Below, one piece after another: positions 1 through 64,000 of a stretch of 64,000 nucleotides of DNA. How positions within the stretch are numbered: position 1 is the first letter of the stretch; each line of letters starts with the position of its first letter. The stretch comes from a virus, in IMG/VR virus record IMGVR_UViG_3300028586_000750. One strand, given 5' to 3'. Below the pieces are notes generated by a model, which had not been told where the DNA came from, made no database searches, and saw only the letters and a program-made list of their open reading frames with translations. The translations under genes and the position numbers were made by a program.

Positions 1-458
1 GGACCTGAATATGTTCTTCCGGTAGCGGAATCGTATCTCACGTCATCAGCACCAGCAACTAATAAGCTGGCTTCTGAATTTACAGAAGTGTTCCATCCAC
101 GGACACTATAGCTTTTCCAGTCACCGAAAACAGAGACTGTAGTGTTAGTGTCAGTAACGATGACTTTATAATTGTTGATACCTGCACCTACAGGTGCGTC
201 ACCATTTCCAAAAGCTCTATTTTGTAGTTCAAGTGCAACTGCTTTAGGGTTCTTAACCAAATATGTGACAACATTAGTGTTGGTGTTTCTCACATCTGAT
301 TTAACGCCAGCTACAATAGCTGATTTTTGTTGATTAGCAAAGATTGGAATAGCAATAGCTGCGAGAATACCAATAATTACGACAACAATCATCAACTCGA
401 TAAGAGTGAAACCCTCTTCTGAACCTGTGTTGCGTAATTTCTGTAAGTTTTTAATCAT
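1..458 (-). CDS. Type IV pilin (prepilin N-terminal cleavage/methylation domain), 3' end runs off the window
   Basis: Not in the ORF track; translated by hand from ATG at 458: MIKNLQKLRNTGSEEG|FTLIELMIVVVIIGILAAIAIPIFANQQKSAIVAGVKSDVRNTNTNVVTYLVKNPKA...RYDSATGRTYSG, open to position 1. Confidence 0.93.
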   Translation of the reverse strand, partial: MIKNLQKLRNTGSEEGFTLIELMIVVVIIGILAAIAIPIFANQQKSAIVAGVKSDVRNTNTNVVTYLVKNPKAVALELQNRAFGNGDAPVGAGINNYKVIVTDTNTTVSVFGDWKSYSVRGWNTSVNSEASLLVAGADDVRYDSATGRTYSG

Positions 459-472
459 GATATGTTCCTGTA

Positions 473-961
473 TTATGGGGTAGTTGTTGGCGCTGGTGGG
501 GAGAAGCTGTATGCGTTGTCAGCAGCACCGCAGCTTAATTGACTAGCATGACCAAGTTCACCATTAAACCCGCTCTTACCTGTTGCAGAAACGAAAATGA
601 AATAACGGCCTGTTTCGTCATACTTATCACCGTTAGCATTGTAAGCTTTAATGCAGTAATCAGATGGTGAACCAAAAATTGAAATTAGTGTACCTTCAGA
701 ACGTGGGGTAGCGAGTTCTGGAAGACGACCTTTGAAAGATTTGACCTGTGGGTGTGAAGCTATCCATCCAGCAATAGTGTTATTAGCTGTCTTCACGTCA
801 CTTTGTGTTCTTGCATCAATCGCTGCTTTTTGTTGGTTAGAGAAGATTGGGATAGCAATAGCAGCGAGGATGCCAATAATTACTACCACAATCATTAGCT
901 CAATAAGGGTGAAACCTTCCTCTGAGCTAGAGTTGCGTAGTTTTTGTAAGTTTTTAATCAT
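473..961 (-). CDS. Type IV pilin, Cys-containing tail
   Basis: G|FTLIELMIVVVIIGILAAIAIP class III signal with E5; two Cys in the C-terminal domain. Confidence 0.95.
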   Translation of the reverse strand: MIKNLQKLRNSSSEEGFTLIELMIVVVIIGILAAIAIPIFSNQQKAAIDARTQSDVKTANNTIAGWIASHPQVKSFKGRLPELATPRSEGTLISIFGSPSDYCIKAYNANGDKYDETGRYFIFVSATGKSGFNGELGHASQLSCGAADNAYSFSPPAPTTTP

Positions 962-988
962 GTCATAGTCCTGTAATAGTTATTATAG

Positions 989-1468
989 TTAGTCGCCTTG
1001 TACAGCAAATTTTCCTGTTTTGGATGTGTAAAGGACACCAAACCCATCCCCGGTGAATATTTGTCCTTTGTCAGCGTCAGCAGTCAAGCTAACAAGCGGA
1101 CCTACTGTTAAATTTCTACCTAAAATAAAGTAATTGTTCCATGAGCCTCTTACAATAATAAGGGTGTCCTTATCACTAATAGTCATTTCGTATTTAGCTT
1201 TTGAGGTAGCATCTTGGCCAGTTGCGTTATGGAAACCATCTAACGTACTAGCTGTTGGGTTCTTAACAAGATATGTTGTAACATTAGTGTTAATGTTTTT
1301 AACGTCTGACTTGATGCCTGCGACAATTGCGCTTTTTTGTTGGTTGGCAAAAATTGGGATAGCAATAGCAGCCAAAATTCCAATGATTACAACAACAATC
1401 ATCAACTCAATAAGAGTGAAACCTTCTTCTGAGCCTGTTGAACGAAGTTCTTTAAGTTTATTAATCAT
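989..1468 (-). CDS. Type IV pilin, Cys-free tail
   Basis: G|FTLIEL motif; tail closely similar to 1472..1963. Confidence 0.95.
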   Translation of the reverse strand: MINKLKELRSTGSEEGFTLIELMIVVVIIGILAAIAIPIFANQQKSAIVAGIKSDVKNINTNVTTYLVKNPTASTLDGFHNATGQDATSKAKYEMTISDKDTLIIVRGSWNNYFILGRNLTVGPLVSLTADADKGQIFTGDGFGVLYTSKTGKFAVQGD

Positions 1469-1471
1469 GAA

Positions 1472-1963
1472 TTAGTCGCCTTGTGCAACAATCTTGCCTG
1501 TTTTGGATGTGTATAAAATGCCAAAAGTGTTGTCAGCAGCTACAAACTTGTAGCCTTTAACTGTGTCTGTTGAAATGCTTGCGATTGGTGCAATAGCAGT
1601 GTTACGACCAAGGACAAAGTAGTTATCCCATGAGCCTCTTACTGTAATCACAGTATCTTTATCAGAAACAGTCATGGAGTATTTAGCTTTTGAAACGGAG
1701 TCTTGACCAGTTGGTGTCCAGTAACCTTCTAAGTCTGCTTCTGTAGCTGTAGGGTTCTTTACCAAGTATGTTGTAACACTAGTGTTAATGTTTTTAACAT
1801 CTGATTTAACACTAGCAATAATTGCGCTTTTCTGCTGGTTAGCAAAAATAGGAATAGCAATCGCAGCGAGAATACCAATGATTACGACAACAATCATTAA
1901 CTCAATAAGGGTGAAGCCCTCTTCTGAGCCTGTGTTGCGTAGTTTTTGTAAGTTTTTAATCAT
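1472..1963 (-). CDS. Type IV pilin, Cys-free tail
   Basis: G|FTLIEL motif; first gene of the minus-strand array. Confidence 0.95.
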   Translation of the reverse strand: MIKNLQKLRNTGSEEGFTLIELMIVVVIIGILAAIAIPIFANQQKSAIIASVKSDVKNINTSVTTYLVKNPTATEADLEGYWTPTGQDSVSKAKYSMTVSDKDTVITVRGSWDNYFVLGRNTAIAPIASISTDTVKGYKFVAADNTFGILYTSKTGKIVAQGD

Positions 1964-2132
1964 GCTGACCTTAGTTGTTTATTATAATAAACATCTGCCG
2001 TTGTTTAGAAGGCTTACAAACCTACGTTTTGATGATTAGGTTTTATTATCTTTTCTTATCTTCTACTTAAACCTTGGGTAACGTTTTTAGTCTATAAAAA
2101 GACCAATTATGTTATGCTTATGAAAATACACT

Positions 2133-2537
2133 TTGATCGGATACCGCATGACAACCCTTTTAGCAAATTTCCTTGTACTGTTTGACCCTATTGTTAATTG
2201 GCCTAAAGCAAAAGACACAGAGTTTCGCCAAAACCTTTTAATGTTTGCTTTTACAGCCTTACTATCTACTATCGCAGGTTTCCTGCTACCAGTATTTAAC
2301 TTCCCTGCGTTTAACGCCGGAACTGCTATCTGTATGACAATTGTTGTTTTTGGTGGGATAGTATCCATTATCCTTGGCATTATGACTTTAGTGGAAATGA
2401 CAGAGACAAGCTGGTGGAAAAAGACATCAAGAAACATTGAGCTAGCAAAAGCTGATGCAAGAAAAAGACGTTTACGTGTAGAAAAAGAAGAAACAGCTAC
2501 ATCTGTTACCAAAGAAGACCTAGAATATCTACGATGA
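2133..2537 (+). CDS. Hypothetical membrane protein
   Basis: Two hydrophobic segments and a charged tail; overlaps the next ORF (ATGA). Confidence 0.6.
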   Translation: MIGYRMTTLLANFLVLFDPIVNWPKAKDTEFRQNLLMFAFTALLSTIAGFLLPVFNFPAFNAGTAICMTIVVFGGIVSIILGIMTLVEMTETSWWKKTSRNIELAKADARKRRLRVEKEETATSVTKEDLEYLR

Positions 2538-2833
2538 TAGATAAGAAGAAAACTTCATTTGGAGATAAGTTAGCTAAAACTCTATATCTAGATTTAGCTA
2601 TAATTTTTGTTCTAGCTGTGGTAGGATTAATATGTCTCTACTTTGGTTTTAGATTACCTAACCCTTATGACATAGTAGTAAACGTTATAGCAGGTTTAAT
2701 AGTTATAGCAGCGAGTGGTCTTGGCGCAGTCGTTTGTTTCAAAATCTTTGTTCTTGGCGAATTTTTTGAAACAGACAAAAACAATAACCTTCGCTCTATA
2801 TTTACAGAACCAGAACCACCTAAGGAAAATTAA
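2534..2833 (+). CDS. Hypothetical membrane protein
   Basis: Two hydrophobic segments; coupled to neighbouring ORFs. Confidence 0.6.
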   Translation: MIDKKKTSFGDKLAKTLYLDLAIIFVLAVVGLICLYFGFRLPNPYDIVVNVIAGLIVIAASGLGAVVCFKIFVLGEFFETDKNNNLRSIFTEPEPPKEN

Positions 2834-2842
2834 AGGCTTCAA

Positions 2843-3559
2843 ATGGAACTTACTGTACAACGACTTGAACAAATCATTGCATCCCAAAAAAGGGTTGTAG
2901 TGGTTACGGGTGCGGGCACTTCAACCTTGTCAGGTATCCCTGACTTCGTTAGCGTGGACAGTGGGTGGGAAGGTGATATCCCTCGTGAAGTGGCTATCAG
3001 TAAAAACTATTTCCATGCTTACCCTAAAAGTTTTTGGAAAGTCTACAAGAAGCTTTTTCTTCCTAAAGTCAGGGCTGAGCTTGCACCATCTAAAGCTCAT
3101 ACTTTTTTGAAAAAGCTTGAAGATTTTGCGGAAGTAGAAATCTACACGCAAAACGTTGACGGTTTACATCAAGCTGCTGGTAGCACTAATGTCACTGAGG
3201 TCCACGGTAACGCAAATACTCTTACTTGCGTTAAATGTCGCAACCAAGTGGATGTTTGGGATGTTTACGATAGTGTTGTACCTATTTGCGAGCTTTGTGG
3301 CAAACTTTTGAAACCAGATGTTGTCTTGTTCGGGGAGAAAAGTCCTGGTTACGGGAAAATGTTTGATGCTTTGAACGGACCTGGTGTTCTTCTTATGATG
3401 GGAACAAGTCTTAACGTAGCCCCTGTTAATCAAATGCCTTTGGAAGCCGCTCAATTCGCTCCCCATTTATGGCGTGTGTATTGGGATAAAACTGCTACTG
3501 CGGAGCAAGAACCTTTGTTCCATCATTACGTGAATACTGATTTTTCAGAGCTAAACTAA
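2843..3559 (+). CDS. cobB: Sir2/CobB-family NAD-dependent deacylase
   Basis: GAGTSTLSGIPDF, TQNVDGLH, HGN, CxxC...CxxC zinc site, KPDVVLFGE, GTSLNVAP. Confidence 0.95.
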   Translation: MELTVQRLEQIIASQKRVVVVTGAGTSTLSGIPDFVSVDSGWEGDIPREVAISKNYFHAYPKSFWKVYKKLFLPKVRAELAPSKAHTFLKKLEDFAEVEIYTQNVDGLHQAAGSTNVTEVHGNANTLTCVKCRNQVDVWDVYDSVVPICELCGKLLKPDVVLFGEKSPGYGKMFDALNGPGVLLMMGTSLNVAPVNQMPLEAAQFAPHLWRVYWDKTATAEQEPLFHHYVNTDFSELN

Positions 3560-3604
3560 AAAACTTTGGCCCCACCAGTTAATTCTGGTGGGGCCAAAGT
3601 TTTT
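3559..3604. terminator. CCCCACCAG-core palindrome (bidirectional terminator-like)
   Basis: 20-bp stem aaaaactttggccccaccag / TTAATT / complement, between convergent genes. Confidence 0.85.
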
Positions 3605-3605
3605 G

Positions 3606-3713
3606 TTACTTGTTGAGCATGTCTTTCTCATGCTGTTCAGCTTCTAAACGAGCCTGCTTCACTTCATCTGAGTTCTCATCGTAACCCAAATCTCGGAATA
3701 GGTTAATACCCAT
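3606..3713 (-). CDS. Small hypothetical protein, 35 aa
   Basis: Hand-translated MGINLFRDLGYDENSDEVKQARLEAEQHEKDMLNK; purine-rich RBS (AAAGGG); fills the gap exactly. Confidence 0.6.
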   Translation of the reverse strand: MGINLFRDLGYDENSDEVKQARLEAEQHEKDMLNK

Positions 3714-3726
3714 TTTACCCTTTTCT

Positions 3727-4020
3727 TTAGTTGAACATGTACCCTGCGTACACAGTTGCGGTAGGAGCAATAAGGCTGTTCACGCTTGTGTGACCGTCAG
3801 TGTAGAACTTCCTGGTAAGGATGTTCTCACCGTACAGAGTGATGTTCTCGTAGTAATAGCCGTCCATGCGACCAACATCTTCTGTTACCTCACCGAACTG
3901 GAAGTTTTCCCCATCAACGATAAGGACATACTCACCAGTTGCAATCTGCTCAGGGTTAACCTGAGTTAGGTTGCTTGCGTTGACTACAGTCTTAACGAAC
4001 TGCTGTGCGTCACCATTCAT
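3727..4020 (-). CDS. Hypothetical protein
   Basis: ORF with AGAAA-rich RBS; codon usage like neighbours. Confidence 0.65.
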   Translation of the reverse strand: MNGDAQQFVKTVVNASNLTQVNPEQIATGEYVLIVDGENFQFGEVTEDVGRMDGYYYENITLYGENILTRKFYTDGHTSVNSLIAPTATVYAGYMFN

Positions 4021-4095
4021 TTTTCTTTCAATCTTTGTTGTGTTACTCGGTTAATATATTTCCAGCATATCAAACAAAAGCGTGTTTTGCAACCA

Positions 4096-4395
4096 TTAGA
4101 TGTGGTGGATGAAATAATTCATTCGTGCAATGTAACGCGTTAGAGGCGCTGCGGTTGGGTTGTGCATCACATCGTAGCAAACCCACTTTTTACCGTCTAC
4201 AGCGAGCTTGTGAAGCGTGCTGGGGTAGGTTGCATGGTTACGAGCAATCACGCGAAGAAGCACAATGTCTTCGTTGTCTCGCTCAGCAAGATAATCAAGG
4301 TCATCAGGGAAAGCATAAGGGTTCTCAGCAGCAGTCACCCGCTCATACCAGTCATCTGAGTGAGCGTTACCCACAGTTATAGCAAACGTAGACAT
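4096..4395 (-). CDS. Leucine-rich-variant (LRV)-repeat-like protein
   Basis: IARNHATYPSTLHKLAVD...VMHNPTAAP resembles the A.NP.TP..L..LA.D repeat. Confidence 0.45.
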   Translation of the reverse strand: MSTFAITVGNAHSDDWYERVTAAENPYAFPDDLDYLAERDNEDIVLLRVIARNHATYPSTLHKLAVDGKKWVCYDVMHNPTAAPLTRYIARMNYFIHHI

Positions 4396-4508
4396 TGTAA
4401 GTCTTTCTTGTCTTTCCAATAATTACTTTTACTGTAGCACAGTTGCCAGACATATGGAAATTGCCTCACCGACTAATTTGGTGAGGCAATTTCTGTGATG
4501 CAGATAAT

Positions 4509-4751
4509 TTACTGTGCAGCAGCTTTCGTACCAGAAGCAGTGAGAACAACGACAGCAGCACGGAGGCTAGGTGCAGCGCGGGTAAGGCTGCGCTGCATGA
4601 GAGACTTGTAAGTGCGAGTATCCGAAGAACGGCGTCCCTGAACGATGAAATAAGGCTTGTCCTTGCGGGAAAGAGGGAAGTGAACGTACTTGACTTCACC
4701 CTTCTGAACGAGTTCAAGGGCGGTCTTCTGAGCGATGCTAAGAGTGGGCAT
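4509..4751 (-). CDS. Basic hypothetical protein
   Basis: Start reassigned to MPTLSIAQK (ATG 4751, RBS GGAAA). Confidence 0.55.
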   Translation of the reverse strand: MPTLSIAQKTALELVQKGEVKYVHFPLSRKDKPYFIVQGRRSSDTRTYKSLMQRSLTRAAPSLRAAVVVLTASGTKAAAQ

Positions 4752-4922
4752 GTTATTTCCTTTTAATGAGGGACTTAATTGCTTACAAAGTAATAGTATC
4801 ACGAACCACTGACATTTTGAGCACTTGTAAAAAGACATACAAAGCTTGTTGCTATTGTCAGTCGTAGGGTGTAGAGTGAACTTAAAGTTATTCAACCATC
4901 TAATTGAGAGAGATAATTACCA

Positions 4923-5435
4923 ATGACTTACCGTATTTTCACTGAAAGCGTTCTTGATGAGGTTGCTGATTTCACCCTCAAGCTTGCTATCCCTGAGAGC
5001 AGCTACAATGTTAAGAACGCAGACGGTACGGCTCCTGTAGTAACCCTCAAGGTTAACGCTTCTACCAAGCGTTTCGCTCTCGCTGCCCTTCGTGAGATTA
5101 ACACCACTCAGGAAATGCTCAACATCATCGCTCAGCACCGTCTGGGCGCTGACTTCGCCACTCTTGTTGTAAGGAAGCCCAAGAAGGCTACCAAGCTCAT
5201 GGAGAAGATTGACCCTAAGTTCTACGAGTTCTACTTCAAGGCCACTCAGGATGAGGCTGACGGCGGTGGAGAGATTGAGGTTACGCTTACCGCTCCCAGC
5301 GGCCTCATTGGTTTCAAGGCTTTCCAGGCTATGACCAACCCTCAGAAGCTTTCTGGTCTTCTTGCCAGCTTCATGCCTGATGAGGATGAGGACGACTTTG
5401 ACGATTATGACACCGACGAAGACTACGGCAACTAA
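4923..5435 (+). CDS. Hypothetical protein with strongly acidic C-terminal tail
   Basis: Ends DEDEDDFDDYDTDEDYGN; C-ending codon bias; followed by hairpin at about 5446-5486. Confidence 0.75.
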   Translation: MTYRIFTESVLDEVADFTLKLAIPESSYNVKNADGTAPVVTLKVNASTKRFALAALREINTTQEMLNIIAQHRLGADFATLVVRKPKKATKLMEKIDPKFYEFYFKATQDEADGGGEIEVTLTAPSGLIGFKAFQAMTNPQKLSGLLASFMPDEDEDDFDDYDTDEDYGN

Positions 5436-5500
5436 GTAGTTTCATATTGAGCCTCGCACCTGAATAATTTAGGTGCGAGGCTCAATTGCTTTTGACAGAC

Positions 5501-5546
5501 AAATAGTTATGGCCCCACCAGTTATCTGGTGGGGCCATAACTATTT
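5501..5546. terminator. CCCCACCAG-core palindrome
   Basis: 21-bp stem, TTAT loop, convergent genes. Confidence 0.85.
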
Positions 5547-5552
5547 AAGTTT

Positions 5553-5867
5553 TTAGTTGATAAGACGGGTCATGTAATCTACTGCCACCTTGGTGCCAGC
5601 TTCATCTGCCCCATCAATCTTTGCTACTCCAAGGATGAAAGCGGCAAGCGTGTAAGCTTCATCGATAGTGGTTACAGCCTTGATACGGTCGCTTTGCTCC
5701 ATGAGCACCTTAGCGATAGCATCCGACTTGTTCTGTAGACGCTGAGCGTTCTCAGGGTTGGTAGCCTTTGCGGCAAGAAGGTCAAGTGTCTTGACGGCAT
5801 CCGCCATGTCACGAATTGCTTCGGTACGGAAAAGTTCGAGCTTTGTGTTTTCAATCGTAGTAGTCAT
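5553..5867 (-). CDS. Hypothetical helical protein
   Basis: RBS GAGG; upstream TTGACA...TGTATAGT promoter. Confidence 0.7.
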   Translation of the reverse strand: MTTTIENTKLELFRTEAIRDMADAVKTLDLLAAKATNPENAQRLQNKSDAIAKVLMEQSDRIKAVTTIDEAYTLAAFILGVAKIDGADEAGTKVAVDYMTRLIN

Positions 5868-6032
5868 AATGCTACCTCGTTTCTTTGTTAGTTTTTATTA
5901 TATGTTTCAACTATACACCTTGGTGTAGTTTTGTCAACAAGCAAGGGTATGGGAAAAGACAATATATTAGATAGTGATATATGATTGGTATGCTAGACGC
6001 AAGTCTCAACATACCGTCACATTAGGCCCTAA

Positions 6033-6392
6033 CTAGCCCTGTGCAGGCGGTAGAGGGGTTCTAGTGCGCTGCCTGAGCCACTTAGCGTTACGCTTCGCTA
6101 AACGGTGTGGCGAGGCTTCTACGACCGCAATGAGTTCATTTACGTCTGACTGCCCATTAAGGAAAGGGAAGATATAAGAGTGGTCAGCGTGACCTTCTTC
6201 AAGAAGAGAAGCAACTTGCGAATGGATAATTTGCATTTTGTTCACAATGGAATGCATTTGCTGCAAGGCTTCGTTTGAAGTGTAAGCACCTTTTTCTTCA
6301 AAGCGCTTAAAGTAATGTAAAGCCATCTCAGCAGTATCCTCTGCTTGTTGATGAATAGAGTTTAGAGCAGCTACTTCACTTAGTTTATCCAT
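6033..6392 (-). CDS. Hypothetical protein
   Basis: ORF preceded by TGGTATCCT -10 box (near-leaderless). Confidence 0.6.
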   Translation of the reverse strand: MDKLSEVAALNSIHQQAEDTAEMALHYFKRFEEKGAYTSNEALQQMHSIVNKMQIIHSQVASLLEEGHADHSYIFPFLNGQSDVNELIAVVEASPHRLAKRNAKWLRQRTRTPLPPAQG

Positions 6393-6472
6393 AGAATTTT
6401 AGGATACCACTTATAGGTTGTTAAAGCAAACAAAAACGGGGAACAGTATATTAATACTGCCCCCCGTGAGGC

Positions 6473-6691
6473 TTAAAGAGCCTTGATAAGCTTTCGGATT
6501 AGTCCGTTAGTTCCGAACCTAGAACCGAAGGCACTATCAAAGAGCCTCTTTAGCTCAATCTTCTTCTCTTGGATTGACTGGTCGCTGTCCAAAATTGTAA
6601 GCGCTTTGTCAGTGATAATTCCGGACATACCGTAGAACTCATTGATGAGCGTATCTACGTTCACGTAAGTGTTGTTGAGGTTGATACTCAT
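6473..6691 (-). CDS. Hypothetical protein
   Basis: ORF with AAAGGAAAGG upstream. Confidence 0.6.
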   Translation of the reverse strand: MSINLNNTYVNVDTLINEFYGMSGIITDKALTILDSDQSIQEKKIELKRLFDSAFGSRFGTNGLIRKLIKAL

Positions 6692-6773
6692 TCGGGTGGA
6701 TACCTTTCCTTTGTTTATGGTTCAATCATAGCATAGAAAAAGGCCCCCATGTGAGGGCCTTTTTCTATTTTTC

Positions 6774-6998
6774 TCAGACCTCGTAGAGGTAGTTGTTAAG
6801 GGGACTGTAAAGAGCCTCCAAGTCACGCATCTGCTGGGCGCGAAGGATTTCGTCCACAATTGCGTAAACGGTTCGTGCGTTGCTCTCGTTAACAACTGCA
6901 CCAGCGAAAACAGACAGGCGAATACGGGCGTTCTCGAAGTTGTCCGCGCGAACTGCGGAAATGAAGTCTTCCTTCATTGCTTCTGCGAAACCGTTCAT
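6774..6998 (-). CDS. Hypothetical protein
   Basis: RBS AGGAG; ends at a hairpin. Confidence 0.65.
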   Translation of the reverse strand: MNGFAEAMKEDFISAVRADNFENARIRLSVFAGAVVNESNARTVYAIVDEILRAQQMRDLEALYSPLNNYLYEV

Positions 6999-7110
6999 TG
7001 TCTTGCTCCTTGTTGTGTAGCGAACTGGGATGTTTCAAGTATACATGGACAGCAAGACTTACGCAACAACAAAAGTGCGGAACACCAATATTTCTGGTGT
7101 TCCGCACTTT

Positions 7111-7368
7111 TTAGTCTTCTACGTTCCCTGTGACAAGCACCTGGTCTGTCTTGGGAAACGCCCAACTAGTGTGTGACGTGTGAAGCACGACAGCTTCACC
7201 TTCGACCTCAATTGTTTCTACAACGAATGTTTCTACTTCTGAGGTTAGCCTTAGAACTTCTAGGTCATCACCGTCATCAGAGGTAACGTTCTCTAGAATA
7301 GGGTAAAAATCAATAAGGTCGCCAACCTTAACTTCTGTTACTGGGGTTAGTGTTCCGTCTTCCGACAT
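7111..7368 (-). CDS. Hypothetical acidic protein
   Basis: RBS AGGAG; beta-strand-like pattern. Confidence 0.65.
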   Translation of the reverse strand: MSEDGTLTPVTEVKVGDLIDFYPILENVTSDDGDDLEVLRLTSEVETFVVETIEVEGEAVVLHTSHTSWAFPKTDQVLVTGNVED

Positions 7369-7465
7369 TAAATCTCCTGTTTTATGGAATATATACTTTC
7401 ATAGTATATCAATCTTTTCCCAAGTTAGCAAGACCTAACTTGGGAAAAGACATTACTCGCAGCTA

Positions 7466-7768
7466 TTAAGCGTTGTTGTACTCGTCTTCGCTGCGAGGGC
7501 TGAACTCCCAAGCGGGACTGTCTTCCATGCCGACCTTAAAGTGCCTACGGTACTCGCTACCGTCATCGTCAATCGTGACCCAAGGCTCAGGGTCCGACCA
7601 AAGAGGGTGAACCTGCTCATCAAACTCGTCTCGCGGGTCGTACGTCCACCCGTTCCACATGACACCGTTCTCGTCAAGTCCGTCCTCGTGAGCGGTGTGA
7701 GTGCGAAACTCCTTACCATTCTCGTCAAGGGTAACCCAAGGCTCGGGGTCGCGGTTCACGGTGTACAT
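7466..7768 (-). CDS. Acidic protein with internal duplication
   Basis: RDPEPWVTLDENGKEFRTH repeated as SDPEPWVTIDDDGSEYRRH. Confidence 0.7.
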   Translation of the reverse strand: MYTVNRDPEPWVTLDENGKEFRTHTAHEDGLDENGVMWNGWTYDPRDEFDEQVHPLWSDPEPWVTIDDDGSEYRRHFKVGMEDSPAWEFSPRSEDEYNNA

Positions 7769-7879
7769 GTTAACTCCAAAATTAGTGGGGATGAACTCTT
7801 AACTAAAGCGTACACCTGTAGAGCAGAAAGAGCAACACCAAAAAAGACAAGTTTTTGAAGAAACTGATATGCTTTACCT

Positions 7880-8299
7880 ATGGAAAAGTTTCGTATTAAC
7901 CCCTTATGGGCTGCTGTCATGTATAACGCTGGCACTGACCTTGACTCGCAAAAAGAAATTGAAGAAAATGCAAGTAAATTAGCTGCATCATTGTTTTGGC
8001 GATACGGCGAAAACAAAGCTTCTTTCAATGTTCTCGACAATCGCGGGAAAGAACAAAGCTTTTCTGGGGATGTTTTCCTAATTTCAGAACATGGAACGAA
8101 AATCCGTAATATGTTCTCGGGAACACTTATCTCAAAATGGCGAGAAAATGGAATTGAATATTCTCATATAGATACTATTTTGGTCTTGGATGCAATTTAC
8201 GATGTCCAAAAAGCAATGCAACAGATTACTGTAACTAAATCGCTCAAAGATTACCGCATCATAGATAAGCATTCATCTTCCTTGACAGAAAGTTTCTAA
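7880..8299 (+). CDS. Hypothetical protein, I(D/N)P(I/L)WAA family copy 1
   Basis: N-terminus shared with 9539 and 10001; leaderless TGATATGCT-N6-ATG. Confidence 0.7.
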   Translation: MEKFRINPLWAAVMYNAGTDLDSQKEIEENASKLAASLFWRYGENKASFNVLDNRGKEQSFSGDVFLISEHGTKIRNMFSGTLISKWRENGIEYSHIDTILVLDAIYDVQKAMQQITVTKSLKDYRIIDKHSSSLTESF

Positions 8300-8317
8300 A
8301 CTTTTTTGGTCAAGGTG

Positions 8318-8347
8318 TTGCGGATACCATTTTGACCGTGCTATAGT
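8318..8347 (+). promoter_or_regulatory. Sigma70-type promoter
   Basis: TTGCGG-N18-TATAGT with TG extension; no convincing ORF downstream before the terminator. Confidence 0.6.
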
Positions 8348-8353
8348 AGAGAT

Positions 8354-8585
8354 ATCAAGGGGGTTGTTGAACACAAACCGAACCTTGTGAGTAAGTTATT
8401 GACAAATACATATCGCGTTCAGAAGATGAAAACTTTCCTTTTCTAGTTAGTTTGTGAACTGATACCCCTCCTAAATGGTGCACCGTTTAGGGATAAAAGT
8501 GGGAGTACAGGTTAAGGAAAAAGTAATCTGCGCATTAGATATAGTTACTTACCAAAAATGGCACCCTCAATGGGTGCCATTTTTG
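8354..8585 (+). ncRNA. Candidate structured small RNA (about 230 nt)
   Basis: Promoter upstream; terminator aaaaatggcaccc/gggtgccattttt; GGGG..CACAAAC can pair with GTTTGTG..CCCC. Confidence 0.4.
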
Positions 8586-8599
8586 TTTGTCCAGTAGTT

Positions 8600-8989
8600 T
8601 CATTTACTGTTCTTAACTTCTTTCAGTAGTTGATAGTAGTTAACTTTTTTACGAAGTGTGTCTGGCGAGGCAGTTCGTGTTCCAAAAAGTTTGATTTGGA
8701 TACTGAAGGCTGACTTCATTATGCGTTCTTCTGAGGTTTCCCCAATAATATGAGTGTGGCCTTTATCGCCTAGTTTACGAGCCATTTTTTCAAGCAAAGC
8801 TTTTTCTGTTTCACTTTTACTGTAGCCAAAATCCATGTCACGCATATTAATTTCAACTAGCTCAACGTAAGCGGCTTCAAGCTTTTTTTGTTCCTCGTCA
8901 TTATCCCAAGGAAGATAGACGTACCCTTGTTCTAGTAACCATCTATTAATACGTGCTTTTTCAGCTAAAGACATATTAGGTATACCCAT
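8600..8989 (-). CDS. Hypothetical protein, SLAEKARINRWLLEQGY family copy 1
   Basis: Clear paralogue of 8989..9414. Confidence 0.75.
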   Translation of the reverse strand: MGIPNMSLAEKARINRWLLEQGYVYLPWDNDEEQKKLEAAYVELVEINMRDMDFGYSKSETEKALLEKMARKLGDKGHTHIIGETSEERIMKSAFSIQIKLFGTRTASPDTLRKKVNYYQLLKEVKNSK

Positions 8990-9414
8990 TATTTTGCCTT
9001 CTTTTTTCTAGTCTTCGTTTTGATGTTTTTCTCTTCTTTGACCTGTTTAAGCAACTGGTAGTAGTTTACTTTTCTACGTACTTTTGCGTCAGGAAGGTTG
9101 AAGCGTTCTAAGGCGGTGATGTTAATAGACATTATTGATTTCATCATGCGTTCTTCTGATGACTCACCTAAAAGCCTAGTGACCTTTTCTTTATTCAACT
9201 TTTCTGAAAGTCCCACTATCAGCTTTCGGCGTGCTTCATCTTCTGCGTTTTCATAAGTGATGCTAGTTAAGTCTATTTCTACGAGTTCAACATATGCATC
9301 ATCTAGTTGTTTTTGAGTTTTGTCGTTATCCCAAGGAAGATAGACATAGCCTTGCTCTAGTAACCACCTGTTTACGCGAGCTTTTTCAGCCAAATTCAAA
9401 CTTATTCTTGCCAT
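8989..9414 (-). CDS. Hypothetical protein, SLAEKARINRWLLEQGY family copy 2
   Basis: Shares RWLLEQGYVYLPWDND and KVNYYQLLK with copy 1. Confidence 0.75.
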   Translation of the reverse strand: MARISLNLAEKARVNRWLLEQGYVYLPWDNDKTQKQLDDAYVELVEIDLTSITYENAEDEARRKLIVGLSEKLNKEKVTRLLGESSEERMMKSIMSINITALERFNLPDAKVRRKVNYYQLLKQVKEEKNIKTKTRKKKAK

Positions 9415-9538
9415 AGTTACATCTTTCGCAATATTCCCGTTAGCAATTTTAGCATTGTTCTGATTTTCACCTGAGAATAGTTAGTATAAGCAAGTCTTAA
9501 AAAAGACGTAAATTACAAAATGCTGATATGGTTACTAT

Positions 9539-9958
9539 ATGAAAATGTTCTTAATCGATCCTATTTGGGCTGCTAAAACATATAACCCTAATGTTAATAC
9601 TAAATCTGTTGTGGATGTAACTAAAGCTGCGATAGATTTTATTACTAATCTCAAATGGTATTACTCGTCCCCAGAAATTACGCACGTACAGGCCAAAACT
9701 ACCAAGGCTGATGGAACGGAGTATGCAGGTGGGGTTAATCTTATAGGTGAAAATGGAGAAATCAGAAAATATTTCAAAGCTCCACTAATTGCATCATGGC
9801 AAGACAGCGAAGATTGTGTCATTGTTGAAATGCCTACAATTCTAATTCAGCGAAAATTATATAATGTTCGTAAAGCTATGGAGCTTTTTAATATAGAACC
9901 TGAGGAAGATATCTCTTACCTTGATATCGCTGATGAGCTTGAATACATCAAAGCTTAA
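9539..9958 (+). CDS. Hypothetical protein, IDPIWAA family copy 2
   Basis: IDPIWAAKTYNPN...ADELEYI shared with 10001; leaderless. Confidence 0.75.
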   Translation: MKMFLIDPIWAAKTYNPNVNTKSVVDVTKAAIDFITNLKWYYSSPEITHVQAKTTKADGTEYAGGVNLIGENGEIRKYFKAPLIASWQDSEDCVIVEMPTILIQRKLYNVRKAMELFNIEPEEDISYLDIADELEYIKA

Positions 9959-10000
9959 CCTATAAAAGACCAATTTTAGAAAACGTGATAGATTTTATTT

Positions 10001-10402
10001 ATGCAAAAATTTTATATTGATCCTATTTGGGCTGCTAAAACATATAACCCTAATATAAATGTTAACTCTGTAGAGGAAGTGTCAAAAGCTGCTAACCTCT
10101 TTATAAAAAAATTAACATGTTATTATCCTACTCCAACTGAAATTCAAATTGACATGTTTTCAGTGTGCGCGGATGGGGAAAAATTTCATGGTCCTATAGA
10201 TATAATTTCTGAAGAGGGAAACGAATTAAGAGAAAAACATAAAAGTACATTATTGTCTTCTTGGAGAATCAGAGGCATATCCCATTTCCAAATGACTAGT
10301 GGAATTATTATAGTGAAACAACCTTATGATGTAGACAAAGCTATAAAGTTACACAACTTATTGTCTACTGGCGCTGATGAGCTTGAATATATAGAGTTTT
10401 AA
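10001..10402 (+). CDS. Hypothetical protein, IDPIWAA family copy 3
   Basis: Paralogue of 9539; leaderless TGATAGATT-N6-ATG. Confidence 0.75.
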   Translation: MQKFYIDPIWAAKTYNPNINVNSVEEVSKAANLFIKKLTCYYPTPTEIQIDMFSVCADGEKFHGPIDIISEEGNELREKHKSTLLSSWRIRGISHFQMTSGIIIVKQPYDVDKAIKLHNLLSTGADELEYIEF

Positions 10403-10446
10403 ATGAGTGAAGCCCCACCAGTCATCTGGTGGGGCTTCACTCATTT
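10401..10446. terminator. CCCCACCAG-core palindrome
   Basis: 21-bp stem, TCAT loop, convergent genes. Confidence 0.85.
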
Positions 10447-10450
10447 GCGA

Positions 10451-10789
10451 TTAACGACGGCGACTGCCACCGAGGGTGAAGATAAGACCAACGATGCCAA
10501 TAATAATCCAAGCGACAGCCCAGTTGTTAGCACCAACGTTTGCAATGTCCGTGATACCGAAAGCAATTGCCCAGATGCAAAGACCAATGATTGCGATGTT
10601 GATGAGAAGGTTAATCAGAATGGTCGCAGCAATTCCGAACTCAGCCGGGGCGTCAGTCAGCGTGCTACGGCTACGCGTAACGGGAGCCAGGTAACGGTAC
10701 TGCTCACGAGGGTCAACAGGCTGAACGGGAAGGTTCTTCTTTGCCTCAGCCTTGAGAGCGGCCTCTTCGCGGGAGTTACGAACAAACAT
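10451..10789 (-). CDS. Membrane protein
   Basis: Two C-terminal hydrophobic helices; RBS GAAGGG-like. Confidence 0.65.
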   Translation of the reverse strand: MFVRNSREEAALKAEAKKNLPVQPVDPREQYRYLAPVTRSRSTLTDAPAEFGIAATILINLLINIAIIGLCIWAIAFGITDIANVGANNWAVAWIIIGIVGLIFTLGGSRRR

Positions 10790-10880
10790 GATTTAATCCT
10801 TTGTTTTGAAGGGAATAACTTGTTGGTAGTTCCACTATAAGCTTTCGTACGCTTACATGTCAACTATTTCGCAAAACTTT

Positions 10881-11120
10881 TTAGGTATTTGGTAGAACAG
10901 ATATTGGTTGCAAACGCTCAATAAAACGAACATGAGTAATAACGCTCAAACTAGCGTAGACGCCTAGTGTTGCAACCAAGGAGAGTGCACCAGGAAAGTC
11001 TATGTCTCTACCTAGTGTTACTAAGATGATTAGTGTAATTGCTATAGCTGCAAGAAGCAGATAAGTAGCTATAGCTAAAACTGCTAATTTTATTTGTGAT
11101 GATGCTATCTTGTTGGCCAT
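10881..11120 (-). CDS. Small membrane protein
   Basis: Two hydrophobic helices. Confidence 0.55.
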   Translation of the reverse strand: MANKIASSQIKLAVLAIATYLLLAAIAITLIILVTLGRDIDFPGALSLVATLGVYASLSVITHVRFIERLQPISVLPNT

Positions 11121-11238
11121 AAGTTAATTATACGATAGAACGCGGTTGCTTCCATTAATTAAAGCACTTGGGAAAAGACATTGCTTTTCAAGGAATATAA
11201 TGATAAGATAGCCAGTAGACTACTTTATAAGGAATGCA

Positions 11239-12078
11239 ATGACTACAGTATTTATGTACCCAAACGACATGTTTGCGAAAAGCCAGGTTGACGATGAATT
11301 CGTTAACGACCTTGCTGCTGCCGTTGCACTTTCTTTCCCCACTGTTTTCCTAGATGCTGAATCGCTTGAAGATGACCGAATTAAAATTCGTGGCGTTATT
11401 CCAGAAGGAAGCACTGTTATCTATCGCGGGTGGATGCTTTCACCCGAGCGTTATCAGCGTCTTAGTAATGCTGTAGAAAAGACAGGTTCAGTTCTATTCA
11501 CCACACCTGAGCAGTATTCTAAAGCTCATTTCATGTCAGGTTGGATTGATGCTCTAGGTGACTTGACCTTCAAAACCAAGCTTTATCCTGCTCCCGTTGA
11601 CATTGACGCAATTGTTGCATCTGCACCCGATTGGTCCAGTTTCTTTGTCAAGGATTATGTAAAGTCCGTTTACGGCTTTACAGGGGAAGTTGTTAAAGAT
11701 GACCTTGCTAGTTTCTTGGAAGGTTTTATGGAAGAGCATAGCTACTGGCTTGCTGGTGGTATTGCTCTTCGTGAGTTCGTAAATATCCCTGAGGATGCTG
11801 TAGAGCTTCGCGGTTGGTGGGTTAATGGGAACTGGCACTTCACACCACATCCTAAGTTCGCAAATGTAGGAAGCCTTCCTGTCGTTGATGAAGAGCTTCT
11901 TAATAACATTAATGACAAGCTAAAAACTTTGGGTGTTGCGTTTGTTAGCGCTGATTTCATTGAGATTTCTGCTGGTTCTTGGACTGTTATCGAAATTGGT
12001 GACGGACAAGTTTCAGGACTACCCCACTATGAGGATGCATCAAGAAATGACGCTGTAAATATTTATAGACTATTTTAA
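11239..12078 (+). CDS. ATP-grasp domain protein (R2K/DUF4343-like)
   Basis: YRGWMLSPERY, FFVKDYVKS, ALREFV, ELRGWW, FVSADF, WTVIEIGDGQVSG. Confidence 0.85.
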   Translation: MTTVFMYPNDMFAKSQVDDEFVNDLAAAVALSFPTVFLDAESLEDDRIKIRGVIPEGSTVIYRGWMLSPERYQRLSNAVEKTGSVLFTTPEQYSKAHFMSGWIDALGDLTFKTKLYPAPVDIDAIVASAPDWSSFFVKDYVKSVYGFTGEVVKDDLASFLEGFMEEHSYWLAGGIALREFVNIPEDAVELRGWWVNGNWHFTPHPKFANVGSLPVVDEELLNNINDKLKTLGVAFVSADFIEISAGSWTVIEIGDGQVSGLPHYEDASRNDAVNIYRLF

Positions 12079-12135
12079 AATAGACTAAAGGCCCCAACTC
12101 AGATTGAGTTGGGGCCTTTAGTCTTAACTAACGTT

Positions 12136-12516
12136 TTACTTAATAAGGTTCCTGCGACGAGCTTCTGCCACATACTGGGAGTAATACTTATGTCCTGAGA
12201 AGAACTCTAGAACAAACGAGACTATTGACACTGCCGAAAAGAAGCCTGTGATGAGAAGTGGGATACCCAAAATAATCCAGATACCCCAGAAGTTGAAGTT
12301 AATCTGTAAAGGCACCGCTACTGCAAGGAAAACAGCCGTTAAGAGAACAGCTACCACAGCAAGGAAGTCTTCTTCGGGAGCGCTGTGAGCGGCGAAGTGA
12401 GAATAGTGGCCTCTAGAGTTGGTTTCACTTTTGATAGTCTCAAGTAGCTCACTGTCGGACAAGCTCTTGTGATAAGAGTCTTCTTGGCCCAAGTCTTTTA
12501 AGGTAACTGTTTGCAT
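12136..12516 (-). CDS. Membrane protein
   Basis: Start reassigned to MQTVTL; two TM helices. Confidence 0.6.
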   Translation of the reverse strand: MQTVTLKDLGQEDSYHKSLSDSELLETIKSETNSRGHYSHFAAHSAPEEDFLAVVAVLLTAVFLAVAVPLQINFNFWGIWIILGIPLLITGFFSAVSIVSFVLEFFSGHKYYSQYVAEARRRNLIK

Positions 12517-12665
12517 AAAATTAGTGTAGCACAAGCTTCTAACTTGCGCAACCATGTGCAACTTAAAAGTTTGCGCTACATATTGATTTATACGGGTTCT
12601 TTGTGTATGCTTACTGTATTGAGCGGCACCGAATACAGCGTGTGCCACATTTGTTGGAGAATATT

Positions 12666-12896
12666 ATGAACCGCTTTTTCGCTTTTGTCGCTAGCGCTTG
12701 GATTGCTGTTGCTCTCGGAATCATTGCTGCTCTGGTAATCGTCCTGGTCAACGTTTTTGACGGCCTGAACAATGGTTGGGAGACTTCCAACACCATCTGG
12801 ATTATTGGTGCTGTTGGCGGCTTCTTCATCTGGGAAATTACAGTGGTTATCATTGCGGTTGTCTCCGCAGTGGTCACGAATAAGAACCGCTTTTAA
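12666..12896 (+). CDS. Small membrane protein
   Basis: RBS GGAG; two TM helices; start MNRFFAF. Confidence 0.65.
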   Translation: MNRFFAFVASAWIAVALGIIAALVIVLVNVFDGLNNGWETSNTIWIIGAVGGFFIWEITVVIIAVVSAVVTNKNRF

Positions 12897-13027
12897 CTAG
12901 TAACTAGGTAAGGCCCCAAGTCATTTAAGGCTTGGGGCCTTACCTTTACCCTTTGGGAAAAGACAGTGCATATAAACAAGTGTGGCCCCTTACTAATCAG
13001 GTAAGGGGCCACACTTGGAAGGTCTAA

Positions 13028-13114
13028 CTAGATACCAAGCTCATTCATGAGAGCAATCGTCTCAGCGTCGAACTCGTCGGTCATGATGAACTCATCGTCA
13101 GTGTAAGTAGCCAT
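13028..13114 (-). CDS. 28-aa acidic peptide
   Basis: MATYTDDEFIMTDEFDAETIALMNELGI; RBS AAGGAAA; ends at a hairpin. Confidence 0.6.
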   Translation of the reverse strand: MATYTDDEFIMTDEFDAETIALMNELGI

Positions 13115-13308
13115 TGTAATAGGTTTCCTTCTGTAAGTTAGTGGGTGTCTTGCTTTCTGGTTACAGCTTACATCCTTATTTTGAAGCTTGTCAACTTGAA
13201 ACGGAACTTTTTTAGAAAAAGATTTCCGGGTTTTAAGTTGCATCCAGCCATTGAGAGTGATAGAGTTCTTACATACAGCAACACCACCTAAAAACTTTGG
13301 AGAAATAA

Positions 13309-13533
13309 ATGTTCAACCCCTTCGCTTTCGGTCGTAAGAAGAACCTCACGTTCGTTCAGATTGAGGTTAAGAACCTTCAGCTTAACGATGTTGTTCGTGA
13401 AGGTGGGCACACTGCTGAGGTTGCGGAAATGAACTCGTCCGTTGCTTTCGCTGGCCACCTGAACATCAAGCTCGCTGATGGACACACGTTCCTTGCTCAG
13501 CCTTTCGAGACGATTTACCGTCAGGCTGCGTAA
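13309..13533 (+). CDS. Hypothetical protein
   Basis: RBS GGAG; C-ending codon bias. Confidence 0.7.
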   Translation: MFNPFAFGRKKNLTFVQIEVKNLQLNDVVREGGHTAEVAEMNSSVAFAGHLNIKLADGHTFLAQPFETIYRQAA

Positions 13534-13538
13534 TAAAA

Positions 13539-13586
13539 CATAAAGGTAATGCCCCACCAGTTATCTGGTGGGGCATTACCTTTATG
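13539..13586. terminator. CCCCACCAG-core palindrome
   Basis: 22-bp stem, TTAT loop. Confidence 0.85.
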
Positions 13587-13627
13587 ACACTCCATGCTTT
13601 ATAGTTGAATTATGGTAAACTTAATAT

Positions 13628-14296
13628 ATGAAACCTATAATTTTCTTAGACTTTGATGGTGTGATCAATGCTATCCCACGTGAGCGCATTTACGTGGGGC
13701 CTGAACCAGCGGACATTCTTGATATGTACCCTTCAAAGAACTGGGAATGGAAAGACGTTACGCCTGACCTAGAAACCCATTTTGAGCTAGACCAAATCAC
13801 TACTGCGCATACTAACGGTCGTGACTACAAAATCACTTATTCTTCTGAGGTCGTAGCTGCATTACGTGAACTAATTGTTGAAGACAAAGTGCAGTTCATC
13901 TGGTTAACGACATGGCGTGAAGATGCTATGTCTAAGTTGAACCCTATTCTTGGTTTCCCTAACGACAAAACATCTAGTTTGCAGTGGTTTGATACTTCTA
14001 TCAGTCACACAAACCCTCAAATGGGTAAATATTACGGGATGATTGACTACTTTGAAAAACTTGAACGCGATAACGTTGATTTAGACGGAACATCCATTGT
14101 CTGGGTTGATGATGTAGCTACAATTGGGTTTGTTGATTTGACTGATAAAGAGAAAAAGTTCCGTATTGAGCATTATGCTGCTTCACCAGTTCTTTTATAC
14201 CCTTCTCTTGTAGTTAAACCAGATATGCATTTTGGTATTTCTCGTGCTGAATTGAAAAGCATTCAGGATTTTGTTGAAGAGCAGAACAAGCGATAA
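13628..14296 (+). CDS. HAD-family phosphatase (Swiss-Army-knife RNA-repair HAD type) copy 1
   Basis: FLDFDGVIN motif I, WLTTWR, VWVDD; leaderless. Confidence 0.8.
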   Translation: MKPIIFLDFDGVINAIPRERIYVGPEPADILDMYPSKNWEWKDVTPDLETHFELDQITTAHTNGRDYKITYSSEVVAALRELIVEDKVQFIWLTTWREDAMSKLNPILGFPNDKTSSLQWFDTSISHTNPQMGKYYGMIDYFEKLERDNVDLDGTSIVWVDDVATIGFVDLTDKEKKFRIEHYAASPVLLYPSLVVKPDMHFGISRAELKSIQDFVEEQNKR

Positions 14297-14305
14297 CCGA
14301 GTGGT

Positions 14306-14503
14306 TTAGATTTCCGCGCTTTCGCCATATGCGATAGCGCGGCTTTCTTTACGGGCAATGGACATTAGCTCAAGCACTGCTTTGGCTGCAATAATCTTCT
14401 TATCTTGGACAGTGTTCCCGTTCCATGATACTGATTGCTTAGCTAAGTATTTTGCTTCGTCAAGGTCGATTGTTAATGTGTTGGTTGGGCCTGAATATTT
14501 CAT
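14306..14503 (-). CDS. Hypothetical protein
   Basis: Leaderless TAAACT-N6-ATG. Confidence 0.55.
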   Translation of the reverse strand: MKYSGPTNTLTIDLDEAKYLAKQSVSWNGNTVQDKKIIAAKAVLELMSIARKESRAIAYGESAEI

Positions 14504-14576
14504 AGTTCTAGTTTAACCCAAAAATTATTGTCGTTAAAGAATAAGATGATTTCAAACTTAATGCTAAACTTTCTAC

Positions 14577-14912
14577 ATGAAAAACATTATATTAACTGGT
14601 ACCCCAGTTTCTTTGCCTGAACACATGCGACAACTTTCTATTCATGATGCGCCTCTTGATGTAGTGGTCTATATGCCTTTTGATAACCTTTATGTTGATG
14701 GCAATTATGGGCTATGGGTTAGCCCTGATGATGGTTTTTATGACCTTGAGGACATTGAGGATGAAGAAGAAGATTTCGTTGCAGTCACTCGCCATGAAGA
14801 AGGTTTTGAAATTTGGGTTAGCATACTTGACCAATTTACTGTTGACCGTACAGCCACCTTTGAAAAGTTTCTTCCTGTTATCCGTTTGAACTTAGCGGAT
14901 GAAGAAGACTAA
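14577..14912 (+). CDS. Acidic hypothetical protein
   Basis: Leaderless TGCTAAACT-N6-ATG. Confidence 0.65.
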   Translation: MKNIILTGTPVSLPEHMRQLSIHDAPLDVVVYMPFDNLYVDGNYGLWVSPDDGFYDLEDIEDEEEDFVAVTRHEEGFEIWVSILDQFTVDRTATFEKFLPVIRLNLADEED

Positions 14913-14928
14913 CCCTTTGGGAAAAGAC

Positions 14929-14966
14929 AAGTAAGGCCCCACCAGATGACTGGTGGGGCCTTACTT
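14929..14966. terminator. CCCCACCAG-core palindrome
   Basis: 17-bp stem, ATGA loop, convergent genes. Confidence 0.85.
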
Positions 14967-14975
14967 TATTGTGTG

Positions 14976-15110
14976 CTACTCAGCGAGGATACCACTGGCA
15001 CCCGACACGCTCACAATAGCGGTTGCGTTGGTGTCCTCCACCGTTGCAACAGCCGGAGTGGCCGTGGTAAGGGCAAGAACAAAAACGATGCTAGCTCCGA
15101 AGACCTTCAT
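14976..15110 (-). CDS. 44-aa secreted-type peptide, paralogue of 60932..61063
   Basis: Hand-translated MKVFGASIVFVLALTTATPAVATVEDTNATAIVSVSGASGILAE; RBS AAAGGAAAA; own promoter. Confidence 0.8.
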   Translation of the reverse strand: MKVFGASIVFVLALTTATPAVATVEDTNATAIVSVSGASGILAE

Positions 15111-15149
15111 GATGTTTTCCTTTCTCAGTGGTTTTTCTCTCTAACAACA

Positions 15150-15178
15150 AGTATACGGGTTTACCCCATCAAGTGCAA
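15150..15178 (-). promoter_or_regulatory. Sigma70-type promoter of the 44-aa peptide
   Basis: TTGCAC-N17-TATACT on the minus strand. Confidence 0.7.
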
Positions 15179-15298
15179 CCTTTTGGGCCATTCATTTGGA
15201 CATATTTGATAACAAAAGTTCACTTGGTTTTCTGGCCATGAACCGGGTTTTCTACAAACACTGATTATAGATATGTAGAAAACATCCGAGGGGAACAC

Positions 15299-15766
15299 GT
15301 GTTAAAAATTTTACGCGCACAACGACAAAGCGCAAGTGAAGAGGGCTTCACTCTTATCGAGTTAATGATCGTTGTGGTCATTATTGGCATCCTCGCTGCT
15401 ATTGCTATTCCAATCTTCGCAAACCAACAGAAATCAGCTATAGCGGCTGGCGTTAAGTCAGATGTTAAGAACACCAACACAAACATCGCTACAGCGCTTA
15501 TTAAAAACCCTAAATCAGATGATGTATCTGCTGATTTTAAAGAGTCAGAAGTTTATAACGGTCACCCTGTAACAAAAACAGAAGCTGACGCAGGAAAAAA
15601 TGTTGTCATTAGCGATACCAGAACAACTATTACAATAGGTGATGGAACCGGAGAACGCATAGCTTGGGACCGCTACATTGTGGTAGGTAAAAATCCTTCT
15701 GTTAGTTCTACGTTCAGTGTTACTTACGACGTAAAAACAGGTAAAACAACAACAGTGGGAGCATAA
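15299..15766 (+). CDS. Type IV pilin, Cys-free tail
   Basis: GTG start; SEEG|FTLIELMIVVVIIGILAAIAIPIFANQQK. Confidence 0.93.
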   Translation: MLKILRAQRQSASEEGFTLIELMIVVVIIGILAAIAIPIFANQQKSAIAAGVKSDVKNTNTNIATALIKNPKSDDVSADFKESEVYNGHPVTKTEADAGKNVVISDTRTTITIGDGTGERIAWDRYIVVGKNPSVSSTFSVTYDVKTGKTTTVGA

Positions 15767-15767
15767 A

Positions 15768-16322
15768 ATGGTTAACAGACTCAAAAACTTACGTAGTTCA
15801 GGCTCAGAAGAAGGCTTTACTCTCATTGAGTTAATGATCGTTGTAGTGATCATTGGTATCCTCGCTGCTATTGCTATACCAATTTTCGCCAATCAACAGA
15901 AAGCTGCTCAACTTGCTGCTGTTAAATCTGACGTTAAGAACACTGCGTTAGCAATTCAAACTCACGCGACTAAAGGTTTCTACCCAACAACTGACGCTCA
16001 ACTGCAAGCAACAAAAATTAGTGTCAGTGCACCAGGGAATTTTGACCTTACACGCAACAACTATCTAGTATGTACCACTAAAGGCGGCGCTAATACTAAT
16101 GAGTACGCTGTTGCTGCGTTATCTAATGACGGTAAAACTCTTGTCTACTACACGTCAACCGAAGGATTAAAAACTTCTGAGACTATTACCTTAGCTAATA
16201 GCATTGCAGGTTCTTGTGCTCAAATGGGTATCACAGTTGACTCTGCTACAGGTTTTGGCGCATGGGCTTACGGCGGGACAACAACTAAAGCTTGGTACCC
16301 TTGGACTGGAGTAACAGCATAA
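15768..16322 (+). CDS. Type IV pilin, Cys-containing tail
   Basis: G|FTLIEL motif; two Cys. Confidence 0.95.
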   Translation: MVNRLKNLRSSGSEEGFTLIELMIVVVIIGILAAIAIPIFANQQKAAQLAAVKSDVKNTALAIQTHATKGFYPTTDAQLQATKISVSAPGNFDLTRNNYLVCTTKGGANTNEYAVAALSNDGKTLVYYTSTEGLKTSETITLANSIAGSCAQMGITVDSATGFGAWAYGGTTTKAWYPWTGVTA

Positions 16323-16324
16323 TT

Positions 16325-16804
16325 ATGATTAATAGACTTAAAAACTTACGTAACTCAGGTTCAGAGGAAGGGTTTACCCTTATCGAGCTAATGATTGTTG
16401 TTGTGATTATTGGCATCCTTGCTGCGATTGCTATTCCTATTTTCGCAAACCAACAGAAGGCCGCTATAGACGCTAGTATAAAAAGCGACGTGAAAAATGG
16501 CGTTTTGGCAATTGAAACTTATTTTGCTCAGCATCCAGAAAAGACAACTTTTACTGCTGCTGATTTGTCCGGTCAATTTAAACCAGGCAAAGACACACGA
16601 ATTGAGGTTTGGGGTACCAAAAAAGCTTACTGTGTCATTGGAAGCAACCCAAACTCTGGTTCATACAACTTAAGTCCTGGCGCATCTGGTAATGACCCAA
16701 CTTACTACTTGTATTATAACCTTGAAGGGTACAAGAAAGACGCACAACGCTGGTCTTTTGAAGCCTGTCGTGATGGTTCACCTGTAGTATTTACTACTTC
16801 TTAG
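16325..16804 (+). CDS. Type IV pilin, Cys-containing tail
   Basis: Start reassigned to MINRLKN (16325); G|FTLIEL motif; two Cys. Confidence 0.95.
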   Translation: MINRLKNLRNSGSEEGFTLIELMIVVVIIGILAAIAIPIFANQQKAAIDASIKSDVKNGVLAIETYFAQHPEKTTFTAADLSGQFKPGKDTRIEVWGTKKAYCVIGSNPNSGSYNLSPGASGNDPTYYLYYNLEGYKKDAQRWSFEACRDGSPVVFTTS

Positions 16805-16882
16805 TAGGCTATGGGAAAAGACACTTAAACTAGGAAAGCTCCTCACCTGATGGTGGGGAGCTTTTTTGGATGAGGCGGGGTA

Positions 16883-17065
16883 TTACCAGCCGGACTTGAT
16901 TGCGTTGCTCTTGGAGGAAGAGCGGGTGCGCTCGCGCTTGGGACGGTTGTCGTGGCTTCCAGCGGCACCAGAAGTGTACTTGGAAACAATTCCGTCGTAC
17001 ATGGGACGGTTTCCCATGTCAGCGAACTTCATGTCCTGCGGCTTGATGTTCTTACGCTTAGCCAT
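16883..17065 (-). CDS. Small basic protein, GxHDNRP family copy 1
   Basis: AGSHDNRPKRERTR..NAI shared with 57289..57465. Confidence 0.7.
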   Translation of the reverse strand: MAKRKNIKPQDMKFADMGNRPMYDGIVSKYTSGAAGSHDNRPKRERTRSSSKSNAIKSGW

Positions 17066-17204
17066 GATTTCTTCTTTCTTGTTTAATGCTTAGTTTCTTG
17101 GACATTTACAAGTATAGGACAGGTTCCAGAAAATTGCAACATTTCAACCAAAAAACTTTTGCCCTTAACCTGAAACCAGGTTAAGGGCAAAAGTTGTGGT
17201 GCTT

Positions 17205-17528
17205 TTAGCTCATGTACTTGTCAATCATCATGCGAAGTGCCTCCGCGAGGATGATACGCTGGGCGGTCTCGAAGGGGTCAATCCACTGGCCGTTGTCGGG
17301 GTAAGCAAGAGCAAGGGTCATCTTGTTGTCGATGATACCAGTCTCGGTGTCAATCGTCATCTTGCTGGTAGCCTGAACGGTGAAATCGCCCGCGTAGCCA
17401 CCAACCTTGCGAAGAATGGGAGAAAGCGTCTCGGTGTACTGCTCCGTGGCCATAGCGGAAGCTTCCTGCTCCATCTTGGTCAGCGCGTCAGCAATGGTCA
17501 GGTCAGTGGAAGTGGCGGTAAGCATCAT
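17205..17528 (-). CDS. Hypothetical protein, paralogue of 17856
   Basis: PILRKVGGYAGDF vs PILRHATGYVGEF; both preceded by AAAGGAAAACCA. Confidence 0.7.
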   Translation of the reverse strand: MMLTATSTDLTIADALTKMEQEASAMATEQYTETLSPILRKVGGYAGDFTVQATSKMTIDTETGIIDNKMTLALAYPDNGQWIDPFETAQRIILAEALRMMIDKYMS

Positions 17529-17616
17529 GATTGGTTTTCCTTTGTTTGGGTGGAACCGGCTAATAATTCAAGTATATGAGGTTGGAACCAGAAGCGCAAG
17601 TGCTTTAGGAATTAAT

Positions 17617-17766
17617 TTAGGAAATTTTATCCTGAATGAGTCGAGCAGCGGTAGCTGCCCAATGTCCCGCCTTGAAGTCTGCGCCAGCATCAAGGTAATA
17701 CTTTGCATCATTCAGCAGAGCAATAGCCTTGTCAAGGTCTTCCTGGGTAAGAGCAGTGTCAGCCAT
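17617..17766 (-). CDS. 49-aa hypothetical protein
   Basis: Hand-translated MADTALTQEDLDKAIALLNDAKYYLDAGADFKAGHWAATAARLIQDKIS; RBS AAGGA. Confidence 0.65.
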   Translation of the reverse strand: MADTALTQEDLDKAIALLNDAKYYLDAGADFKAGHWAATAARLIQDKIS

Positions 17767-17855
17767 AATTTTTCCTTATAAGTTGTGAATAACAGTTAAA
17801 TGATTAGTTCAACTGTATAGGATGTTTATTGATTATGCAAGTAGGGGAATGCTAA

Positions 17856-18134
17856 TTAAATGGTTGCGTGCAGGAGGTTATCGAACAGGTTGACAAGCAT
17901 CACTCGCTGGTCAAGCTCAACTTCATCTTCCGTGCCTGCGGGGAATACGATGCTGCTCTTAATCGTGTTCGTGAGAGCACCGGTTTCCTCGTTGAACCAA
18001 GTCTCAGCGACAGCAAGGATTTTGAACTCGCCAACGTAACCGGTGGCGTGGCGAAGAATGGGAGCGTAAATCTCGGTGGTTGCTTCGGTGGTGAAAGCCA
18101 GTTCGTTGCTGACAACGAGTTCCATGGTGGACAT
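17856..18134 (-). CDS. Hypothetical protein, paralogue of 17205
   Basis: See 17205. Confidence 0.7.
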   Translation of the reverse strand: MSTMELVVSNELAFTTEATTEIYAPILRHATGYVGEFKILAVAETWFNEETGALTNTIKSSIVFPAGTEDEVELDQRVMLVNLFDNLLHATI

Positions 18135-18285
18135 TGGTTTTCCTTTAGTTTGTTGTATCTCGCGGTTGAATAAATTTACTCTACCTGATTATGGTCAATG
18201 ATGTAACGCTTTCTTCTAACTTTTTTCCAAATAAGGTAAACTTGATGTTCCGATAGTTTTTGTACCACCAAAAGAATAGGTTAAA

Positions 18286-18900
18286 ATGTCCGCTCAAATG
18301 TACGGTTTTGTTCTTCTTCCCGATCAAACCAATTTACGCAAAATGGTTGAGATAAATAACTCTGTGTTCCCTGCGTCCCCGTTACAATTGGACAAGGAAT
18401 ACACTTTGCCTCATTGCACTGTATTACAAGCCCCTATTCGTAATACCTTTGACTACCAATCTTCCTTAGAGAAATTTGTTGGTTTTTCCGGCTTCAAACA
18501 TGAACCTCGTACTGAAATTGGTACTATGTATCAAGATGGGTATGCTGTTCTTATTGACGTGGATAATGCTCGCTGGTTATCTGACTTTAATGCTTACATG
18601 GTCAGGGAAGTATCAGAATTCATTGATGTTCCGCCTGTGGGAAAAGACACTGTTTTTGAGAACTCTGACCAAGAATTAAGCTACTCTTTAACAGGATACA
18701 AACGTAACCTTGCTGCCTACTCTCCCCATTTCACTATTGCAGTTAACGAGGGAAAAGATAAAGCTAGTTTTGACCCATCTGCTAACACAGCATTAGGAGC
18801 GACAGTACGTTTCCGTAAGTTGGCTTTCTGTAAGCATGGGCAATACGGGAAAGTAGCTCAGGTTATAAGCTCTGTGGATTTACCTTTTCAATGGGATTGA
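18286..18900 (+). CDS. 2H phosphoesterase-family protein
   Basis: Two HxT motifs: LPHCTVL and YSPHFTIA. Confidence 0.7.
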   Translation: MSAQMYGFVLLPDQTNLRKMVEINNSVFPASPLQLDKEYTLPHCTVLQAPIRNTFDYQSSLEKFVGFSGFKHEPRTEIGTMYQDGYAVLIDVDNARWLSDFNAYMVREVSEFIDVPPVGKDTVFENSDQELSYSLTGYKRNLAAYSPHFTIAVNEGKDKASFDPSANTALGATVRFRKLAFCKHGQYGKVAQVISSVDLPFQWD

Positions 18901-19003
18901 TACTGAAAACATCATGCGAATGTTCAGCTAGATGCCAGATTAGGAATATTTTGTCCTGAAAAGGACTAAAACATCCGCAACACGCCGTATTTTTGTGAAT
19001 AAA

Positions 19004-19033
19004 TTGACTTTATTGATAATCATAGTGTATAGT
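19004..19033 (+). promoter_or_regulatory. Sigma70-type promoter
   Basis: TTGACT-N18-TATAGT with TG extension. Confidence 0.6.
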
Positions 19034-19039
19034 AGACAA

Positions 19040-19135
19040 CTGTAACAAGCTCTTCTGATCTGGTTACTACTTTTGTTTGTTGTTGATTGTTGTAGAAAGC
19101 CCCCGCTATGTTGTAAGCGGGGGCTTTCGTCTTTG
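19040..19135 (+). ncRNA. Candidate small RNA (about 95 nt)
   Basis: Promoter, no ORF, GT-rich tract, terminator gaaagcccccgct/agcgggggctttc (19095-19128). Confidence 0.35.
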
Positions 19136-19151
19136 TGGAGCACATATTAAA

Positions 19152-19547
19152 TTACTTTTTGATAAGAATGTTAGCTTTCAAAGCAGCGGGAATAGCATAA
19201 GTAGGAAATTCTCTATCGTCTTCATAATGAGTGACGTATGCATTCTTAGTTTGGTTCCACATTACGTAACTACCTATACTGATAAACGAATATGTACGTT
19301 CATCTACGCTATCACCGTAACCTGATGAGTACGTTGTGTAAGTAATTCTTCCTTTGTCTTCGTCCAACTTTAAATTATGCAAGGAAGGAATAATATCTTC
19401 ATTGTTGCGGCTGTACATAGGCGTGTAATGCACATATAGTTCTTTGTGTTGGATTGCCCTAAAAAGCTCTTTTAGGTCTTCTAGATTTTCTATGTGAGCT
19501 ACAGATACACGAGGTAGTTCGTATTCGTAAACAATGTCTGTTTTCAT
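19152..19547 (-). CDS. Hypothetical protein
   Basis: Single long ORF in the interval, ends at the terminator. Confidence 0.6.
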   Translation of the reverse strand: MKTDIVYEYELPRVSVAHIENLEDLKELFRAIQHKELYVHYTPMYSRNNEDIIPSLHNLKLDEDKGRITYTTYSSGYGDSVDERTYSFISIGSYVMWNQTKNAYVTHYEDDREFPTYAIPAALKANILIKK

Positions 19548-19684
19548 GAGCACCTTACGGTTTAATGGGGGATAACTAGTTTACCATTAACATGACATTT
19601 TATCTAGTATTACTTCTACAAGAAACAAAGACATACATGTATCTACTTAGAAAATTGACATGCTGATATACTAAGTAGAGAACT

Positions 19685-20668
19685 ATGGTCCATACTGCGC
19701 ACAAACTGAATAAGCTATTCCTTGTAGGGTTAGCTGTTCTTGCTGTTGTTGCTTTAACTCGCATATTCTTTGATGCCCAATTCCAGCTTGGTAGTTCACT
19801 TCAAAACTTATTGAGCTTATCCATAGCTGTTATTATTGAGTCCACGCCATTTGTTATTCTTGGTATTGTTCTTTCCGGATTGTTGCAAAAGTTTGTGTCT
19901 TATGACCATGTTGCTCGCTATCTTCCGAAGAATGCTTTCCTCCGAAGAGCACTACTTTCATTAATGGGAGTGTTCATTCCAGTCTGCGAATGTGGAAATG
20001 TTCCTTTAGCCCGTGGATTGATACTTAAAGGGTTTACTGTTCCAGAAGCAATGACATTTTTGCTAGCCGCACCAATCCTTAACCCCTTGACCATTATCAC
20101 TACATACCAAGCTTTTGGTTGGGATAACGGCATTCTTGTCGGACGTATCATTGGTGGATTTGTGATTGCCAACTTGATTGCTTGGTATTTCAGCACTCAC
20201 GCTAATCCTCATGGGTTACTTACCGAAAAGTTTGAAGCTGCATGCAATCACAGTCATGGCATGGGAAAAGACATAAAGTTTTTCAATACGTTTCTTTCCG
20301 AAGTAAGCGTTATTATGCCCACTTTAATTTTAGGTAGTTTCATCGCTGGTGGCATACATGCTTTCGTTCCACAAGAGTTCTTAACACAAGTTGCGTCCAA
20401 CCCAGTTTCTGCTGTGTTAGTGATGATTGTTATGGCTTTCGTTATTGCAATCTGTTCAAACGTTGATGCTTTCTTTGCTCTTTCGTTTGCATCTATTTTC
20501 CCTTCTTACGCAATCCTAGTGTTCCTTCTTGTAGGTCCACTTGTTGATATCAAAATGTTGGCACTATTAAGGACAACATTCAAAACCTCCACTGTTGCTA
20601 CAATAGCTGTTCTTGTAGTGATATTAAGTGTAACAATCAGCTTAGGGGTAAGCACTTTCTATGCTTAA
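19685..20668 (+). CDS. DUF318-family permease (putative metal transport)
   Basis: PVCECGNVPLARGL, FLLAAPILNP, ICSNVDAF, GPLVDIK; multi-TM. Confidence 0.9.
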   Translation: MVHTAHKLNKLFLVGLAVLAVVALTRIFFDAQFQLGSSLQNLLSLSIAVIIESTPFVILGIVLSGLLQKFVSYDHVARYLPKNAFLRRALLSLMGVFIPVCECGNVPLARGLILKGFTVPEAMTFLLAAPILNPLTIITTYQAFGWDNGILVGRIIGGFVIANLIAWYFSTHANPHGLLTEKFEAACNHSHGMGKDIKFFNTFLSEVSVIMPTLILGSFIAGGIHAFVPQEFLTQVASNPVSAVLVMIVMAFVIAICSNVDAFFALSFASIFPSYAILVFLLVGPLVDIKMLALLRTTFKTSTVATIAVLVVILSVTISLGVSTFYA

Positions 20669-21383
20669 ACAACTTTCTAACCATCGCGGGCTGTTCATCA
20701 TCATGACAGTTTGCTTAGTCACATTGTGGCTTTACTTCGCGGATAAACTTGTGCTGTTCATTCATCCTCGTTATTTCCTTTTCACAGCTATATTTGCTGC
20801 GGCAGGATTGGCATTCAGCATTATTGCTTTGTGCATAAATCGCACACACGATGATCATGAAGAAGATCCTTTAGATCATGAACATCAAAATGACAGCAAA
20901 ATTAAAAACTTTGCCTATTTGGGTATTACAGCAGTAATTATCCTTGTATTTGCTTTGTTTACTCCTTCGAGCTTATCAACGCAGAATGTTAACTTAGCCC
21001 GTGTAAACAACTTCACCTTTGGGGTGAATGACAATGTAGATGTAAGCAACATAGAAAAACTGACTGTCAAAAACTGGTCAACTATTTTGAGCGGCAACTT
21101 GGCATTCAATAATGAGGAAGCTGTAAGTCTTACTGGCTTTGTTGTTCCTATAGATAAAGACAACTTCTTCTTAACACGCTATGTACTTTCATGTTGCGCT
21201 ATTGATGCCCAACCTGTAGCTGTTCCTATTTATGCTCCGAACTGGGAGGCTTCTAACACAGAAGGTGACTGGGTTTCTGTAGAAGGGTCTTTTGAAGAAG
21301 CAACCGTTGATGGATATAGCAACTCTTTGGTACCTTCAACATTAAAAATTATCGATGAACCGGATGAACCTTATGACTATTAA
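20661..21383 (+). CDS. TIGR03943-family membrane protein (permease partner)
   Basis: LFIHPRY, His/Asp-rich loop, LTRYVLSCCAIDA, GDWVSVEG; overlaps the permease. Confidence 0.88.
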   Translation: MLKQLSNHRGLFIIMTVCLVTLWLYFADKLVLFIHPRYFLFTAIFAAAGLAFSIIALCINRTHDDHEEDPLDHEHQNDSKIKNFAYLGITAVIILVFALFTPSSLSTQNVNLARVNNFTFGVNDNVDVSNIEKLTVKNWSTILSGNLAFNNEEAVSLTGFVVPIDKDNFFLTRYVLSCCAIDAQPVAVPIYAPNWEASNTEGDWVSVEGSFEEATVDGYSNSLVPSTLKIIDEPDEPYDY

Positions 21384-22443
21384 AGCAAGACGTTTCCTCT
21401 TAGGCGGGATACTCGTATTATGTTTAGCTCTCATAGGAGTATTCATCGCTGTTAACTCACATAAAGCTGACAAAGAAGTAGAGAACGCTTTCCAAAGCAT
21501 GTCAGGTTTTGTTCTTACAGACCAAGGTATTGAGAAGGTTGAACAGAATAGTGACACACTAGAAACAGCAATGGTCTTGGAAAAAGACAATATTGCTTCC
21601 TTTGATGTGGTTGATAACAAAACTTTGGTGTACGAAGTATACGCAAACAAAGAAGATACTTCTAAGTCCAACATTTTTACTTACAACCTTGACACAAAAA
21701 AGTCTGACAATGTTTTTGCAAGCACAGAAACAAACTATTTTTCGAGTCTGCATAGTTTAGACAATGGCCGTTTTGGTGTTCTAGAGACTGATGATATTAA
21801 CAATGTACGTCGTTTGATGATTTTCAATGTATCTACAGGAGTTACTGAAAATTTTGGTTCACCTACCAAAGAGAACTTCATTATTGACTGGATACCATCC
21901 CCTGATGGAAAACATGCTGCTTTCAAAGGTGTGAACGATGATGCTTACGTGTTCAATATTGAAGATGGTACTTCCACATTGATTGGTACCTTCAATAACC
22001 AGTTTGGCTTTCTAGACAACAACACAATTTGGGTGACAAACATTGAAGACGATAAGAAAATGTCGGTGTTTAATATTGCTAGCAAACAGTCTAAAGAAGT
22101 AAAATTCGCAGATGGATTAGTGAACAAAACCTTCTTAAATGGAGCTTTACTTACTAGTTCGCCTACGGAGAAAGTCATTTGGACTACTAGTGGATTTTAC
22201 AACTCAGATACGGCAAGCCAACTGGTTATTGCCACAGATGGAACTGAATATTCTACCATCTACGATTTGACGTACAACGGTTACAAGTTTTTGAGTGTTA
22301 CGCCCTCGTTTGATGCAACAAAACAAATCATGTCTATTGCTTCAACAGATAATTATGAAAACAACGTAATACTTGTTATCGACACTACAACTGGTCAACT
22401 GCTTACTACCTTGTTCGGTAAACAGTTCATCTATACAAGCTAA
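21355..22443 (+). CDS. Membrane-anchored beta-propeller-like (TolB-like) protein
   Basis: N-terminal TM; WIPSPDGKHAAF and repeated beta-blade patterns. Confidence 0.55.
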   Translation: MNRMNLMTIKARRFLLGGILVLCLALIGVFIAVNSHKADKEVENAFQSMSGFVLTDQGIEKVEQNSDTLETAMVLEKDNIASFDVVDNKTLVYEVYANKEDTSKSNIFTYNLDTKKSDNVFASTETNYFSSLHSLDNGRFGVLETDDINNVRRLMIFNVSTGVTENFGSPTKENFIIDWIPSPDGKHAAFKGVNDDAYVFNIEDGTSTLIGTFNNQFGFLDNNTIWVTNIEDDKKMSVFNIASKQSKEVKFADGLVNKTFLNGALLTSSPTEKVIWTTSGFYNSDTASQLVIATDGTEYSTIYDLTYNGYKFLSVTPSFDATKQIMSIASTDNYENNVILVIDTTTGQLLTTLFGKQFIYTS

Positions 22444-22455
22444 TTTAAGGTAATC

Positions 22456-22755
22456 ATGGAAACAATTGCTCGTCTTTTTAAGTCTGTCATCGTTGGTGTT
22501 GTCTTTGTTTTGGTGCTGCTCTTCTTCATTTTTGTGGGAGTGTTCGTTATCACCAATGCAACTGATGAAGGTTTCAGCATCCCTTACTTTTTCACTGCCG
22601 TTTCGTCAGAAGGAACTTCTTCATTGTTTAATTTCCAGTTTCAGGTAGACAATGTTTACCTGCTTCCTGCTGTTGCTGTCATAGTTGGAGCTATCTATTT
22701 CTTCTTTGGAAGTAAGAAGCCTGATGCGCACTTGGAAGAAGACATAGGTCGTTAA
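22456..22755 (+). CDS. Small membrane protein
   Basis: Two TM helices; last gene of the operon, terminator at about 22759-22799. Confidence 0.6.
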   Translation: METIARLFKSVIVGVVFVLVLLFFIFVGVFVITNATDEGFSIPYFFTAVSSEGTSSLFNFQFQVDNVYLLPAVAVIVGAIYFFFGSKKPDAHLEEDIGR

Positions 22756-22828
22756 TACAGTAAAGAGGCATATTACATTTTGTAACGTGCCTCTTTACTT
22801 TTGTTTAAAATTTTGATAAACTGGAAAC

Positions 22829-23266
22829 ATGATTAGACAGCGTTCCACTTTCTCAGCGTCAGAGTTTTTCTACGCCATTGATTTTTCGCAAACCCGTGAT
22901 TTAAAAGTTCATCATGGGGAACGTGCTGACGGAAGTACCTTCCGTTCAGCTTCTGCACATTTCGCCGCTATCTGGTTTAAGAGGAAAGCTGGTGAAATCA
23001 CCGTTGTCAAAGGAACGCTAAACCACTTCATCAGTTCAAAAGATGATGTTGAGCTTAGCCTTGATAACATTGTTGCGGATGCAAAAGCAACATTTGATGG
23101 TCGTTACGGTGGGCAAGCTGAGTTCCGCTGGAACGGAGTTAACATGTGGGCACCACAACAGGACTTCGTTACCACAAGTGCTACTCAAGCTGAGCTAGAA
23201 TTCTGCCTTCAGACTTTCCCTGAAATTCCTTTTGGCTACACTGGCTGGTACAGCATTAAAGACTAA
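22829..23266 (+). CDS. Hypothetical protein
   Basis: Leaderless TGATAAACT-N6-ATG; terminator follows. Confidence 0.7.
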   Translation: MIRQRSTFSASEFFYAIDFSQTRDLKVHHGERADGSTFRSASAHFAAIWFKRKAGEITVVKGTLNHFISSKDDVELSLDNIVADAKATFDGRYGGQAEFRWNGVNMWAPQQDFVTTSATQAELEFCLQTFPEIPFGYTGWYSIKD

Positions 23267-23352
23267 AAGACATAAAGAAGCGCATTCCATTGTTTGCTGG
23301 TGGAATGCGCTTCTTTGCTTTTGCAAATAATTAATATACCGATAGGTTTATC

Positions 23353-23922
23353 ATGGAAACTAAGTTATCATCCAAAATTTTGTACAGTGGTTTACTTAAA
23401 AAGTATGCTGGAAAACAAGCAGCTATTTTAGGTGAAGTGACGATGGAAGACGAAATAGAGCAAGCTCGTTACCGTACTTATCAAGCCCTTCGTAGTCCTT
23501 ATTACAAGAAGGCATATATCAAAAATGGTTTGTCTTTTGACGCTGAGCTACCTGATGATTATGTTCCAACTACTACTCATGTACGTAGAATTGACGCTTT
23601 AGTTTTTGAAGGACCGCAAAGGACAGCAGTTGAAATCAAAATTTCTCGTGCTGATTTCTTTAGAGACACTTTGGAGAAAAGGTCAGCGTGGATGAGACAT
23701 ACTAATAGGTTCGTGTATTTGACACCTAAAGGACTTATTAAGTTAGATGAAGTACCAGATAATTGCGGTCTTTGGGAGTATGACCCTGCTACAAGAAAAG
23801 TCACATCTGTTAAGAACGCGAAGTTGAACAAGGATGTTCAGGATTTTCCTGCTTCAATGGTTAAGTATTTTGCTTGGAGAGCTTTCATCGCAGAAAACAA
23901 AAATGGTCGTTACAATTATTAA
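23353..23922 (+). CDS. MmcB-like PD-(D/E)xK nuclease
   Basis: RRIDAL...AVEIKISRADF...Y.TPKGLI..DEVP..CGLWEY. Confidence 0.75.
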   Translation: METKLSSKILYSGLLKKYAGKQAAILGEVTMEDEIEQARYRTYQALRSPYYKKAYIKNGLSFDAELPDDYVPTTTHVRRIDALVFEGPQRTAVEIKISRADFFRDTLEKRSAWMRHTNRFVYLTPKGLIKLDEVPDNCGLWEYDPATRKVTSVKNAKLNKDVQDFPASMVKYFAWRAFIAENKNGRYNY

Positions 23923-23989
23923 AAGCTTTGCGTTTGCAGAGTTGTTGGGTTATAGTTAATACAACATCACCCACTGATTTGAAAAGGAC

Positions 23990-24217
23990 ATGAAAATGCT
24001 TGAAGTTGAGAAGGCCAAGAACGACCGTGTTGCACTGGTGGCCATTGGTTTTGGTTCCGCTTACGTTGAGGGAACTGTCACCGAGGTTCACGATGCTGGT
24101 AAGCCTTTCGTTTCCTACACTGTTGCGTGGGATGACAACGAGTACGCTGATGAGAAGTGGGGTGCTGATGAGCTTGATGAGGTCACCATTGGTAAGGTGC
24201 AGGACCACAATCTCTAA
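23990..24217 (+). CDS. Small acidic hypothetical protein
   Basis: RBS AAAGGA; SH3-like beta pattern. Confidence 0.65.
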   Translation: MKMLEVEKAKNDRVALVAIGFGSAYVEGTVTEVHDAGKPFVSYTVAWDDNEYADEKWGADELDEVTIGKVQDHNL

Positions 24218-24219
24218 AT

Positions 24220-24275
24220 AGACATATAGGTAACGCCCCGCCAGAATTAACTGGCGGGGCGTTACCTATATGTCT
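24220..24275. terminator. CCCCGCCAG-variant palindrome
   Basis: 25-bp stem with compensatory core change, AATTAA loop, convergent genes. Confidence 0.85.
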
Positions 24276-24298
24276 TGGGAAAAGACAAGCTACTCTGT

Positions 24299-24661
24299 TT
24301 ATTCTAATCCCGTAAGTATTTCTTTCTGAATTTTGTAATTGTCAATAAGAAACCTAATTTTTGTAGGAATGATATTTACAGGGCGGGTTACCGGAGCACT
24401 TGCCGCACGCCTTGACATGTCATCGATATGAAACCTATTTGTGTCTAAAACAAGGTCGCCAATGCGTTCATTAGAGGCAATATGTGTCACAGTGAAAACA
24501 AGCGAACCATTTTTATCACGCAAGGTAAGAGCGTTACCTTGTCCTTCTATGATTCGAGAAGCTACAGAAACTGTAACCATGAATCCTTCATTTTTGAAAG
24601 CTGCAATAGCCTCTTTGAGCTTCTTTAGCTCATTAGGACGTATTACTAAATTTGGTGTCAT
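24299..24661 (-). CDS. Hypothetical protein
   Basis: Leaderless TGATATACT-N6-ATG. Confidence 0.65.
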   Translation of the reverse strand: MTPNLVIRPNELKKLKEAIAAFKNEGFMVTVSVASRIIEGQGNALTLRDKNGSLVFTVTHIASNERIGDLVLDTNRFHIDDMSRRAASAPVTRPVNIIPTKIRFLIDNYKIQKEILTGLE

Positions 24662-24730
24662 ATTAGCAGTATATCAAATTGTGATGTGTTTTGCAATATG
24701 CTAGTATTGTTACATTATTGAAAGGTTATT

Positions 24731-25192
24731 ATGTTAACACGCTCTACAGTTAAGGTCAGCTTAACCCTATTCGTTATTGCTTTATGCGCCGGATGTACTT
24801 CCTCGCCTGAACCTGTTATCAGCACTCCTACGGCTACCAGTGAAGTAAACGTGGACGTTTATCCTACTTCTGAGGCGGAAGCTAGTGTAGCTGATACAAG
24901 TAGCTTAGAAGAGCTACAAACAGTTTTTCCCGAAGTTGACTTTTCGGGCATTGCCGGAAGTGTTGAACATGTTAACAAAAAGGACACAACATTCATCGTT
25001 ACTGGCACTGACATTGACGCTGGTTTAGCTTGGGCTAAGAACTCTTCATCGTTAGGTTCAGTATTGAACGGTGAAGGAACCAGTGAAGTGGATACATTCG
25101 CTTCTTCTTATGTTCAAGATGATGGAACACAAGTGGGTATAAACTATACCCAGAATTCAGACGGCTTCATTCTTTCACTATTTACTGTGTAA
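24731..25192 (+). CDS. Putative lipoprotein
   Basis: Signal peptide ending LCAG|C, then S/T/P-rich linker. Confidence 0.65.
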   Translation: MLTRSTVKVSLTLFVIALCAGCTSSPEPVISTPTATSEVNVDVYPTSEAEASVADTSSLEELQTVFPEVDFSGIAGSVEHVNKKDTTFIVTGTDIDAGLAWAKNSSSLGSVLNGEGTSEVDTFASSYVQDDGTQVGINYTQNSDGFILSLFTV

Positions 25193-25224
25193 AAGTTTAG
25201 GGTGTTTCAATCGCTCCTAAACTT

Positions 25225-25464
25225 TTAGTACACGAGTACGTTTGAAGCAACCACGACGATTGCAGATATGGCAGCAAAACCACCAGTCATACCAAAAGCT
25301 ACTCGCCACATCTGGTTGCTTTCAGCTTTCTTCGCCGCGTTGACTACTACTGCTTTAGGGGCAGTGATGCGAACGAAGGCAAAGGCCAGGGCCAGCATGG
25401 CAAACATGCCGGTCCAAACCATCAGGAATGCCATAGCCAGGTCAAAGTTCGTGAATTCGTTCAT
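25225..25464 (-). CDS. Small membrane protein
   Basis: Two TM helices. Confidence 0.6.
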   Translation of the reverse strand: MNEFTNFDLAMAFLMVWTGMFAMLALAFAFVRITAPKAVVVNAAKKAESNQMWRVAFGMTGGFAAISAIVVVASNVLVY

Positions 25465-25516
25465 AGCTTTATTCTACACATATCAACTTACGGTTACAAC
25501 ACTAATTGGAGACAAA

Positions 25517-25666
25517 ATGACTAATTTTCTAACTGCTGTAAAGAACTTCTTTTTCTTTCAACCTGAACGAGAAGATGAAGACTTTACAGACCGCCAAAGC
25601 GGGTACACCACGGAACCTTTTAGACCAGATGTTTCCTCTTTTCATTGGAACCGTAGTTCAAGGTAG
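25517..25666 (+). CDS. 49-aa hypothetical protein
   Basis: RBS GGAG; MTNFLTAVKNFFFFQPERE... Confidence 0.55.
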   Translation: MTNFLTAVKNFFFFQPEREDEDFTDRQSGYTTEPFRPDVSSFHWNRSSR

Positions 25667-25747
25667 CCGATGGGAAAAGACAGCTTCTTAGTGTAGAGAT
25701 AGGCTGTCTTTTCTGATATACTGAAAGTATATTAGAAAGGTTTTATT

Positions 25748-26080
25748 ATGTCATTTGACTACGACAAGTACCCACTCATGTTTGATGAGAACGACAATGT
25801 TGTTCTGAACGATGTAACTCTTGAATTTATTGAAAACCGTTACACGTCTGACCCTATTCCTCCATGCCGTGTTTGTGGTGCGGAGCTTAGTATTCAGCGT
25901 ATGGGTGGTGGAGAAGCAACCACGTGGGGTCATAGCAAGCCTAACGATGGGGTCACTACTTTTGGTGAATGGATGGACCATTACAGCCAGTCTAAGTACA
26001 TTGAGCGCAAAAGCGGAGATAGTTTCGTTCTCAAACTCCTTGCGGCTTACAAAGAGCTAGCATCTGAAAACAAATCCTAA
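25748..26080 (+). CDS. Ead/Ea22-like phage protein
   Basis: RY...P.PPCRVCGAELSIQRMGGG..TW and DHYSQS resemble the Ead/Ea22 N-terminal module. Confidence 0.5.
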   Translation: MSFDYDKYPLMFDENDNVVLNDVTLEFIENRYTSDPIPPCRVCGAELSIQRMGGGEATTWGHSKPNDGVTTFGEWMDHYSQSKYIERKSGDSFVLKLLAAYKELASENKS

Positions 26081-26087
26081 AATCTTG

Positions 26088-26116
26088 TTGCAAATGTCAG
26101 TGGAAGGTGCTACAGT
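26088..26116 (+). promoter_or_regulatory. Sigma70-type promoter
   Basis: TTGCAA-N17-TACAGT with TG extension. Confidence 0.65.
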
Positions 26117-26122
26117 TTAATT

Positions 26123-26355
26123 AAGCGGAAAGAAGTAGATGAAATAACCTTCATCATTGATAGCTTTTCACTATAACAGTAAGCGAGATATGGCTGACCA
26201 CCTAAGCAGTGGAGGTTGCATCCATGACCTTACTGAATTGATAGTCGGAACGGTTATGTTTCGGTAAATTATTAAATTAAAGAATAGCACTCTAAGACAG
26301 AACAAAAGCTAATTTGTTGCATACAAACGCTGTCTTAGGGTGCTTTTCGCTTTTT
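26123..26355 (+). ncRNA. Candidate structured RNA (about 230 nt)
   Basis: Several nested stems and a terminal 15-bp stem with one G-U pair followed by a T-run. Confidence 0.45.
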
Positions 26356-26415
26356 ACGTCGTAATAACGAAAACTCTGCTAAACTTAAAATATACATAAC
26401 TAAAAGGATATTATC

Positions 26416-26904
26416 ATGGAAACAAGTAACGGGTTCAGAGAAGAGTATTTCTTCCTCAGCAATTTTGAAAAGTCCCCAATGACAGCAACTATTCGTGGCA
26501 CAGAAGCAGTGTTCCCTACAGGTGAGCACCTATTCCAAGCATACAAGTTAGAATGCTCTAACATTAGCGACATTGCGGCTGTAGCAATGGTTAAACAGTT
26601 TGCTAACGCTCCTACTCCCTCTAAAGCTAAGTATGCAGGTCGTTCTGTTCCTCTAGATATTTCTGCTTGGAATGATGCTTCTTACGAATACATGCGTAAG
26701 ACTCTTCAAGCTAAATTTGGACAAAATCCTAAGCTTGCTAAAAAACTCCGTGATACTGAAGGTCTAACGCTAGTTGAATACAATAGCTGGAACGATAGGC
26801 TTTGGGGTAAAGACGAAAAGACACGAGAAGGCAAAAACCAGTTAGGTATTCTACTTATGGAACTAAGAAGTACACTCGTTGCTTTTGATGCACAGTTGTT
26901 CTAA
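26416..26904 (+). CDS. NADAR (YbiA-like) family protein
   Basis: FFLSNF, TGEHLFQAYK, TPSKAKYAGR, AKFGQNPKL, LVEYNSWNDRLWG, GKNQLGILLMELR. Confidence 0.93.
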   Translation: METSNGFREEYFFLSNFEKSPMTATIRGTEAVFPTGEHLFQAYKLECSNISDIAAVAMVKQFANAPTPSKAKYAGRSVPLDISAWNDASYEYMRKTLQAKFGQNPKLAKKLRDTEGLTLVEYNSWNDRLWGKDEKTREGKNQLGILLMELRSTLVAFDAQLF

Positions 26905-26970
26905 ACTTTAATACCCTTAAATAAGTGAAGCCCCAACCTAAGTAGGTTGGGGCTTCACTTATTTTTATTA

Positions 26971-27234
26971 TTAGGCTGAAACGAGAGCAAGCTTCTCGCG
27001 GTTAGCGGCCTGCACGCCAGCCGCATCTGTAATCCAGTTGGCATTCGCGTTGGCTTCGGTCAAGGCGTTCACATAGTCAGCGAAGTCAGCCTCGAAATCG
27101 GTAACATTGCCGTTCATCACATCCACAAGAAGGACACCAGCGAAGCGCTCATAAATGTCGTATCCGGCACCATCAAGGTGGCAGACAACATCATAGGCGG
27201 CCTTGAGACGTTCGTTCTGGTTCAACTTAGACAT
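26971..27234 (-). CDS. Hypothetical protein
   Basis: RBS AAAGGA; ends at a terminator. Confidence 0.7.
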   Translation of the reverse strand: MSKLNQNERLKAAYDVVCHLDGAGYDIYERFAGVLLVDVMNGNVTDFEADFADYVNALTEANANANWITDAAGVQAANREKLALVSA

Positions 27235-27310
27235 TGGTAATCCTTTGGTTAGTGTTCCTATAAGCGGTATAGATTAATCATACTCCACACAAAGTGTAAG
27301 TGCAACCAAT

Positions 27311-27676
27311 TTAGTTGAAGTGGCTGTAGATAATTACGCCAGCGGCATCCATTCCTCTAGCTATATCATCAGAAGGCTCAGCGCTAAAGTCAGTATGGAT
27401 TTGGTTAATAATCTTACGCATGTCTGCATCAGAAGACATTTGGTTTAACTGTTCTCCATAGTTTTTCATGACATGAAGAACGCCTGCTACTTTAGAAGTG
27501 ATACGAATTTTGTCGTCAATTGTTGGAGCAGAAGTAGCTTTGTCAAGAAGCTTAGCAACTAATGTGTCAAGTTCGGAATTAATGGCTGTCTTTATTGTTT
27601 CGTGCCAGTTTTTGTGTGTAGCATTGTCAACATTTTCCATATTATTCACGCTTTCTTTATATAGATTATTTTCCAT
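27311..27676 (-). CDS. Hypothetical helical protein
   Basis: Single long ORF; TGATATGAT box upstream. Confidence 0.6.
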   Translation of the reverse strand: MENNLYKESVNNMENVDNATHKNWHETIKTAINSELDTLVAKLLDKATSAPTIDDKIRITSKVAGVLHVMKNYGEQLNQMSSDADMRKIINQIHTDFSAEPSDDIARGMDAAGVIIYSHFN

Positions 27677-27758
27677 CTTATCATATCAATAGTTACAATA
27701 TAAGGCTGTGGGAAAAGACACACTTTACTTATTCAGAATAATTTGATATGATAAGAGT

Positions 27759-28055
27759 ATGACTAACCTACGAAACTTTGATGAGTTGCAGCTAGATGCC
27801 ACAGAGACTAACGCACAGCGTGTAGTTGTTGGCGCATCCTATTCGCCGCTCATTCTACAAGGTGAGCCTGCCCCTTCTGAGCGTCAGGTTGCAGCGGTGC
27901 TCCGTGCTCTAGCTGACCACACTCACAACATGCTTATGACCAGTCCTGACTTCATTGCTCACGGTGAAGACGGCGGCATTGCATCACCACAGTGGAGACA
28001 CGCAATGGCCCTAGGTCGCTATTTCCATTACCTCGCTGACGACCTTACAAAATAA
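27759..28055 (+). CDS. Hypothetical protein
   Basis: Leaderless TGATATGAT-N6-ATG. Confidence 0.7.
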   Translation: MTNLRNFDELQLDATETNAQRVVVGASYSPLILQGEPAPSERQVAAVLRALADHTHNMLMTSPDFIAHGEDGGIASPQWRHAMALGRYFHYLADDLTK

Positions 28056-28056
28056 C

Positions 28057-28110
28057 AACATAAAGGTAACGCCCCACTAGTTAACTCTAGTGGGGCGTTA
28101 CCTTTATGTT
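28057..28110. terminator. CCCCACTAG-variant palindrome
   Basis: 24-bp stem with compensatory change, convergent genes. Confidence 0.85.
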
Positions 28111-28119
28111 TAAGAACGA

Positions 28120-28491
28120 TTAGTCAGGAATAACTACTGTCTCAGGGTCACCTTTTTCATAGTACACAGTTTCTGGTACATCTAAACCGTAACGGTCATC
28201 AAGGTTCTCTAGTTCCCTTTCGCCTCTGGCTGTATATTTGGTTCCATCAACAGTGTACTCATAGATTATAAAAGTACCGTAGTTACCCCTAGAAATTCTA
28301 CTGCGTTCAGTATCAATAGGCGTTCCTTGTGTAGTCTCACCCGTTTCAACAAGCTGTGCATTTTGTCGGTCACGGAACTGGTTATAGAAGAAAGCTGCAA
28401 TGATAACTGCAAGAGCAATAGCCATCCAAATACCAATTATTTTCAAGGACTTCTGTTGACTATTTTTAGAGGGTTCTGCGGCGTGTGTCAT
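28120..28491 (-). CDS. DUF3592-like membrane protein
   Basis: N-terminal TM; G.TT.G..., IIYEYTVDGTKY, V.YEKGDPE. Confidence 0.55.
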   Translation of the reverse strand: MTHAAEPSKNSQQKSLKIIGIWMAIALAVIIAAFFYNQFRDRQNAQLVETGETTQGTPIDTERSRISRGNYGTFIIYEYTVDGTKYTARGERELENLDDRYGLDVPETVYYEKGDPETVVIPD

Positions 28492-28516
28492 AGTTACATT
28501 TCTATCGGGATAAATT

Positions 28517-29218
28517 ATGATAATAGACGATAGTCTAAACATGACTACTATACACTATTTAGATAAAATTTTGGGCAAAACGTTTGATGACCAAGCAGCA
28601 GCTTTTTATGCTAAGGAAGAGAATATTCCTAACCCTGAAAATGGTTTTAACAAAACTGCGTTAATCAATTTTTATCTACTAGGGCAAAAAATTCCTGTTG
28701 TGTATGGTTTTTACGCTTACGGGGCAGAGCTAGTAGAGTCTAAACATATCCGACGTAATTTCAATATGCTTCTAATTATTTTACTTCTGTCTTTATTAGT
28801 TCACCCGGTTTTATTCCTAATCATCTTTAGCTTAACTACGCTCTTGTACTTCGCGCCGGTAGTAACAAAAAGATTAGTTGATGAACAAGTCCAGTTACAT
28901 CTAAACACTGTTGATGAAGAACATCCTGTAATAAAAAACTTCCGTACTTGGGTGCAAGGTCGTTATGGTTTCAACATTAAAGCAAAACAAGTACGTAATT
29001 TATTCTTCACTAATACTGGCAAAGCAGACGGCAAATATTGGTCTTTCAAAAAAGGTGGAAGCCAGATGAATGAGTTTTTCTTAGTTCAAGCAACTCAGGA
29101 AGACATAGATTACTTAGAATTTAGAACACGCCTTGATAAAGGGTATGCGGCAGAGTTTGTTAATGAAGCTCCTGTTGTAAGCAAAAGAACAACTTTTGGT
29201 TACAGAAATACATACTAA
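28517..29218 (+). CDS. Membrane protein, W-x4-(Y/F)G family
   Basis: TM hairpin followed by FRTWVQGRYGF. Confidence 0.65.
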   Translation: MIIDDSLNMTTIHYLDKILGKTFDDQAAAFYAKEENIPNPENGFNKTALINFYLLGQKIPVVYGFYAYGAELVESKHIRRNFNMLLIILLLSLLVHPVLFLIIFSLTTLLYFAPVVTKRLVDEQVQLHLNTVDEEHPVIKNFRTWVQGRYGFNIKAKQVRNLFFTNTGKADGKYWSFKKGGSQMNEFFLVQATQEDIDYLEFRTRLDKGYAAEFVNEAPVVSKRTTFGYRNTY

Positions 29219-29235
29219 CGGTCATGTGAAAAGAC

Positions 29236-29281
29236 AATGAGTGAGGCCCCACCAGTTAATTCTGGTGGGGCCTCACTCATT
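29236..29281. terminator. CCCCACCAG-core palindrome
   Basis: 20-bp stem, TTAATT loop, convergent genes. Confidence 0.85.
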
Positions 29282-29288
29282 ATTATTA

Positions 29289-29486
29289 TTAAGCTGCGTA
29301 GCTGAGTTCCACTTCCGCCCAAAGTGTTGCCTCAGCGCTAATGTCACTGAAAGGGTGGACGGTGATGCTGTCTACCATGTTCTCGTCAGCGTCAAAGATA
29401 TCCCAAACCTGCTCACCATTCTTAGCCCAGTTCGCGTTTTCAGCAGTGAACTCGCGGCCTTCTGCGGTGAAGTAATAAACGTCCAT
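29289..29486 (-). CDS. Small acidic protein
   Basis: Start reassigned to MDVYYF (RBS AGGGAG); TTGACA-N17-TAGAAT upstream. Confidence 0.65.
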   Translation of the reverse strand: MDVYYFTAEGREFTAENANWAKNGEQVWDIFDADENMVDSITVHPFSDISAEATLWAEVELSYAA

Positions 29487-29675
29487 TGTGCTTAACTCCC
29501 TAATCAGTTGATGTGATAGTTCTATTCTACTCCGGTGTACGTTAAGTGTCAACTGTGTTCGCAATTTTTACTTCAACCTGAACGTTTTCTCCTAAATTTT
29601 AAAAAGATGTGACCATTTTGGGGTTACCGGCAGATATATATTTAGACAAACAAATTGCCAAAGGAGGAAGGCGAA

Positions 29676-30242
29676 ATGAATGCACAACCAAAAACTGATG
29701 TAATCAAAGTAATTTACAATGAAGGTGAAGAAAAGCCTTGGGCTTTAGATTATGAAGACGTGAGCGCAATCAAAACTGCTCGTGCTGCATTAAACTATCC
29801 TGCTCAGAAGTTCGAAACAGAAGAAAAAGCTGTTGAAGTAGCTGAAATGCTTCGTGATATTATTAAAGCTGATGCTGTAGTAATTCCAAGTGAAGACGAA
29901 GTGCTAGATGATGTAGAAAAAGCTAAGTTCTTCCAGCCTATTAGTTCAGAAGATAAAACAGATGAACTACATGACGGTGGACATAGAGATAACCACGACC
30001 ATGATGACACGAAACGTGAAGATGTAGATTTCTACGCTACTGATGAAGTAGATGAAGACTTAATCCGCGAGTCACAACAAGAAGCTGATATTAAAAATTT
30101 AGATAGTGATGAAATTACTACTAACCCTGGCGAGTCTCAAAGACAAGCTGAAAGGGAAATGGGAATAGACACCCCTTACACCGAGGCTGACAAAGCCCAA
30201 GGGCGTACTAGACCAGTAATTACACCACCGCCAACGATTTAA
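29676..30242 (+). CDS. Acidic, partly disordered protein
   Basis: RBS AAGGAGG; D/E/H-rich centre; terminator follows. Confidence 0.7.
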   Translation: MNAQPKTDVIKVIYNEGEEKPWALDYEDVSAIKTARAALNYPAQKFETEEKAVEVAEMLRDIIKADAVVIPSEDEVLDDVEKAKFFQPISSEDKTDELHDGGHRDNHDHDDTKREDVDFYATDEVDEDLIRESQQEADIKNLDSDEITTNPGESQRQAEREMGIDTPYTEADKAQGRTRPVITPPPTI

Positions 30243-30352
30243 CCAAATAGGCCAGACACTGATTAGTGTCTGGCCTATTTTTATGTTGATTTTCTGTCAA
30301 AGAAATGCTAGACTAACATTATCTATCTATTGTTAAGCAGAGAGCACAAATT

Positions 30353-30865
30353 TTGAAGAAGAGACTTATCCCAACCATAGCCATTGCTATCGCTGCAATC
30401 GCTGTACTTGCTGGTTGTAGTGGACCAGGCGAAAGCAATGCTACTACTCTTGAACCGCGAGACTCTGTTGTCTACGTAGAATACAGTGACGGCATTAAAG
30501 CCAACTGCGCCGCTTATGATTTAATGCGCTGTACTTGGCGTAAAACAGATGGCTTTGATTATGCCAAAGCAGTAAAAATGGTTAACGTTGACCCCGGCGA
30601 AAGAGCATCCTCAGAAGAAACAGAAGCTTACGATAAAGTAAAAAAGGATGACCCTGACAGTCTTATCAGCGTTAAAGTATCATCAACAAGCAGCGTGGAT
30701 TCTTTCTACCCTTCTAAAACTGTTAATCCTGATAACAGCATTTCTTATTGCGTAAGCTACGGTGGTTCATATGCATCTTGCACCCATGTATTCTCCGATG
30801 ATGAAGTAACCATTCTACCAAGCGACAACGACGATAAGGATAGCACGGAACCAAACTCATGGTAA
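30353..30865 (+). CDS. Lipoprotein, paired-Cys family
   Basis: LAG|C lipobox; DGIKANC..RCTW and SISYC..SC. Confidence 0.75.
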   Translation: MKKRLIPTIAIAIAAIAVLAGCSGPGESNATTLEPRDSVVYVEYSDGIKANCAAYDLMRCTWRKTDGFDYAKAVKMVNVDPGERASSEETEAYDKVKKDDPDSLISVKVSSTSSVDSFYPSKTVNPDNSISYCVSYGGSYASCTHVFSDDEVTILPSDNDDKDSTEPNSW

Positions 30866-31374
30866 AAAAGTTTGTTATCTTTGCCCTCATTGGTATTCTC
30901 GGTTTCTTCCTCGCTGCTTGTTCCTCCGCAGAAGATGAACAATATGGAGAACAGACATTTGATAGTCCAGAAGAGCAAGCTGAATATGAAGCAGAAATGG
31001 AAGAATGGGACAACGTTTATGTTGGTTCGGTAAATTTCAATGACGGCATTAACGCTAACTGCAACTCATATGAAGCTAACTTCCGTTGCACTTGGACAAA
31101 AGAGGACAACTACACTTACGAAAATGCGATGATTGACTTTGTTCCCGACAAAGCTTTCCCACAGACCGTAAGAAAAGACATTGGAAAGTCCTCTTTCACT
31201 TACCCTGATGAAGAGGAAGATTACATCAAGTACAAAAAGGTTCTTCTTGAAGACAACACAATCACGTACTGTGCTTACCGTAACTTCTATCCCGAACGTT
31301 TTGATTGTGTAGTAATTTACCCTTCTGGTGACGATGTTGAAGTTGTAAAGAAAGAAGAAAATCACAATTGGTAA
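30859..31374 (+). CDS. Lipoprotein, paired-Cys family
   Basis: LAA|C lipobox; DGINANC..RCTW and TITYC..DC. Confidence 0.75.
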   Translation: MVKKFVIFALIGILGFFLAACSSAEDEQYGEQTFDSPEEQAEYEAEMEEWDNVYVGSVNFNDGINANCNSYEANFRCTWTKEDNYTYENAMIDFVPDKAFPQTVRKDIGKSSFTYPDEEEDYIKYKKVLLEDNTITYCAYRNFYPERFDCVVIYPSGDDVEVVKKEENHNW

Positions 31375-31467
31375 TTAAGTAAGTTAACTTATTTACAATG
31401 ACACTTAATCATGCTATGGTGAAGTGTTTAAGCAAAACATTACTAACCCTATTAAGGACAAAATATT

Positions 31468-31653
31468 ATGTTGACTATGACTTCTATGTTTGACGAAAAC
31501 GGCAAGGCGAAGTTCAAGGAAGCTGCTGCTGCATTCCGCAGTGTGATGGGGAAGCCTGGTGACGTGATTAACAGGGCTGTTCTTGTTAAGCCTAAAGCTG
31601 CTGTTCTCGCTTTGGCTCGCACTCGCCCTATCGTTTATAACGAGTGGGACTAA
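31468..31653 (+). CDS. Hypothetical protein
   Basis: RBS AAGGA; terminator follows. Confidence 0.6.
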   Translation: MLTMTSMFDENGKAKFKEAAAAFRSVMGKPGDVINRAVLVKPKAAVLALARTRPIVYNEWD

Positions 31654-31765
31654 CCTAAAAGGGAGAGAAAGTCGGTTAACTTTCTCTCCCTTTTAGGTTG
31701 TAATAACCAAGCGTTTCCCCTATACTTGAGGTAACTTAAAACAACCCACCACAAGAAAGAAACTC

Positions 31766-31945
31766 ATGCGTATTCAGACTGTCCTCATCGTTGCTCTGTT
31801 CGTTGTCATCGTTTTCAACCATGATGGTATTAGTGAGGCAATCACAATGCTTCTTAACGTGGGTCTGGTATTCCTTATTGGTATGGGCGTCCGAGCGATT
31901 GTAAACAAGGTTCGCGGTAAGGGTAAGCCTGCCGCACGTAAGTAG
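31766..31945 (+). CDS. 59-aa two-TM protein with basic tail (holin-like topology only)
   Basis: Hand-translated MRIQTVLIVALFVVIVFNHDGISEAITMLLNVGLVFLIGMGVRAIVNKVRGKGKPAARK. Confidence 0.55.
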   Translation: MRIQTVLIVALFVVIVFNHDGISEAITMLLNVGLVFLIGMGVRAIVNKVRGKGKPAARK

Positions 31946-32060
31946 GCAATGGGAAAAGACAAGGTGTGTCAAAAGAATTTCAACTTTCTTTTGACACACC
32001 TTGTCTTTTGTGGTTTAATGGTTTTAGAGAGATACAAACCCTTTAGAGAGAGAAACGAAA

Positions 32061-32486
32061 ATGACCACCCAGTACCCCGTCCTGACCTACGGAACCCTTC
32101 GCCCCGGCAACCACAACTACGTGCTGCTTGACGGCTACACCACCTACGAGGCGGACGTCGACGTTGAGGGCTTCAACATGTACGTCTTCTCGGGATACCC
32201 TTACGTCATTGACGGTGAGGACACCATCAAGGCGACCCTTAACTTTGTTCACGCTGACGTGTACGACGACGTGATGTACGACCTTGACATGCTTGAGGGC
32301 TTCCTTGGAGAGGGTAACCCCTTCAACCACTACGACCGCATTCTTGTAGACGTGGACTTCGCTGACACGACCATCAAGGCGTGGATGTACGTTGCACGTG
32401 ACGCAGTTACGGTTGCCCGCGTGAAGGACCAGCTTCGTTACTGGCCTTTTGGTGACTGGAACCTTTACAAGTCGGTTCTTGTCTAA
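32061..32486 (+). CDS. Gamma-glutamylcyclotransferase (GGCT/AIG2-like)
   Basis: YGTLRPGNHNY, YPYV, LDMLEG, YDRI, AWMY. Confidence 0.9.
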   Translation: MTTQYPVLTYGTLRPGNHNYVLLDGYTTYEADVDVEGFNMYVFSGYPYVIDGEDTIKATLNFVHADVYDDVMYDLDMLEGFLGEGNPFNHYDRILVDVDFADTTIKAWMYVARDAVTVARVKDQLRYWPFGDWNLYKSVLV

Positions 32487-32573
32487 CAAGCCAAAATAAA
32501 GAGGGTGTCACCTAATTAGGTGACACCCTCTTTTGTATATTGACGATAGTTTAATATGTAGAAGGATTAAATT

Positions 32574-32705
32574 ATGAGCAAAATAATTATCATATCAAGC
32601 ATTGCAGCGATTACTTCGGCAACTGTTGCAACGTTTGTTTGGCTAATGTATAAAGAGAACACAGAATGGGACTTGTGGACAACTGAATTCTCCACAACTA
32701 CCTAA
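32574..32705 (+). CDS. 43-aa single-TM peptide
   Basis: Hand-translated MSKIIIISSIAAITSATVATFVWLMYKENTEWDLWTTEFSTTT; RBS AAGGA. Confidence 0.5.
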   Translation: MSKIIIISSIAAITSATVATFVWLMYKENTEWDLWTTEFSTTT

Positions 32706-32728
32706 TATTTAGGCGATAGATACATATT

Positions 32729-33061
32729 ATGAATAACATGGCTAAAGAAGCCTTTCCAAATGGTTACGCTGCTTTTCCCACTAAACCTGATGCTGTTCAA
32801 GCAGAAGCAGTTGAAGAGCAGAAAAGACACGCTACTTCTAACACCGATTTGTCTGGATTAGGCGATATCGCGTATGTAGCTACGGATAGTCTACTTTCCA
32901 GACAGTCCACATCAGAAAGCATTTTGGCTATAACAGAGAACAATCCTGTTTCCGATTTCCTTGAAGGAACAGGTGAACTTTTTGGAAATGCTATTGATGG
33001 TATAGGTGATATTGCTGGAAGTGTTGTTGAAGGTTTAGGCAGCTTGTTCGACGGTTTCTAA
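32729..33061 (+). CDS. Hypothetical protein
   Basis: Amphipathic G-rich C-terminus; ends inside the palindrome. Confidence 0.6.
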   Translation: MNNMAKEAFPNGYAAFPTKPDAVQAEAVEEQKRHATSNTDLSGLGDIAYVATDSLLSRQSTSESILAITENNPVSDFLEGTGELFGNAIDGIGDIAGSVVEGLGSLFDGF

Positions 33062-33110
33062 AAGACTAATGGCCCCACCAGAATTAACTGGTGGGGCCAT
33101 TAGTCTTTTA
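33059..33110. terminator. CCCCACCAG-core palindrome
   Basis: 23-bp stem, AATTAA loop, convergent genes. Confidence 0.85.
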
Positions 33111-33113
33111 GTG

Positions 33114-33296
33114 TTACTCGATTACGAAGCGGTCAGGTTCCTGAGGCACTGGAACGCCAGTTGCCTCAGCGATACGTGCATTAGCCTCAGCGATACGTGC
33201 CTCAGCACCAGCACGAGTTGCCTTGTACTTAGCACGGAAAATCATGTAAACGTAGTAAGCCACGATGATAATAGCTAGGAAGGTCCAGAAGTTCAT
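33114..33296 (-). CDS. Small single-TM protein with ARIAEA tandem duplication
   Basis: N-terminal TM; 21-bp tandem repeat encoding EARIAEA/NARIAEA. Confidence 0.65.
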   Translation of the reverse strand: MNFWTFLAIIIVAYYVYMIFRAKYKATRAGAEARIAEANARIAEATGVPVPQEPDRFVIE

Positions 33297-33644
33297 TATT
33301 ACTTTCTTTTTGGCGGATAAGTTATGTGTTTATTCTAGCAGGATAAGCTAGTTCTGTCTACTCGTTTCAACTAGAAAATAAACGTTTACCTATTTGGTAA
33401 TAATTGTATAGTTGCATTAGACAAAACTCTGTTGCTCATAAACTGCCAAAGTTTTTAATAGCATTTTTAAAATTTAGGTTGGCGCCAACATCGCCAACCG
33501 CCAACTTGTGTTGAATAAGAATATGAATAAACATTTGGTAACGGGAAAAGACATTATTTAAATTATTCTCAAAAAGGTGTTGTTAATGTCGGTGCTAGTT
33601 GATAGAATAAGAGTATATCTTCTGCATCCCTACTTTGAAAGGTT

Positions 33645-33917
33645 ATGACAATGGCTGCACCACTTACTCTTCACCGTGAAGTTATGGTTGATGAGACAAC
33701 CGGCTACAAGGTTGTGGACCACAAAGAAAACACTGTTGGGTTCCTTGTGGCTAAGGAAAAGAAGAACAAGCGAGCTTGGGGCTTTGTTTTCGTTTCCGGT
33801 GAGCTAGAGCGTAAGCCTAACATCTACCGTTACGACAACAAGAAGGAAGCTCTTGAAGCTCTAGTCTTTGCTCGTTTCACTAAGACTTCTACTGGACCTA
33901 TCAAAATCGTCAAGTAA
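33645..33917 (+). CDS. Hypothetical basic protein
   Basis: RBS GAAAGG; terminator follows. Confidence 0.65.
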   Translation: MTMAAPLTLHREVMVDETTGYKVVDHKENTVGFLVAKEKKNKRAWGFVFVSGELERKPNIYRYDNKKEALEALVFARFTKTSTGPIKIVK

Positions 33918-34039
33918 TTCAGATGTTCCTAAGTAAACACTCAGTAATTCTATGTAATTACTGAGTGTTTACTTATAGTTACCTGTTTTAATCACTTTTT
34001 TCTGTAACTGGCGGATATTAGTATCACGTCATTACAAAA

Positions 34040-34342
34040 TTGGAGGACAGAGTAATGGACAAAGTAACACGTTATATTCATGTAACAAAAACAAATGTAG
34101 ATGAAGCTCAACCTTGGGGTTTAATTTTCAAGGGTGAAGACTTCCGAGAAATATCTTCGCTTGAAGAAGAAGATATGTTCCGCTTTCAGACAGGGCATCA
34201 AGCTCTCATGCTAGCTCTACGTCTACAAAACATGACCCCAGAAGCATCAATTGTGGTTGACCCTGAACTTGATTTAGGAATGGACCGCGAACCTGATGAA
34301 GAAGAACTACGAGAAATAGAAAGAGAACTCGTAGAAGCTTAA
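34040..34342 (+). CDS. Hypothetical acidic protein
   Basis: RBS GGAGG before the internal ATG. Confidence 0.6.
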   Translation: MEDRVMDKVTRYIHVTKTNVDEAQPWGLIFKGEDFREISSLEEEDMFRFQTGHQALMLALRLQNMTPEASIVVDPELDLGMDREPDEEELREIERELVEA

Positions 34343-34492
34343 CTAAACACTCTCCCCGTAAAACAGTTATAAATTTTCTTCCTTAAAGTGGTGCCCCTCA
34401 GATTAGTTTCTGAGGGGCACCACTTGCTTTTCATCCATAATACTGATACGATAAAATCAATAATTCATTCACTTTAAAGAAAGAAAACAACA

Positions 34493-34840
34493 ATGAGCTT
34501 TGTTAGCATGACCATCAATGGAAAGCGTATTAACGTTCCTGGCCGCAATCTCACCATTAACGGAGATAAGATTATCGTTGACGGTAAGCAGGTTGACCTT
34601 GACGGTTTCGGTAATGACAAGGTTTTCAACATCGTAGTTGAAGGCAACGTAGACAAGGTTGATGGTGATTTCGCATCAATTGAGGTTGTCGGTGACGCTG
34701 GTTCTGTCAAAACTATGTCTGGCGATGCAACCGTTCGTGGTGATGTTACTGGTTCGGTTTCTACCATGTCCGGCGATGTACGCGTAAAGGGTGCCATTGG
34801 TGGAAATGTTTCCACCATGTCTGGCGACATCAAGAAGTAA
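34493..34840 (+). CDS. Beta-helix/DUF4097-like repeat protein
   Basis: Three V(S/K)TMSGD repeats and G/D/V-rich coils. Confidence 0.65.
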   Translation: MSFVSMTINGKRINVPGRNLTINGDKIIVDGKQVDLDGFGNDKVFNIVVEGNVDKVDGDFASIEVVGDAGSVKTMSGDATVRGDVTGSVSTMSGDVRVKGAIGGNVSTMSGDIKK

Positions 34841-34941
34841 CCCATCTAATAGGGAAGCGGTAAAACTACATTTAGTCTTACCGCTTCCCTATTTTTATTT
34901 TGGTGTTGACGCTTTGCGTTTTATTGTGTTATCCTAAATTC

Positions 34942-35289
34942 ATGACTACATTCGTGATTGATGACCTTCGCAACTTCCGTGACGACCGCCCTGCTGTGGT
35001 GGCTCGCACCAGTGCGGATGCTCTGGCGTACCTTGAGGCGAACCAGGATGCGCATTTCACGGACATTTGGTTTGACCATGACCTTGGTGAGCCAAACGGT
35101 GAGTTGGACACGACAATGCCTGTAGTGAACTACCTCAGTGAGCGCGCTTTCTACGACAACCCTGTAAACGTGGACACTGTGTATGTTCACACGTCCAACC
35201 CTGTTGGTGCGCGTCAGATTGTCGCTAGCTTGGAGCGTTTCGGTTACAACGTCAAGAAGGTTCCCGCAGAGGTTTACTTCATCGTCTAA
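34942..35289 (+). CDS. Cyclic-phosphate-processing receiver-domain protein
   Basis: FVIDDLR...WFDHDLG...VHTSNPVGARQI. Confidence 0.8.
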   Translation: MTTFVIDDLRNFRDDRPAVVARTSADALAYLEANQDAHFTDIWFDHDLGEPNGELDTTMPVVNYLSERAFYDNPVNVDTVYVHTSNPVGARQIVASLERFGYNVKKVPAEVYFIV

Positions 35290-35304
35290 CACCTTTGGTA
35301 AAAG

Positions 35305-35352
35305 ACATAGTTAAGGCCCCACCAGTTAATTCTGGTGGGGCCTTAACTATGT
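35305..35352. terminator. CCCCACCAG-core palindrome
   Basis: 21-bp stem, TTAATT loop, convergent genes. Confidence 0.85.
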
Positions 35353-35360
35353 GATTAGGT

Positions 35361-35753
35361 TTATCCGTAAATGTAGGACTTTCCGTAAGTCATAGGGTAG
35401 TCGCTGAGAAGGTCATAACCGTCTACGATGCCCACGATACGCGCTGTGCTGGTCCTGACAGCCTCTTCACCCACATCCTCACCACCGTCTGCCTCAACGG
35501 CTCCTAGAGGCTCTACAACGTACACATAGGCGCAAGGGTCTTCCTCAATTTCTTCGTCTTCAGCAACCATGCAAGCAGTTCTAGCCCACATGTACGCTTC
35601 ACAGATAGCTGTATCATTATCTGCACCAAACTCATCAGTTGTCATATAGACGTGAGCACTACGGCCATAGTTAGCGGACACGCTAAGAACTTCACCGGGA
35701 ACAAGAATATCCCCAATTTCAAGGTCAGCGTTTGTGCCGTGGTAAAAAGTCAT
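35361..35753 (-). CDS. Arr-like (rifampin ADP-ribosyltransferase fold) protein
   Basis: FYHGTNADLEIGDILVPG..S.NY...HVYMT, YVYVVEPLG.VE.D. Confidence 0.8.
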   Translation of the reverse strand: MTFYHGTNADLEIGDILVPGEVLSVSANYGRSAHVYMTTDEFGADNDTAICEAYMWARTACMVAEDEEIEEDPCAYVYVVEPLGAVEADGGEDVGEEAVRTSTARIVGIVDGYDLLSDYPMTYGKSYIYG

Positions 35754-35818
35754 AATTTTTCCTGTCGTCACCTAATAATTTATCACACCAAATGCAGCTT
35801 GTCTAACCTACCGCTGTT

Positions 35819-36637
35819 TTAGCTCAAAACAATATAGTTAGCTTGCTTACGGTTTTGGATTTTAAGGTACTTCATTCGGTGGTAACCGTCCATAAGCTTA
35901 TAGGTGTCACCAGTTTTAACAAGTATTCCAGCTATACCAGGTTTGTTGTCATAGCTCTGAGGAATTCTTGCTTCTACTTCGTTTAGGCGAGAAGCGCCGC
36001 GCACAATAATCTTATCTAACTTAACTGTTTTCTGTTCAACATGGGTGGCGGTATATAACGCACGATTACGGTGAGCACCTTGTTTAAAAATAAGTTCGTT
36101 TTCTTCATCAAGCTGACGTTTGATTGCTTGAAGCGGGGTTAAACCTTGCGTTTCTGTACCCTTACTTCGGACGTATTCCAAAATACCTTGGGTGTCTACA
36201 GCGTTAGGTTGTTTCCAATACCATTCTTGCACTTTGGACAGCATATTTGCTGTTGCATTATTTGCTGCATCAAGTTTCAACGCATTCTTGCTATTTTGGA
36301 CTAAGTTTTTAAGCTCATCAGGGAGACTATGAGTTTCATCTTTACCTAGCATGTAAAGAATTGCGTTTTCAGTAGTAGGTTGTTCAGACGAAGACAAATA
36401 TGTTGTTAACGAGTGTTCTGTTGGCTCGCTATATTCTGATGGGGTCAAGATTATTGAAGGTTTTGTTATGCCTTCAATAAGGTCGCTCTTTGGAGTAAGC
36501 GCCTTTTTCACAACACCTGTGGCTGCTTCTTGACCAGAATTATAATGAGTACCGTATTGACAATCTTTTTCATTTGCATTGCATAGTGCAGGTTTGTTTA
36601 GCCTAGTTGAGAAGTGGTAACGCGCCTGATTAGTCAT
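35819..36637 (-). CDS. Protein with C-terminal ParB/Srx-like domain
   Basis: GILVK.GD.YKLMDGYHR near the C-terminus; N-terminal H-x8-C-x5-C-x4-H motif. Confidence 0.55.
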   Translation of the reverse strand: MTNQARYHFSTRLNKPALCNANEKDCQYGTHYNSGQEAATGVVKKALTPKSDLIEGITKPSIILTPSEYSEPTEHSLTTYLSSSEQPTTENAILYMLGKDETHSLPDELKNLVQNSKNALKLDAANNATANMLSKVQEWYWKQPNAVDTQGILEYVRSKGTETQGLTPLQAIKRQLDEENELIFKQGAHRNRALYTATHVEQKTVKLDKIIVRGASRLNEVEARIPQSYDNKPGIAGILVKTGDTYKLMDGYHRMKYLKIQNRKQANYIVLS

Positions 36638-36765
36638 AGTTTATTCATAACAGGCCAGACAGAAAACATTTTTGTGTAATTGGTAGCTATTCGGTTGACA
36701 TTGCAGGAAAATCTCTGATAGGCTCTAGTTATTCAAGCAATTTCCCGTCAAAATAAGGATTAACC

Positions 36766-37104
36766 ATGATTCACATCGTTCGCGCCAACCGTAAGAACTT
36801 CTTCGTTGATGCTGAGAACAGCGGTCAGGCTATTCGCATCATGCAGTACCTGCCTTTCAACATGACTGGGGCCATTGCTGACCCGTACGAGCACGATGTC
36901 CCTGCTGGTAACATCATCTACACCAAGGATGACGGTCGTATGCCTCTTCTGGGCGGTCGTTACCTTCTCAAGATTCGTGATGAGGCTGGCTGGACTGTCG
37001 TCGCTGAGGTTATGAACGGTCCTCTTTGGACGCGCATCTTCCTTGATGCTAAGGCTCGCTACGGTGAGGACAAGGTTTCCTCTGAGTTCGTAATGAACGA
37101 CTAA
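36766..37104 (+). CDS. Hypothetical protein
   Basis: RBS AAGGA; C-ending codon bias. Confidence 0.7.
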   Translation: MIHIVRANRKNFFVDAENSGQAIRIMQYLPFNMTGAIADPYEHDVPAGNIIYTKDDGRMPLLGGRYLLKIRDEAGWTVVAEVMNGPLWTRIFLDAKARYGEDKVSSEFVMND

Positions 37105-37110
37105 AAATAA

Positions 37111-37156
37111 AAAAGTTAAGGCCCCACTAGTTCATTCTGGTGGGGCCTTAACTTTT
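37111..37156. terminator. CCCCAC(T/C)AG palindrome
   Basis: 20-bp stem with one T-G pair. Confidence 0.8.
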
Positions 37157-37225
37157 GTTGTGCTGTGTTTAAAAACTTACTTCATTTTCTGAGGTAATTT
37201 CTGTTTAGGCGATAGACTAGTTACT

Positions 37226-37513
37226 ATGTTTACAATTTTTACATTTATCCTAAGCACTATCGCTGGTATGATTGCCTACCGTTTCGCTGCTGGTCACATT
37301 GCTGCTAAAGAGACACCTGTAAGCTACAAAATAGAGTTGATTACTAAGACTGTTTTCTCTGTTGTGGGTGGTCTTATTGGTCTTGTGTTAGCTGGTGTAC
37401 TTTACGGTCTTCTTAAAGTTGCTATTCCTTTGATTATTATTGGTGGAGCAATTTACTTGTTCTTCTTGTACCGTTCTGAAATTCGTAACTTCTTAAAAAC
37501 TGGCCGTCTATAA
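37226..37513 (+). CDS. Membrane protein
   Basis: Three hydrophobic segments; leaderless. Confidence 0.65.
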   Translation: MFTIFTFILSTIAGMIAYRFAAGHIAAKETPVSYKIELITKTVFSVVGGLIGLVLAGVLYGLLKVAIPLIIIGGAIYLFFLYRSEIRNFLKTGRL

Positions 37514-37558
37514 AGTTTAAATAAGAATAGCCCCTCACTTGATTGTGAGGGGCTATTC

Positions 37559-37861
37559 TTATGCAGATTCGGTGTTAAGTTTAACACCAGTTATATCTTG
37601 GATGATGCTACCCATAACGAGTGCTTCAATGCACTTTCCTTCTAGACTAAGCGGTACACGTGGTACTTCGCTTAGCGTGGTTAGAAGGTAAATGTCTGGG
37701 ACATTATCGTATGGTGTTAACCAGTAAAGTTCTTGGTTTCGGCTGAGAACAACAGAGCGCTTGGTGCTTCTGTCGGGGAAAGGCAAGGCTTCAACTACGA
37801 AATCTTTGCCGTCGAGTGTAATAGTTTCATGTTGGTATAGATATTGGATGTCTTCGTTCAT
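37559..37861 (-). CDS. Hypothetical protein
   Basis: Single ORF ending at a hairpin. Confidence 0.6.
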   Translation of the reverse strand: MNEDIQYLYQHETITLDGKDFVVEALPFPDRSTKRSVVLSRNQELYWLTPYDNVPDIYLLTTLSEVPRVPLSLEGKCIEALVMGSIIQDITGVKLNTESA

Positions 37862-37962
37862 AGTGATTTATATATCGGAAGTTTCTAGAAAATTAACGCA
37901 AATGGGAAAAGACAATGGCTCTCAAACTATATGTACAGTTTGAGAGCCATTGGTAAGTTTAC

Positions 37963-38139
37963 TTACGCAGCGAGGTAAACTTCGGCAACCTCAGCCTGAG
38001 AAGCACCAGCAGGAACCTCAACAAAGTCCTGGGTGAAGATACCATCCTTGAGGATGGAGTAATAATCCTTACCTCCACGAGTTACCTCGAACTCAGCGGT
38101 AACGTTAAGAGTGTCGGTGTTGATAAGAGTAATAGCCAT
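37963..38139 (-). CDS. 58-aa hypothetical protein
   Basis: Start reassigned to MAITLINT (RBS AGGAG). Confidence 0.65.
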   Translation of the reverse strand: MAITLINTDTLNVTAEFEVTRGGKDYYSILKDGIFTQDFVEVPAGASQAEVAEVYLAA

Positions 38140-38297
38140 TGTGGTGCTCCTAGTTAGGTTTTTGTTTTCCGGGGTGTTCCCCGCTGACATTTATTAATAT
38201 ACACGGTTTTAAGTCAAAAAGCAACTTAGCTACAGCATCCATTAGAACAATAATTCAATTAAGAAGATAAAAACAGTTTTTCCGCTACTATAGATTC

Positions 38298-38621
38298 ATG
38301 GCACAAAAGATCAACGAGCGAGACTTAATGTGGGTTCTTAATACTCACATCACAGATGGTATTTACCCTATTGACGGAGCATACCGAGTAGAACCCTATA
38401 CTAAAGAAGATAGTGGCTGGCGCTTAATTTCCGTAGGAGACACAGAAGAGTACATGGAAAACCCCATGAACTTAGTCACTATGACTTTAGATGAGGTTCT
38501 AGCTATTGAACCTTCGTTAAAACGAATTAAAGATTTACCTGTTGGTTCCGAAATTCAGCTTATCCAAGATGAACATGATGTTCGTTTTGTTGACTACGAT
38601 ACCAAAGTAGATATTTTTTAA
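38298..38621 (+). CDS. DUF2185/Imm33-like protein
   Basis: EDSGWRLISVGDTEEYMENPMNL...L.IEP.L..I.DLPVG. Confidence 0.7.
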   Translation: MAQKINERDLMWVLNTHITDGIYPIDGAYRVEPYTKEDSGWRLISVGDTEEYMENPMNLVTMTLDEVLAIEPSLKRIKDLPVGSEIQLIQDEHDVRFVDYDTKVDIF

Positions 38622-38625
38622 TATT

Positions 38626-38671
38626 AATAAGTAATGCCCTACCAGAATTAACTGGTAGGGCATTACTTATT
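38626..38671. terminator. CCCTACCAG-variant palindrome
   Basis: 20-bp stem with compensatory change, convergent genes. Confidence 0.85.
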
Positions 38672-38675
38672 TTAG

Positions 38676-39854
38676 TTAGACACCGGAGTAATCAGGTGTT
38701 CCGTCAGCATTCTTAGGAAGTGGCGTTCCATCTTCGTAAGTAGGCCAAGCTAACCTTCTTTTTGGTTGTTCTGGTGGAGTAGGCACAGCTTCTGGTTCTT
38801 GAACTGGTAAAGCAGGCTCAGATACCTCTGGGACGCTCTGTGGCGCGTTCTGCGCTTCTGTGGCGCTATCTGCGACAGGTTGGCGGCTCTCTTCCGGTTG
38901 AGGCGCTACAGGGGCGTTTACAGGCTGTGGCGCTGCGATTGGTTCTCTTTGTTGTACAGGAGAAACCTGTTGTGCAGGAGAAACTTGTTGTGCATTGCTT
39001 CCATAAGCAGGTAAGTTAACTGTTTGGACAGGTGTAGCAAAAATTACTTTTCCATGATTGTCCACAGGTTGTCCATACTTGTCATAAGCATAAGGAACAA
39101 CAATATTTCCACGATTGTCAACGAGAGTTTGTCCATTGTTGTTATCAAAAGGACGAGCAAAATTATTTACAGGTGCAATTGCTGGTTTCTTAGGACCAAA
39201 TAAGCTTACGCATAGAGGAATAAGTGCCGCTCCAACTGCGGTAAGAATAACTGTTGCCCACATAGCTCTCCAGTAGAATTCACCATAAGTAATGTGGCTA
39301 ATTACAAGAGGAAGAACAAGGAACAGTGTTGTTAAGCTGATAAGAACTAAAGTACCAATAGCTGTTGCTTTAATGGAACTGGTTTCGTATCTACGGCTAA
39401 CATTTACAAGCCATGAACCTATCAATAAGGCTAACCTCAAAAGGACAAGAACCCAGAATAGCTGGAAGAACTTGACAGCAACGAGAATGACATAAGGCTC
39501 TTCATTTGTAGTCAAGTAATCTTGCAACCAAATCTTATACAACCCTGCAAGTAGTAAGAATATTGACGTGAATAAGCCAGCCAGAGCAAAGTTGTTGCCT
39601 TTGTTTGTGGAAACTTCTGCGTCAAACCATGCAAGAAACGCTAGGACAACAACAAGTACAATTGTGGCAAGTGCTTTAACGTGAAGTTCACCAAAGCTAC
39701 CAAATAAAGCTGCTACGGCTGCAATTAATCCAGCAAAAACTACTGAACCTACAATGGTTTTTAGGACCATTCCGCGAACTTTGCTCCACAGTGGTGAAAG
39801 CTGCTCATCATTGTTGGTTGGTTGTACGCTAGTTACAGCGTTGGGAAAAGACAT
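38676..39854 (-). CDS. Multi-pass membrane protein with P/Q-rich C-terminal tail
   Basis: About seven TM helices; QQVSP tandem repeat; start MSFPNA. Confidence 0.75.
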   Translation of the reverse strand: MSFPNAVTSVQPTNNDEQLSPLWSKVRGMVLKTIVGSVVFAGLIAAVAALFGSFGELHVKALATIVLVVVLAFLAWFDAEVSTNKGNNFALAGLFTSIFLLLAGLYKIWLQDYLTTNEEPYVILVAVKFFQLFWVLVLLRLALLIGSWLVNVSRRYETSSIKATAIGTLVLISLTTLFLVLPLVISHITYGEFYWRAMWATVILTAVGAALIPLCVSLFGPKKPAIAPVNNFARPFDNNNGQTLVDNRGNIVVPYAYDKYGQPVDNHGKVIFATPVQTVNLPAYGSNAQQVSPAQQVSPVQQREPIAAPQPVNAPVAPQPEESRQPVADSATEAQNAPQSVPEVSEPALPVQEPEAVPTPPEQPKRRLAWPTYEDGTPLPKNADGTPDYSGV

Positions 39855-39948
39855 ATATTTACCTTTCGTCAACTGAGGTTGTTCAGTTATGTATGGTATA
39901 CATATCGGCCTTAACACCAAATCGCGTAAGATATAACCTTAACTGTGA

Positions 39949-41211
39949 TTACACCGTAACTTCGAGTAAAGCTAAGCTTGTAGCAAGCGTTAACTCGGCT
40001 GTAGAACTTCCCATTGTTCTTTCTAAGTAGTTATCTAAACGGCTCACATAGTCAGCGCGCTCTTCAAAGCTATAGCATTCCCAGAGATTTTTGTGCTCAA
40101 AATACAAATGAACATTCTCAGGAAGACGAGCCGAATATACGTCAATAGAAGTGGAATACTTTTTGCATTCTTTTTCAAAAGCATAATACACTTCTTCATT
40201 CAACTTATCTAAACCAGTAATAGACAATAAACCATGAAAAAAGTAGCTTGATGACTTTTTGGCGTTCTTCATTGCTGTCAAATATTCAATCAAGTCTTCT
40301 TGCTTAACATGACCGATATATGAAAGCAAATTATAACCGTCAGTGTCCGCCCATGTATCACGGAATGTTTCGGGTGCACTGGCTACACGGAAACCATTCT
40401 CATGAAGGTCAAGTTTTAGTTGTTCATCTTCGGGATAACCTGATTGAAGCAAATATTTAATGCTTCGCATAGCTTCTTGGTCTTCTTCTTTCGTACTGTC
40501 TTTAATAACTTTAAACAAAGCTAAAGCTTCAGCGTAAACGTTATCTGACCATTTTTTATCTGAGATAGAAAAACTAAACTTTTCATAAACAGCTTTTTTG
40601 ACAAATTCCTTTACTGTTACCCCACCTATTATATTTAGACTTTGGTAAAGAGGAGTCATACGATTTGGGTTGTTGAATGTTGCTGGTACTTCATATTTGT
40701 AGATATACGATTTCAACAATTCTACATTTTCATATGAATAGTTTAGGTAACTGTAAGTAGAATAATTTTCAGTTACAAGCTCATCTGGGTCCATAGTATT
40801 AGCAACATCGATTTCAACTGCTTCCTCAAATAATTTGTTTCGTGTGCTTTCTTTAAGGTTAAAAACATTCGCAAATTGTAAAATCCTAGGAATGAATTTA
40901 TAACCGTCACTATGAAGACCATTAAATACATAATCTTGTTCTGCAAGATACGCAACAGCATTAAGCACAACATCATCCCAGTATCCTTCTTCCCAGGAAG
41001 CAGTATTAAGATAATTGATTAGCATGTAATCTCTTAACAATCCACCAATAAACAATTCAGGGTATTGGGAAAAGACTTCTCTCCCATATTTACGAGTAAT
41101 GTAAAGAGATTGTGCTTTGAAATTTTCAGGCTGGCCAAGTACCGAACCTCTTTCAAAGTAAGGAAGTACGCGCTCTAAACTATCTAACTCATTTGTTGCC
41201 ATTGTAAGCAT
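39949..41211 (-). CDS. Large hypothetical helical protein
   Basis: 420-aa ORF, Y/E/K-rich, no motif recognised. Confidence 0.7.
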   Translation of the reverse strand: MLTMATNELDSLERVLPYFERGSVLGQPENFKAQSLYITRKYGREVFSQYPELFIGGLLRDYMLINYLNTASWEEGYWDDVVLNAVAYLAEQDYVFNGLHSDGYKFIPRILQFANVFNLKESTRNKLFEEAVEIDVANTMDPDELVTENYSTYSYLNYSYENVELLKSYIYKYEVPATFNNPNRMTPLYQSLNIIGGVTVKEFVKKAVYEKFSFSISDKKWSDNVYAEALALFKVIKDSTKEEDQEAMRSIKYLLQSGYPEDEQLKLDLHENGFRVASAPETFRDTWADTDGYNLLSYIGHVKQEDLIEYLTAMKNAKKSSSYFFHGLLSITGLDKLNEEVYYAFEKECKKYSTSIDVYSARLPENVHLYFEHKNLWECYSFEERADYVSRLDNYLERTMGSSTAELTLATSLALLEVTV

Positions 41212-41220
41212 TTTACCTCG

Positions 41221-42789
41221 TTAATTTTTTGCTGGATACGTTTCTGAATAAGTGTGAGTTTCAATTACTTCCATATATAAGTCTAAAGGAAGTTCCTGTT
41301 CGAAAAAGCCGTAATCTTTGGTTGTCATCCCATATTTTTTAACTTTCCTCTTGAAAGCAGCTTTTCCATCTTTGTCATAACCCGGATAAACTTTTAGATA
41401 TTCAAGCCTTAAAGAAAAAGCGTTAACTATTTCTGGTTCAGTGAAATACTGGTCGTTGTAAAAACCAGGTAAAGGATGCGTTTGCGAAGCCGCAGGGGCT
41501 AACATACTGGCAAATATTTCAGGTGCTTCCATTAAGCTACGATAAAACATTGAACGGTAATTTTTTCGCCCCTCTTGAAGAGGAAGCATGTCAAAAAGTT
41601 TCCAATAATGGTGATGTTTCATACGAGGGTTCTGCACTAAACCTTTCAATAAAATTGAATTAGGTGCCCTGCGTAAACGACCACCCTCATCATATTCATC
41701 TACTCTCTGAGACAAAGCATCCAACACTTCATCAATCATCCAATCTTCATTAAGAAGACGGACACGATAAGACCTCTCCATAGTGCTAGTACCATCAAGC
41801 ACAGTATAAAAACCTAAGTAAGGTTCATCAGGAAGGACATATCTCTTATCATAAGAAATATGTGAGTTCAAAACTTGTTTACGAGCATCAATAGGCACAT
41901 CTGTGTTATCTAAAGCACTCCTAATAATGTACTTAGGGAAATTTATTATGTCGTTCGCATTCAAACCTCTTAAATGTTCAGCAAGTAACAATGTTCTTGC
42001 TTCACTAAAGCGATAATCTGCATAGAATGTAACCTCAGCAAAACGTTTGGCGTGCGTTTCAAGTAAAGCTGTAAATGTTGCATCTGTAAGGAAAGGGTTA
42101 TCTAATGGACCCATAGTTTTATAACCCGCAACAAGATTAGCAAGCTTTTCTTGCGCTCTCGCGTTTCGTGCTGCTTTGTTAAATTTATCAGCTTCTTCAA
42201 TGAGGATATCTGAACTAAATCTTGGGTCATTACGTGGAAGATAATCAGGAATAACCCAAGGGGAACCTTCATACATTGTTGTACCGTCTAAAGGAAAAAC
42301 AATACTTTCTTCTTTTATGAAACGGAAGTTCTTCTGGTTGTACAAACTAAAATTAGGGTAAGCAACTACATCTTTTAAAGCATCAATTGCTTGCGCTGAT
42401 AACTGGAAGTTCTCGTAAGCGCGAAACGGAACTTTTTGGTCAGTCTTAGAATAAAAATCAGGCTTATAAACTATGCGTTCCAACCATTTCACAAGATGAT
42501 AGGACGCTTTCTTTTTAGTAATGTTCATATGCAAATTAGCGGAGCCAAGAAGACCTAAAAAGTTGATAGTTTGATAACTAACAAAATTAGCGAAAAAAGA
42601 CCCATCATCATCTGGGTGAGTAGCCGCATAATATTCAAGGAACTCTAAACTGTTCTGCTGGTTGATGATTGCAGATAAAGACACACCTTTAGCTTGACGG
42701 TAATCTCTTGTTTCGTTAAGAAACCAAGGGTTGTCGTCAACAAAGTCCCTTAAATCAGTAGGGTTAATTTCGTCAGGAATTAGAGGCAT
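41221..42789 (-). CDS. Large hypothetical helical protein
   Basis: 522-aa ORF, no motif recognised. Confidence 0.7.
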   Translation of the reverse strand: MPLIPDEINPTDLRDFVDDNPWFLNETRDYRQAKGVSLSAIINQQNSLEFLEYYAATHPDDDGSFFANFVSYQTINFLGLLGSANLHMNITKKKASYHLVKWLERIVYKPDFYSKTDQKVPFRAYENFQLSAQAIDALKDVVAYPNFSLYNQKNFRFIKEESIVFPLDGTTMYEGSPWVIPDYLPRNDPRFSSDILIEEADKFNKAARNARAQEKLANLVAGYKTMGPLDNPFLTDATFTALLETHAKRFAEVTFYADYRFSEARTLLLAEHLRGLNANDIINFPKYIIRSALDNTDVPIDARKQVLNSHISYDKRYVLPDEPYLGFYTVLDGTSTMERSYRVRLLNEDWMIDEVLDALSQRVDEYDEGGRLRRAPNSILLKGLVQNPRMKHHHYWKLFDMLPLQEGRKNYRSMFYRSLMEAPEIFASMLAPAASQTHPLPGFYNDQYFTEPEIVNAFSLRLEYLKVYPGYDKDGKAAFKRKVKKYGMTTKDYGFFEQELPLDLYMEVIETHTYSETYPAKN

Positions 42790-42860
42790 ATTTTAGAATA
42801 ATTTATTACGGTTGTAATACAAGCATACACTATACAACTCTAAAAAGCAATACAGCTAAC

Positions 42861-44189
42861 TCATACTTTTGTAATAACCAATTCACCGTTTTCAAGCACT
42901 GAATATTTTTCTAAGTCTTCATCACTAAAGCTATAAGTTTCAACAATCTGCTGGAATTCCATGTTTGCTTTTAACGCAAGAACATCAATGGTCCATAAAA
43001 CAGGAAGAGCACCGAACTCAGCAGCTAAATGAGCGTAACTCTGAATGAATTCCTTGCGTTTCTGGCTGTCATAGTAAGGGAACAATTGTTTGATAGCAGA
43101 AAAGACATATGTTGCTTGAAAGTTCTCGTCTTTACTTAAAATCTTTAACCCTTTAGCGGAAGCTCTATAACCATGTAAAGCTACTATTTTTGAAGGGCAA
43201 TCATCTTTGTTTCCAATAAGACCAAGTAGCTCTGCTTTAAATGGAGCCACCTTTAAACCAGGAACATTTTCTTCCCAATTTTGTAAGAGCAAATATGCGT
43301 CTAGGAACTCTTCTTCTGTGCGGATGTTGTTAATAAGTTTACGCATAAACTTTTTAACATGGTCTTCTTTATCTGGATGTTGATAGTTAATTGCTTGTTC
43401 GCGGTAGTAATCAACGAAAGCATGATGGTCTATACCGTATTCAAGGCAGACAGAGCGATACTTTTTAATGATACGTTCAGAAGGTTCGCATGACTTCAAT
43501 GCAGTGTTCAAAGTTAACTTTTTCGCAAGCATAGCTTTTTCAAGTATGTGCCATTTAGCTTCCGGTACAGGGAAGTTCTCTACGTAACCATCTTTATCTA
43601 AGATAAAGTTCAACATATGGGAGAACTGCCTGTCTGAAAGTTCAGGGTTCTGTACCATTGTTGGACGATGAGTACGGTAGCTTTCAAACCTTTTACTGTA
43701 GGTGTCAGCGATTTTCTTTAATGTACGTGTAGAAAAAATTGTCTCATCAACGCGGCCTAAATATTTATGAACATTTTTCAGGATGATTTTTTCTTTCAAC
43801 TCATAAGGAATGTTCTGTGCATTAATTAAGCCATCAACAAAGTTTACTTCTTCTCCCTCTGCTACACGATGCGCGAAAGGTAGAAGGATGCTTTCAGGTA
43901 TTACTGCTATCTCTTTTGTTTTCGCGGTAGAGTAATGTTTTCCATAGAAGCTGTTAGGATCTTTTGTCATGTTGACAGCTATGACTTGCTGAATGGCAAG
44001 CTTGTTCCAGTTGTCTACTTCTAATTCTGATAGGACAAACATGTTGTCCTTGTTTAAACGCTCTTGGAGAAAGACATTATTTCCGGAAGCGATATACCTT
44101 TTGAATTGGGTAACAAGATATAAGCTTTCTTTTTCGTGCGCGTCAGAGTAAGCGTTGTAACGTTCTTGCGTATCTTCGTAAGTTGCCAT
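42861..44189 (-). CDS. Large hypothetical helical protein
   Basis: 442-aa ORF; scattered NxP/NP.L helical-repeat-like motifs. Confidence 0.7.
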   Translation of the reverse strand: MATYEDTQERYNAYSDAHEKESLYLVTQFKRYIASGNNVFLQERLNKDNMFVLSELEVDNWNKLAIQQVIAVNMTKDPNSFYGKHYSTAKTKEIAVIPESILLPFAHRVAEGEEVNFVDGLINAQNIPYELKEKIILKNVHKYLGRVDETIFSTRTLKKIADTYSKRFESYRTHRPTMVQNPELSDRQFSHMLNFILDKDGYVENFPVPEAKWHILEKAMLAKKLTLNTALKSCEPSERIIKKYRSVCLEYGIDHHAFVDYYREQAINYQHPDKEDHVKKFMRKLINNIRTEEEFLDAYLLLQNWEENVPGLKVAPFKAELLGLIGNKDDCPSKIVALHGYRASAKGLKILSKDENFQATYVFSAIKQLFPYYDSQKRKEFIQSYAHLAAEFGALPVLWTIDVLALKANMEFQQIVETYSFSDEDLEKYSVLENGELVITKV

Positions 44190-44259
44190 ATTTATAGTTT
44201 GTTTATCGTCAAAGTGGGGTTTGCAGCTTTAGCCACAAACCCCACTTTGTTGTTAATTT

Positions 44260-44913
44260 TTAGCCGCGTGAACGCTTAGCAATCTCCTTTAGCACATCAA
44301 CAAGAGGCGCAGTGGAGATAACGGTGCGGTAGGAATACGAATTCTTGGAGTAGACATATGCTCCGTTCTTACCTACGTGAAGGAAAGTCTGACCGTAGTC
44401 GTCGTCTTCATCGAAATCATCTTCCAAAGGGAAACTCGAAACGTAGAACTCGTAACGAGGCTTCCATGCACGAGCGGCACGCTGGATGCGAGTGATAACG
44501 TCTGCAAGCTTAACGATTTCCTCGTCGGAGATTTCCTCGTCTAGACGAACAATGAAGGTGTTGAGCGAGAAGGAATAGTCCTTGTCAGTATCATGTCCAA
44601 CATGTCCGTACCGACCAAGGAAACGTGCAACACCTTCTGACTTTAGAGTTGCATCAATGAAAGGCGAGATTGTATCAACGTCACCAATACCGTTGTTCCA
44701 GTTAGCAATTCCAAGCTCACGGAAGTCATCACGGTCGAAAAGGTCAAACTTGGAAATGTTCTCGGTCCACCAAGCGGCCTTAACACGCTCACGAGCAGCA
44801 AAGATTTCGGTGGCGCGAGCGTTAAGGGCTGCACGCTTCTCGTTAATAGCGTCAAGCTCAGCCTGAACCTCTACGAACTCAGGGGCCAGTTCAAAAGACG
44901 GCGACTTACTCAT
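44260..44913 (-). CDS. Hypothetical protein with N-terminal coiled coil
   Basis: RBS GAGG; start MSKSPSF. Confidence 0.7.
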   Translation of the reverse strand: MSKSPSFELAPEFVEVQAELDAINEKRAALNARATEIFAARERVKAAWWTENISKFDLFDRDDFRELGIANWNNGIGDVDTISPFIDATLKSEGVARFLGRYGHVGHDTDKDYSFSLNTFIVRLDEEISDEEIVKLADVITRIQRAARAWKPRYEFYVSSFPLEDDFDEDDDYGQTFLHVGKNGAYVYSKNSYSYRTVISTAPLVDVLKEIAKRSRG

Positions 44914-45078
44914 TTGGTACCTCATTAGAATGGTGTTGCGGAAATGTTTACATTTTCATAATACTCCATGTTCGTCAGCAATGTCAACCTAATTGGTAGA
45001 AAAATTGTTGCCACAAATGTCTGATGGTTGTGTTATGATTGAGGTAACAGCTAATCTACGAAAAGGAAGGAGCCAATC

Positions 45079-45663
45079 ATGGCTAACAAAGTTGTTGTTT
45101 TTATGGACTTTGATGGGGTCATTAATTGGCATGGCACTTCCCGTAGTCAGGTCAAGAAGTATGCTGATGCTTTCGGTTACTGGCGTCGTCACTCTGTCCC
45201 TCTTGACAGTGGTGTAGCTGGTGGGTGGGGCACGCATAGCACCACTTGGCAGGATATCTCATGGTCTGCTGAGCTTGTCAAAAAGCTCATGGACCTTAAA
45301 GACGACACAGGTTATGTGTGGCGTTGGCTCAGCACTTGGGTTAATGAGACTGAGAAACTTGACCGTATCCTTGGCATCAAGTCAGATGGTTGGGTTAATT
45401 GGAACCCTTATCCGGTTCCTTCGGTTGCTGATATCTCTGCTTACCGTTGTGCTCGCAAACTTGATGTTGTTCTTGATTTTGCTAAGAACAACCCGGATAC
45501 ACCTTTTGTTTGGGTTGACGACGAGGCTGTAGACTTGTGGACAGATGACCACGCGGCTTCTATGACTGCCCCTCATTTGGTTGTTAAGCCTTGGGAGAAG
45601 TTCGGTTTGGTGAAGCATGACCTAGCGAAAATCTCTGACTTCGTTAAAATGCACTCTGTATAA
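45079..45663 (+). CDS. HAD_SAK-type phosphatase copy 2
   Basis: FMDFDGVIN, WLSTW, FVWVDD; RBS AAGGAAGGAG. Confidence 0.82.
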   Translation: MANKVVVFMDFDGVINWHGTSRSQVKKYADAFGYWRRHSVPLDSGVAGGWGTHSTTWQDISWSAELVKKLMDLKDDTGYVWRWLSTWVNETEKLDRILGIKSDGWVNWNPYPVPSVADISAYRCARKLDVVLDFAKNNPDTPFVWVDDEAVDLWTDDHAASMTAPHLVVKPWEKFGLVKHDLAKISDFVKMHSV

Positions 45664-45722
45664 ACAAGTATTGCCCCTAATTTTAAGTTAGGGGCAATAC
45701 TTGTTTGGCTCAGGGAAAAGAC

Positions 45723-45772
45723 ATATAAGTTATGGCCTTACCAGAATTAAGTGGTAAGGCCATAACTTATAT
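45723..45772. terminator. CCTTACCAG-variant palindrome
   Basis: About 21-bp stem, AATTAA loop, convergent genes. Confidence 0.8.
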
Positions 45773-46252
45773 TTTGCTTGTATAGACTTTCGTTCTTCGC
45801 AAGATGGGAATTCCATCATAGAAGTTGAAACTTCTTAGCTCTAGCACAATAGGTTCTTCCTGCTTGCCACTAGTTAAGCTCAACGTGTATCCATTGTAGC
45901 CAATTCTTAGTTCAATCCTTTTGTAGCAACCTAATTTTGTAATCTGGTCGTGCTGGATGTCTACATTATTTCCATAAAAATCAGCTAAAGCGGAATGCGC
46001 AAACTTATCTAACTTTTTGACATACTTTTTAGGTACATTAGCTAGGTAATCTTCATATTCTTTCTGCGCTTTTTCCTTATCTCTTTCATTAGCTAAACTA
46101 TTTGCAACGATAAGATGAATAAAAGCTCCTGCCAAAGCGACATAAAAGACGATTTTAAAAACTTCACTAAGGTTGAGCACAATACCCAAAAAGAAAGATA
46201 CAACTAGCACTATTGCATGAATAGCGAGTAGCGCTTTTTCTAAACGGCTCAT
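45767..46252 (-). CDS. Membrane protein
   Basis: Two N-terminal TM helices. Confidence 0.6.
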   Translation of the reverse strand: MSRLEKALLAIHAIVLVVSFFLGIVLNLSEVFKIVFYVALAGAFIHLIVANSLANERDKEKAQKEYEDYLANVPKKYVKKLDKFAHSALADFYGNNVDIQHDQITKLGCYKRIELRIGYNGYTLSLTSGKQEEPIVLELRSFNFYDGIPILRRTKVYTSKI

Positions 46253-46268
46253 ATTTTCCTAAGTTTTA

Positions 46269-46877
46269 TTAGTTGGAAGTTCGTGCGCGGAATTCGTCCT
46301 GAGTAACGAAGATAGTTTTACGGTACGCACGTAGCTCTTCAATACTTTCCATAATGTCATCACGAGCATCATGTGTTTTCTTTTTCTCAAACTCAAAACC
46401 ATACCATGCACGCGCAACCCCCGCGAAAGAAGTTACATCAAGGCTACGGTAGTGGATGTGGCTGTAAAGGTTAGGAAGAAAGACGCTAGTGAAATCGCGG
46501 TCAAGCTTAATACTGTTACCGCCGAACCAGGCAGAACTTGGCTCAGGCTGGAACCTGCGGATGTATTCTGTAACTTCCTGGTCAATTACATCAAGAGTTT
46601 TACCATCAGTAGTAAGACGGTCCCAAAGGCCAGTTTCACTATGCATGTTTTTAACAAAATCATTGGCCTGAGCATAAGCAGCTTCTGCGCCAGCCTTGTC
46701 ATACTTAACAACAGCTTCATAGCCTTCGTCATCAAGTAGATTTAGGTCGTTGTCTGTAACGAAACACGCAATTTGAAGTAACGTGTCATCAGAAGTAAAA
46801 GGTGACAACCCTGTTGTCTCAACATCAATCCATACAATTTTATCCATACTAAAAAGTATATCATGTGCTGACGACAT
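46269..46877 (-). CDS. orn: Oligoribonuclease (DEDDh)
   Basis: VWIDVETTGL, MHSETGL, GNSIKLDRDF, HYRSLDVTS, HDARDDIMESIEELRAYR; exact start uncertain. Confidence 0.93.
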   Translation of the reverse strand: MSSAHDILFSMDKIVWIDVETTGLSPFTSDDTLLQIACFVTDNDLNLLDDEGYEAVVKYDKAGAEAAYAQANDFVKNMHSETGLWDRLTTDGKTLDVIDQEVTEYIRRFQPEPSSAWFGGNSIKLDRDFTSVFLPNLYSHIHYRSLDVTSFAGVARAWYGFEFEKKKTHDARDDIMESIEELRAYRKTIFVTQDEFRARTSN

Positions 46878-46925
46878 TATACAGAAAGCCCCATGCTTAG
46901 TAATCATGGGGGCTTTCTGTATAAA

Positions 46926-47453
46926 TTAACCTACATAGTTGCTTGGGTTGTTGACAGCAATTGATTCCTCGAAAAGACGCTTGCGTTCTGCGAACTCTGT
47001 TTCTACTTCGTTCATTGCAGCAAAGGTAAGTTCATCACGCTTGGTCTTATAATCAAGATAAGTAATTGAGTTAAGCTTCATAAGCTCATCATGCCCCTGA
47101 GGAAGACCAGCAAGTTCTGCTTTCTCAGCAAAAATTTCACGGTAACGGTTACGGAAATCCTGCTCTAGGTTATATGCGCGGGCAATAACGAGAAGGGAGT
47201 CTGAAAGGTTACATTCAGAACTGTTACGTGCCCATTCTTCTAGGACAGTCTCTGAGCCACCAGTAATCTGGCTGTGAGCTTCCCATGCGGGTGTACCTTC
47301 TAGCTCAGAAGGTAGCTGATTAATGTCCTCAGCGCCGGTAGGAATAATTACGTTCCAGCCGTCCCAAGCTAGCTCGGCGTAAGCATGGTCAGCAAAACGC
47401 TTAGCAAACGCTTGTGCTTCATCAAAGTTCATTGTGGGGTTGTTATCAGACAT
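46926..47453 (-). CDS. Hypothetical protein
   Basis: RBS AAGGA. Confidence 0.7.
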   Translation of the reverse strand: MSDNNPTMNFDEAQAFAKRFADHAYAELAWDGWNVIIPTGAEDINQLPSELEGTPAWEAHSQITGGSETVLEEWARNSSECNLSDSLLVIARAYNLEQDFRNRYREIFAEKAELAGLPQGHDELMKLNSITYLDYKTKRDELTFAAMNEVETEFAERKRLFEESIAVNNPSNYVG

Positions 47454-47542
47454 AGTTATCCTTAATTGTTATATACCCCTATACTAGCATCATCTTAGAC
47501 CAATGGCAATAGGTGGTTGATACATGTGGTAGTATATTAAGT

Positions 47543-48163
47543 ATGTCCCGCCTCATTGATCATTTCGGTATTGCCCCTCCTGGTGTTTCAGGGGCGTACT
47601 GTCGTTCTTGTAATCATTATTTGACGTTCCCTGAGTTAGTTGAGCTAACACGTAAAGACAATACATGCACTGTCTGTAATGCCACTATTCATGTAGACCA
47701 GATTGGTGTTTCTTTTCAATACGAAACAGTGAAACTTGCAGAAAATTCTGATGCGGTTTTTGAACAGACATGGTTTCATGCAACCCAAAAAGAAACATGG
47801 GCTTCTACTGTTTTAGATGACGGTGTTGTAGCTCATGTTGGCAGCAGAAGGTCCGCTATTCAGCGTGCTATTGACCTTTCAAGACGTTTAAACCGTGTAG
47901 ATAAAGACTGGGTTGTTCATGAAATTAAAGTGCCTCAGACAGCTTCTGTTAGCTGGGGTGTTGAATACGATATTGACGATGATGCTGTTAAAACAGTGGA
48001 AGAGTTAGAAGATAATCACAGTTCAGACATAGTTCGCTACCTTAACATGTATGAGGATTGTGGAAGCATCAGTTTGATTACTAATCCTAATATCATTCGT
48101 ATTGTTAATAGTGAGTTCATCAGTGCAGACGCTTTGATGGATGAATACTTGAAAGAAATCTAA
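47543..48163 (+). CDS. Zn-ribbon plus putative ADP-ribosyltransferase-like domain
   Basis: CxxC..CxxC at the N-terminus; WFHAT...HVGS..SA..R pattern reminiscent of H-type ART cores. Confidence 0.4.
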   Translation: MSRLIDHFGIAPPGVSGAYCRSCNHYLTFPELVELTRKDNTCTVCNATIHVDQIGVSFQYETVKLAENSDAVFEQTWFHATQKETWASTVLDDGVVAHVGSRRSAIQRAIDLSRRLNRVDKDWVVHEIKVPQTASVSWGVEYDIDDDAVKTVEELEDNHSSDIVRYLNMYEDCGSISLITNPNIIRIVNSEFISADALMDEYLKEI

Positions 48164-48176
48164 CGGTATTGGGGAA

Positions 48177-48224
48177 AGACAACTGTGGCCTCACCAGAAT
48201 TAACTGGTGAGGCCACAGTTGTCT
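48177..48224. terminator. CCTCACCAG-variant palindrome
   Basis: 21-bp stem with compensatory change, convergent genes. Confidence 0.85.
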
Positions 48225-48227
48225 ATT

Positions 48228-48929
48228 TTAGCTGAAAATACTTACAAGTCGCTGCTTTAGAGAAACCTTAACATTATTACGGTTTTCAAATTTCTCTTTC
48301 TGCTTTGCTTCACGGAGCTTGGCATCCTTTGAAGCTTTGTTACGACGAGCGCGAGCGCTACGAAGAGCATCAACGTAGTTTCCGTAATCTTTAAGAAAAC
48401 GGTCGTAATCAGAACCCATTTCGTTGAGAACAGCATCAAGCTGAGCGCCAGTAAAGCCATACTTTGTGGCGTCCTCTAGAGGGGCATCATAAACGTCGGT
48501 AAAACGCTTTTCAGCTTCAATGTCTTTGACATAGTGAGAGTAGTATTTGTCACGAAAATGTTTTAGCTCAGTGCTAAAGAACCTTTCAATTTCCATGTGA
48601 CGGTAATGAACAACACTGATTACGAGTTCGTCAACGCTACTAAGTGAACCACCTGCGCCATATTTGAGTTCATCGCTAACATGAGGGTTCATGAGACTGG
48701 GATAGGCAACGCTCTTATACCAGTGGTCATCGCCCATTGAGTAGTTGACATCAAAGTTCTCAACAATGTAGGCAATGATTTCGGCCCTAATCTCAGTGGC
48801 CGCATCAACCATGCTGTCAAACATTTGACCAAGTGTGTCTTCGGTCACAACGATTGTGCGCTCAAAGAACTGCTGTTCGTCCTTGTAATCGTGTGAGCCA
48901 GTGACAGCTACCTTTGCGCTATATGACAT
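48228..48929 (-). CDS. Hypothetical protein
   Basis: RBS GGAG; start MSYSAK; basic coiled tail. Confidence 0.7.
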   Translation of the reverse strand: MSYSAKVAVTGSHDYKDEQQFFERTIVVTEDTLGQMFDSMVDAATEIRAEIIAYIVENFDVNYSMGDDHWYKSVAYPSLMNPHVSDELKYGAGGSLSSVDELVISVVHYRHMEIERFFSTELKHFRDKYYSHYVKDIEAEKRFTDVYDAPLEDATKYGFTGAQLDAVLNEMGSDYDRFLKDYGNYVDALRSARARRNKASKDAKLREAKQKEKFENRNNVKVSLKQRLVSIFS

Positions 48930-49077
48930 TGATACTCCAAATAAGTTGATAAACGTACTATACAGTTTAATCATACACTGTTAGGGCAAGAAAGCAAGTT
49001 TTTCTTTTAGTTGCAGTTTCTCAACAGTCATGTATACTGATAATATCATCTTGTAAACATACCTTTAGGATTTAATT

Positions 49078-49350
49078 ATGACTATTCACATTAATGAGCC
49101 TTTCGTTAACGGTACCGAACTGTGGCTTGCTGCGCGCGATAATGAAGACACGCAGACCGTTGATTTCTCTGTTGATGTGCCTCTGTGGTCTTTGATTGAA
49201 GGCGACGTTGAAACCCTCAATGATACTGTTGAGAGCATGGCGATTGCAGGTGAAGGATACCTTGAGGACATTAGTTACGCTGTGGTTCCTTTTACGTCAA
49301 CTCAGTATGTTCGTGTTCACGTCACTGCGGTTGTTGTCATCACGGAGTAA
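49078..49350 (+). CDS. Small acidic protein
   Basis: RBS AGGA; terminator follows. Confidence 0.65.
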   Translation: MTIHINEPFVNGTELWLAARDNEDTQTVDFSVDVPLWSLIEGDVETLNDTVESMAIAGEGYLEDISYAVVPFTSTQYVRVHVTAVVVITE

Positions 49351-49543
49351 CTAGACAAAATAGATAATTAGCCTCCTACTGGGTAAAGTCCTGGTAGGAG
49401 GCTAGTTGTTTTTAGGAAAAGACCCCAATGTACAGAACCTGAGTGTAAGGTGTGAGTTAAACCAATTAACCCAAACGTTTTTGACGAATGAACCGAATAT
49501 ATATGTGAGGACAAAAAATCAAACTTATTAACATGGAGGAAAA

Positions 49544-50242
49544 ATGTTAAATAGAAATAAAAGCATTATCGGTTTACTAGGAGCAGGAATGCTTACACTA
49601 AGCTTAGCTGCATGTTCAACCCCAGCAGCAGATACAAACACTGGGACTACTTCTTCCCCATCATCTTCTTCATCTGCAAGCTCAGATGTAACCCCAACAC
49701 CAGTAGCTTCAATTAGCTCTCTAACCGGTGTTGACACTAAGGTTACTGTTGATGCTGGCTTCTTAGACGCATTAACTTCATTGGGTGTAGCACCTGGTAC
49801 TGTAGGATCAGCCACATTAACTGACGGCGTTCTTGCATTCCCAATTACAGGTGGTAACGTAGATTACTACGACCCAGCAGAAGACTACCGTCCATACGTT
49901 CAAGGTTCAATTGAACACACCGGTTCCGGTTTATCCTTAACCGCTGGTGACAAAGTTGTTGAATTGACAGACTTCCGTATTGACCCAGGAACATCACAAC
50001 TATTTGGAACAGTAACCGTTGACGGTGCTGTTGCAGCAGAAGATGCCTTCCTATTCAACTTAGACGGTACAACACTACAACCATTACAAGACAATGGTGA
50101 TGGTACAGCTACTCTTCAAGGAACTAGAGTATTAATCTCAGAAGACGCAGCACCATTGCTTAACGACACATTTGGTATCACAGATATCCAACCAGATATG
50201 CTTGTAGGTATCGCTTCAATTACTGTTAACACAGGCGCATAA
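49544..50242 (+). CDS. Lipoprotein of actinobacterial type
   Basis: LAA|C lipobox, S/T/P linker, FPITGG...PYVQGSIEHTGSGLSL. Confidence 0.75.
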   Translation: MLNRNKSIIGLLGAGMLTLSLAACSTPAADTNTGTTSSPSSSSSASSDVTPTPVASISSLTGVDTKVTVDAGFLDALTSLGVAPGTVGSATLTDGVLAFPITGGNVDYYDPAEDYRPYVQGSIEHTGSGLSLTAGDKVVELTDFRIDPGTSQLFGTVTVDGAVAAEDAFLFNLDGTTLQPLQDNGDGTATLQGTRVLISEDAAPLLNDTFGITDIQPDMLVGIASITVNTGA

Positions 50243-50336
50243 GCTTTACTTTAAATAACCGAACCGCCCAATACCTTGCACTCTTAGGTATTGGGCGGTT
50301 CCTTGTGTTACACCAATATGCACCAAATGTCCGATA

Positions 50337-50882
50337 TTGGTTACGGCCAATGTTGAAAGGACCACGATGGATAAAGACACTATTGTTCCTCATTGTGGAT
50401 ACCCCAACCCTAAAATCGCGTTTTATAAGCCTTGGGATGCTACAAATTTAGGGTTCTCTCTCCCACATTTTTTGAAACACATTGCTATAGCAACAAAACA
50501 GTTCTTGACAATGAACCAAGTTTTTATGTTTATACTAAGCGTATTCGTTGTTATTGTAGGAATGTTTACTTACTGGGGTCCAGTGACAACAACGCAGTAT
50601 TTGTTTTCAGTCGCTTTAGTTATTTCTTTACTTCTTGGTTTTATCATTCGTATGGCGAAAAAAGATTTACGTAAAGAAAGTTTACAAGTCTGGTTTCGTG
50701 ATGCTTATGGCCTCATGGTACCTTACGATGAAATAACTATTACACTTATACATTTTGATAATGGCGAAAAAAGCTATGAAATGTCAAACGGTGGTAGTCT
50801 AGTTCGTATTAGTAACGGTTTAGTTTATGAACCGCCTTTACAAGGTAGTTATAGCCCTAAGCCGATAGAAAACCCAGCTTAA
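50337..50882 (+). CDS. Membrane protein, W-x4-(Y/F)G family
   Basis: TM hairpin then LQVWFRDAYGL; start uncertain. Confidence 0.6.
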   Translation: MVTANVERTTMDKDTIVPHCGYPNPKIAFYKPWDATNLGFSLPHFLKHIAIATKQFLTMNQVFMFILSVFVVIVGMFTYWGPVTTTQYLFSVALVISLLLGFIIRMAKKDLRKESLQVWFRDAYGLMVPYDEITITLIHFDNGEKSYEMSNGGSLVRISNGLVYEPPLQGSYSPKPIENPA

Positions 50883-50904
50883 TTTGTAACAGTTTGGAGG
50901 AACG

Positions 50905-51372
50905 ATGATAGGTTTACCTCCTGTTGTCTTCTTTAAAGGAATATCAGAAAATTGGATTGTATCGTCCACTAACTTCGCCACATTAACTTTAATGAAAGTT
51001 AGCGAAAGCCAAAAAATAGATACATCACTAATTTGTTCGTCTTTTCAAAGACACCCTGACACCACAGTAGATAATATTGTGCAGGAGGTGCGTGAACAAG
51101 TGATGCGCACAAACTCAAACTTCATACCTCTTCTTAACGAAGGTGAAGGACGCATTATTGGTGGCCGTGAATTTGTTATCCTTGGTGGTATTCTCGACTT
51201 ACCAGATATAGGAACAGTAATCCAAACAGCATACCTTCATTTAGATTTCTCACCTACAGAGCTAAACGTTATTGAAATCTTTTCAACTATGCTATTTGAA
51301 AATGCTTTAGATGATGAACCTGAGGTTCACGAAATGTTAGACAGAGTAATTATTGCTAACCCAATAATTTGA
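50905..51372 (+). CDS. Hypothetical protein
   Basis: RBS GGAGG. Confidence 0.65.
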   Translation: MIGLPPVVFFKGISENWIVSSTNFATLTLMKVSESQKIDTSLICSSFQRHPDTTVDNIVQEVREQVMRTNSNFIPLLNEGEGRIIGGREFVILGGILDLPDIGTVIQTAYLHLDFSPTELNVIEIFSTMLFENALDDEPEVHEMLDRVIIANPII

Positions 51373-51489
51373 AAACCGCCTCACAAGGTTGTAATTCACT
51401 CATGAGGCGGTTTCTCTATTAATAACGATAACATAGATACGTTAGTTTTTAAACCAAAAAGACACCCCCACTAAGGGTGTCTTTTTGGT

Positions 51490-52044
51490 TTATGGGATTA
51501 CATCTGGGACAATTTCTTTCCAGTCAGCCCAGTTGAAAATTCTTTTGTTCTCAACAAGGTTTTGGTTATAAGGCTGGTCGTAAACAACCTGTTCCCATTC
51601 GGGTTTAATTAAACCTGTGATGTTCTGTTTATCATCAATAAGGTAATCGCCACGGATAAGCGTTTTGTCTTTAGTAATGATTGCTCTGTTACCCCACCAG
51701 TCACCATGATGTTCACGTAAAGACGATATTTTGTCTGAGGCGCAGCTTTCATTTGTGTAGATAGGTGAAGTACAAATGAAAGCGTTAACGCCTAGCTCAC
51801 GCATTTCTTTAAGAGCTTCAATGGCACCTGGTAATGGTTCAAGGTTTCGGTAGAAACCTGCTGTATGGAAAATTTCCATGACCATTTCTTGTGTTAAACC
51901 AGGGATAGTGGTGAGAAGATTAAAGTTGTCTCTTTTGGATAGTGGAGGCACAACGATGTTATATTTTTCTTCCACAACTTTATGGACGCTTCCCCCAAAA
52001 TCAACAAGTGTGTCATCTTGGTCAATAAGAAGAATTTTAGTCAA
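51490..52044 (-). CDS. 5'(3')-deoxyribonucleotidase (NT5C-like HAD)
   Basis: LIDQDDTLVDF, FYRNLEPLPGA, FICTSP, K..LIRGDYLIDDK, QPYN. Confidence 0.92.
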   Translation of the reverse strand: MTKILLIDQDDTLVDFGGSVHKVVEEKYNIVVPPLSKRDNFNLLTTIPGLTQEMVMEIFHTAGFYRNLEPLPGAIEALKEMRELGVNAFICTSPIYTNESCASDKISSLREHHGDWWGNRAIITKDKTLIRGDYLIDDKQNITGLIKPEWEQVVYDQPYNQNLVENKRIFNWADWKEIVPDVIP

Positions 52045-52101
52045 TGCGTTTCCTTACTTTAATAGTTTTTAATGAATGAGTTATCGGTTGTTAACCATAA
52101 A

Positions 52102-52139
52102 AACATTGCCCCACCAGTTAATTCTGGTGAGGCAATGTT
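52102..52139. terminator. CCCCACCAG-core palindrome
   Basis: 16-bp stem with one mismatch, TTAATT loop. Confidence 0.75.
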
Positions 52140-52155
52140 AAAGGACATATCTTGT

Positions 52156-52896
52156 TTACCTGCGGAACATAGCAAGTAGACGAAGAATTTCAATGTAAAG
52201 CCATACGAAGGCAGTGGTGATACCGAAAGCACCAACCCATTCCATGCGTTTTGGAGCTTGGTTGCGTACGCCGTTCTCAATGAACTCATAAGAAATTACA
52301 ATGGTGTATGAGGCAAGTAACGCACCTAGAATACCAATAATAATACCGAAAATGCCGAGGTCAGAACGAATACCAAAGGCACCATCTGTAAGTCCTGTGG
52401 CTGAAAGAACAAAGTTTAGAAGACTGAACAGAACATAACCTGCGAAAGCAACACCGAAAATTTTATTTAGACGAGGCGTTGTGCGGAAGACTTTGGTATG
52501 CGATAAGAACATCACTACAATGAAAACTGATGTTGTTGCAAGTAAAGCCTGAACAACAATACCAGGATACTGTAACTCTAAGCTTAACGACATAAGAGCA
52601 ACAAAGACACCTTGTAGCCCTGCGTAAGTTAATAGAACTACTGGGTTAGTAATGCGCTTGAAGCCAATAACAAGCGCTAGAACAATTGTCGCCCCAATTA
52701 GTCCATAGAAAAGACCTTGTGTAAGGAAAGGTAGTAGAACAAAAATTCCTATACCTGCACCGACGAGAACTGTTACAAAGGACATAATTGTCTTGACGAC
52801 AGTTCCTTCATAAGTCATTACCTCTGTGCCAGCATTGAAGCTAGGACGGTAGTCCTTTTGGAACGCTTCATTGTTTGTAAAGACGGGTGATGCCAT
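52156..52896 (-). CDS. Bax inhibitor-1/YccA-family membrane protein
   Basis: MTYEGTV.KT, YPGIVVQALLAT, EW.GAFGI..AFVWLYIEILRLL. Confidence 0.88.
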   Translation of the reverse strand: MASPVFTNNEAFQKDYRPSFNAGTEVMTYEGTVVKTIMSFVTVLVGAGIGIFVLLPFLTQGLFYGLIGATIVLALVIGFKRITNPVVLLTYAGLQGVFVALMSLSLELQYPGIVVQALLATTSVFIVVMFLSHTKVFRTTPRLNKIFGVAFAGYVLFSLLNFVLSATGLTDGAFGIRSDLGIFGIIIGILGALLASYTIVISYEFIENGVRNQAPKRMEWVGAFGITTAFVWLYIEILRLLAMFRR

Positions 52897-52947
52897 ATTT
52901 TATCTTTCTCCCAAAAGTTTCGTATATGTATTATACCAGTTTTTTGA

Positions 52948-53187
52948 TTAAGCTACACGATGCTCAGGGATGACAGTCTTAAGGTCACTGCCGGAACCTT
53001 CAACAACTTGCTCAGTTTCTGAATTAGCACTCCATCCACCGAGCTTGTGAGGCATAGCCTCTAGGTATTTAATTCGGATAGTGCGCAAACCTGCGGGGTT
53101 CTTGGTGTGCAGACGATACGTGATGCGAACACTCTTTCCGCCGACCTGCTTCTCTACAACTTTTTCTGCTACAACTGGATTTGCCAT
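52948..53187 (-). CDS. Hypothetical protein
   Basis: RBS AAGGAG. Confidence 0.65.
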   Translation of the reverse strand: MANPVVAEKVVEKQVGGKSVRITYRLHTKNPAGLRTIRIKYLEAMPHKLGGWSANSETEQVVEGSGSDLKTVIPEHRVA

Positions 53188-53291
53188 TGGTGATGCTCCT
53201 TTAAATAGTATACTTTAAGCTTATACTATAAGTAACACAAAAGCAAGTTGTATATATTCCTTTTACGCATATAATCTGGTATGATAAGCAG

Positions 53292-53999
53292 ATGACAAAT
53301 AGACATAATGAGGTACTTAACCGTAACGGTCAATCAGTATCTTTACCTTCAATTCAAAAGAATTATGGGGTTAGTTCAGATCCGGTGAAAAAGGCAGCAG
53401 TCCTTAACTCTATTGTTGCTGTGTTCGTTACTGTTGGAATTATTGCTTTAAACTTACCTTACCTAATTGTTGCACTTCTTATTCCTGTAGCAGCAATGGT
53501 TTATGTATATTTCGCACAAGATTACCGTATTAACTCTTATCGTGACAAATATTTCCTTACCGTTTTAAGCCCTTGGTTCAAAGATAACTTTGGTTACCAA
53601 TTGCATACGTTTGACATTAAACGTTTCATGGATGGTATTGCAATTATTGCTACTAACAACCTTGATAAAGACGAAGAGGTTCATATTTTTGCTCGCTATG
53701 ACACCGAAAAAGACGAAATTTATGTCTCTAACGCTGTTGGGCAAGAAGGTCTAAACGAGCTTACTGACTATGCTGGTGTACGTTACAGTTCCCCACGAGT
53801 TTCACCTTTCGTAAGAAGCAAAGGTAAAGAAGGTTACATAGATGAAGCTGGTTACTTCAAGAGTGTAGACACTGGAACTGATGCCGGGTTCTTCATTGTT
53901 GCTTATTCTGCAACCTCTGATGGTAATTCAAGCTCAGACGGTGGAAGTAGCGACAGTGATAGTGGTGGAGGCGACGGCGGGGGTGGTGGCGGTGATTAA
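53292..53999 (+). CDS. Membrane protein, W-x4-(Y/F)G family, G/S/D-rich tail
   Basis: TM hairpin then LSPWFKDNFGY; ends SSDGGSSDSDSGGGDGGGGGD; leaderless. Confidence 0.7.
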   Translation: MTNRHNEVLNRNGQSVSLPSIQKNYGVSSDPVKKAAVLNSIVAVFVTVGIIALNLPYLIVALLIPVAAMVYVYFAQDYRINSYRDKYFLTVLSPWFKDNFGYQLHTFDIKRFMDGIAIIATNNLDKDEEVHIFARYDTEKDEIYVSNAVGQEGLNELTDYAGVRYSSPRVSPFVRSKGKEGYIDEAGYFKSVDTGTDAGFFIVAYSATSDGNSSSDGGSSDSDSGGGDGGGGGGD

Positions 54000-54042
54000 C
54001 CAATACGACATCAGATGGTATTCCACTGACATACAATACCTT

Positions 54043-54582
54043 ATGCTCATGTTAAGAAGAGCGAATTTCGGTAATGAAAGCATTCAACTAAAGACAAACG
54101 TAGTTGTCGTTGAAAAAACTCGTTATTTTAAACCATCAGCAGAAGACGCTAAGTACAATTTAACGTTCCCTTATGAAGCCCGCAACATTGTTCGTCCAAA
54201 AGAAAAGCCTTTAGAGGCTGATGAGTTACTTTATATCTTCAACCTACTTATAAAGACAGAAGCTAGCATTCGTCAACAAATTATGTTGAAAAAGAAAAAG
54301 AAGAACTCTGTTAAGTTAACATCCATTAAAGAAGAGCTAGTTCAAGAACTTCTTGTTTTGGGTAGTACGAAGTTTTTAAGGGATGCTCTGTATGTGATTA
54401 GACAAGAAGTGTTAGAGGCTAAAAAGCTTGAAAACTTCATTCCAGATATGGATGAAACTGTGTATTTGGATAATATTGTAAAATCAGTGCGCCCTTTGGA
54501 TCGTTCTTTGGTTCCTGACCCTGTTAATCATGTTAGAACTTGTTCTTGTGATTGCTGGAAAGATACTGTTTTAAATCCTTAA
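54043..54582 (+). CDS. Hypothetical protein
   Basis: Start uncertain; C-terminal CxCxC. Confidence 0.55.
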   Translation: MLMLRRANFGNESIQLKTNVVVVEKTRYFKPSAEDAKYNLTFPYEARNIVRPKEKPLEADELLYIFNLLIKTEASIRQQIMLKKKKKNSVKLTSIKEELVQELLVLGSTKFLRDALYVIRQEVLEAKKLENFIPDMDETVYLDNIVKSVRPLDRSLVPDPVNHVRTCSCDCWKDTVLNP

Positions 54583-54607
54583 AAAGGTTTCATGGTATTA
54601 TCATAAT

Positions 54608-55402
54608 ATGAAAAACAACGCACCGGGAAAAGACATAGATAACAGTCTCAATTTACCTGCGAAAGCTTATTGGGATAAGTTAGCAGCTAGTCCTGACTTC
54701 AAATTTACCTTTGATCATGAACGCCCTATTCCACTTTTTGATGTATTCATTGAAGACCTTAAAAAGGTAAACACTAAAGTTTACGGCAAGAAAAGAAAAT
54801 TTAGCGAGTTCAAAGGTTATCTTATTGGTAGCAGTTCTGTTTCCACAGGTGGAATTGGTTTAGGGATTTTAGGGTTAGCACTCTTTCCTGTAGCACCAAT
54901 GGTTACTTTTGGTTTGATTCCTTTGGGACTAATGGGTTTGGTTGCTGGCGTTCCTTTGTTATTTTATGATAAAGGAGTAACTTCAACTTATGCGTGGAAA
55001 ATGTTGCGACCTAAGTACGCAGAGGCTGTCAAAGAATGGCTTCTTACAAACAACCTTAAAGATTTAGCAGAACACCCTGATTTTGATACTTTACTTTCAA
55101 CATGCAAAGGAACATTCAAAATCACTAAAGATGTTTCATATGAAGTAACAAATGACAAAAAATTTATCTATATTGAAAAAGTCATTCGTGAAGATATCGA
55201 AGTACCTGCAAATCTTGAAGAACCAACAACATTCTTCGCTTTACCTAGCGCTGAAAGTGTTAAGAAGAAAGCTTTAACGGCTGATATAACTGCTTTACTT
55301 GATGAAGATGCTACTCAGGAAGAGCTAGATACATCCGCTCTTGCTCATTCTATTCTTGAAGCAGACGAAGAGGCAGAAGAGTTAGAAGTACCTAAAGCAT
55401 AA
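54608..55402 (+). CDS. Membrane protein with acidic tail
   Basis: G-rich TM hairpin; leaderless TGGTATTAT-N6-ATG. Confidence 0.7.
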   Translation: MKNNAPGKDIDNSLNLPAKAYWDKLAASPDFKFTFDHERPIPLFDVFIEDLKKVNTKVYGKKRKFSEFKGYLIGSSSVSTGGIGLGILGLALFPVAPMVTFGLIPLGLMGLVAGVPLLFYDKGVTSTYAWKMLRPKYAEAVKEWLLTNNLKDLAEHPDFDTLLSTCKGTFKITKDVSYEVTNDKKFIYIEKVIREDIEVPANLEEPTTFFALPSAESVKKKALTADITALLDEDATQEELDTSALAHSILEADEEAEELEVPKA

Positions 55403-55446
55403 ATAAGTTAACCCCCACCAGAATTAACTGGTGGGGGTTAACTTAT
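55403..55446. terminator. CCCCACCAG-core palindrome
   Basis: 19-bp stem, AATTAA loop, convergent genes. Confidence 0.85.
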
Positions 55447-55462
55447 AGGGAGGAAGTTGGAC

Positions 55463-55696
55463 TTACTCTTCCTCATCACCGCCGAAGAGGCTGTCCCAGC
55501 AGTCGCTGTGAGTACCGGAGATAAGAAGCTCACGGTCATCAATGCTAAGCTCAGGAAAAACATCCTGAATGTAAGCCTGACGCCCCAACCATGCGTTAAG
55601 GCTTGTCTCATCAAGGTGAATAACTGAGGACTGGTTGCAAACCATGCAAGCAGGAGTAGTGAATGCAACGAGATTGCTTTCAGCGGAAACAGCCAT
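55463..55696 (-). CDS. Small Zn-binding phage protein
   Basis: CMVC...IQDVFPELSIDDRELLISGTHSDCWD (CxxC...HxxC). Confidence 0.7.
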   Translation of the reverse strand: MAVSAESNLVAFTTPACMVCNQSSVIHLDETSLNAWLGRQAYIQDVFPELSIDDRELLISGTHSDCWDSLFGGDEEE

Positions 55697-55779
55697 TATT
55701 TTCTCCAAGTTAGTTTAGGTGGACTTGCTATAAATCAAGTGTATCTGATTGCAAGCATAGTTGCAACCTAAATTACAAC

Positions 55780-55947
55780 TTAATCTTCAAAAGTAGCGCG
55801 AAGGTCAGCTAGCTGGTATGCCTTCTCAAAACCTGAAATTTCAGGGTTCTGTTCAATGACTGCGCGTTCACGTTGGTATAGTTCAGCAACAGTAATTTTC
55901 TGCTCTGAGGCTTCAACTCGTTTGGCTTCTAGACTTGATTGTGACAT
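55780..55947 (-). CDS. 55-aa hypothetical protein
   Basis: Hand-translated MSQSSLEAKRVEASEQK...ADLRATFED; RBS AAGAAGGA. Confidence 0.6.
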   Translation of the reverse strand: MSQSSLEAKRVEASEQKITVAELYQRERAVIEQNPEISGFEKAYQLADLRATFED

Positions 55948-56053
55948 TTGTCCTTCTTTCAGGTTTTTTGTAGTTATTACTCTATACTAGAGTACATTGA
56001 TATTTTTTACAACCCTAACCCGATAACTTTTATATAATAACGTCAAGGAAATT

Positions 56054-56578
56054 ATGAGTTTACCCATTAAAGCTGAAATACGTGGTTTTGATTTACCTGC
56101 ATTGATAAATGATGCAAAGCAAGTTAATGTCTTCGATCATGAGTTTCCTGAAACTGAGTTAACTATCAAAACTAAACAAGTTTCTGCGGCAACCTTATCT
56201 GAGTTCATTCGCCGTTATCCTATGGCTGCTCCTGCTCTTGTTAATGCAAAAAAGAAGACAGTAACAATTCGCCTCAACAACGAAGGCATCTTTATTGATG
56301 TGTTATTCGCTTTATTAGATGCAGAGCTAGACCTTTTGGGTAAAGACATTTCTAATAAAAAGTACGATGATACTCGTAGCTCTATAATTCGTGAATTCCG
56401 TCGTCAAGTTCCTTTTACTTCTATGACATATGGTTTCCTAGAAGATGAACTAACACGTGAAAAAATTATGATTGATACAAGTACCGAAGAATTTAAGCAA
56501 AATGTTGAAGACATTGTTGCCAAAGTTAAGGCCAAACGTAAAACTAATGGCACTCCTAAAAGAACAGGTCTAATTTAA
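56054..56578 (+). CDS. Hypothetical protein
   Basis: RBS AAGGA; coupled to the next ORF. Confidence 0.65.
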   Translation: MSLPIKAEIRGFDLPALINDAKQVNVFDHEFPETELTIKTKQVSAATLSEFIRRYPMAAPALVNAKKKTVTIRLNNEGIFIDVLFALLDAELDLLGKDISNKKYDDTRSSIIREFRRQVPFTSMTYGFLEDELTREKIMIDTSTEEFKQNVEDIVAKVKAKRKTNGTPKRTGLI

Positions 56579-56808
56579 TGGCATCCCAACAGCGTAAAGA
56601 AACCATTGAATACGCGGTACTTGTTATCAGCGGAGACAAGAAAAACATTGTTCCTAAAAATTCCAAAGATGAAGCGTTAGATGCTGTAGCTACTTACAAT
56701 ATGGAGACACCTTTATTTGGAGATAGTGTTGAAGCTCATCTTATTGCAAGAACCAAAACTGTCACTGTTGATTTTGGTAATTGGGGTAAAATAAAGCCTC
56801 GCTCATAA
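56578..56808 (+). CDS. Hypothetical protein
   Basis: TAATG overlap. Confidence 0.6.
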   Translation: MASQQRKETIEYAVLVISGDKKNIVPKNSKDEALDAVATYNMETPLFGDSVEAHLIARTKTVTVDFGNWGKIKPRS

Positions 56809-56828
56809 TATACAAGCGAGGCTTTATT

Positions 56829-57185
56829 TTACCACTCAGATTTTACCCATTCAGGCTCTTTGACGCCCTCAGGGATTTGGACACCTTTCCAGTTACATGC
56901 AAGGTATCTAGCTGTACTGTCTGCTTTCTGGAAACAAGGAATTTTTACACCGTCAGCTTTAATCCACTCTAGCTCTAGCTGTTCTGAATTCTCATCAGTC
57001 TTAGTGAGAGAAGGCGCAAGAGTTTCAAAATTACATTCTAGGTTAGCACCTGTTTCAAAGCACATAACGTCACCTAATGATGTTCCATACCATTTAATGT
57101 TAGTATCATCGCTCCCGGCTCCACAAGCAGTGAGCGACAGTGTTGCCGCTACAACTAGACCAATAACTAGGCCAATTTTACGCAT
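56829..57185 (-). CDS. Lipoprotein, paired-Cys family
   Basis: LTA|C lipobox; VMC..LECNF and IPC..LACNW. Confidence 0.7.
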   Translation of the reverse strand: MRKIGLVIGLVVAATLSLTACGAGSDDTNIKWYGTSLGDVMCFETGANLECNFETLAPSLTKTDENSEQLELEWIKADGVKIPCFQKADSTARYLACNWKGVQIPEGVKEPEWVKSEW

Positions 57186-57288
57186 TAGGTTTTCTCTCTA
57201 CTTAACCAATAATAATACTCTTAGTTTAGCCTACTAAAAGACGTATGTCAACACACATAAAAATAACCTTTAGGTTTTACCCTAAAGG

Positions 57289-57465
57289 TTACCGCTCTCC
57301 GTTGCGAATAGCATTTTCTTTAATTGCTTTCCTAGTCCTTTGACGATTAGGACGGTTATCATGTGTTCCAGCTTTGTTACCAAAAGCTATATCACGTAAA
57401 CCTTTAGCTAACTCAGGATTAGCTACACGGTAAGATGAGCCGTTATTTTTCTTTTTCTTAGCCAT
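57289..57465 (-). CDS. Small basic protein, GxHDNRP family copy 2 (58 aa)
   Basis: Hand-translated MAKKKKNNGSSYRVANPELAKGLRDIAFGNKAGTHDNRPNRQRTRKAIKENAIRNGER; RBS AAAGGAAAG. Confidence 0.75.
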   Translation of the reverse strand: MAKKKKNNGSSYRVANPELAKGLRDIAFGNKAGTHDNRPNRQRTRKAIKENAIRNGER

Positions 57466-57575
57466 AGCTTTCCTTTCTTAACTATTATGCTTATATTATA
57501 TCGGTATAAAAGTTTATCATAAATAACTAAAGAAGCCACCAACATTGTATATGTTGGTGGCTTCTTTATGCTTGT

Positions 57576-57839
57576 TTAAAGAAAAGATAGAACTACACGG
57601 TAAATTACCCATACTGCAAGCGCAGAAAGAGCAACAATGTGAAGAGCTAATGGCTTTAGAACCTTTTCAAGCTTTCTCGCTTTTGCGTGCCATTTCTGGA
57701 AAAGCTCTTCGCTCTTAGGGAACGTTAGACCATCACGCTTTGTAACAGGTTTAGTGAGCTTGATATATACAAGAGCACCAAAGAAGACAAGCTCTAAGAA
57801 CAAGGCTATTGATAGCAGGGAATAGTCGATAAAAGACAA
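57576..57839 (-). CDS. Small membrane protein
   Basis: Two TM helices; TTG start uncertain. Confidence 0.55.
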   Translation of the reverse strand: MSFIDYSLLSIALFLELVFFGALVYIKLTKPVTKRDGLTFPKSEELFQKWHAKARKLEKVLKPLALHIVALSALAVWVIYRVVLSFL

Positions 57840-57971
57840 GTTTTTTCTCTCGGTAGAAGTTAATGAACTTTGTTAGCTACAGCTTACCTGTTTTTTAAAG
57901 GTAATGCAACCTAAAATGACGAATGGAGCAAACATTTCTGTCTACTCCATTCGTCATTTGTTCTTCAGTGC

Positions 57972-58664
57972 TTAGGCGACAAGCCAATCCGCTACAAGAG
58001 GGATTTGACGGTCAAAGGTCCACTCAGCCTCAGGGTGGAACTGAACAGCCTTGATTGTACCGTCCTCGCTTTCAAGGGCCTCTACAACACCGTCAGTGCT
58101 GTAAGCAGTACCGACAAGGCCGTAACCGAAGTCCTTAACGGACTGGTGGTGAGAGCAACGCACGTCACCCATCTGAGAAAGCATAGGGTCGTCAGTCTCA
58201 ATCGCAGTTACAGCGAAGCGGTCACGAAGCTGCGTGTAGCTCTTGTTCTTGTGGCCGTCAAAGTCCTGAATAAGGCTACCACCAAGGGCAACGTTAATGA
58301 CCTGTAGACCACGGCAGATACCGAAGACACGCTTGCCCTGTAGTGAAGCGTAACGGACAGCTTCCATCTGAATGTAGTCACCCTTTGCAGTGTGAAGACC
58401 ACCGTTAGGGTAAACCCAAGGGCCGTCGTAGAATGCAGGGTGAACGTCCTCACCACCGGGAAGAAGAACAGCGTCAACCTCATCCACAATCTTGTGGATT
58501 TCGTTGATTTCCAGGTTGGAGGCAACCTTAACGATGGGGGTTACCCCAAGCTTCTCAAAATAGGTGCCAAGCGGACCCATGATGTATTCCTTAGCATACG
58601 CGTTGAACGATGCCGAACGGCCAGAGACGCTCGATGCGTCAAGGATAAGAACCTTCTTAGTCAT
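57972..58664 (-). CDS. Peptidase C26 / gamma-glutamyl-gamma-aminobutyrate hydrolase-like class I glutamine amidotransferase
   Basis: LLPGGEDVHP.FY, FGICRGLQVINVALGGSLIQD, SHHQSV, VQFHPE. Confidence 0.93.
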   Translation of the reverse strand: MTKKVLILDASSVSGRSASFNAYAKEYIMGPLGTYFEKLGVTPIVKVASNLEINEIHKIVDEVDAVLLPGGEDVHPAFYDGPWVYPNGGLHTAKGDYIQMEAVRYASLQGKRVFGICRGLQVINVALGGSLIQDFDGHKNKSYTQLRDRFAVTAIETDDPMLSQMGDVRCSHHQSVKDFGYGLVGTAYSTDGVVEALESEDGTIKAVQFHPEAEWTFDRQIPLVADWLVA

Positions 58665-58776
58665 TATCTTTTCCTTCTTCTCTCAGTGGTTTTTCTCTCT
58701 AAGTACAGTCTTACAGAGTTTCTATGATTATGCAACTGCAAATAGATTTTTCTTACAAAATCTTGGTTATTAACCT

Positions 58777-58818
58777 AGTATAGCAACTTATACACAGGTT
58801 GTCAACAGGTTATGCACA
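58777..58818 (-). promoter_or_regulatory. Sigma70 promoter overlapped by three DnaA-box-like 9-mers
   Basis: Minus strand TTGACA-N17-TATACT; plus strand TTATACACA (58788), TTGTCAACA (58799), TTATGCACA (58810). Confidence 0.6.
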
Positions 58819-58838
58819 GTTTATTTGGCTATTTATAC

Positions 58839-59192
58839 CTACCAAGTTGTAGGATGCCAGGAATAGTATCCGTCATTACCGTACTTAGTGAAACCATTTT
58901 TCACATAAAACTTGATAACATCATCAGAAGAAACATTCTCAATCTTCTCTGGGAACAAAATTACAGGAAGCTGAACCAGCAAAGCTAGCGCTTGAATTTG
59001 GTTAAGAGCTTTAGTGCCATGCCCTTGCTTTTGCTCCTGAACAGGAACACTAATAAGTCTTACGTGAATGTGCTTGTATTTCTGTGAAACAAAAGCGTCA
59101 ACTACAGTGGATGATTTATTCAAAGCTTTCATGCGTATAAGGGAAAAGACATACTTGAAAACTAGTGCCTTAAACGCGATAAGTGAGAACAT
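58839..59192 (-). CDS. GNAT-family acetyltransferase
   Basis: ISVPVQEQKQGHGTKAL (motif A) and KFYVKNGF; leaderless. Confidence 0.75.
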   Translation of the reverse strand: MFSLIAFKALVFKYVFSLIRMKALNKSSTVVDAFVSQKYKHIHVRLISVPVQEQKQGHGTKALNQIQALALLVQLPVILFPEKIENVSSDDVIKFYVKNGFTKYGNDGYYSWHPTTW

Positions 59193-59252
59193 GCTTGTTA
59201 GTGTATCAGATGTGTTCTTGAAAATCTACTCTATTTATGCTAGCATGAAGAT

Positions 59253-59666
59253 ATGCGTACTTTATCTAAAAAGTTACTTATCTTACCCGTAATTGCTGGT
59301 CTAGCATTAGGCTTAGCAGCTTGTTCTAGCGAAATAAGCACAGCAGAAGATGGCACTGTTTCTGCTGCACATGCAGAGGACAATACAGCAACTAAAGATG
59401 TGAATGAGGCAGTGCAGCCTATTACATTTTCTTTCCCTGATGATAGTACCGTAAACTGCCTTTTCAGTAGTTCGAGGAGAGCGTTAGGTCTTTCCTGTGA
59501 TTGGGACAGTGCTGGTCCCGCTGGAAATACAGTTGAAAAATATCTAATTTTTGATGACATGGATGCCGAATTCACCACTAGCGTTGAAGAAATCAATGGT
59601 CAAGAAGTCCGATGCATCAACTATACTGCTGCTAACTACCGTGGAGATTTAGTCTGTGACTTATAA
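59253..59666 (+). CDS. Lipoprotein, paired-Cys family
   Basis: LAA|C lipobox; TVNC..LSCDW and VRC..LVCDL; leaderless. Confidence 0.75.
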   Translation: MRTLSKKLLILPVIAGLALGLAACSSEISTAEDGTVSAAHAEDNTATKDVNEAVQPITFSFPDDSTVNCLFSSSRRALGLSCDWDSAGPAGNTVEKYLIFDDMDAEFTTSVEEINGQEVRCINYTAANYRGDLVCDL

Positions 59667-60174
59667 GACATATGGTATTTATTCTCAATTCCTCATTAAA
59701 CCCCTTGATGTGCGCTTAAATTGCCATACCAAAAATAGGGATGCTATTGTTGCGGCTGATTTGCTAGTAACTAAACGCTATCTTTCCACTGCCGCTTCAA
59801 CCGTAGTTTTCATGACTATGTTTTTTAAAACCTTGTATGAAATGGAAGAAGACAGCTTCCTTAAAGCGGATGATCGTCTGGTTTCTGCTTTATTGCATGC
59901 AACTGTCTCTTACGGAAGAGTTTATGCAACTGACAAATTAGTCATTCCTGAGCATGAACTGTGTGTAGAAGAAATTGTTCAACTATTTCGCACATCTTTG
60001 TCTTCCAAGGACGATATTTACTTATCAATGGCATCATTGCCTCGTCATGATAGTAAACAGGTTGTTAAATATGCTGTGCGTATGGAAACAATGGAATATT
60101 TTGATGACGAAGATTTGATGGAATACGACGATAGCGATATTGATTCACAGAATAGGAGGATCACAAATGAGTAA
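59656..60174 (+). CDS. Hypothetical protein
   Basis: Coupled ORF with acidic tail. Confidence 0.55.
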   Translation: MTYKTYGIYSQFLIKPLDVRLNCHTKNRDAIVAADLLVTKRYLSTAASTVVFMTMFFKTLYEMEEDSFLKADDRLVSALLHATVSYGRVYATDKLVIPEHELCVEEIVQLFRTSLSSKDDIYLSMASLPRHDSKQVVKYAVRMETMEYFDDEDLMEYDDSDIDSQNRRITNE

Positions 60175-60415
60175 TATTTTAGTTACTTTTGAATACAATG
60201 CAAGCACTTGGAGCTTTGCGGACGCTGAGGAACATGCAACTGTCGTTGCTCGTGACCTCGGTGGAGAAATTGACGAAACAATTTCAGATGACGACGAAGT
60301 GCACCAAATCATTGTTCTTGTAGAAGACAGTACAGTTGTTGATGTTCGTGAAGGACTATACGAACTTTCCGCAGCACAAGATGACGTAACTTACAAAGTT
60401 GAAGCAGAAGATTAA
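60167..60415 (+). CDS. Small acidic protein (ferredoxin/ACT-like pattern)
   Basis: RBS AGGAGG; start MSNILV. Confidence 0.65.
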   Translation: MSNILVTFEYNASTWSFADAEEHATVVARDLGGEIDETISDDDEVHQIIVLVEDSTVVDVREGLYELSAAQDDVTYKVEAED

Positions 60416-60836
60416 TTTACCTCAGATAGCCACTAATCTTTCCGATAAGATAGACATGGTTTACAAATTTGAAGTTGAAGTACCCCTTACACAAAGCAGC
60501 ATTGAGAACATGACTGGTGCTCTTATTGATGATAAGGATTATGAGCTTCTAGGCGAGAGCTTACAGGAAGTTTCAATCAGTAAAACTCTTTATGTTGTTG
60601 AAGAAGAAGCGTTAGCTTTGTTGGTTAAAGAGGGTTTGACTGGTGATTTAGCGGATATTCGCTATGAAGAGGTATTTGCTTTGGAAGCCTACCTGTCAAA
60701 TACCCACGGTAGCGTCCCAGTGTCCCTTCTAAAGCCTTTGACTAGCTTAATCGAGGAAATACCTACACTACTCTTAGCAGCCTCGTTAGAAGGCAGTTTA
60801 CTGCGTTTTAGTCAATTTCAACCCGAAGAAAATTAG
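60399..60836 (+). CDS. Hypothetical acidic protein
   Basis: Coupled ORF; start uncertain. Confidence 0.55.
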   Translation: MKQKINLPQIATNLSDKIDMVYKFEVEVPLTQSSIENMTGALIDDKDYELLGESLQEVSISKTLYVVEEEALALLVKEGLTGDLADIRYEEVFALEAYLSNTHGSVPVSLLKPLTSLIEEIPTLLLAASLEGSLLRFSQFQPEEN

Positions 60837-60849
60837 TTTCAAATAAGAG

Positions 60850-60879
60850 TTGCATCTAGCCAAGCTTTACCCCTATACT
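60850..60879 (+). promoter_or_regulatory. Sigma70-type promoter of the 43-aa peptide
   Basis: TTGCAT-N18-TATACT. Confidence 0.65.
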
Positions 60880-60931
60880 CGTAATAACGAGGCAAGCACC
60901 CTGCTAAGCCTCTTACGTAAAGGAAAAGCTA

Positions 60932-61063
60932 ATGAAGGTTCTCGGACTGGTCGCAGTGATGACTTCCCTTGGTTTCAGCGCGGTTACCCCCGTTGCAGAG
61001 ATTGAGACTAACGTCACCATCGTTTCCGTTTCAGGCTCTGCGGGTATCCTCGCGGACGCGTAA
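60932..61063 (+). CDS. 43-aa secreted-type peptide, paralogue of 14976..15110
   Basis: Hand-translated MKVLGLVAVMTSLGFSAVTPVAEIETNVTIVSVSGSAGILADA; RBS AAAGGAAAA. Confidence 0.8.
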   Translation: MKVLGLVAVMTSLGFSAVTPVAEIETNVTIVSVSGSAGILADA

Positions 61064-61074
61064 CCTTCGTTAGA

Positions 61075-61118
61075 AAGGAAAGGGCCTCACCAGAATTAAC
61101 TGGTGAGGCCCTTTCCTT
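61075..61118. terminator. CCTCACCAG-variant palindrome
   Basis: 19-bp stem, AATTAA loop, convergent genes. Confidence 0.85.
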
Positions 61119-61147
61119 ATGCCGTGTAAAAAGACATAGATTATGTT

Positions 61148-61927
61148 TTAGTTATCGTTGAAAGTGACAGCTAGTTCATCAAGACGAGACTGAACAGCAA
61201 TCAAGTGACGGTTAAAGCGGTAGAAACCATCTTCACTAATCCTGTCCTGAATAGCTTTAGCTTGTTCGCGGAAAACAGAAATGAGTGGAGTGTACTTTTT
61301 AACCAAATGAATAGTCATGCTTTTATTAGCGGACGTGTAGTGAAGGCTACCTGCGTTATCGTAAAAGTCAGCAAACTTCACAAGGAAAACAGGGAAGTCG
61401 TTAGTGATAGCCTCTTCAACATGCTGAGCGTAAATAGCACGTTTTTCATCTTTGGTCAATGAAGCAGCATCAGGGTTAATAGGGTTAGAGACAGCTAAAA
61501 CAATACGGCCAACTTCCGCCCCAAAACGACCTGAAAGGAATGAGATAGCTCGCATACGAACATCTTCTTCACTTAGACCCGTTGCGTCTTGACCAGCTAA
61601 ATCTTCAACAATTTCATTAGGGTGGTCCTCTACAGTGTCATGGAGGACAGCGGCAATAAGGATATCAACATCAACAATGTGATAGTAACGAAGAAGACGC
61701 AAAGTGTTACGAAGAGGATGCGTGATATAAGTATCACGAGGCAATCCACCACGGTTAGCGCGAGTGTCATCACGATGTAGGTATGATGCGATTGAAATGG
61801 ACTCGCTTAAATCATCCAAACGAGCAACATTACGTTCACGAGCTAGCTCCATGATAGCAGCAGCTAGTAACGAGCCGTCCATCTTTTTTAGTGGAAGGGA
61901 ACTGATTTTCTCATATAGTGTCTTCAT
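61148..61927 (-). CDS. Stand-alone RelA/SpoT-type HD hydrolase (Mesh1/SAH-like)
   Basis: H...TR...YITHP, AAVLHDTVED, VKFADFYDN; no synthetase domain. Confidence 0.85.
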   Translation of the reverse strand: MKTLYEKISSLPLKKMDGSLLAAAIMELARERNVARLDDLSESISIASYLHRDDTRANRGGLPRDTYITHPLRNTLRLLRYYHIVDVDILIAAVLHDTVEDHPNEIVEDLAGQDATGLSEEDVRMRAISFLSGRFGAEVGRIVLAVSNPINPDAASLTKDEKRAIYAQHVEEAITNDFPVFLVKFADFYDNAGSLHYTSANKSMTIHLVKKYTPLISVFREQAKAIQDRISEDGFYRFNRHLIAVQSRLDELAVTFNDN

Positions 61928-61958
61928 ATTTCATCATAACACACTTTTTATATAAAAT

Positions 61959-62399
61959 CTACCTGCGTCGTACTTTACGTAAAGACTTAACAATACCAAC
62001 AACAGCAAGAATAAGACCTAAACCAAACAGACCGGCAGAAACAAAGAACCAAATTTGCGCTTGGTCGCCAGTTCCATCAACAAGAACATCAGGGCTACCA
62101 TCAGAATAGAAAACATCTAACTTGTAAGGTCCACCCTCTTCCTTATAAGGAATTTCAGTTGTAGCAAACGATGGAGCAGCAGCTTCGTATGTGGCATCAC
62201 CAATCTCATACTCAACAGTTGGATAAATTTCATATCCGTTCTTTGTCTCTTCAAAAGCGTAGCTCTTAACTATTGAAGAGACAGATGTGGCATTCGTAGC
62301 TGTGTCTTTAATTTGTAAACCATAGCCGCCAATTGCTGCACCACCTATAAGAGTGATGAGAGTAACGATTGCTAATGTGATTGTGCTCCAAAGTCGCAT
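61959..62399 (-). CDS. DUF3592-like membrane protein
   Basis: TM, YPTVEYEIGDATY, V.YSDGSP, C-terminal TM. Confidence 0.6.
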   Translation of the reverse strand: MRLWSTITLAIVTLITLIGGAAIGGYGLQIKDTATNATSVSSIVKSYAFEETKNGYEIYPTVEYEIGDATYEAAAPSFATTEIPYKEEGGPYKLDVFYSDGSPDVLVDGTGDQAQIWFFVSAGLFGLGLILAVVGIVKSLRKVRRR

Positions 62400-63034
62400 T
62401 ATTTTCCTTCTTTAAAAAATTGTTGTATTTGTTGAATGTCAGTAGGAGTAATTCCTTCTGCACTATGTGGTGTGTAAGTTACATGTTTAAGACCAAGAGA
62501 CACTAATTTGTTTTCAGCTTGTTCCGTAGTTGCCGTATCATCAATCCAAACAAATTTTTGCGAGGAATTGATACTCTCTGCTTTTAATAATGCATCCAGC
62601 TTCCCCACGTCTGAACCTTTATGGTCGTTCCATTCTAGGTATCCGACTGAATGAATATTAAAAAGTTTGTCAAGCTTATTTGGTGCTTCATGTCTCCATG
62701 TTGTTAACCAAATGAAATCAACATCTTCTTGCTGTGAAAGCTCACTCAGCTTTTCTGTTGAATGTGAGTTCCAAGATATATCTACTGAACGAGAACCTAA
62801 CCCGAAAAATACACAGTCGTTTAATCGCGCATAAGAGTTCCCTAGAGTTTCCATATCCAAATGTAGACGAAATAATTCATCAAATTCAGCTTCTGAATAA
62901 AACAAAGCAGCAACACCATCAACATCGCAATATACACGATGAGGAGCTTGTAGTGCTTTTATGTCAACACCAGGAATGTAACTAGACATACTTCTAGCAT
63001 AACTTACAAACTTAAAACGCAGCGGAAACGGCAT
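62399..63034 (-). CDS. HAD_SAK-type phosphatase copy 3
   Basis: YCDVDGV, WLTTWR, FVWIDD; start uncertain. Confidence 0.78.
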   Translation of the reverse strand: MPFPLRFKFVSYARSMSSYIPGVDIKALQAPHRVYCDVDGVAALFYSEAEFDELFRLHLDMETLGNSYARLNDCVFFGLGSRSVDISWNSHSTEKLSELSQQEDVDFIWLTTWRHEAPNKLDKLFNIHSVGYLEWNDHKGSDVGKLDALLKAESINSSQKFVWIDDTATTEQAENKLVSLGLKHVTYTPHSAEGITPTDIQQIQQFFKEGK

Positions 63035-63127
63035 TTTTGTTGATATTACAAGCTAATTAAGACAAATTATGTCAGATGTTTTATATCTTGCTGATAGAGT
63101 ATGTATAGGTTTAATTGAAAGGTTATA

Positions 63128-63412
63128 ATGCAAATTCTCAAACCCAAAGTTATTGGGTCAAACCCTAAAGTACCTGATTTACTCAAAAGTTATTACGAAA
63201 AAGACATAACTTTAGATGAGTTGTCAGATGCTTTTAATACCAAAGTAAAATGGGAGCACCGTGGAGTAGAAAACTCTAACCCTAATTGGTCCGCAACAAA
63301 TACATGGGCAACAGTGCATGACGCTTTGGGTGGCTTCTTGTCACAAGACGATTATATGGTTATTGCTCAAAGTTATGAAGACTACCAGGAAAAGGTGACA
63401 GCTAATGACTAA
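63128..63412 (+). CDS. Hypothetical protein
   Basis: RBS GAAAGG. Confidence 0.6.
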   Translation: MQILKPKVIGSNPKVPDLLKSYYEKDITLDELSDAFNTKVKWEHRGVENSNPNWSATNTWATVHDALGGFLSQDDYMVIAQSYEDYQEKVTAND

Positions 63413-63695
63413 TGTCGTAGATGAACAAGGCATCCGTAATTTAGCTAAAGATTATGTTGTGAACATTGTTTTAGCTATTGTGGCTATTATTGCTATTTTC
63501 TTAATTTTTGGTTTCACTTTTGGTACCGGAAGTTTTTCTTTCTTATTCTTACTCATTCCTGTTCTTCCTTTTGGTATTGTGTTTTATTTACGCATGTTAA
63601 AAAGTAAGGACAAGTTTTACAATAAAATTACTATTCATGTAAAGAAGGACGTTCCTGCTCCGGTTGAAGATGAACCAAAAACCGAGGAATTGTAA
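63405..63695 (+). CDS. Membrane protein
   Basis: Two TM helices; coupled. Confidence 0.6.
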   Translation: MTNVVDEQGIRNLAKDYVVNIVLAIVAIIAIFLIFGFTFGTGSFSFLFLLIPVLPFGIVFYLRMLKSKDKFYNKITIHVKKDVPAPVEDEPKTEEL

Positions 63696-63855
63696 AAACG
63701 TATTTTAAACAAGACAGGTCGTTATAAATAATATAAGAGGTTTGTTGATCTGTATTTATCCTTTAAAATAAACACCCCCATTAACCAGGGGTGTTTATTT
63801 TTGCCCAAAAGTTGCTAAAACCATTACGAGTGTGCTACAGTATAACTATAAGGAA

Positions 63856-63918
63856 ATGAAGAAAACGTTAACTGAGAAGATTAACCTCATGACCGCAGAT
63901 TTGCTTGAAACACTGTAA
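63856..63918 (+). CDS. 20-aa peptide
   Basis: MKKTLTEKINLMTADLLETL; TTGCTA...TGCTACAGT promoter, RBS TAAGGA, terminator near 63961-63992. Confidence 0.45.
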   Translation: MKKTLTEKINLMTADLLETL

Positions 63919-64000
63919 CATCTCTCTTCTCTCTCCTAATTAGTGTTTCAAGCCCATTGAAAAACCCCACGAAAATATAACGTGGGGTTTTTCTTTGCCC

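Follow-up and report, generated by a model that had tools for sequence, protein, structure and literature searches.

Type IVa-like prepilins on a ~791-kb replicon as probable alternative subunits of the replicon's own pilus

A stretch of 64,000 nucleotides from the virus record IMGVR_UViG_3300028586_000750 (the window) begins with four consecutive prepilin genes, and a pilus machinery that could assemble their products is encoded elsewhere on the same replicon of about 791 kb. Since this machinery is found on the same contig and the pilins of its linked array carry a leader and alpha-1 helix identical to those of the window pilins, we consider that the latter would most likely be extra subunits, alternative or co-polymerising, of the replicon's own type IVa pilus, a reading to which we assign a probability of about 0.6. 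The DNA was found in leaf-litter and straw metagenomes, and at least 20 pilin paralogues were verified on the replicon, distributed between the window, its left flank and the machinery-linked array.

The ORF listing of the window placed the four genes head-to-tail on the minus strand at 3-1963, and a second group of prepilin genes was located further inside:

1472..1963, minus strand: prepilin gene 1, 163 aa; 16-aa leader ending in G, followed by F+1 and E+5; no Cys; PF07963 31.1 bits, TIGR02532 32.3 bits
989..1468, minus strand: prepilin gene 2, 159 aa, 70% identical to gene 1; no Cys; PF07963 match
473..961, minus strand: prepilin gene 3, 162 aa; head with two Cys; PF07963 match
3..458, minus strand: prepilin gene 4, truncated at its 3' end by the window edge; PF07963 match
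1964..2010, minus strand: candidate operon promoter and ribosome-binding site; TTCTAA (2010-2005), 18 nt, TATAAT (1986-1981), AAGG (1972-1969), ATG at 1963
15299..16804, plus strand: second prepilin array of three genes (15299-15766, 15768-16322 and 16325-16804) that share leader and alpha-1 with the operon pilins

All four products at the window start matched PF07963 (N_methyl) with 31-33 bits (cut-off 21.2; E about 1e-7 to 3e-8), and the gene 1 protein also exceeded the cut-off of the NCBIfam prepilin-type domain TIGR02532, set at 16.3 bits. A Pfam scan of the 114 window ORFs gave six N_methyl matches. Gene 4 is complete, with 156 aa, in four metagenome contigs (L001-L004; L001:11506-11976). 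In the alignment, each of the four proteins presents a 16-residue leader ending in SEEG, then FTLIE (F+1, E+5) and the hydrophobic helix FTLIELMIVVVIIGILAAIAIPIF; leader and alpha-1 are near-invariant, while the heads are only 25-60% identical. These results uphold the description made in the first-pass annotation, which had read from the letters four head-to-tail, complete type IV pilin genes with a SEEG leader, a prepilin cleavage site, E+5, a near-invariant N-terminal end and divergent tails. Over the first 47 codons, pS ranged from 0.53 to 0.77, near saturation, and pN from 0.02 to 0.19, which argues that the operon pilins are old paralogues under selection and not chance ORFs or recent copies; the shared N-terminus is maintained by purifying selection rather than by recent copying. 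Three of the four proteins lack cysteines and gene 473-961 has two, so that a C-terminal disulfide-bonded D-region is not a feature of the set; many Gram-positive pilins likewise have no such region, and its absence was thus not counted against membership. Judged by their sequence, the four genes are complete type IVa-like major prepilins.

The intergenic gaps between these genes measure 3, 27 and 14 nt, and together with the promoter-like site preceding the first ATG they suggest that the four pilins would be expressed as a single operon. The candidate promoter (TTCTAA-18-TATAAT) was read by eye from the letters and was not listed by the pattern scanner. Contigs from RNA libraries over positions 1-20000 were short and patchy, covering genes and spacers alike, and DNA carry-over is possible, so they speak neither for nor against transcription.

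Next, we used structural prediction and profile searches to establish the type of pilin. The AlphaFold2 model of the gene 1 protein (pLDDT 91) showed a 50-residue alpha-1 helix (19-69) followed by a beta-sheet of 6-7 strands. When this model was compared with the PDB using Foldseek, no row reached E <= 0.001, and the best ones, the PAK and gonococcal pilins, matched weakly (E 0.04-0.2, probability 0.93-0.96). The top matches in structure and sequence were major pilins (PAK, gonococcal pilin, Thermus PilA5 and S. sanguinis PilE1, 8pfb), and the best NCBIfam and PDB matches were in the same way major pilins or pseudopilins (GspG, PilA, ComGC, PAK and PilE), with GspH scoring lower. These matches do not support an identity as FimU/GspH-type minor pilins. 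A single-pilin query found nothing in IMG/VR, a query with the pilin alignment gave only eight matches there, all restricted to the N-terminus, and a tblastn search of GenBank phages and PLSDB plasmids returned nothing, the low-complexity filter probably masking the helix. A scan of genome contigs gave N-terminal matches, mostly Gemmatimonadota among the matches listed, which are uninformative on host or relatives.

The exact gene 1 protein (P0001) recurs in 23 contigs, the longest of 791,407 bp, and the 522-aa ORF at 41221-42789 of the window corresponds to 41,255-42,823 of contig k141_903752 (ENA ERZ27250822; 791,061 bp), so the window occupies about 35-64,034 of this contig. The IMG/VR record continues leftward beyond the window for at least 33 kb, whereas the ENA contig begins there, and contigs from different samples and assemblers are nearly equal in length (787,832, 791,061 and 791,407 bp). 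Both observations make a circular replicon likely, and we take the ~791-kb replicon as probably circular.

A PilB query from a related contig retrieved PilB P0139, which lies on k141_903752; for this protein, P0001 and RecA P0250 alike, the longest contig measures 791,407 bp. The tetranucleotide correlation of 0.80-0.85 between the window and the PilB locus also speaks for a single replicon. PilB belongs to a pilus locus at about 690-706 kb that comprises a retractile type IVa machine, a recombinase, a pilin array and a Tad/Flp system, with this gene order:

within 684,584-706,287 of k141_903752, first part: PilM, two ORFs (one with a weak PilO match), a 361-aa PilT, PilB, a 450-aa PilT-family ATPase and PilC
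after PilC: an IS607-like serine recombinase, 9-10 tandem pilins and CpaB/RcpC of the Tad system

The two PilT-family proteins scored 366 and 454 bits, both above the cut-off of 319; PilB matched along its whole length with 544 bits, short of the equivalog cut-off of 675; PilC/GspF gave 318-325 bits and PilM 86 bits. The recombinase scored as an IS607-like transposase with 87.6 bits, below the cut-off of 110. In related contigs of 688-1,000 kb we found the same synteny of pilus genes, recombinase, pilin array and Tad genes, with 12 to at least 17 pilins, and in all the relatives examined the serine recombinase separates PilC from the array.

The first-pass annotation had described a phage-like replicon with no pilus machinery in the window, whose pilins would be processed by the host machinery, and had named a cellular chromosome with cognate pil genes nearby as a finding that would count against this. 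Its statement that the 64 kb hold no PilB, PilC, PilT or prepilin peptidase is correct, the Pfam scan of the 114 ORFs having found no T2SSE, T2SSF or Peptidase_A24. The premise that the replicon as a whole lacks machinery fails, since the 522-aa ORF and the PilB cluster are on the same 791,061-bp contig. The flanking genome thus provided the cognate pil genes; virion genes were not seen in the ~160 kb examined (the window plus the fetched loci), and neither were the ribosomal or metabolic operons that would mark a cellular chromosome. The phage-like label is unproven, no virion hallmark having appeared in that DNA and a conjugative secretion module adjoining the pilus genes. A decoy or superinfection-exclusion role for the window pilins may still exist but is no longer needed.

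The pilins themselves connect the two regions. In the ten pilins of the machinery-linked array (L098), leader and helix read ...SEEG|FTLIELMIVVVIIGILAAIAIPIFANQQK, exactly as in the window pilins, and the ten are encoded by whole separate genes, all on one strand. The gene 3 head is 41% identical to that of the third pilin of this array (L098:16224-16706), and the gene 4 head is 52% identical to an array pilin of a 715-kb relative (L016:10001-10477); in general, the head types of the window are common to the arrays of related replicons, with 37-52% identity. The machinery-linked array varies from sample to sample: it has 10 genes or 9, and one position is occupied by either a 193-aa or a 145-aa variant. 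Three further pilins lie just to the left of the window.

If the window pilins are subunits of the replicon's own pilus, they would be processed and then assembled by its retractile type IVa machine, and the combination of a constant signal peptide and assembly helix with divergent exposed heads would alter the surface of the fibre leaving its assembly unaltered. The diversity of heads might serve to change the adhesion target or the mating partner, or to escape from pilus-binding phages. Some observations weigh against this reading. Peptidase_A24, the prepilin peptidase, was not found in the ~160 kb of replicon examined, and cleavage and N-methylation of the pilins may depend on another genome or another locus. 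In addition, the window pilins would lie, on a circular replicon, ~85 kb past the end of the pilus locus, in an accessory region bearing the motif GGGAAAAGACA, and the machinery region has no copy of it.

Type IV pili built from several pilins with a shared N-terminal domain exist in Streptococcus sanguinis (PilE1/PilE2) and Haloferax volcanii (PilA1-6). As in these pili, several complete genes encode near-identical signal peptides and helices with different heads, and the proposal that one machine assembles all of them is the same. The case described here differs in the number of copies (at least 20), in the distance of at least 85 kb that separates many of them from the machine, and in the 0.79-Mb carrier of uncertain nature. 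The large repertoire of alternative heads also recalls pilE/pilS antigenic variation in Neisseria, where the pilS copies are silent, lacking a promoter and the N-terminal coding part. Unlike pilS, the copies described here are all full-length and include the leader, and the four window-start genes form a putative operon with a promoter-like site.

The leftward walk from the pilus locus, carried out in four steps on a JGI contig placed by synteny, led us to consider the immediate neighbours of the machinery. Directly upstream of PilM lies a conjugative type IV secretion module of Gram-positive type (Tcp/ICEBs1-like):

coupling protein (TrwB_AAD_bind 26 bits, TraG-D_C), TcpC-like protein and TcpE (65 bits)
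VirB4-like AAA_10 ATPase (238 bits), 917-aa protein and M23+SLT wall hydrolase

This module raises the alternative, in our opinion unlikely, that the pilus is a mating-pair pilus for the adjacent secretion system, with the many heads setting or broadening the range of recipients. The presence of the recombinase at the same place in all the relatives examined and the variation of the array between samples would fit such a function, for which there is a precedent in the IncI2 plasmid TP114, whose type IV pilus uses variable PilV adhesins for conjugation specificity (PMC9045228). However, no relaxase was recognised in the flanks of the module examined, adjacency by itself does not prove a functional link, and the IS607-like recombinase, given its score below cut-off, may have no part in the choice of pilin. 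The likeness to the thin pilus with shufflon of IncI1/IncI2 plasmids (R64, TP114; PMC9045228, PMC5430464) and to the conjugative type IVb pilus of PAPI-1 (PMC5297154) consists of pilus genes beside type IV secretion on a transmissible element and of a site-specific recombinase adjoining variable pilin sequence. In those systems, however, the pili are type IVb and variation is confined to the C-terminal end of the minor adhesin PilV, through inversions of sfx-bounded segments mediated by the tyrosine recombinase Rci, whereas the present pilins have short leaders and are type IVa-like, the variable units are complete major-type pilin genes and not shuffled C-terminal segments of a tip adhesin, and the recombinase is a serine-type IS607-like enzyme.

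A different alternative arises from the content of the window, whose ORFs have a mean length of ~157 aa and match Pfam in about a fifth of cases. Conflict-type domains are present among them (SIR2, NADAR, three HAD_SAK_2, cREC_REC, R2K ATP-grasp, an Arr-type ADP-ribosyltransferase and Imm33), together with NT5C, RNase_T, a glutamine amidotransferase, BaxI and an ArsP-type permease, and ARAGORN detected no tRNA. A tblastn search with the 522-aa window ORF matched no phage, and its Atlas rows were all helical-repeat-like. Within the window, the plus strand bears 18 copies of the motif GGGAAAAGACA and the minus strand none; the left flank (L001) has 7, whereas none is found in ~75 kb, covered by five overlapping loci, that surround the pilus, secretion and RecA genes. 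GC content is 41-42% in the window against 38.5% in that region, and tetranucleotide usage is also slightly different. Judging from these compositional signs, the replicon may be a mosaic in which the GGGAAAAGACA-bearing accessory region and the machinery region have different histories, and this keeps alive an adapted form of the decoy idea: the window would lie in a phage-like compartment, either a free megaphage or a jumbo prophage within the 791-kb replicon, whose pilins mimic, re-skin or jam the resident pilus, blocking superinfection by pilus-dependent phages or altering adhesion.

We consider this compartment improbable, even though its richness in small orphan genes and conflict-type domains and the distribution of the motif speak in its favour. 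PHROGs includes a 'pilin' moron family (phrog_3433), and the reported anti-phage defence by a prophage FimU-like pilin in Pseudomonas, invoked by the first-pass annotation, is indeed published (PMC12952977). A Microbacterium sp. orphan pilin (WP_363384895.1), whose leader and helix are those of the window pilins, lies between two integrase genes, in an island with MmeI and ApeA and a GC content of 49% versus ~72% for the chromosome, which indicates that pilins of this family do move into actinobacterial islands. Against the compartment, no virion family appeared in the Pfam scan of the 114 window ORFs or among the PHROGs families listed, at most 25 in number, nor among 10 large proteins near the pilus cluster, where the only 'terminase' PHROG matches were VirB4/HerA-type ATPases. 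Another HAD_SAK_2 and more orphan genes are present on the GGGAAAAGACA-free side too, beyond the tmRNA, and contigs of 787-791 kb from independent assemblies hold both regions together. Seven pilins in the window plus the three to its left far exceed the needs of a blocking function. The P. aeruginosa case coincides in a pilin gene on a mobile element, but there a single minor pilin acts on host machinery, whereas here the pilins resemble major ones, are present in many copies and have machinery on their replicon.

The genes to the left of the secretion module bear on a third alternative, also doubtful to us, in which the replicon is the chromosome of a fast-evolving reduced bacterium (0.7-1.0 Mb) related to Actinomycetota and the pilins are ordinary paralogues of its own pilus. 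These genes include a DinG-like helicase, RecA, a DUF87 ATPase, DnaB, a thioredoxin-reductase-like protein, an HNH endonuclease, a full tmRNA (133 bits) and one tRNA. The bacterial-type RecA is 67-69% identical to that of many Actinomycetes (two Actinomycete RecAs compared directly share 84%), and permeases and membrane proteases are also encoded on the replicon. The joint presence of type IV pilus, Tad and type IV secretion, as in episymbionts, and the conserved synteny of the 688-1,000 kb contigs would suit a cell. On the other hand, the four leftward steps crossed no virion, ribosomal or metabolic-operon gene, and the ~160 kb contain no ribosomal-protein, RNA polymerase or aminoacyl-tRNA synthetase gene; the short ORFs and scarce Pfam matches of the window also argue against a chromosome, and the genes beside dnaB and recA are presumably not the partners typical of actinobacterial ones. 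Among 401 evenly drawn genomes of the class containing Citricoccus, PilB was at most 46-47% identical to the best, and the best were all small genomes of one order; the search in the order of G173 covered 8 genomes. The 401 include eight unpublished genomes (G037, G025, G033, G008, G264, G044, G374 and G031), none of which is among the matches cited here or supports any statement made here. No NCBI-named genome exceeded 69% identity for RecA or 49% for PilB, while the clade is common in raw assemblies, a pattern that counts against a cell, being the one expected if binning drops a clade that lacks marker genes. PilB-like matches in the phage collection were discarded because they came from faecal fragments without annotation or from records of several contigs, and not from curated phages.

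Regarding the nature of the carrier, we tentatively favour, short of even odds, a conjugative megaplasmid-like element; a megaphage is rather less probable, a reduced cell is unlikely and a mosaic or another type of entity more unlikely still. Huge phages above 500 kb have been described, such as a 717-kb freshwater phage (PMC10914622) and the 841-kb BF3 (10.1101/2025.01.14.633092), and the replicon resembles them in size class, low annotated share, tRNAs plus tmRNA and many orphan genes. Unlike them, no capsid, portal or terminase was found in the ~160 kb, and BF3 has 55% GC versus ~40% here, being a different entity. We could establish no connection with the 717-kb COBRA phage. In the literature we found no description of this element and no report of a huge phage that combines genes for a type IV pilus, Tad and conjugative secretion. 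A possible, if somewhat doubtful, extension is that a widespread lineage of non-cellular replicons of 0.7-1.0 Mb in decaying plant material carries its own pili with more than 20 swappable heads and seeds actinobacterial defence islands with orphan pilins. Such a lineage, whether of megaphages or giant conjugative elements, would build retractile type IV pili and Tad pili of its own on the surface of the host, and the Microbacterium chromosome would be an example of a recipient.

The finding changes the initial picture of phage pilins without a pilus into that of a giant replicon that encodes machines for a pilus, Tad and conjugation, along with a pilin repertoire of unusual size. If this replicon is non-cellular, a mobile element would be introducing an entire surface-fibre system whose subunits can be exchanged, a point relevant to the spread and attachment of giant elements; should it be a cell, it would represent an unrecognised reduced actinobacterial-like lineage. 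In either case, a near-invariant assembly domain joined to many different heads offers a natural test set for the function of pilin heads.

The pilus genes of the replicon are directly preceded, on the locus upstream (L113), by a Gram-positive-type conjugative secretion module that is complete in appearance, comprising a coupling protein, a TcpC-like protein, TcpE, a VirB4-like AAA_10 protein of 1147 aa, a 917-aa protein and an M23+SLT hydrolase; a relaxase was not among the genes recognised there. Further leftward, the same replicon also carries a full-length tmRNA in the neighbourhood of DnaB, an HNH endonuclease and RecA.

L113:7584-19962 (JGI Ga0540620_0000032), conjugative secretion module; ~674-686 kb of the ENA contig by synteny
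L114:2378-2731, tmRNA (Rfam, 133 bits)
L117:17526-17612, tRNA
L117:15856-16344, HAD_SAK_2 gene, additional to those of the window

The window itself encodes RNA-repair and NAD-conflict domains, namely three copies of HAD_SAK_2 together with cREC_REC, NADAR, SIR2, an Arr-type ADP-ribosyltransferase and Imm33 (13628-14296, 45079-45663, 62399-63034 and others).

An R2K_3 ATP-grasp gene accompanies the pilin arrays both in the window and in the 715-kb relative (L016), a position that could point to a pilin-modifying ligase.

Window 11239-12078, R2K_3 ATP-grasp gene, between the two pilin arrays
L016:6803-7660, R2K_3 ATP-grasp homologue, between PilC and the pilin array

The order PilC, serine recombinase, pilin array is constant in all relatives (L006, L016 and L017), the recombinase being IS607-like with a score of 87.6 bits, which is under the cut-off. 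The array of the pilus locus varies by sample (L098, L099 and L102), with 9 or 10 genes and, at one position, a member of either 193 or 145 aa. Separately, two leaf-litter runs yielded RNA-library contigs that match the window from position 325 on; in them the match is preceded by 42 unrelated letters, as another paralogue or strain with the same conserved 5' pilin segment would be expected to show.

The leader and helix of the window pilins recur in an orphan pilin of Microbacterium sp. (GCA_040686955.1), whose gene has a GC content of 49% compared with ~72% for the chromosome. It lies in an island flanked by integrases and containing an MmeI restriction enzyme and ApeA.

L118:8789-14108, orphan pilin island

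Finally, the 11-mer GGGAAAAGACA is strand-polar in the window, with 18 copies on the plus strand and none on the minus strand (span 5951-59141), and occurs 7 times in the left flank (L001). Across ~75 kb of the pilus, secretion and RecA region (five overlapping loci: L099, L112-L114 and L117), we found 0 copies. Since the motif is present in the window and its flank and absent around these genes, its distribution suggests a single replicon made of two compartments.

What the first reader, a model, noticed from the sequence alone, without database searches (positions are those of the whole stretch)
5951..59151. Strand-polarised, quasi-periodic 11-mer GGGAAAAGACA spaced about 1.4-2 kb apart
Seen: 18 exact copies, all on the + strand regardless of the direction of surrounding genes. 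13 are intergenic and 5 lie in or overlap ORFs on either strand (read as G-K-D in three + genes). Intervals are 1491, 3728, 1785, 1964, 1894, 1826, 1624, 4014, 1395, 2038, 4241, 1592, 4361, 1939, 5870, 8912 and 4516 bp. Ten of 17 are 1.4-2.0 kb and none is shorter than 1395. Longer gaps contain near-matches on the same strand (21578, 29225, 35296, 44065, 48170, 50368, 56337). Rough hand estimates: assuming 40% GC, about 0.015 copies per strand are expected in 64 kb; under random placement the chance of no interval below 1.4 kb is about 5e-4. Inference: this is a DNA-level directional signal independent of transcription. Candidates are a translocase/packaging orientation motif (KOPS-like), a recombination or nuclease-attenuation motif (Chi-like), lagging-strand priming sites (spacing resembles Okazaki fragment length), or a regularly spaced binding site for a genome-organising or stoperator-type protein.
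Basis: partly seen in the sequence, partly recalled or inferred. Interest (0 to 1): 0.85.

Follow-up and report, generated by a model that had tools for sequence, protein, structure and literature searches.

The report
One-strand, evenly spaced DNA word
A 17-letter DNA word, core GGGAAAAGACA, sits about every 1.2-2 kb on one strand only of a large accessory-gene region in the chromosome of an ultra-small Saccharibacteria (TM7) bacterium, not a phage; it is a real, apparently undescribed DNA-level signal whose reader is unknown.

Summary
There are 18 exact GGGAAAAGACA copies, all on the + strand (shuffles give 0.05). Allowing one mismatch gives 27 on + and 0 on -. Adding 10 kb on the left (from a 97%-identical strain) and 9 kb on the right gives 36 versus 1. 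The word extends to GG(C)(T)(A)T-GGGAAAAGACA. Spacing is far more regular than random placement (CV 0.33-0.40 against 0.99). Most copies are intergenic and half abut terminator hairpins. Copies inside + genes all use one frame (G-K-D).

The context changes. The window lies on a ~0.79 Mb chromosome of a Saccharibacteria bacterium, shown by the TyrRS lineage and a full type IV pilus/Tad locus. It is not a phage.

The word is confined to one domain: it is absent from 20 kb of the pilus locus and from related species. Between strains, single sites change at about the neutral rate.

My best reading (about 0.35) is an orientation-dependent "coverage" signal written by point mutation and read by a machine that crosses this domain one way, most likely coupled to replication. 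Rivals are a strand-specific uptake tag, a protein-docking array, nick sites and a terminator component.

First-stage notes report the same word in neighbouring windows. The scan also noted a similar one-strand 14-mer in another Patescibacteria genome.

The parts
5951..5961 (+). Exact copy, intergenic between two - strand genes
   Evidence: Reads GGGAAAAGATA in the 97%-identical strain.
7442..7452 (+). Exact copy, intergenic. Its first 8 bases form the 3' arm of a 15-bp hairpin.
   Evidence: Unchanged in the variant strain.
11170..11180 (+). Exact copy, in a divergent intergenic region
12955..12965 (+). Exact copy, intergenic, between two G+C-rich hairpins
14919..14929 (+). Exact copy, 6 nt after the stop of + gene 14577-14912. 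A 17-bp terminator hairpin starts at its last base.
16813..16823 (+). Exact copy with the full upstream TAGGCTAT, 8 nt after the stop of a + pilin gene
   Evidence: Reads GGGAAAAGACG in the variant strain.
18639..18649 (+). Exact copy inside + gene 18286-18900, read as G-K-D
20263..20273 (+). Exact copy inside the ArsP-family permease gene 19685-20668. Read as G-K-D in a loop that is not conserved in 80 bacterial homologues.
24277..24287 (+). Exact copy, intergenic between - genes, just 3' of a 25-bp hairpin
25672..25682 (+). Exact copy, 5 nt after the stop of + gene 25268-25666. Nine of its bases form one arm of an 11-bp stem.
27710..27720 (+). Exact copy, in a divergent intergenic region
31951..31961 (+). 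Exact copy, 5 nt after the stop of small + ORF 31766-31945. It forms the 5' arm of a 24-bp hairpin.
33543..33553 (+). Exact copy, intergenic between + genes
37904..37914 (+). Exact copy, intergenic between - genes. A hairpin follows directly, so on the - strand the reverse complement serves as that terminator's U-tract.
39843..39853 (+). Exact copy at the 5' edge of - gene 38676-39920, whose start codon is uncertain
   Evidence: Kept in a 98.9%-identical strain.
45713..45723 (+). Exact copy, in a convergent intergenic region, between two hairpins
54625..54635 (+). Exact copy at codons 6-9 of + ORF 54608-55402, read as G-K-D
59141..59151 (+). Exact copy inside - ORF 58839-59192, near its start
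2416..2426 (+). One-mismatch copy (GGAAAAAGACA) inside a - ORF
18750..18760 (+). One-mismatch copy (GGGAAAAGATA) inside + gene 18286-18900, in the same frame as the other copies in + genes
   Evidence: Carries a second mismatch in the variant strain.
21579..21589 (+). One-mismatch copy inside + gene 21355-22443, in the same frame
29226..29236 (+). One-mismatch copy (GTGAAAAGACA), 7 nt after the stop of + gene 28517-29218. A 20-bp bidirectional terminator hairpin follows.
30161..30171 (+). One-mismatch copy inside the highly expressed + gene 29655-30242, in the same frame
35297..35307 (+). One-mismatch copy (GGTAAAAGACA), 7 nt after the stop of + gene 34900-35289. A hairpin follows.
41067..41077 (+). 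One-mismatch copy (GGGAAAAGACT) inside - gene 39949-41211
48171..48181 (+). One-mismatch copy (GGGGAAAGACA), 7 nt after the stop of + gene 47513-48163. A hairpin follows.
56338..56348 (+). One-mismatch copy (GGGTAAAGACA) inside + gene 56054-56578, in the same frame

Best explanation
GG(C)(T)(A)T-GGGAAAAGACA is a cis-acting DNA word of a Saccharibacteria (TM7) chromosome. Point substitutions, not insertion of a repeat unit, wrote it about once per 1.2-2 kb. It lies on one strand only of a domain of small, separately transcribed accessory genes. I verified at least 75 kb of that domain; unchecked first-stage notes suggest about 110-130 kb.

Its orientation ignores gene direction and its spacing is even. 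So it is read on the DNA itself, in an orientation-dependent way.

The word lies on the G-rich strand. If GC skew has its usual meaning, that strand is the template of the lagging strand for a fork moving left to right. The sites would then be evenly spaced loading, re-priming or end-protection (Chi-like) points.

Shown: the polarity, the even spacing, the origin by point mutation, the independence from transcription, the domain restriction and the bacterial replicon. Inferred: that replication is the directional process, and what happens at a site.
For: - **Polarity:** 36 sites with one mismatch or fewer lie on + and 1 on -, over 83 kb. The binomial P is 6e-10.
- **Spacing:** intervals cluster at 1.2-2.0 kb, with CV 0.33-0.40 against 0.99 for random placement that respects the intergenic/coding split. 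Two-mismatch copies sit in the long gaps.
- **Independence from transcription:** copies occur in ++, --, convergent and divergent spacers and inside genes of both strands. Nothing is conserved at a fixed distance apart from positions -6 to +10.
- **Origin by substitution:** the permease copy encodes G-K-D in a loop of similar length in 80 homologues. All 7 copies inside + genes use one frame.
- **Strand composition:** the word-bearing strand has positive GC skew through the dense region.
- **Decay series:** the window holds 18 exact copies, 9 with one mismatch and about 16 above background with two mismatches. This fits steady creation and decay of weakly selected sites.
Against: - **Domain restriction:** the word is confined to one domain. 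There are no copies in the 20-kb type IV pilus locus of the same species, where about 5 would be expected from its intergenic DNA. There are none between about 65.05 and 73 kb. A chromosome-wide replication signal should not stop like this.
- **No reader gene:** a Pfam scan of the 114 window ORFs of 60 aa or more named no primase, nickase or helicase family; the largest were also scanned singly.
- **Weak constraint:** between strains 1-3% apart, the 11-nt cores changed 3 times in 165 nt. That is 1.8%, against 2.9% for other intergenic DNA. Strong purifying selection on single sites is excluded.
- **Relatives:** related species show neither this word nor another polar word in the regions sampled.
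- **Precedent:** I know of no 11-17-nt replication-coupled word in a bacterial chromosome.
- **Origin and terminus:** I could not locate either.
Confidence: 0.35

Rival explanations
1. The word is a strand-specific uptake or 'self' tag, working like DUS/USS. Saccharibacteria are naturally competent and use type IV pili. The word would mark DNA of this accessory domain for uptake and recombination. The strict polarity would then require that donor DNA is delivered or recognised as one particular strand.
For: - Its length, density (about 1 per 1.2-2 kb), even spacing, intergenic and terminator association and weak per-site constraint are the known hallmarks of DUS/USS from established knowledge. 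I did not read the DUS/USS papers that one search lists (PMC2397512, PMC2346458).
- Sites arose by point mutation.
- The word is species-specific, like a 'dialect'.
- Natural competence of Saccharibacteria is stated in the abstracts listed (PMC10633639).
- The same species has PilB/T/C plus about 20 pilin genes, 7 of them in this window.
Against: - DUS and USS occur in both orientations about equally and genome-wide. Here the count is 36 to 1 on one strand, and the word is absent from the pilus locus.
- A one-strand donor mechanism is an extra assumption with no evidence behind it.
Confidence: 0.2
2. The word is an array of docking sites for a domain-specific DNA-binding protein. It would work like the asymmetric stoperators of Cluster A mycobacteriophages, or as a roadblock or domain organiser that silences or insulates this accessory region.
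For: - The site is asymmetric and 13-17 nt long, occurs about once per 1.7 kb, is mostly intergenic, has a near-invariant core and is lineage-specific.
- Seven sites sit 5-8 nt after the stop codon of a + gene and before its terminator. A rightward-transcription roadblock would sit there.
- A 272-aa ORF at 35819-36637 is called ParB-like in an unchecked first-stage note quoted. It had no Pfam hit.
Against: - Stoperators follow the direction of transcription. Here half the neighbouring genes run the other way.
- Orientation-independent binding would give mixed orientations.
- Even spacing and in-gene copies are not predicted.
- No cognate repressor has been identified.
Confidence: 0.15
3. The sites are single-strand nick sites of an integrated phage-like or mobile element. 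Known examples are T5, the phiKMV-like phages, and Pseudomonas phages tf and Rembedalsseter (TACT/RTGMC).
For: - Known nick words are exact 9-mers found on one strand only, ignore gene direction and concentrate in one part of the genome (PMC3517423; 10.1101/2024.10.22.619576).
- The domain's gene content looked phage-like to every first-stage reader.
Against: - The replicon is a bacterial chromosome.
- Its tetranucleotide signature resembles the rest of the genome.
- No structural, terminase or nickase genes were seen in 83 kb.
- Nick words are conserved across related phages, lie mostly inside genes at the background rate and are not evenly spaced. This word is none of these.
Confidence: 0.1
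4. The word is a transcript-level element. It would be part of the terminators, acting as the A-tract on + and the U-tract (UGUCUUUUCCC) on -, or a 3'-UTR motif of + strand genes.
For: - 17 of 36 sites abut a strong hairpin, where about 2.5 would be expected. Twelve lie on the 5' side.
- Several - strand terminators use the reverse complement as their tail.
- Seven sites lie 5-8 nt after a + stop codon, against an expectation of 0.7.
Against: - Nineteen sites have no hairpin nearby.
- Copies occur in promoter-side spacers and inside genes.
- + strand terminators have ordinary T-tails with no equivalent word.
- Even spacing on the kilobase scale has no transcript-level reason.
- The preference for the 5' side is explained simply: an A-rich word is tolerated only there.
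Confidence: 0.07
5. The word is a passive relic of a repeat. It would be the end of a REP/RAYT-like or MITE-like element, or an integron-like cassette boundary.
For: - All copies share one orientation, as attC sites in a cassette array do.
- Small stand-alone genes are shuffled between relatives.
- A family of similar palindromic terminators is present.
Against: - Flanks are unrelated beyond 17 nt.
- The hairpins differ in sequence and are perfect stems without attC features.
- Copies inside a full-length conserved permease cannot be insertions.
- Strain differences (a 229-bp deletion and a gene replacement at 38254) do not end at sites.
Confidence: 0.03

Closest known systems
Stoperators of Cluster A mycobacteriophages (L5 gp71 sites, 13-bp asymmetric; recalled from established knowledge)
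   Same: Both are asymmetric sites of about 13-17 nt with a near-invariant core. Both occur about once per 1.7-2 kb, lie mostly in short intergenic spacers and have a lineage-specific sequence.
   Different: Stoperator orientation follows the direction of transcription, and they lie in a prophage. This word keeps one orientation among genes that run both ways, in a bacterial chromosome, and no repressor is known.
Nick-associated words of phages tf and Rembedalsseter (TACT/RTGMC), T5 and phiKMV-like phages (PMC3517423; 10.1101/2024.10.22.619576)
   Same: Both are exact short words found strictly on one strand, whatever the gene direction, and concentrated in one part of the genome.
   Different: Nick words are a property of phage virion DNA, are conserved across related phages, lie mostly inside genes and are not evenly spaced. 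This word is bacterial, species-specific, intergenic and evenly spaced. Nicks could not be tested.
DNA uptake sequences (Neisseriaceae DUS, Pasteurellaceae USS)
   Same: Both are 10-12-nt words with weaker flanks, at about one per kb and evenly spaced. Both often lie in or beside terminators, arise by point mutation and are weakly constrained per site. Both occur in a competent lineage with type IV pili.
   Different: DUS and USS are genome-wide and occur equally in both orientations. This word is 36 to 1 on one strand and confined to one domain.
Chi and KOPS/SRS (architecture-imparting sequences)
   Same: Both are purine- or G-rich words on the G-rich strand with strong strand polarity. Both are read by one-way translocases.
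   Different: Chi, KOPS and SRS are 5-8 nt, genome-wide and mainly inside genes. They have no reported even spacing, and their skew is rarely absolute.

Membership tests
DUS/USS uptake sequences | Host is naturally competent and has type IV pilus machinery | tested here: met
   The same species carries PilB, PilT, PilC, PilO and many pilins. The lineage is Saccharibacteria, whose competence is stated in the abstracts listed (PMC10633639).
DUS/USS uptake sequences | Word is present genome-wide at about 1 per kb | tested here: not met
   No copies in the 20-kb pilus locus and none between about 65.05 and 73 kb.
DUS/USS uptake sequences | Both orientations are about equally frequent | tested here: not met
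   36 on + against 1 on -.
DUS/USS uptake sequences | The word enhances DNA uptake | not testable with these tools
   Needs a transformation assay.
Phage localized-nick motifs (T5, tf, phiKMV) | Exact word on one strand only | tested here: met
Phage localized-nick motifs (T5, tf, phiKMV) | Lies in a phage genome and is conserved in related phages | tested here: not met
   The replicon is a Saccharibacteria chromosome. Relatives lack the word. IMG/VR and INPHARED hold no relatives.
Phage localized-nick motifs (T5, tf, phiKMV) | A physical nick at the site | not testable with these tools
   All runs found are held only as contigs.
Chi / KOPS-type oriented words | Polarity is co-oriented with replication and flips at origin and terminus | tested here: inconclusive
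   The word lies on the strand with positive GC skew. Origin, terminus and the rest of the chromosome could not be read.
Chi / KOPS-type oriented words | Short (5-8 nt), genome-wide and mostly within genes | tested here: not met
   The conserved stretch is 11-17 nt, copies are mostly intergenic and the word is domain-limited.
Stoperators | Asymmetric site of about 13 bp, about 1 per 2 kb, in intergenic spacers | tested here: met
Stoperators | Orientation is fixed relative to the direction of transcription | tested here: not met
   Neighbouring genes run both ways.
Primase recognition / single-strand initiation sites | On the lagging-strand template, at Okazaki-like spacing | tested here: inconclusive
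   The spacing fits. The strand assignment rests on GC skew only.
Primase recognition / single-strand initiation sites | A cognate sequence-specific primase is encoded nearby | tested here: not met
   A Pfam scan of the 114 window ORFs of 60 aa or more named no primase or prim-pol family (the largest also scanned singly). The rest of the genome was not read.
REP/RAYT elements and integron attC sites | The repeat unit includes a conserved imperfect palindrome and is strictly extragenic or at a cassette boundary | tested here: not met
   Hairpins vary in sequence, and 19 of 36 sites have none. Copies lie inside a conserved permease. Strain indels do not end at sites.

The most novel reading that the evidence does not exclude
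The word is a strand-specific 'self' tag for one-way exchange of an accessory domain that carries pilin and candidate host-interaction genes between Saccharibacteria cells. DNA of this domain would be exported or handed over as one defined strand. A pilin-type receptor of the type IV pilus uptake system would recognise it in pieces of about 2 kb. That would explain together the absolute polarity, the even spacing, the domain restriction, the species-specific sequence and the many pilin paralogues in the domain.
Probability: 0.08. Interest if true: 0.9.

Novelty: new variant of a known kind. Interest (0 to 1): 0.62.

Why it matters
Oriented genomic words such as Chi, KOPS, uptake sequences, stoperators and nick sites are each the visible footprint of a machine that reads DNA directionally. 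This word has a combination of properties that none of those has: it is long, absolutely one-stranded, evenly spaced, mostly intergenic and limited to one domain. It also lies in a Patescibacteria/Saccharibacteria chromosome, a group whose chromosome biology is almost unexplored but which can now be transformed. An unchecked note from this scan reports a similar one-strand 14-mer in another Patescibacteria genome, so this may be a wider feature of these ultra-small bacteria. If a reader protein is found, it would reveal either a new replication or repair signal, or a new way of sharing accessory genes.

Tried and rejected
- **Whole genome:** none is held. Neither the ENA 791-kb contig nor the 725-kb relative can be scanned whole.
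- **Phage and viral collections:** megablast and tblastn of window DNA and of an ORFan against INPHARED found nothing. Exact-word, motif and protein scans of IMG/VR found nothing related; the 14-mer scan returned only single chance hits.
- **ORFan homologues:** the 522-aa ORFan has no homologue apart from a 99% strain variant.
- **Read laying:** every run is held only as contigs. Starts, ends and nicks cannot be seen. RNA contigs are short and say nothing about the sites. Contig breaks near some sites are probably due to the hairpins.
- **Walking left:** this failed at the pilin repeat, where the ENA contig begins. P0107 gave only a 2.4-kb contig.
- **Rfam:** no family matched in the window.
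- **Promoter reading:** rejected. Only 7 of 15 intergenic sites have a + gene downstream.
- **Cassette-boundary and REP readings:** rejected (see rivals).
- **Second polar word:** the GACGGAC(G/A)TTTT word from earlier notes is not in the 83 kb I could read.
- **Tetranucleotide signature:** it does not mark the domain as foreign.
- **Host link:** permease and pilin homologues point to Microbacterium, but at only 50-56% identity. This is a lead to the host or to gene transfer, not proof.
- **Atlas search with PilB:** it gave no useful taxonomy.

Full report
**Observation.** One search confirms 18 exact GGGAAAAGACA at the stated coordinates, all on the + strand. Shuffles give 0.05. With one mismatch allowed the count is 27 on + and 0 on -. 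AAAAGACA alone is 36 against 4. An unbiased scan of all 7-12-mers shows this is the only strongly polar word in the window. At exactly two mismatches there are 24 sites on + and 8 on -, so about 16 are above background.

**Anatomy.** I aligned 36 sites: the window, 10 kb to its left from a 97%-identical strain, and 9 kb to its right. Conservation runs from -6 to +10, giving GG(C)(T)(A)T-GGGAAAAGACA, with T at -1 in 30 of 36. Nothing is conserved elsewhere between -45 and +60. The flanks are otherwise unrelated.

**Spacing.** I placed the same numbers of intergenic and genic sites at random for comparison.
- No interval below 1395 bp occurs with P = 2.5e-4.
- Ten or more intervals of 1.3-2.1 kb never occurred in 20,000 trials.
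- In the dense part the CV is 0.33-0.40, against 0.99 for random placement.
- In the left flank the intervals are 1446, 1664, 1528, 1290, 1148, 1183 and 555 bp.

**Context.**
- About 15% of the window is intergenic by a crude gene call, yet 12-14 of the 18 exact copies are intergenic. Independent JGI and ENA gene calls agree.
- Copies occur in ++, --, convergent and divergent spacers.
- Seven lie 5-8 nt after the stop codon of a + gene, against 0.7 expected.
- Seventeen of 36 abut a strong hairpin: 12 on the hairpin's 5' side and 7 on its 3' side, with 2 sites flanked on both sides.
- The simplest reason for the 5' preference is that an A-rich word is compatible with the 5' flank of a terminator. 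There its complement can even serve as the U-tract for the other strand. It is not compatible with the T-tract side.
- All seven copies inside + genes share one frame (xxG GGA AAA GAC Axx).
- In the ArsP-family permease the word encodes G-K-D in a loop that is not conserved, but is of similar length, in 80 homologues. These copies were therefore made by substitution, not by insertion.
- Where the word forms a hairpin arm (7442, 25672, 31951), the opposite arm never completes a reverse copy.

**What the replicon is.** The window is 100% identical to part of a 791,061-bp ENA contig, where it starts about 34 bases from the end.
- Five kb beyond the window lies a tyrosyl-tRNA synthetase. Its homologues form an unbroken series of 100, 96, 79, 75, 73 ... 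63% identity on contigs of 0.6-1.2 Mb. The series runs into proteins named Candidatus Saccharibacteria and Saccharimonadales.
- A paralogue of the window's pilins is recorded on contigs of up to 791,407 bp, the same maximum as for one of the window's own pilins. On a 509-kb contig from the same sample series as the variant strain, it lies in a full type IV pilus and Tad pilus locus with ten pilins. A 715-kb relative has the same locus.
- Nothing related is in the phage or viral collections.
- I conclude that this is a Saccharibacteria (TM7, Patescibacteria) chromosome. The 'phage-like' stretch is a large domain of small, separately transcribed genes within it.
- The domain's recognisable families are Sir2, NADAR, RNA-repair HAD domains, an R2K ATP-grasp, Imm33, an Arr-like domain, a DnaQ-like exonuclease and pilins.
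- Its tetranucleotide signature is close to that of the pilus locus.
- Metatranscriptome contigs from leaf litter cover parts of the domain.

**Distribution.** The word is dense from at least -9.3 kb to +65 kb. First-stage notes, which I could check only for the nearest 10 kb, report it on the same strand through the 64 kb to the left and thinning to the right. It is absent from the following:
- about 65.05-73 kb;
- the 20-kb pilus locus of the same species, where its intergenic DNA would predict about 5 copies;
- the pilus locus of a 715-kb relative;
- 21 kb around TyrRS in a relative with 79% TyrRS identity;
- two 20-kb pieces of a 725-kb relative, and about 86 kb of short related contigs.

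No other polar word replaces it in those regions. The word is therefore species-specific and limited to one domain.

**Micro-evolution.** I compared the window with a strain 1-3% divergent over window positions 1-29,551. The 11-nt cores of 15 sites carry 3 substitutions in 165 nt (1.8%). Other intergenic DNA shows 2.9% and coding DNA 2.0%. A tenfold constraint is unlikely (P about 0.01), but a weak one cannot be excluded. All three changes make the other strain's site worse. Another strain, 98.9% identical, keeps the site at 39843. Two structural differences between strains do not end at sites: a 229-bp deletion at 17627-17855 and a gene replacement left of 38254.

**Interpretation.** Several readings are excluded.
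- It is not a promoter: half the sites have no + gene downstream.
- It is not a transcript element: the contexts are too varied and there are in-gene copies.
- It is not a repeat or cassette scar: the flanks are unrelated and copies lie inside a conserved gene.

What remains is a signal read on the DNA, in one orientation, with a need for coverage about every 2 kb. The word lies on the strand with positive GC skew. This suits a reader coupled to replication, such as priming, loading or Chi-like end protection on the lagging-strand template. I give that reading about 0.35. The main objection is the domain restriction.

The anatomy is closest to three known kinds of site:
- **Stoperators:** these match in length, asymmetry, density and intergenic position.
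- **Phage nick words:** these are strictly one-stranded and region-biased (PMC3517423; 10.1101/2024.10.22.619576).
- **Uptake sequences:** these match in density, even spacing, terminator association and weak constraint, and the lineage is competent and piliated.

Each of the three fails at least one defining feature that I tested (see the membership table).

**Similar findings.** The scan's notes hold a similar, unchecked case in another Patescibacteria genome: a 14-mer on one strand about every 2.7 kb.

Noticed in passing
Whole window; L001 (window 52399-73034), L241, L245: The replicon is not a phage. It is a ~0.79 Mb Saccharibacteria (TM7) chromosome. TyrRS lies 5 kb to the right of the window, and the same species has a complete type IV pilus and Tad locus with ten pilins. 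Relatives have contigs of 0.69-1.0 Mb.
   Followed up: yes
L221:800-18701: A 725-kb relative (JAAIGE0101188732.1) carries 60 tRNA genes, all on one strand, within 18 kb and next to a pilin-like gene. This is unusual for a reduced Patescibacteria genome.
   Followed up: partly
Window 29655-30242 (+): A 195-aa ORF with no Pfam family has by far the deepest metatranscriptome contigs in the 20 kb laid. Depth is 30-58, against 2-8 for its neighbours.
   Followed up: no
Window 19685-20668; pilins at 473-1963 and 15299-16804: The ArsP-family permease has its best genome hits in Microbacterium and other Microbacteriaceae (50-54% identity). One pilin homologue is annotated in a Microbacterium assembly (56%). 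This may be a trace of the actinobacterial host or of gene transfer.
   Followed up: partly
Window 13541-13584, 14929-14966, 24225-24270, 28061-28106, 29236-29281 and others: A family of long, perfect terminator palindromes is built on GCCCCACCAG-loop-CTGGTGGGGC with A/T-rich extensions. Many are bidirectional.
   Followed up: partly
L207-L240 (relatives); noted upstream of pilin units in this genome: The word GATAATAAA(A/C)GATAA is shared by up to 10 related contigs outside the pilin coding regions. It is probably a conserved regulatory site of pilin genes.
   Followed up: no
Window 15299-16804 compared with L253:15299-17401: The variant strain has four pilin genes where the window has three. 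It also lacks 17627-17855, as does the straw-metagenome strain.
   Followed up: partly
Window about 37834-38254 compared with L206: A 98.9%-identical strain carries an unrelated gene to the left of position 38254. This is a gene replacement whose boundary is not at a motif site.
   Followed up: partly
Window 7427-7452, 25674-25712, 31954-32009: Where the word forms a hairpin arm, the complementary arm covers only 8-9 of its 11 bases, so a full reverse copy never arises. There are too few cases to tell whether this is avoidance.
   Followed up: no

Follow-up and report, generated by a model that had tools for sequence, protein, structure and literature searches.

Two small genes in a 64-kb viral window

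The window, that is, the whole 64,000-nucleotide stretch of viral DNA analyzed here (IMG/VR record IMGVR_UViG_3300028586_000750), carries two very small genes of one family. The 44-codon pepA (P0003) lies on the minus strand at 14976..15110, and its 43-codon paralog pepB (P0002) lies about 46 kb away on the plus strand at 60932..61063. In the pepA product, a hydrophobic N-terminus resembling a signal is followed by an acidic linker and then by a conserved C-terminal block. It was found that translation reproduces both of the peptides quoted in the original prediction, the 44-aa one being encoded by the minus strand of the pepA interval, while the plus-strand reading is meaningless. The two peptides are 51% identical over the full length (BLASTP, E 1e-07), and a six-frame motif scan and the family HMM detected exactly these two copies in the window. 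An identical pepA peptide is encoded on 22 contigs from JGI, ENA, and Logan assemblies, the longest of which has 791,407 bp, and a JGI contig of 1,019 bp (L011) covers pepB and its upstream genes. Antisense ORFs facing pepA have no counterpart facing pepB, opposite which there is none of at least 60 aa. The locus had been called unannotated, but public gene calls exist, and where they carry a name (for the relatives P0004, P0007, and P0008) it is "hypothetical protein". A scan for small ORFs with an ATG start, an SD-like word, and a hydrophobic N-terminus outside long ORFs retrieved pepA, pepB, and an unrelated 43-codon ORF (32574..32705, plus strand). The latter, with its SD-like word and hydrophobic N-terminal segment outside the longer ORFs, may encode another small membrane protein.

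The surroundings of the two genes differ. The pepA gene and a three-gene type IV pilin array (15299..16804) point away from each other; on its other side, pepA converges on a gene for a 111-aa protein, which together with a 155-aa pilin makes up its immediate neighborhood. The array itself has four genes in L001/L002/L004 (710-2812) and three in the window strain and in L003, with pepA identical throughout. The pepB gene is flanked by a gene for a 145-aa protein and by the convergent gene for a 259-aa SpoT-like HD hydrolase. In the more distant relatives L110 and L111, whose HD genes are about 62-63% identical, the slot convergent on the HD gene (L110 3274-3524 and L111 3302-3559) is occupied by unrelated small transmembrane ORFs (51, 26, and 85 aa) and contains no pepB homolog. 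No partner gene conserved at all peptide loci was found. Three distant HAD_SAK_2 phosphatase-type paralogs, about 28-30% identical, are encoded in the window (13628-14296, 45079-45663, and 62399-63034), and two of the three copies put one within 1.3 kb of each peptide gene. A functional link to the peptides was dropped, since there are three copies in the window and the 222-aa neighbor of the peptide gene in a distant relative (L113, see below) is not a HAD protein. Elsewhere in the window are genes for a Bax-inhibitor-1-like membrane protein (52156-52896, minus strand; BaxI_1, E 5e-58) and a Sir2-family protein (2843-3559, plus strand; E 3e-40), while the majority of the window proteins have no Pfam or PHROG match.

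Each gene has its own transcription and translation signals. A promoter-like element, TTGCAC-N17-TATACT, precedes pepA (15150..15178, minus strand), and TTGCAT-N18-TATACT precedes pepB (60850..60879, plus strand). The latter lies in an intergenic region that is conserved between strains: in a strain whose neighboring genes are 6-10% diverged, this region differs by only 3.2%. The element recurs at orthologous loci (TTGCAT-N17-TATAAT in L013 and TTGCTT-N17-TATACA in L018), and the TTGCAy-N17/18-TATACT class is enriched in the window, with 8 matches against 1.7 expected. The "near-consensus promoter" of the original prediction is present and conserved in four loci, but the wording was too strong, as strict sigma-70 scan criteria give 0 sites at pepA and pepB. 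The Shine-Dalgarno word AAAGGAAAA is located 5′ of both genes as had been claimed (15115..15123 on the minus strand, 4 nt 5′ of the ATG, for pepA; 60919..60927 on the plus strand for pepB), and the corresponding region of the pepA ortholog is GAGAGGAAAA. The combination of promoter, Shine-Dalgarno word, and terminator is conserved at four loci. The 5′ leader of pepB might form a GAGGC..GCCTC hairpin (60889..60912, plus strand). In the divergent intergenic region of pepA and the pilins, comparison by eye revealed a 21-nt block (15194..15214) that is kept in a 617-kb relative despite saturated synonymous sites. Its role might be that of an operator, or it might belong to the pilin promoter.

A hairpin had been proposed as a terminator common to the two genes, and one is present at each. 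The 17-bp bidirectional hairpin of pepA (14929..14966), common to the convergent 111-aa gene, is a copy of a generic CACCAG-loop-CTGGTG hairpin. There are 12 copies in the window (at 3573, 5516, 10416, 13555, 14940, 29250, 33076, 35320, 48192, 52112, 55416, and 61088) against 0.01 expected, usually flanked by GGCC(C/T) and (G/A)GGCC, and the hairpin appears to be the standard, often bidirectional, terminator of the element. The pepB hairpin (61077..61116, plus strand) also belongs to this genome-wide type, and its T tail is weak; because of the short T-run, a terminator scan did not score it. Thus, the generic hairpin marks both genes as ordinary transcription units of the genome and is not evidence of a special relatedness. 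The copy beside pepA abuts a TGGGAAAAGAC word on one strand. An Rfam scan of the peptide genes gave sub-threshold hairpin matches only, with no family near its threshold. A type I toxin (hok/sok-like) was rejected, since the sok match (23 bits against a gathering score of 59) is driven by the terminator hairpin and there is no Pfam or NCBIfam match.

Family distribution and selection

I found that the family comprises eight sequences, all of 43-44 aa, from at least four lineages. A profile HMM search of 1.84 billion representative proteins yielded two further small homologs, P0004 and P0005, and one spurious repeat protein. P0004 occupies the pepA slot of a 617-kb contig, where a leftward pilin gene is followed by the rightward peptide gene and then by leftward genes for a 108-aa protein and a HAD protein. 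P0005 occupies the pepB slot on a short contig of a third lineage. Two more members were missed by protein searches and were traced via the neighboring HD gene: P0129 is the pepB ortholog of the 617-kb element, and P0130 belongs to a more distant giant element (L113). P0007 and P0008 are strain variants of pepB. By N-terminal similarity and synteny, P0004 belongs with pepA, and P0129 and P0005 belong with pepB. Thus, the pepA/pepB duplication preceded the divergence of these lineages, with retention of both copies.

Other searches returned nothing beyond this family. A word-index search of 5.8 billion clustered proteins retrieved the family itself only; peptide-pattern and degenerate-DNA scans of IMG/VR gave no match, and the ESM Atlas gave no usable one. 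None of the 597 pattern matches in a metagenome contig collection was confirmed, and the collection evidently lacks these samples. There was no family match in Pfam, NCBIfam (both at E up to 10), or PHROGs, and no homolog by tblastn in 50,697 phage records. A PDB profile search gave only a Rossmann-type G-x-x-G-x-x-A strand-loop (E 1.9) and a strand of a metalloprotease C-terminal domain (E 2.7), both of which were rejected as chance look-alikes with insignificant E values. As for mimicry of a host protein, six-frame translations of 301 sampled Microbacteriaceae genomes contained no convincing homolog; eight weak partial matches inside long ORFs are about the number expected by chance. As far as seen in these collections, the family is an orphan, and a single small clade of giant phage-like elements (about 0.6-0.8 Mb), obtained from plant litter, accounts for all of its members.

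The family members evolve like other protein-coding genes of these elements. Between pepA and P0004, which share 52% identity and align over 44 of 44 codons, dS is about 1.4 and dN/dS is 0.28. The five genes flanking pepA have dN/dS values of 0.06-0.33, with 0.20-0.33 for the neighbors of similar divergence; for the R2K gene near pepA, dS is too saturated for a ratio. Comparison of pepB with P0129 and P0005 over 43 of 43 codons gave 0.33 and 0.28, respectively, against 0.08-0.28 for the flanking genes.

The two ends of the peptides are conserved to very different degrees. In every pair, 9-11 of the 12 residues of the C-terminal block are identical (75-92%), while synonymous differences affect 5-9 of the 12 codons, and some serines use AGC in one gene and TCN in the other. 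This synonymous turnover within a conserved block indicates that the constraint acts on the peptide, not on the DNA or RNA. Identity over the N-terminal 23 columns is only 17-52%, and nothing but their hydrophobic character is retained; in P0130 the N-terminus is unrelated, yet hydrophobic, and is followed by the same C-terminal block. Replacements among the pepB strains fall in the N-terminal signal region and at one Ser/Ala position. Six residues are invariant in all eight sequences (M1, V35, G37, G40, L42, and A43 in pepA numbering), which gives a block core of V-x-G-x-x-G-x-L-A, and the ending beyond L-A is variable (E, DA, N, DI, L, or none). The original prediction turned on a C-terminus conserved among homologs, and the C-terminus is indeed conserved and under protein-level selection. 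The proposed IVSVSG motif survives as part of the majority form, I-V-S-V-S-G-x-x-G-I-L-A, but is not invariant, P0129 having I-A-E-V-N-G instead. A bacterial N-glycosylation sequon (D/E-x-N-x-S/T) in the linker was discarded, as it is not conserved in P0005, P0129, and P0130; ideas of a lasso peptide, a LAXTG-sortase substrate, and a Pup-like C-terminus were rejected on inspection of the alignment. Judged by these comparisons of sequences, pepA and pepB are genuine, separately transcribed protein-coding mini-genes under selection.

Proposed export and rival explanations

What might such peptides do? In all eight members, an uncharged run of 16-22 residues begins at residue 3, and at least one site follows the -3/-1 rule. 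The sites are permissive and differ between the two types: the candidates are A-V-A|T in pepA, V-T-A|D in P0004, and a position after residue 16 in the pepB types, pepB having a Pro at -3 of the site aligned with that of pepA. Cys is absent from all eight members, there is almost no Lys or Arg beyond residue 5, and the net charge following the hydrophobic run is -2 to -4 throughout; the n-region of P0130 has neither Lys nor Arg. AlphaFold2, with a six-sequence alignment, predicted a helix at residues 3-16 and no confident structure beyond it, at a low overall confidence (mean pLDDT 60). A cleavable Sec signal peptide would be expected to show just this picture, a variable hydrophobic leader ahead of a short conserved tail, and the swap of the N-terminus in P0130 with retention of the block matches how signal peptides evolve. 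A resemblance to SipW-cognate/TasA-type signal peptides or to chaplins is not supported, as there is no NCBIfam or Pfam match at E up to 10.

I favor, with a probability of roughly 0.55, the reading that the products are exported and cleaved to acidic peptides of 21-27 residues that act through V-x-G-x-x-G-x-L-A on a target outside the cytoplasm. The N-terminal 16-22 uncharged residues would form a generic signal for Sec-type export that signal peptidase I most likely removes, and cleavage would release a Cys-free, net-acidic peptide of that length outside the cytoplasm. The C-terminal block would be the working part and may bind a partner located in the envelope or outside the cell. All three steps (export, cleavage, and action as a ligand) are inferred from the sequences.

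The tail could also stay attached to the membrane. MgrB, a small bacterial regulator, is the model for such an uncleaved single-pass micro-protein, in which the N-terminus would face inward and the conserved tail would modulate a membrane or envelope complex from the outer face. The uncharged run is long enough in several members to cross a membrane, with Lys2 inside and acidic residues past the run. Moreover, pepB lacks a canonical A-x-A site, and the pepB slot of the more distant relatives holds unrelated small transmembrane ORFs. However, a hydrophobic segment that is conserved at only 17-52% and is replaced in P0130 is atypical for a helix making specific contacts, the predicted helix is only 14 residues long, and it is followed by helix-breaking Pro/Gly and small residues as in cleavable signals. 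I regard the membrane micro-protein as the main alternative, second in likelihood to the exported peptide, though somewhat unlikely on balance.

Export of a signal is the idea that the original prediction tied to arbitrium. RRNPP systems have been described in Firmicutes and in the mobile elements of these bacteria, and the RRNPP signature consists of a small propeptide (10-100 aa), Sec secretion, a receptor of 250-500 aa, TPRs in the receptor, and direct adjacency of the two genes (PMC10075063). With 44 and 43 aa for pepA and pepB and 43-44 aa for all eight members, the peptides are of the right size, and their anatomy makes Sec secretion plausible. At no locus seen, in the window or among the orthologous loci, does a 250-500-aa TPR receptor gene adjoin the peptide gene, so the three receptor-related features are lacking throughout. 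The 259-aa neighbor of pepB is the SpoT-like HD hydrolase, and the neighbors in L113 are an R2K ATP-grasp enzyme and a 222-aa protein without a significant Pfam match. Furthermore, none of the 28 window proteins scanned, including all those of at least 250 aa, has a TPR or HTH match in Pfam. The earlier remark that no AimR-like HTH-TPR gene is adjacent is confirmed at both window loci and extends to the orthologous ones.

Two genes hint at a host among the Microbacteriaceae and not among the Firmicutes. The nearest cellular relatives of the ArsP-type permease (19685-20668) are those of Microbacterium, Agreia, Leucobacter, and Cryobacterium (47-54% identity), and the only relatives of the SpoT-like HD hydrolase (61148-61927) in 50,697 phage records are in five Microbacterium phages of roughly 190 kb. 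The G+C content of the element is about 41%, and that of Microbacterium is far above this value. With the three receptor features lacking at the loci seen and the host hints pointing away from Firmicutes, membership in the arbitrium family is not supported; of the secreted pre-peptide originally proposed, the anatomy stands (the uncharged run, the -3/-1 sites, and the acidic Cys-free tail).

A signaling role of the arbitrium/Phr kind would require a remote receptor. After their release, the few C-terminal residues would be taken back into the cell and recognized by a cytoplasmic receptor whose gene lies elsewhere in the 0.79-Mb genome, so that a decision would follow population density, and the paralogs would be two dialects. 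The size and layout match AimP/Phr propeptides (the first two criteria of PMC10075063), the genes are stand-alone and look strongly expressed, and the last 0-2 residues past L-A vary between lineages as signal "codes" do. Against this, besides the missing receptor-like neighbor, the lack of TPR/HTH matches, and the non-Firmicutes host hints, the strongest conservation lies in a 12-residue block and not in a 5-6-residue tip, and the paralog tips are nearly the same, which would result in cross-talk. Such a system is improbable here.

Still more doubtful is a RiPP-like or tag-like role, in which the peptide would be the substrate of a modifying enzyme, for example, an R2K ATP-grasp ligase, and might end up as an antimicrobial or a modified signal. 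Peptide ligation is the predicted activity of R2K enzymes, for which no targets are known (PMC4431377). At 7757-9010 of L113, the peptide gene P0130 and an R2K ATP-grasp gene (PF18299/PF14243) are direct divergent neighbors at a distance of 232 bp, the window R2K gene is 2.9 kb from pepA, and the peptide tail is rich in Ser, Thr, Asp, and Glu. On the other hand, RiPP precursors do not typically carry a Sec-type leader, R2K genes are missing from the neighborhoods of pepB and its orthologs, and the R2K genes of the two lineages do not match each other at E 1e-3. The lack of Cys removes lanthipeptide, sactipeptide, and thiopeptide chemistry, and the net negative charge is unlike that of most bacteriocins. 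No immunity or transporter gene is adjacent, and no RiPP modifying enzyme was found directly beside pepA or pepB in the window.

Mimicry of the pilin IIGILAA helix, by which the peptide would interfere with type IV pilus assembly or feed into it, was also part of the original prediction and is very unlikely. Both pepA and its ortholog P0004 are divergent from a pilin gene or array at a distance of 184-188 bp, and the tetrapeptide G-I-L-A is common to the peptides and the pilin N-terminal helix. However, no BLASTP alignment of the peptide with the neighboring pilin was obtained even at E 100, and the class III signal (G|F-T-L-x-E) is absent. Pilins adjoin the pepA-type copies only: pepB, P0129, P0005, and P0130 have no pilin neighbor, and at five of the seven loci outside the slot of the pepA lineage no pilin adjoins. 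The adjacency carries little weight in any case, because the whole region is syntenic between the two genomes. Lastly, a non-functional origin as a chance ORF or a small RNA, suggested by the very short length of the ORFs, is hardly credible, as all eight sequences preserve the reading frame, length, start, and stop with saturated dS and a dN/dS of about 0.3, synonymous turnover occurs inside the amino-acid-conserved block, and no Rfam family comes near its threshold.

Significance and comparison with known systems

Very small genes are routinely missed or ignored, and here two of them are supported by comparative evidence as selected, stand-alone, and of an export type, in a genome that is among the largest phage-like genomes known. 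This is a solid piece of small-gene annotation; a communication system is not demonstrated. If the peptides are signals or surface modulators, they would carry phage-encoded peptide biology from Bacillus phages to megaphages whose hosts are probably actinobacteria. If they are neither, a well-defined orphan family with a short functional motif remains. A bolder scenario, which I consider a long shot, is that these giant elements, with a probable actinobacterial host, have infected cells secrete a receptor-unlinked V-x-G-x-x-G-x-L-A peptide, possibly tailored by R2K, which a non-RRNPP sensor encoded in the genome or by the host would read. Such a peptide might coordinate infected cells or remodel the cell surface (pili and fibers). 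If true, this would be megaphage peptide signaling outside the Firmicutes.

Three known systems invite comparison. Graspetides and predicted R2K substrates are likewise short peptides rich in Ser, Thr, Asp, and Glu, and an R2K gene is adjacent in one lineage; the peptides differ in their Sec-type leader, the R2K adjacency is not conserved, and R2K targets are themselves unknown (PMC4431377). With AimP and Phr the peptides share a product of about 40-45 aa, a hydrophobic N-terminal segment that would serve as the export signal, a short and presumably functional C-terminal region, and, as for AimP/Phr, an origin on a phage-like element. In contrast to AimP/Phr, they have no adjacent receptor, their conserved region is 12 residues and not 5-6, they show no sequence similarity to the 50,697 phage records, and the likely host is an actinobacterium (Microbacteriaceae) and not a Firmicute. 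MgrB-type regulators and small hydrophobic phage ORFs form the third system. The peptides have no PHROG homology, and their hydrophobic segment, unlike that of MgrB-type proteins, is the least conserved part and looks cleavable; what they have in common with these small proteins is a length below 50 aa, a single N-terminal hydrophobic segment, and a conserved part that would point outward.
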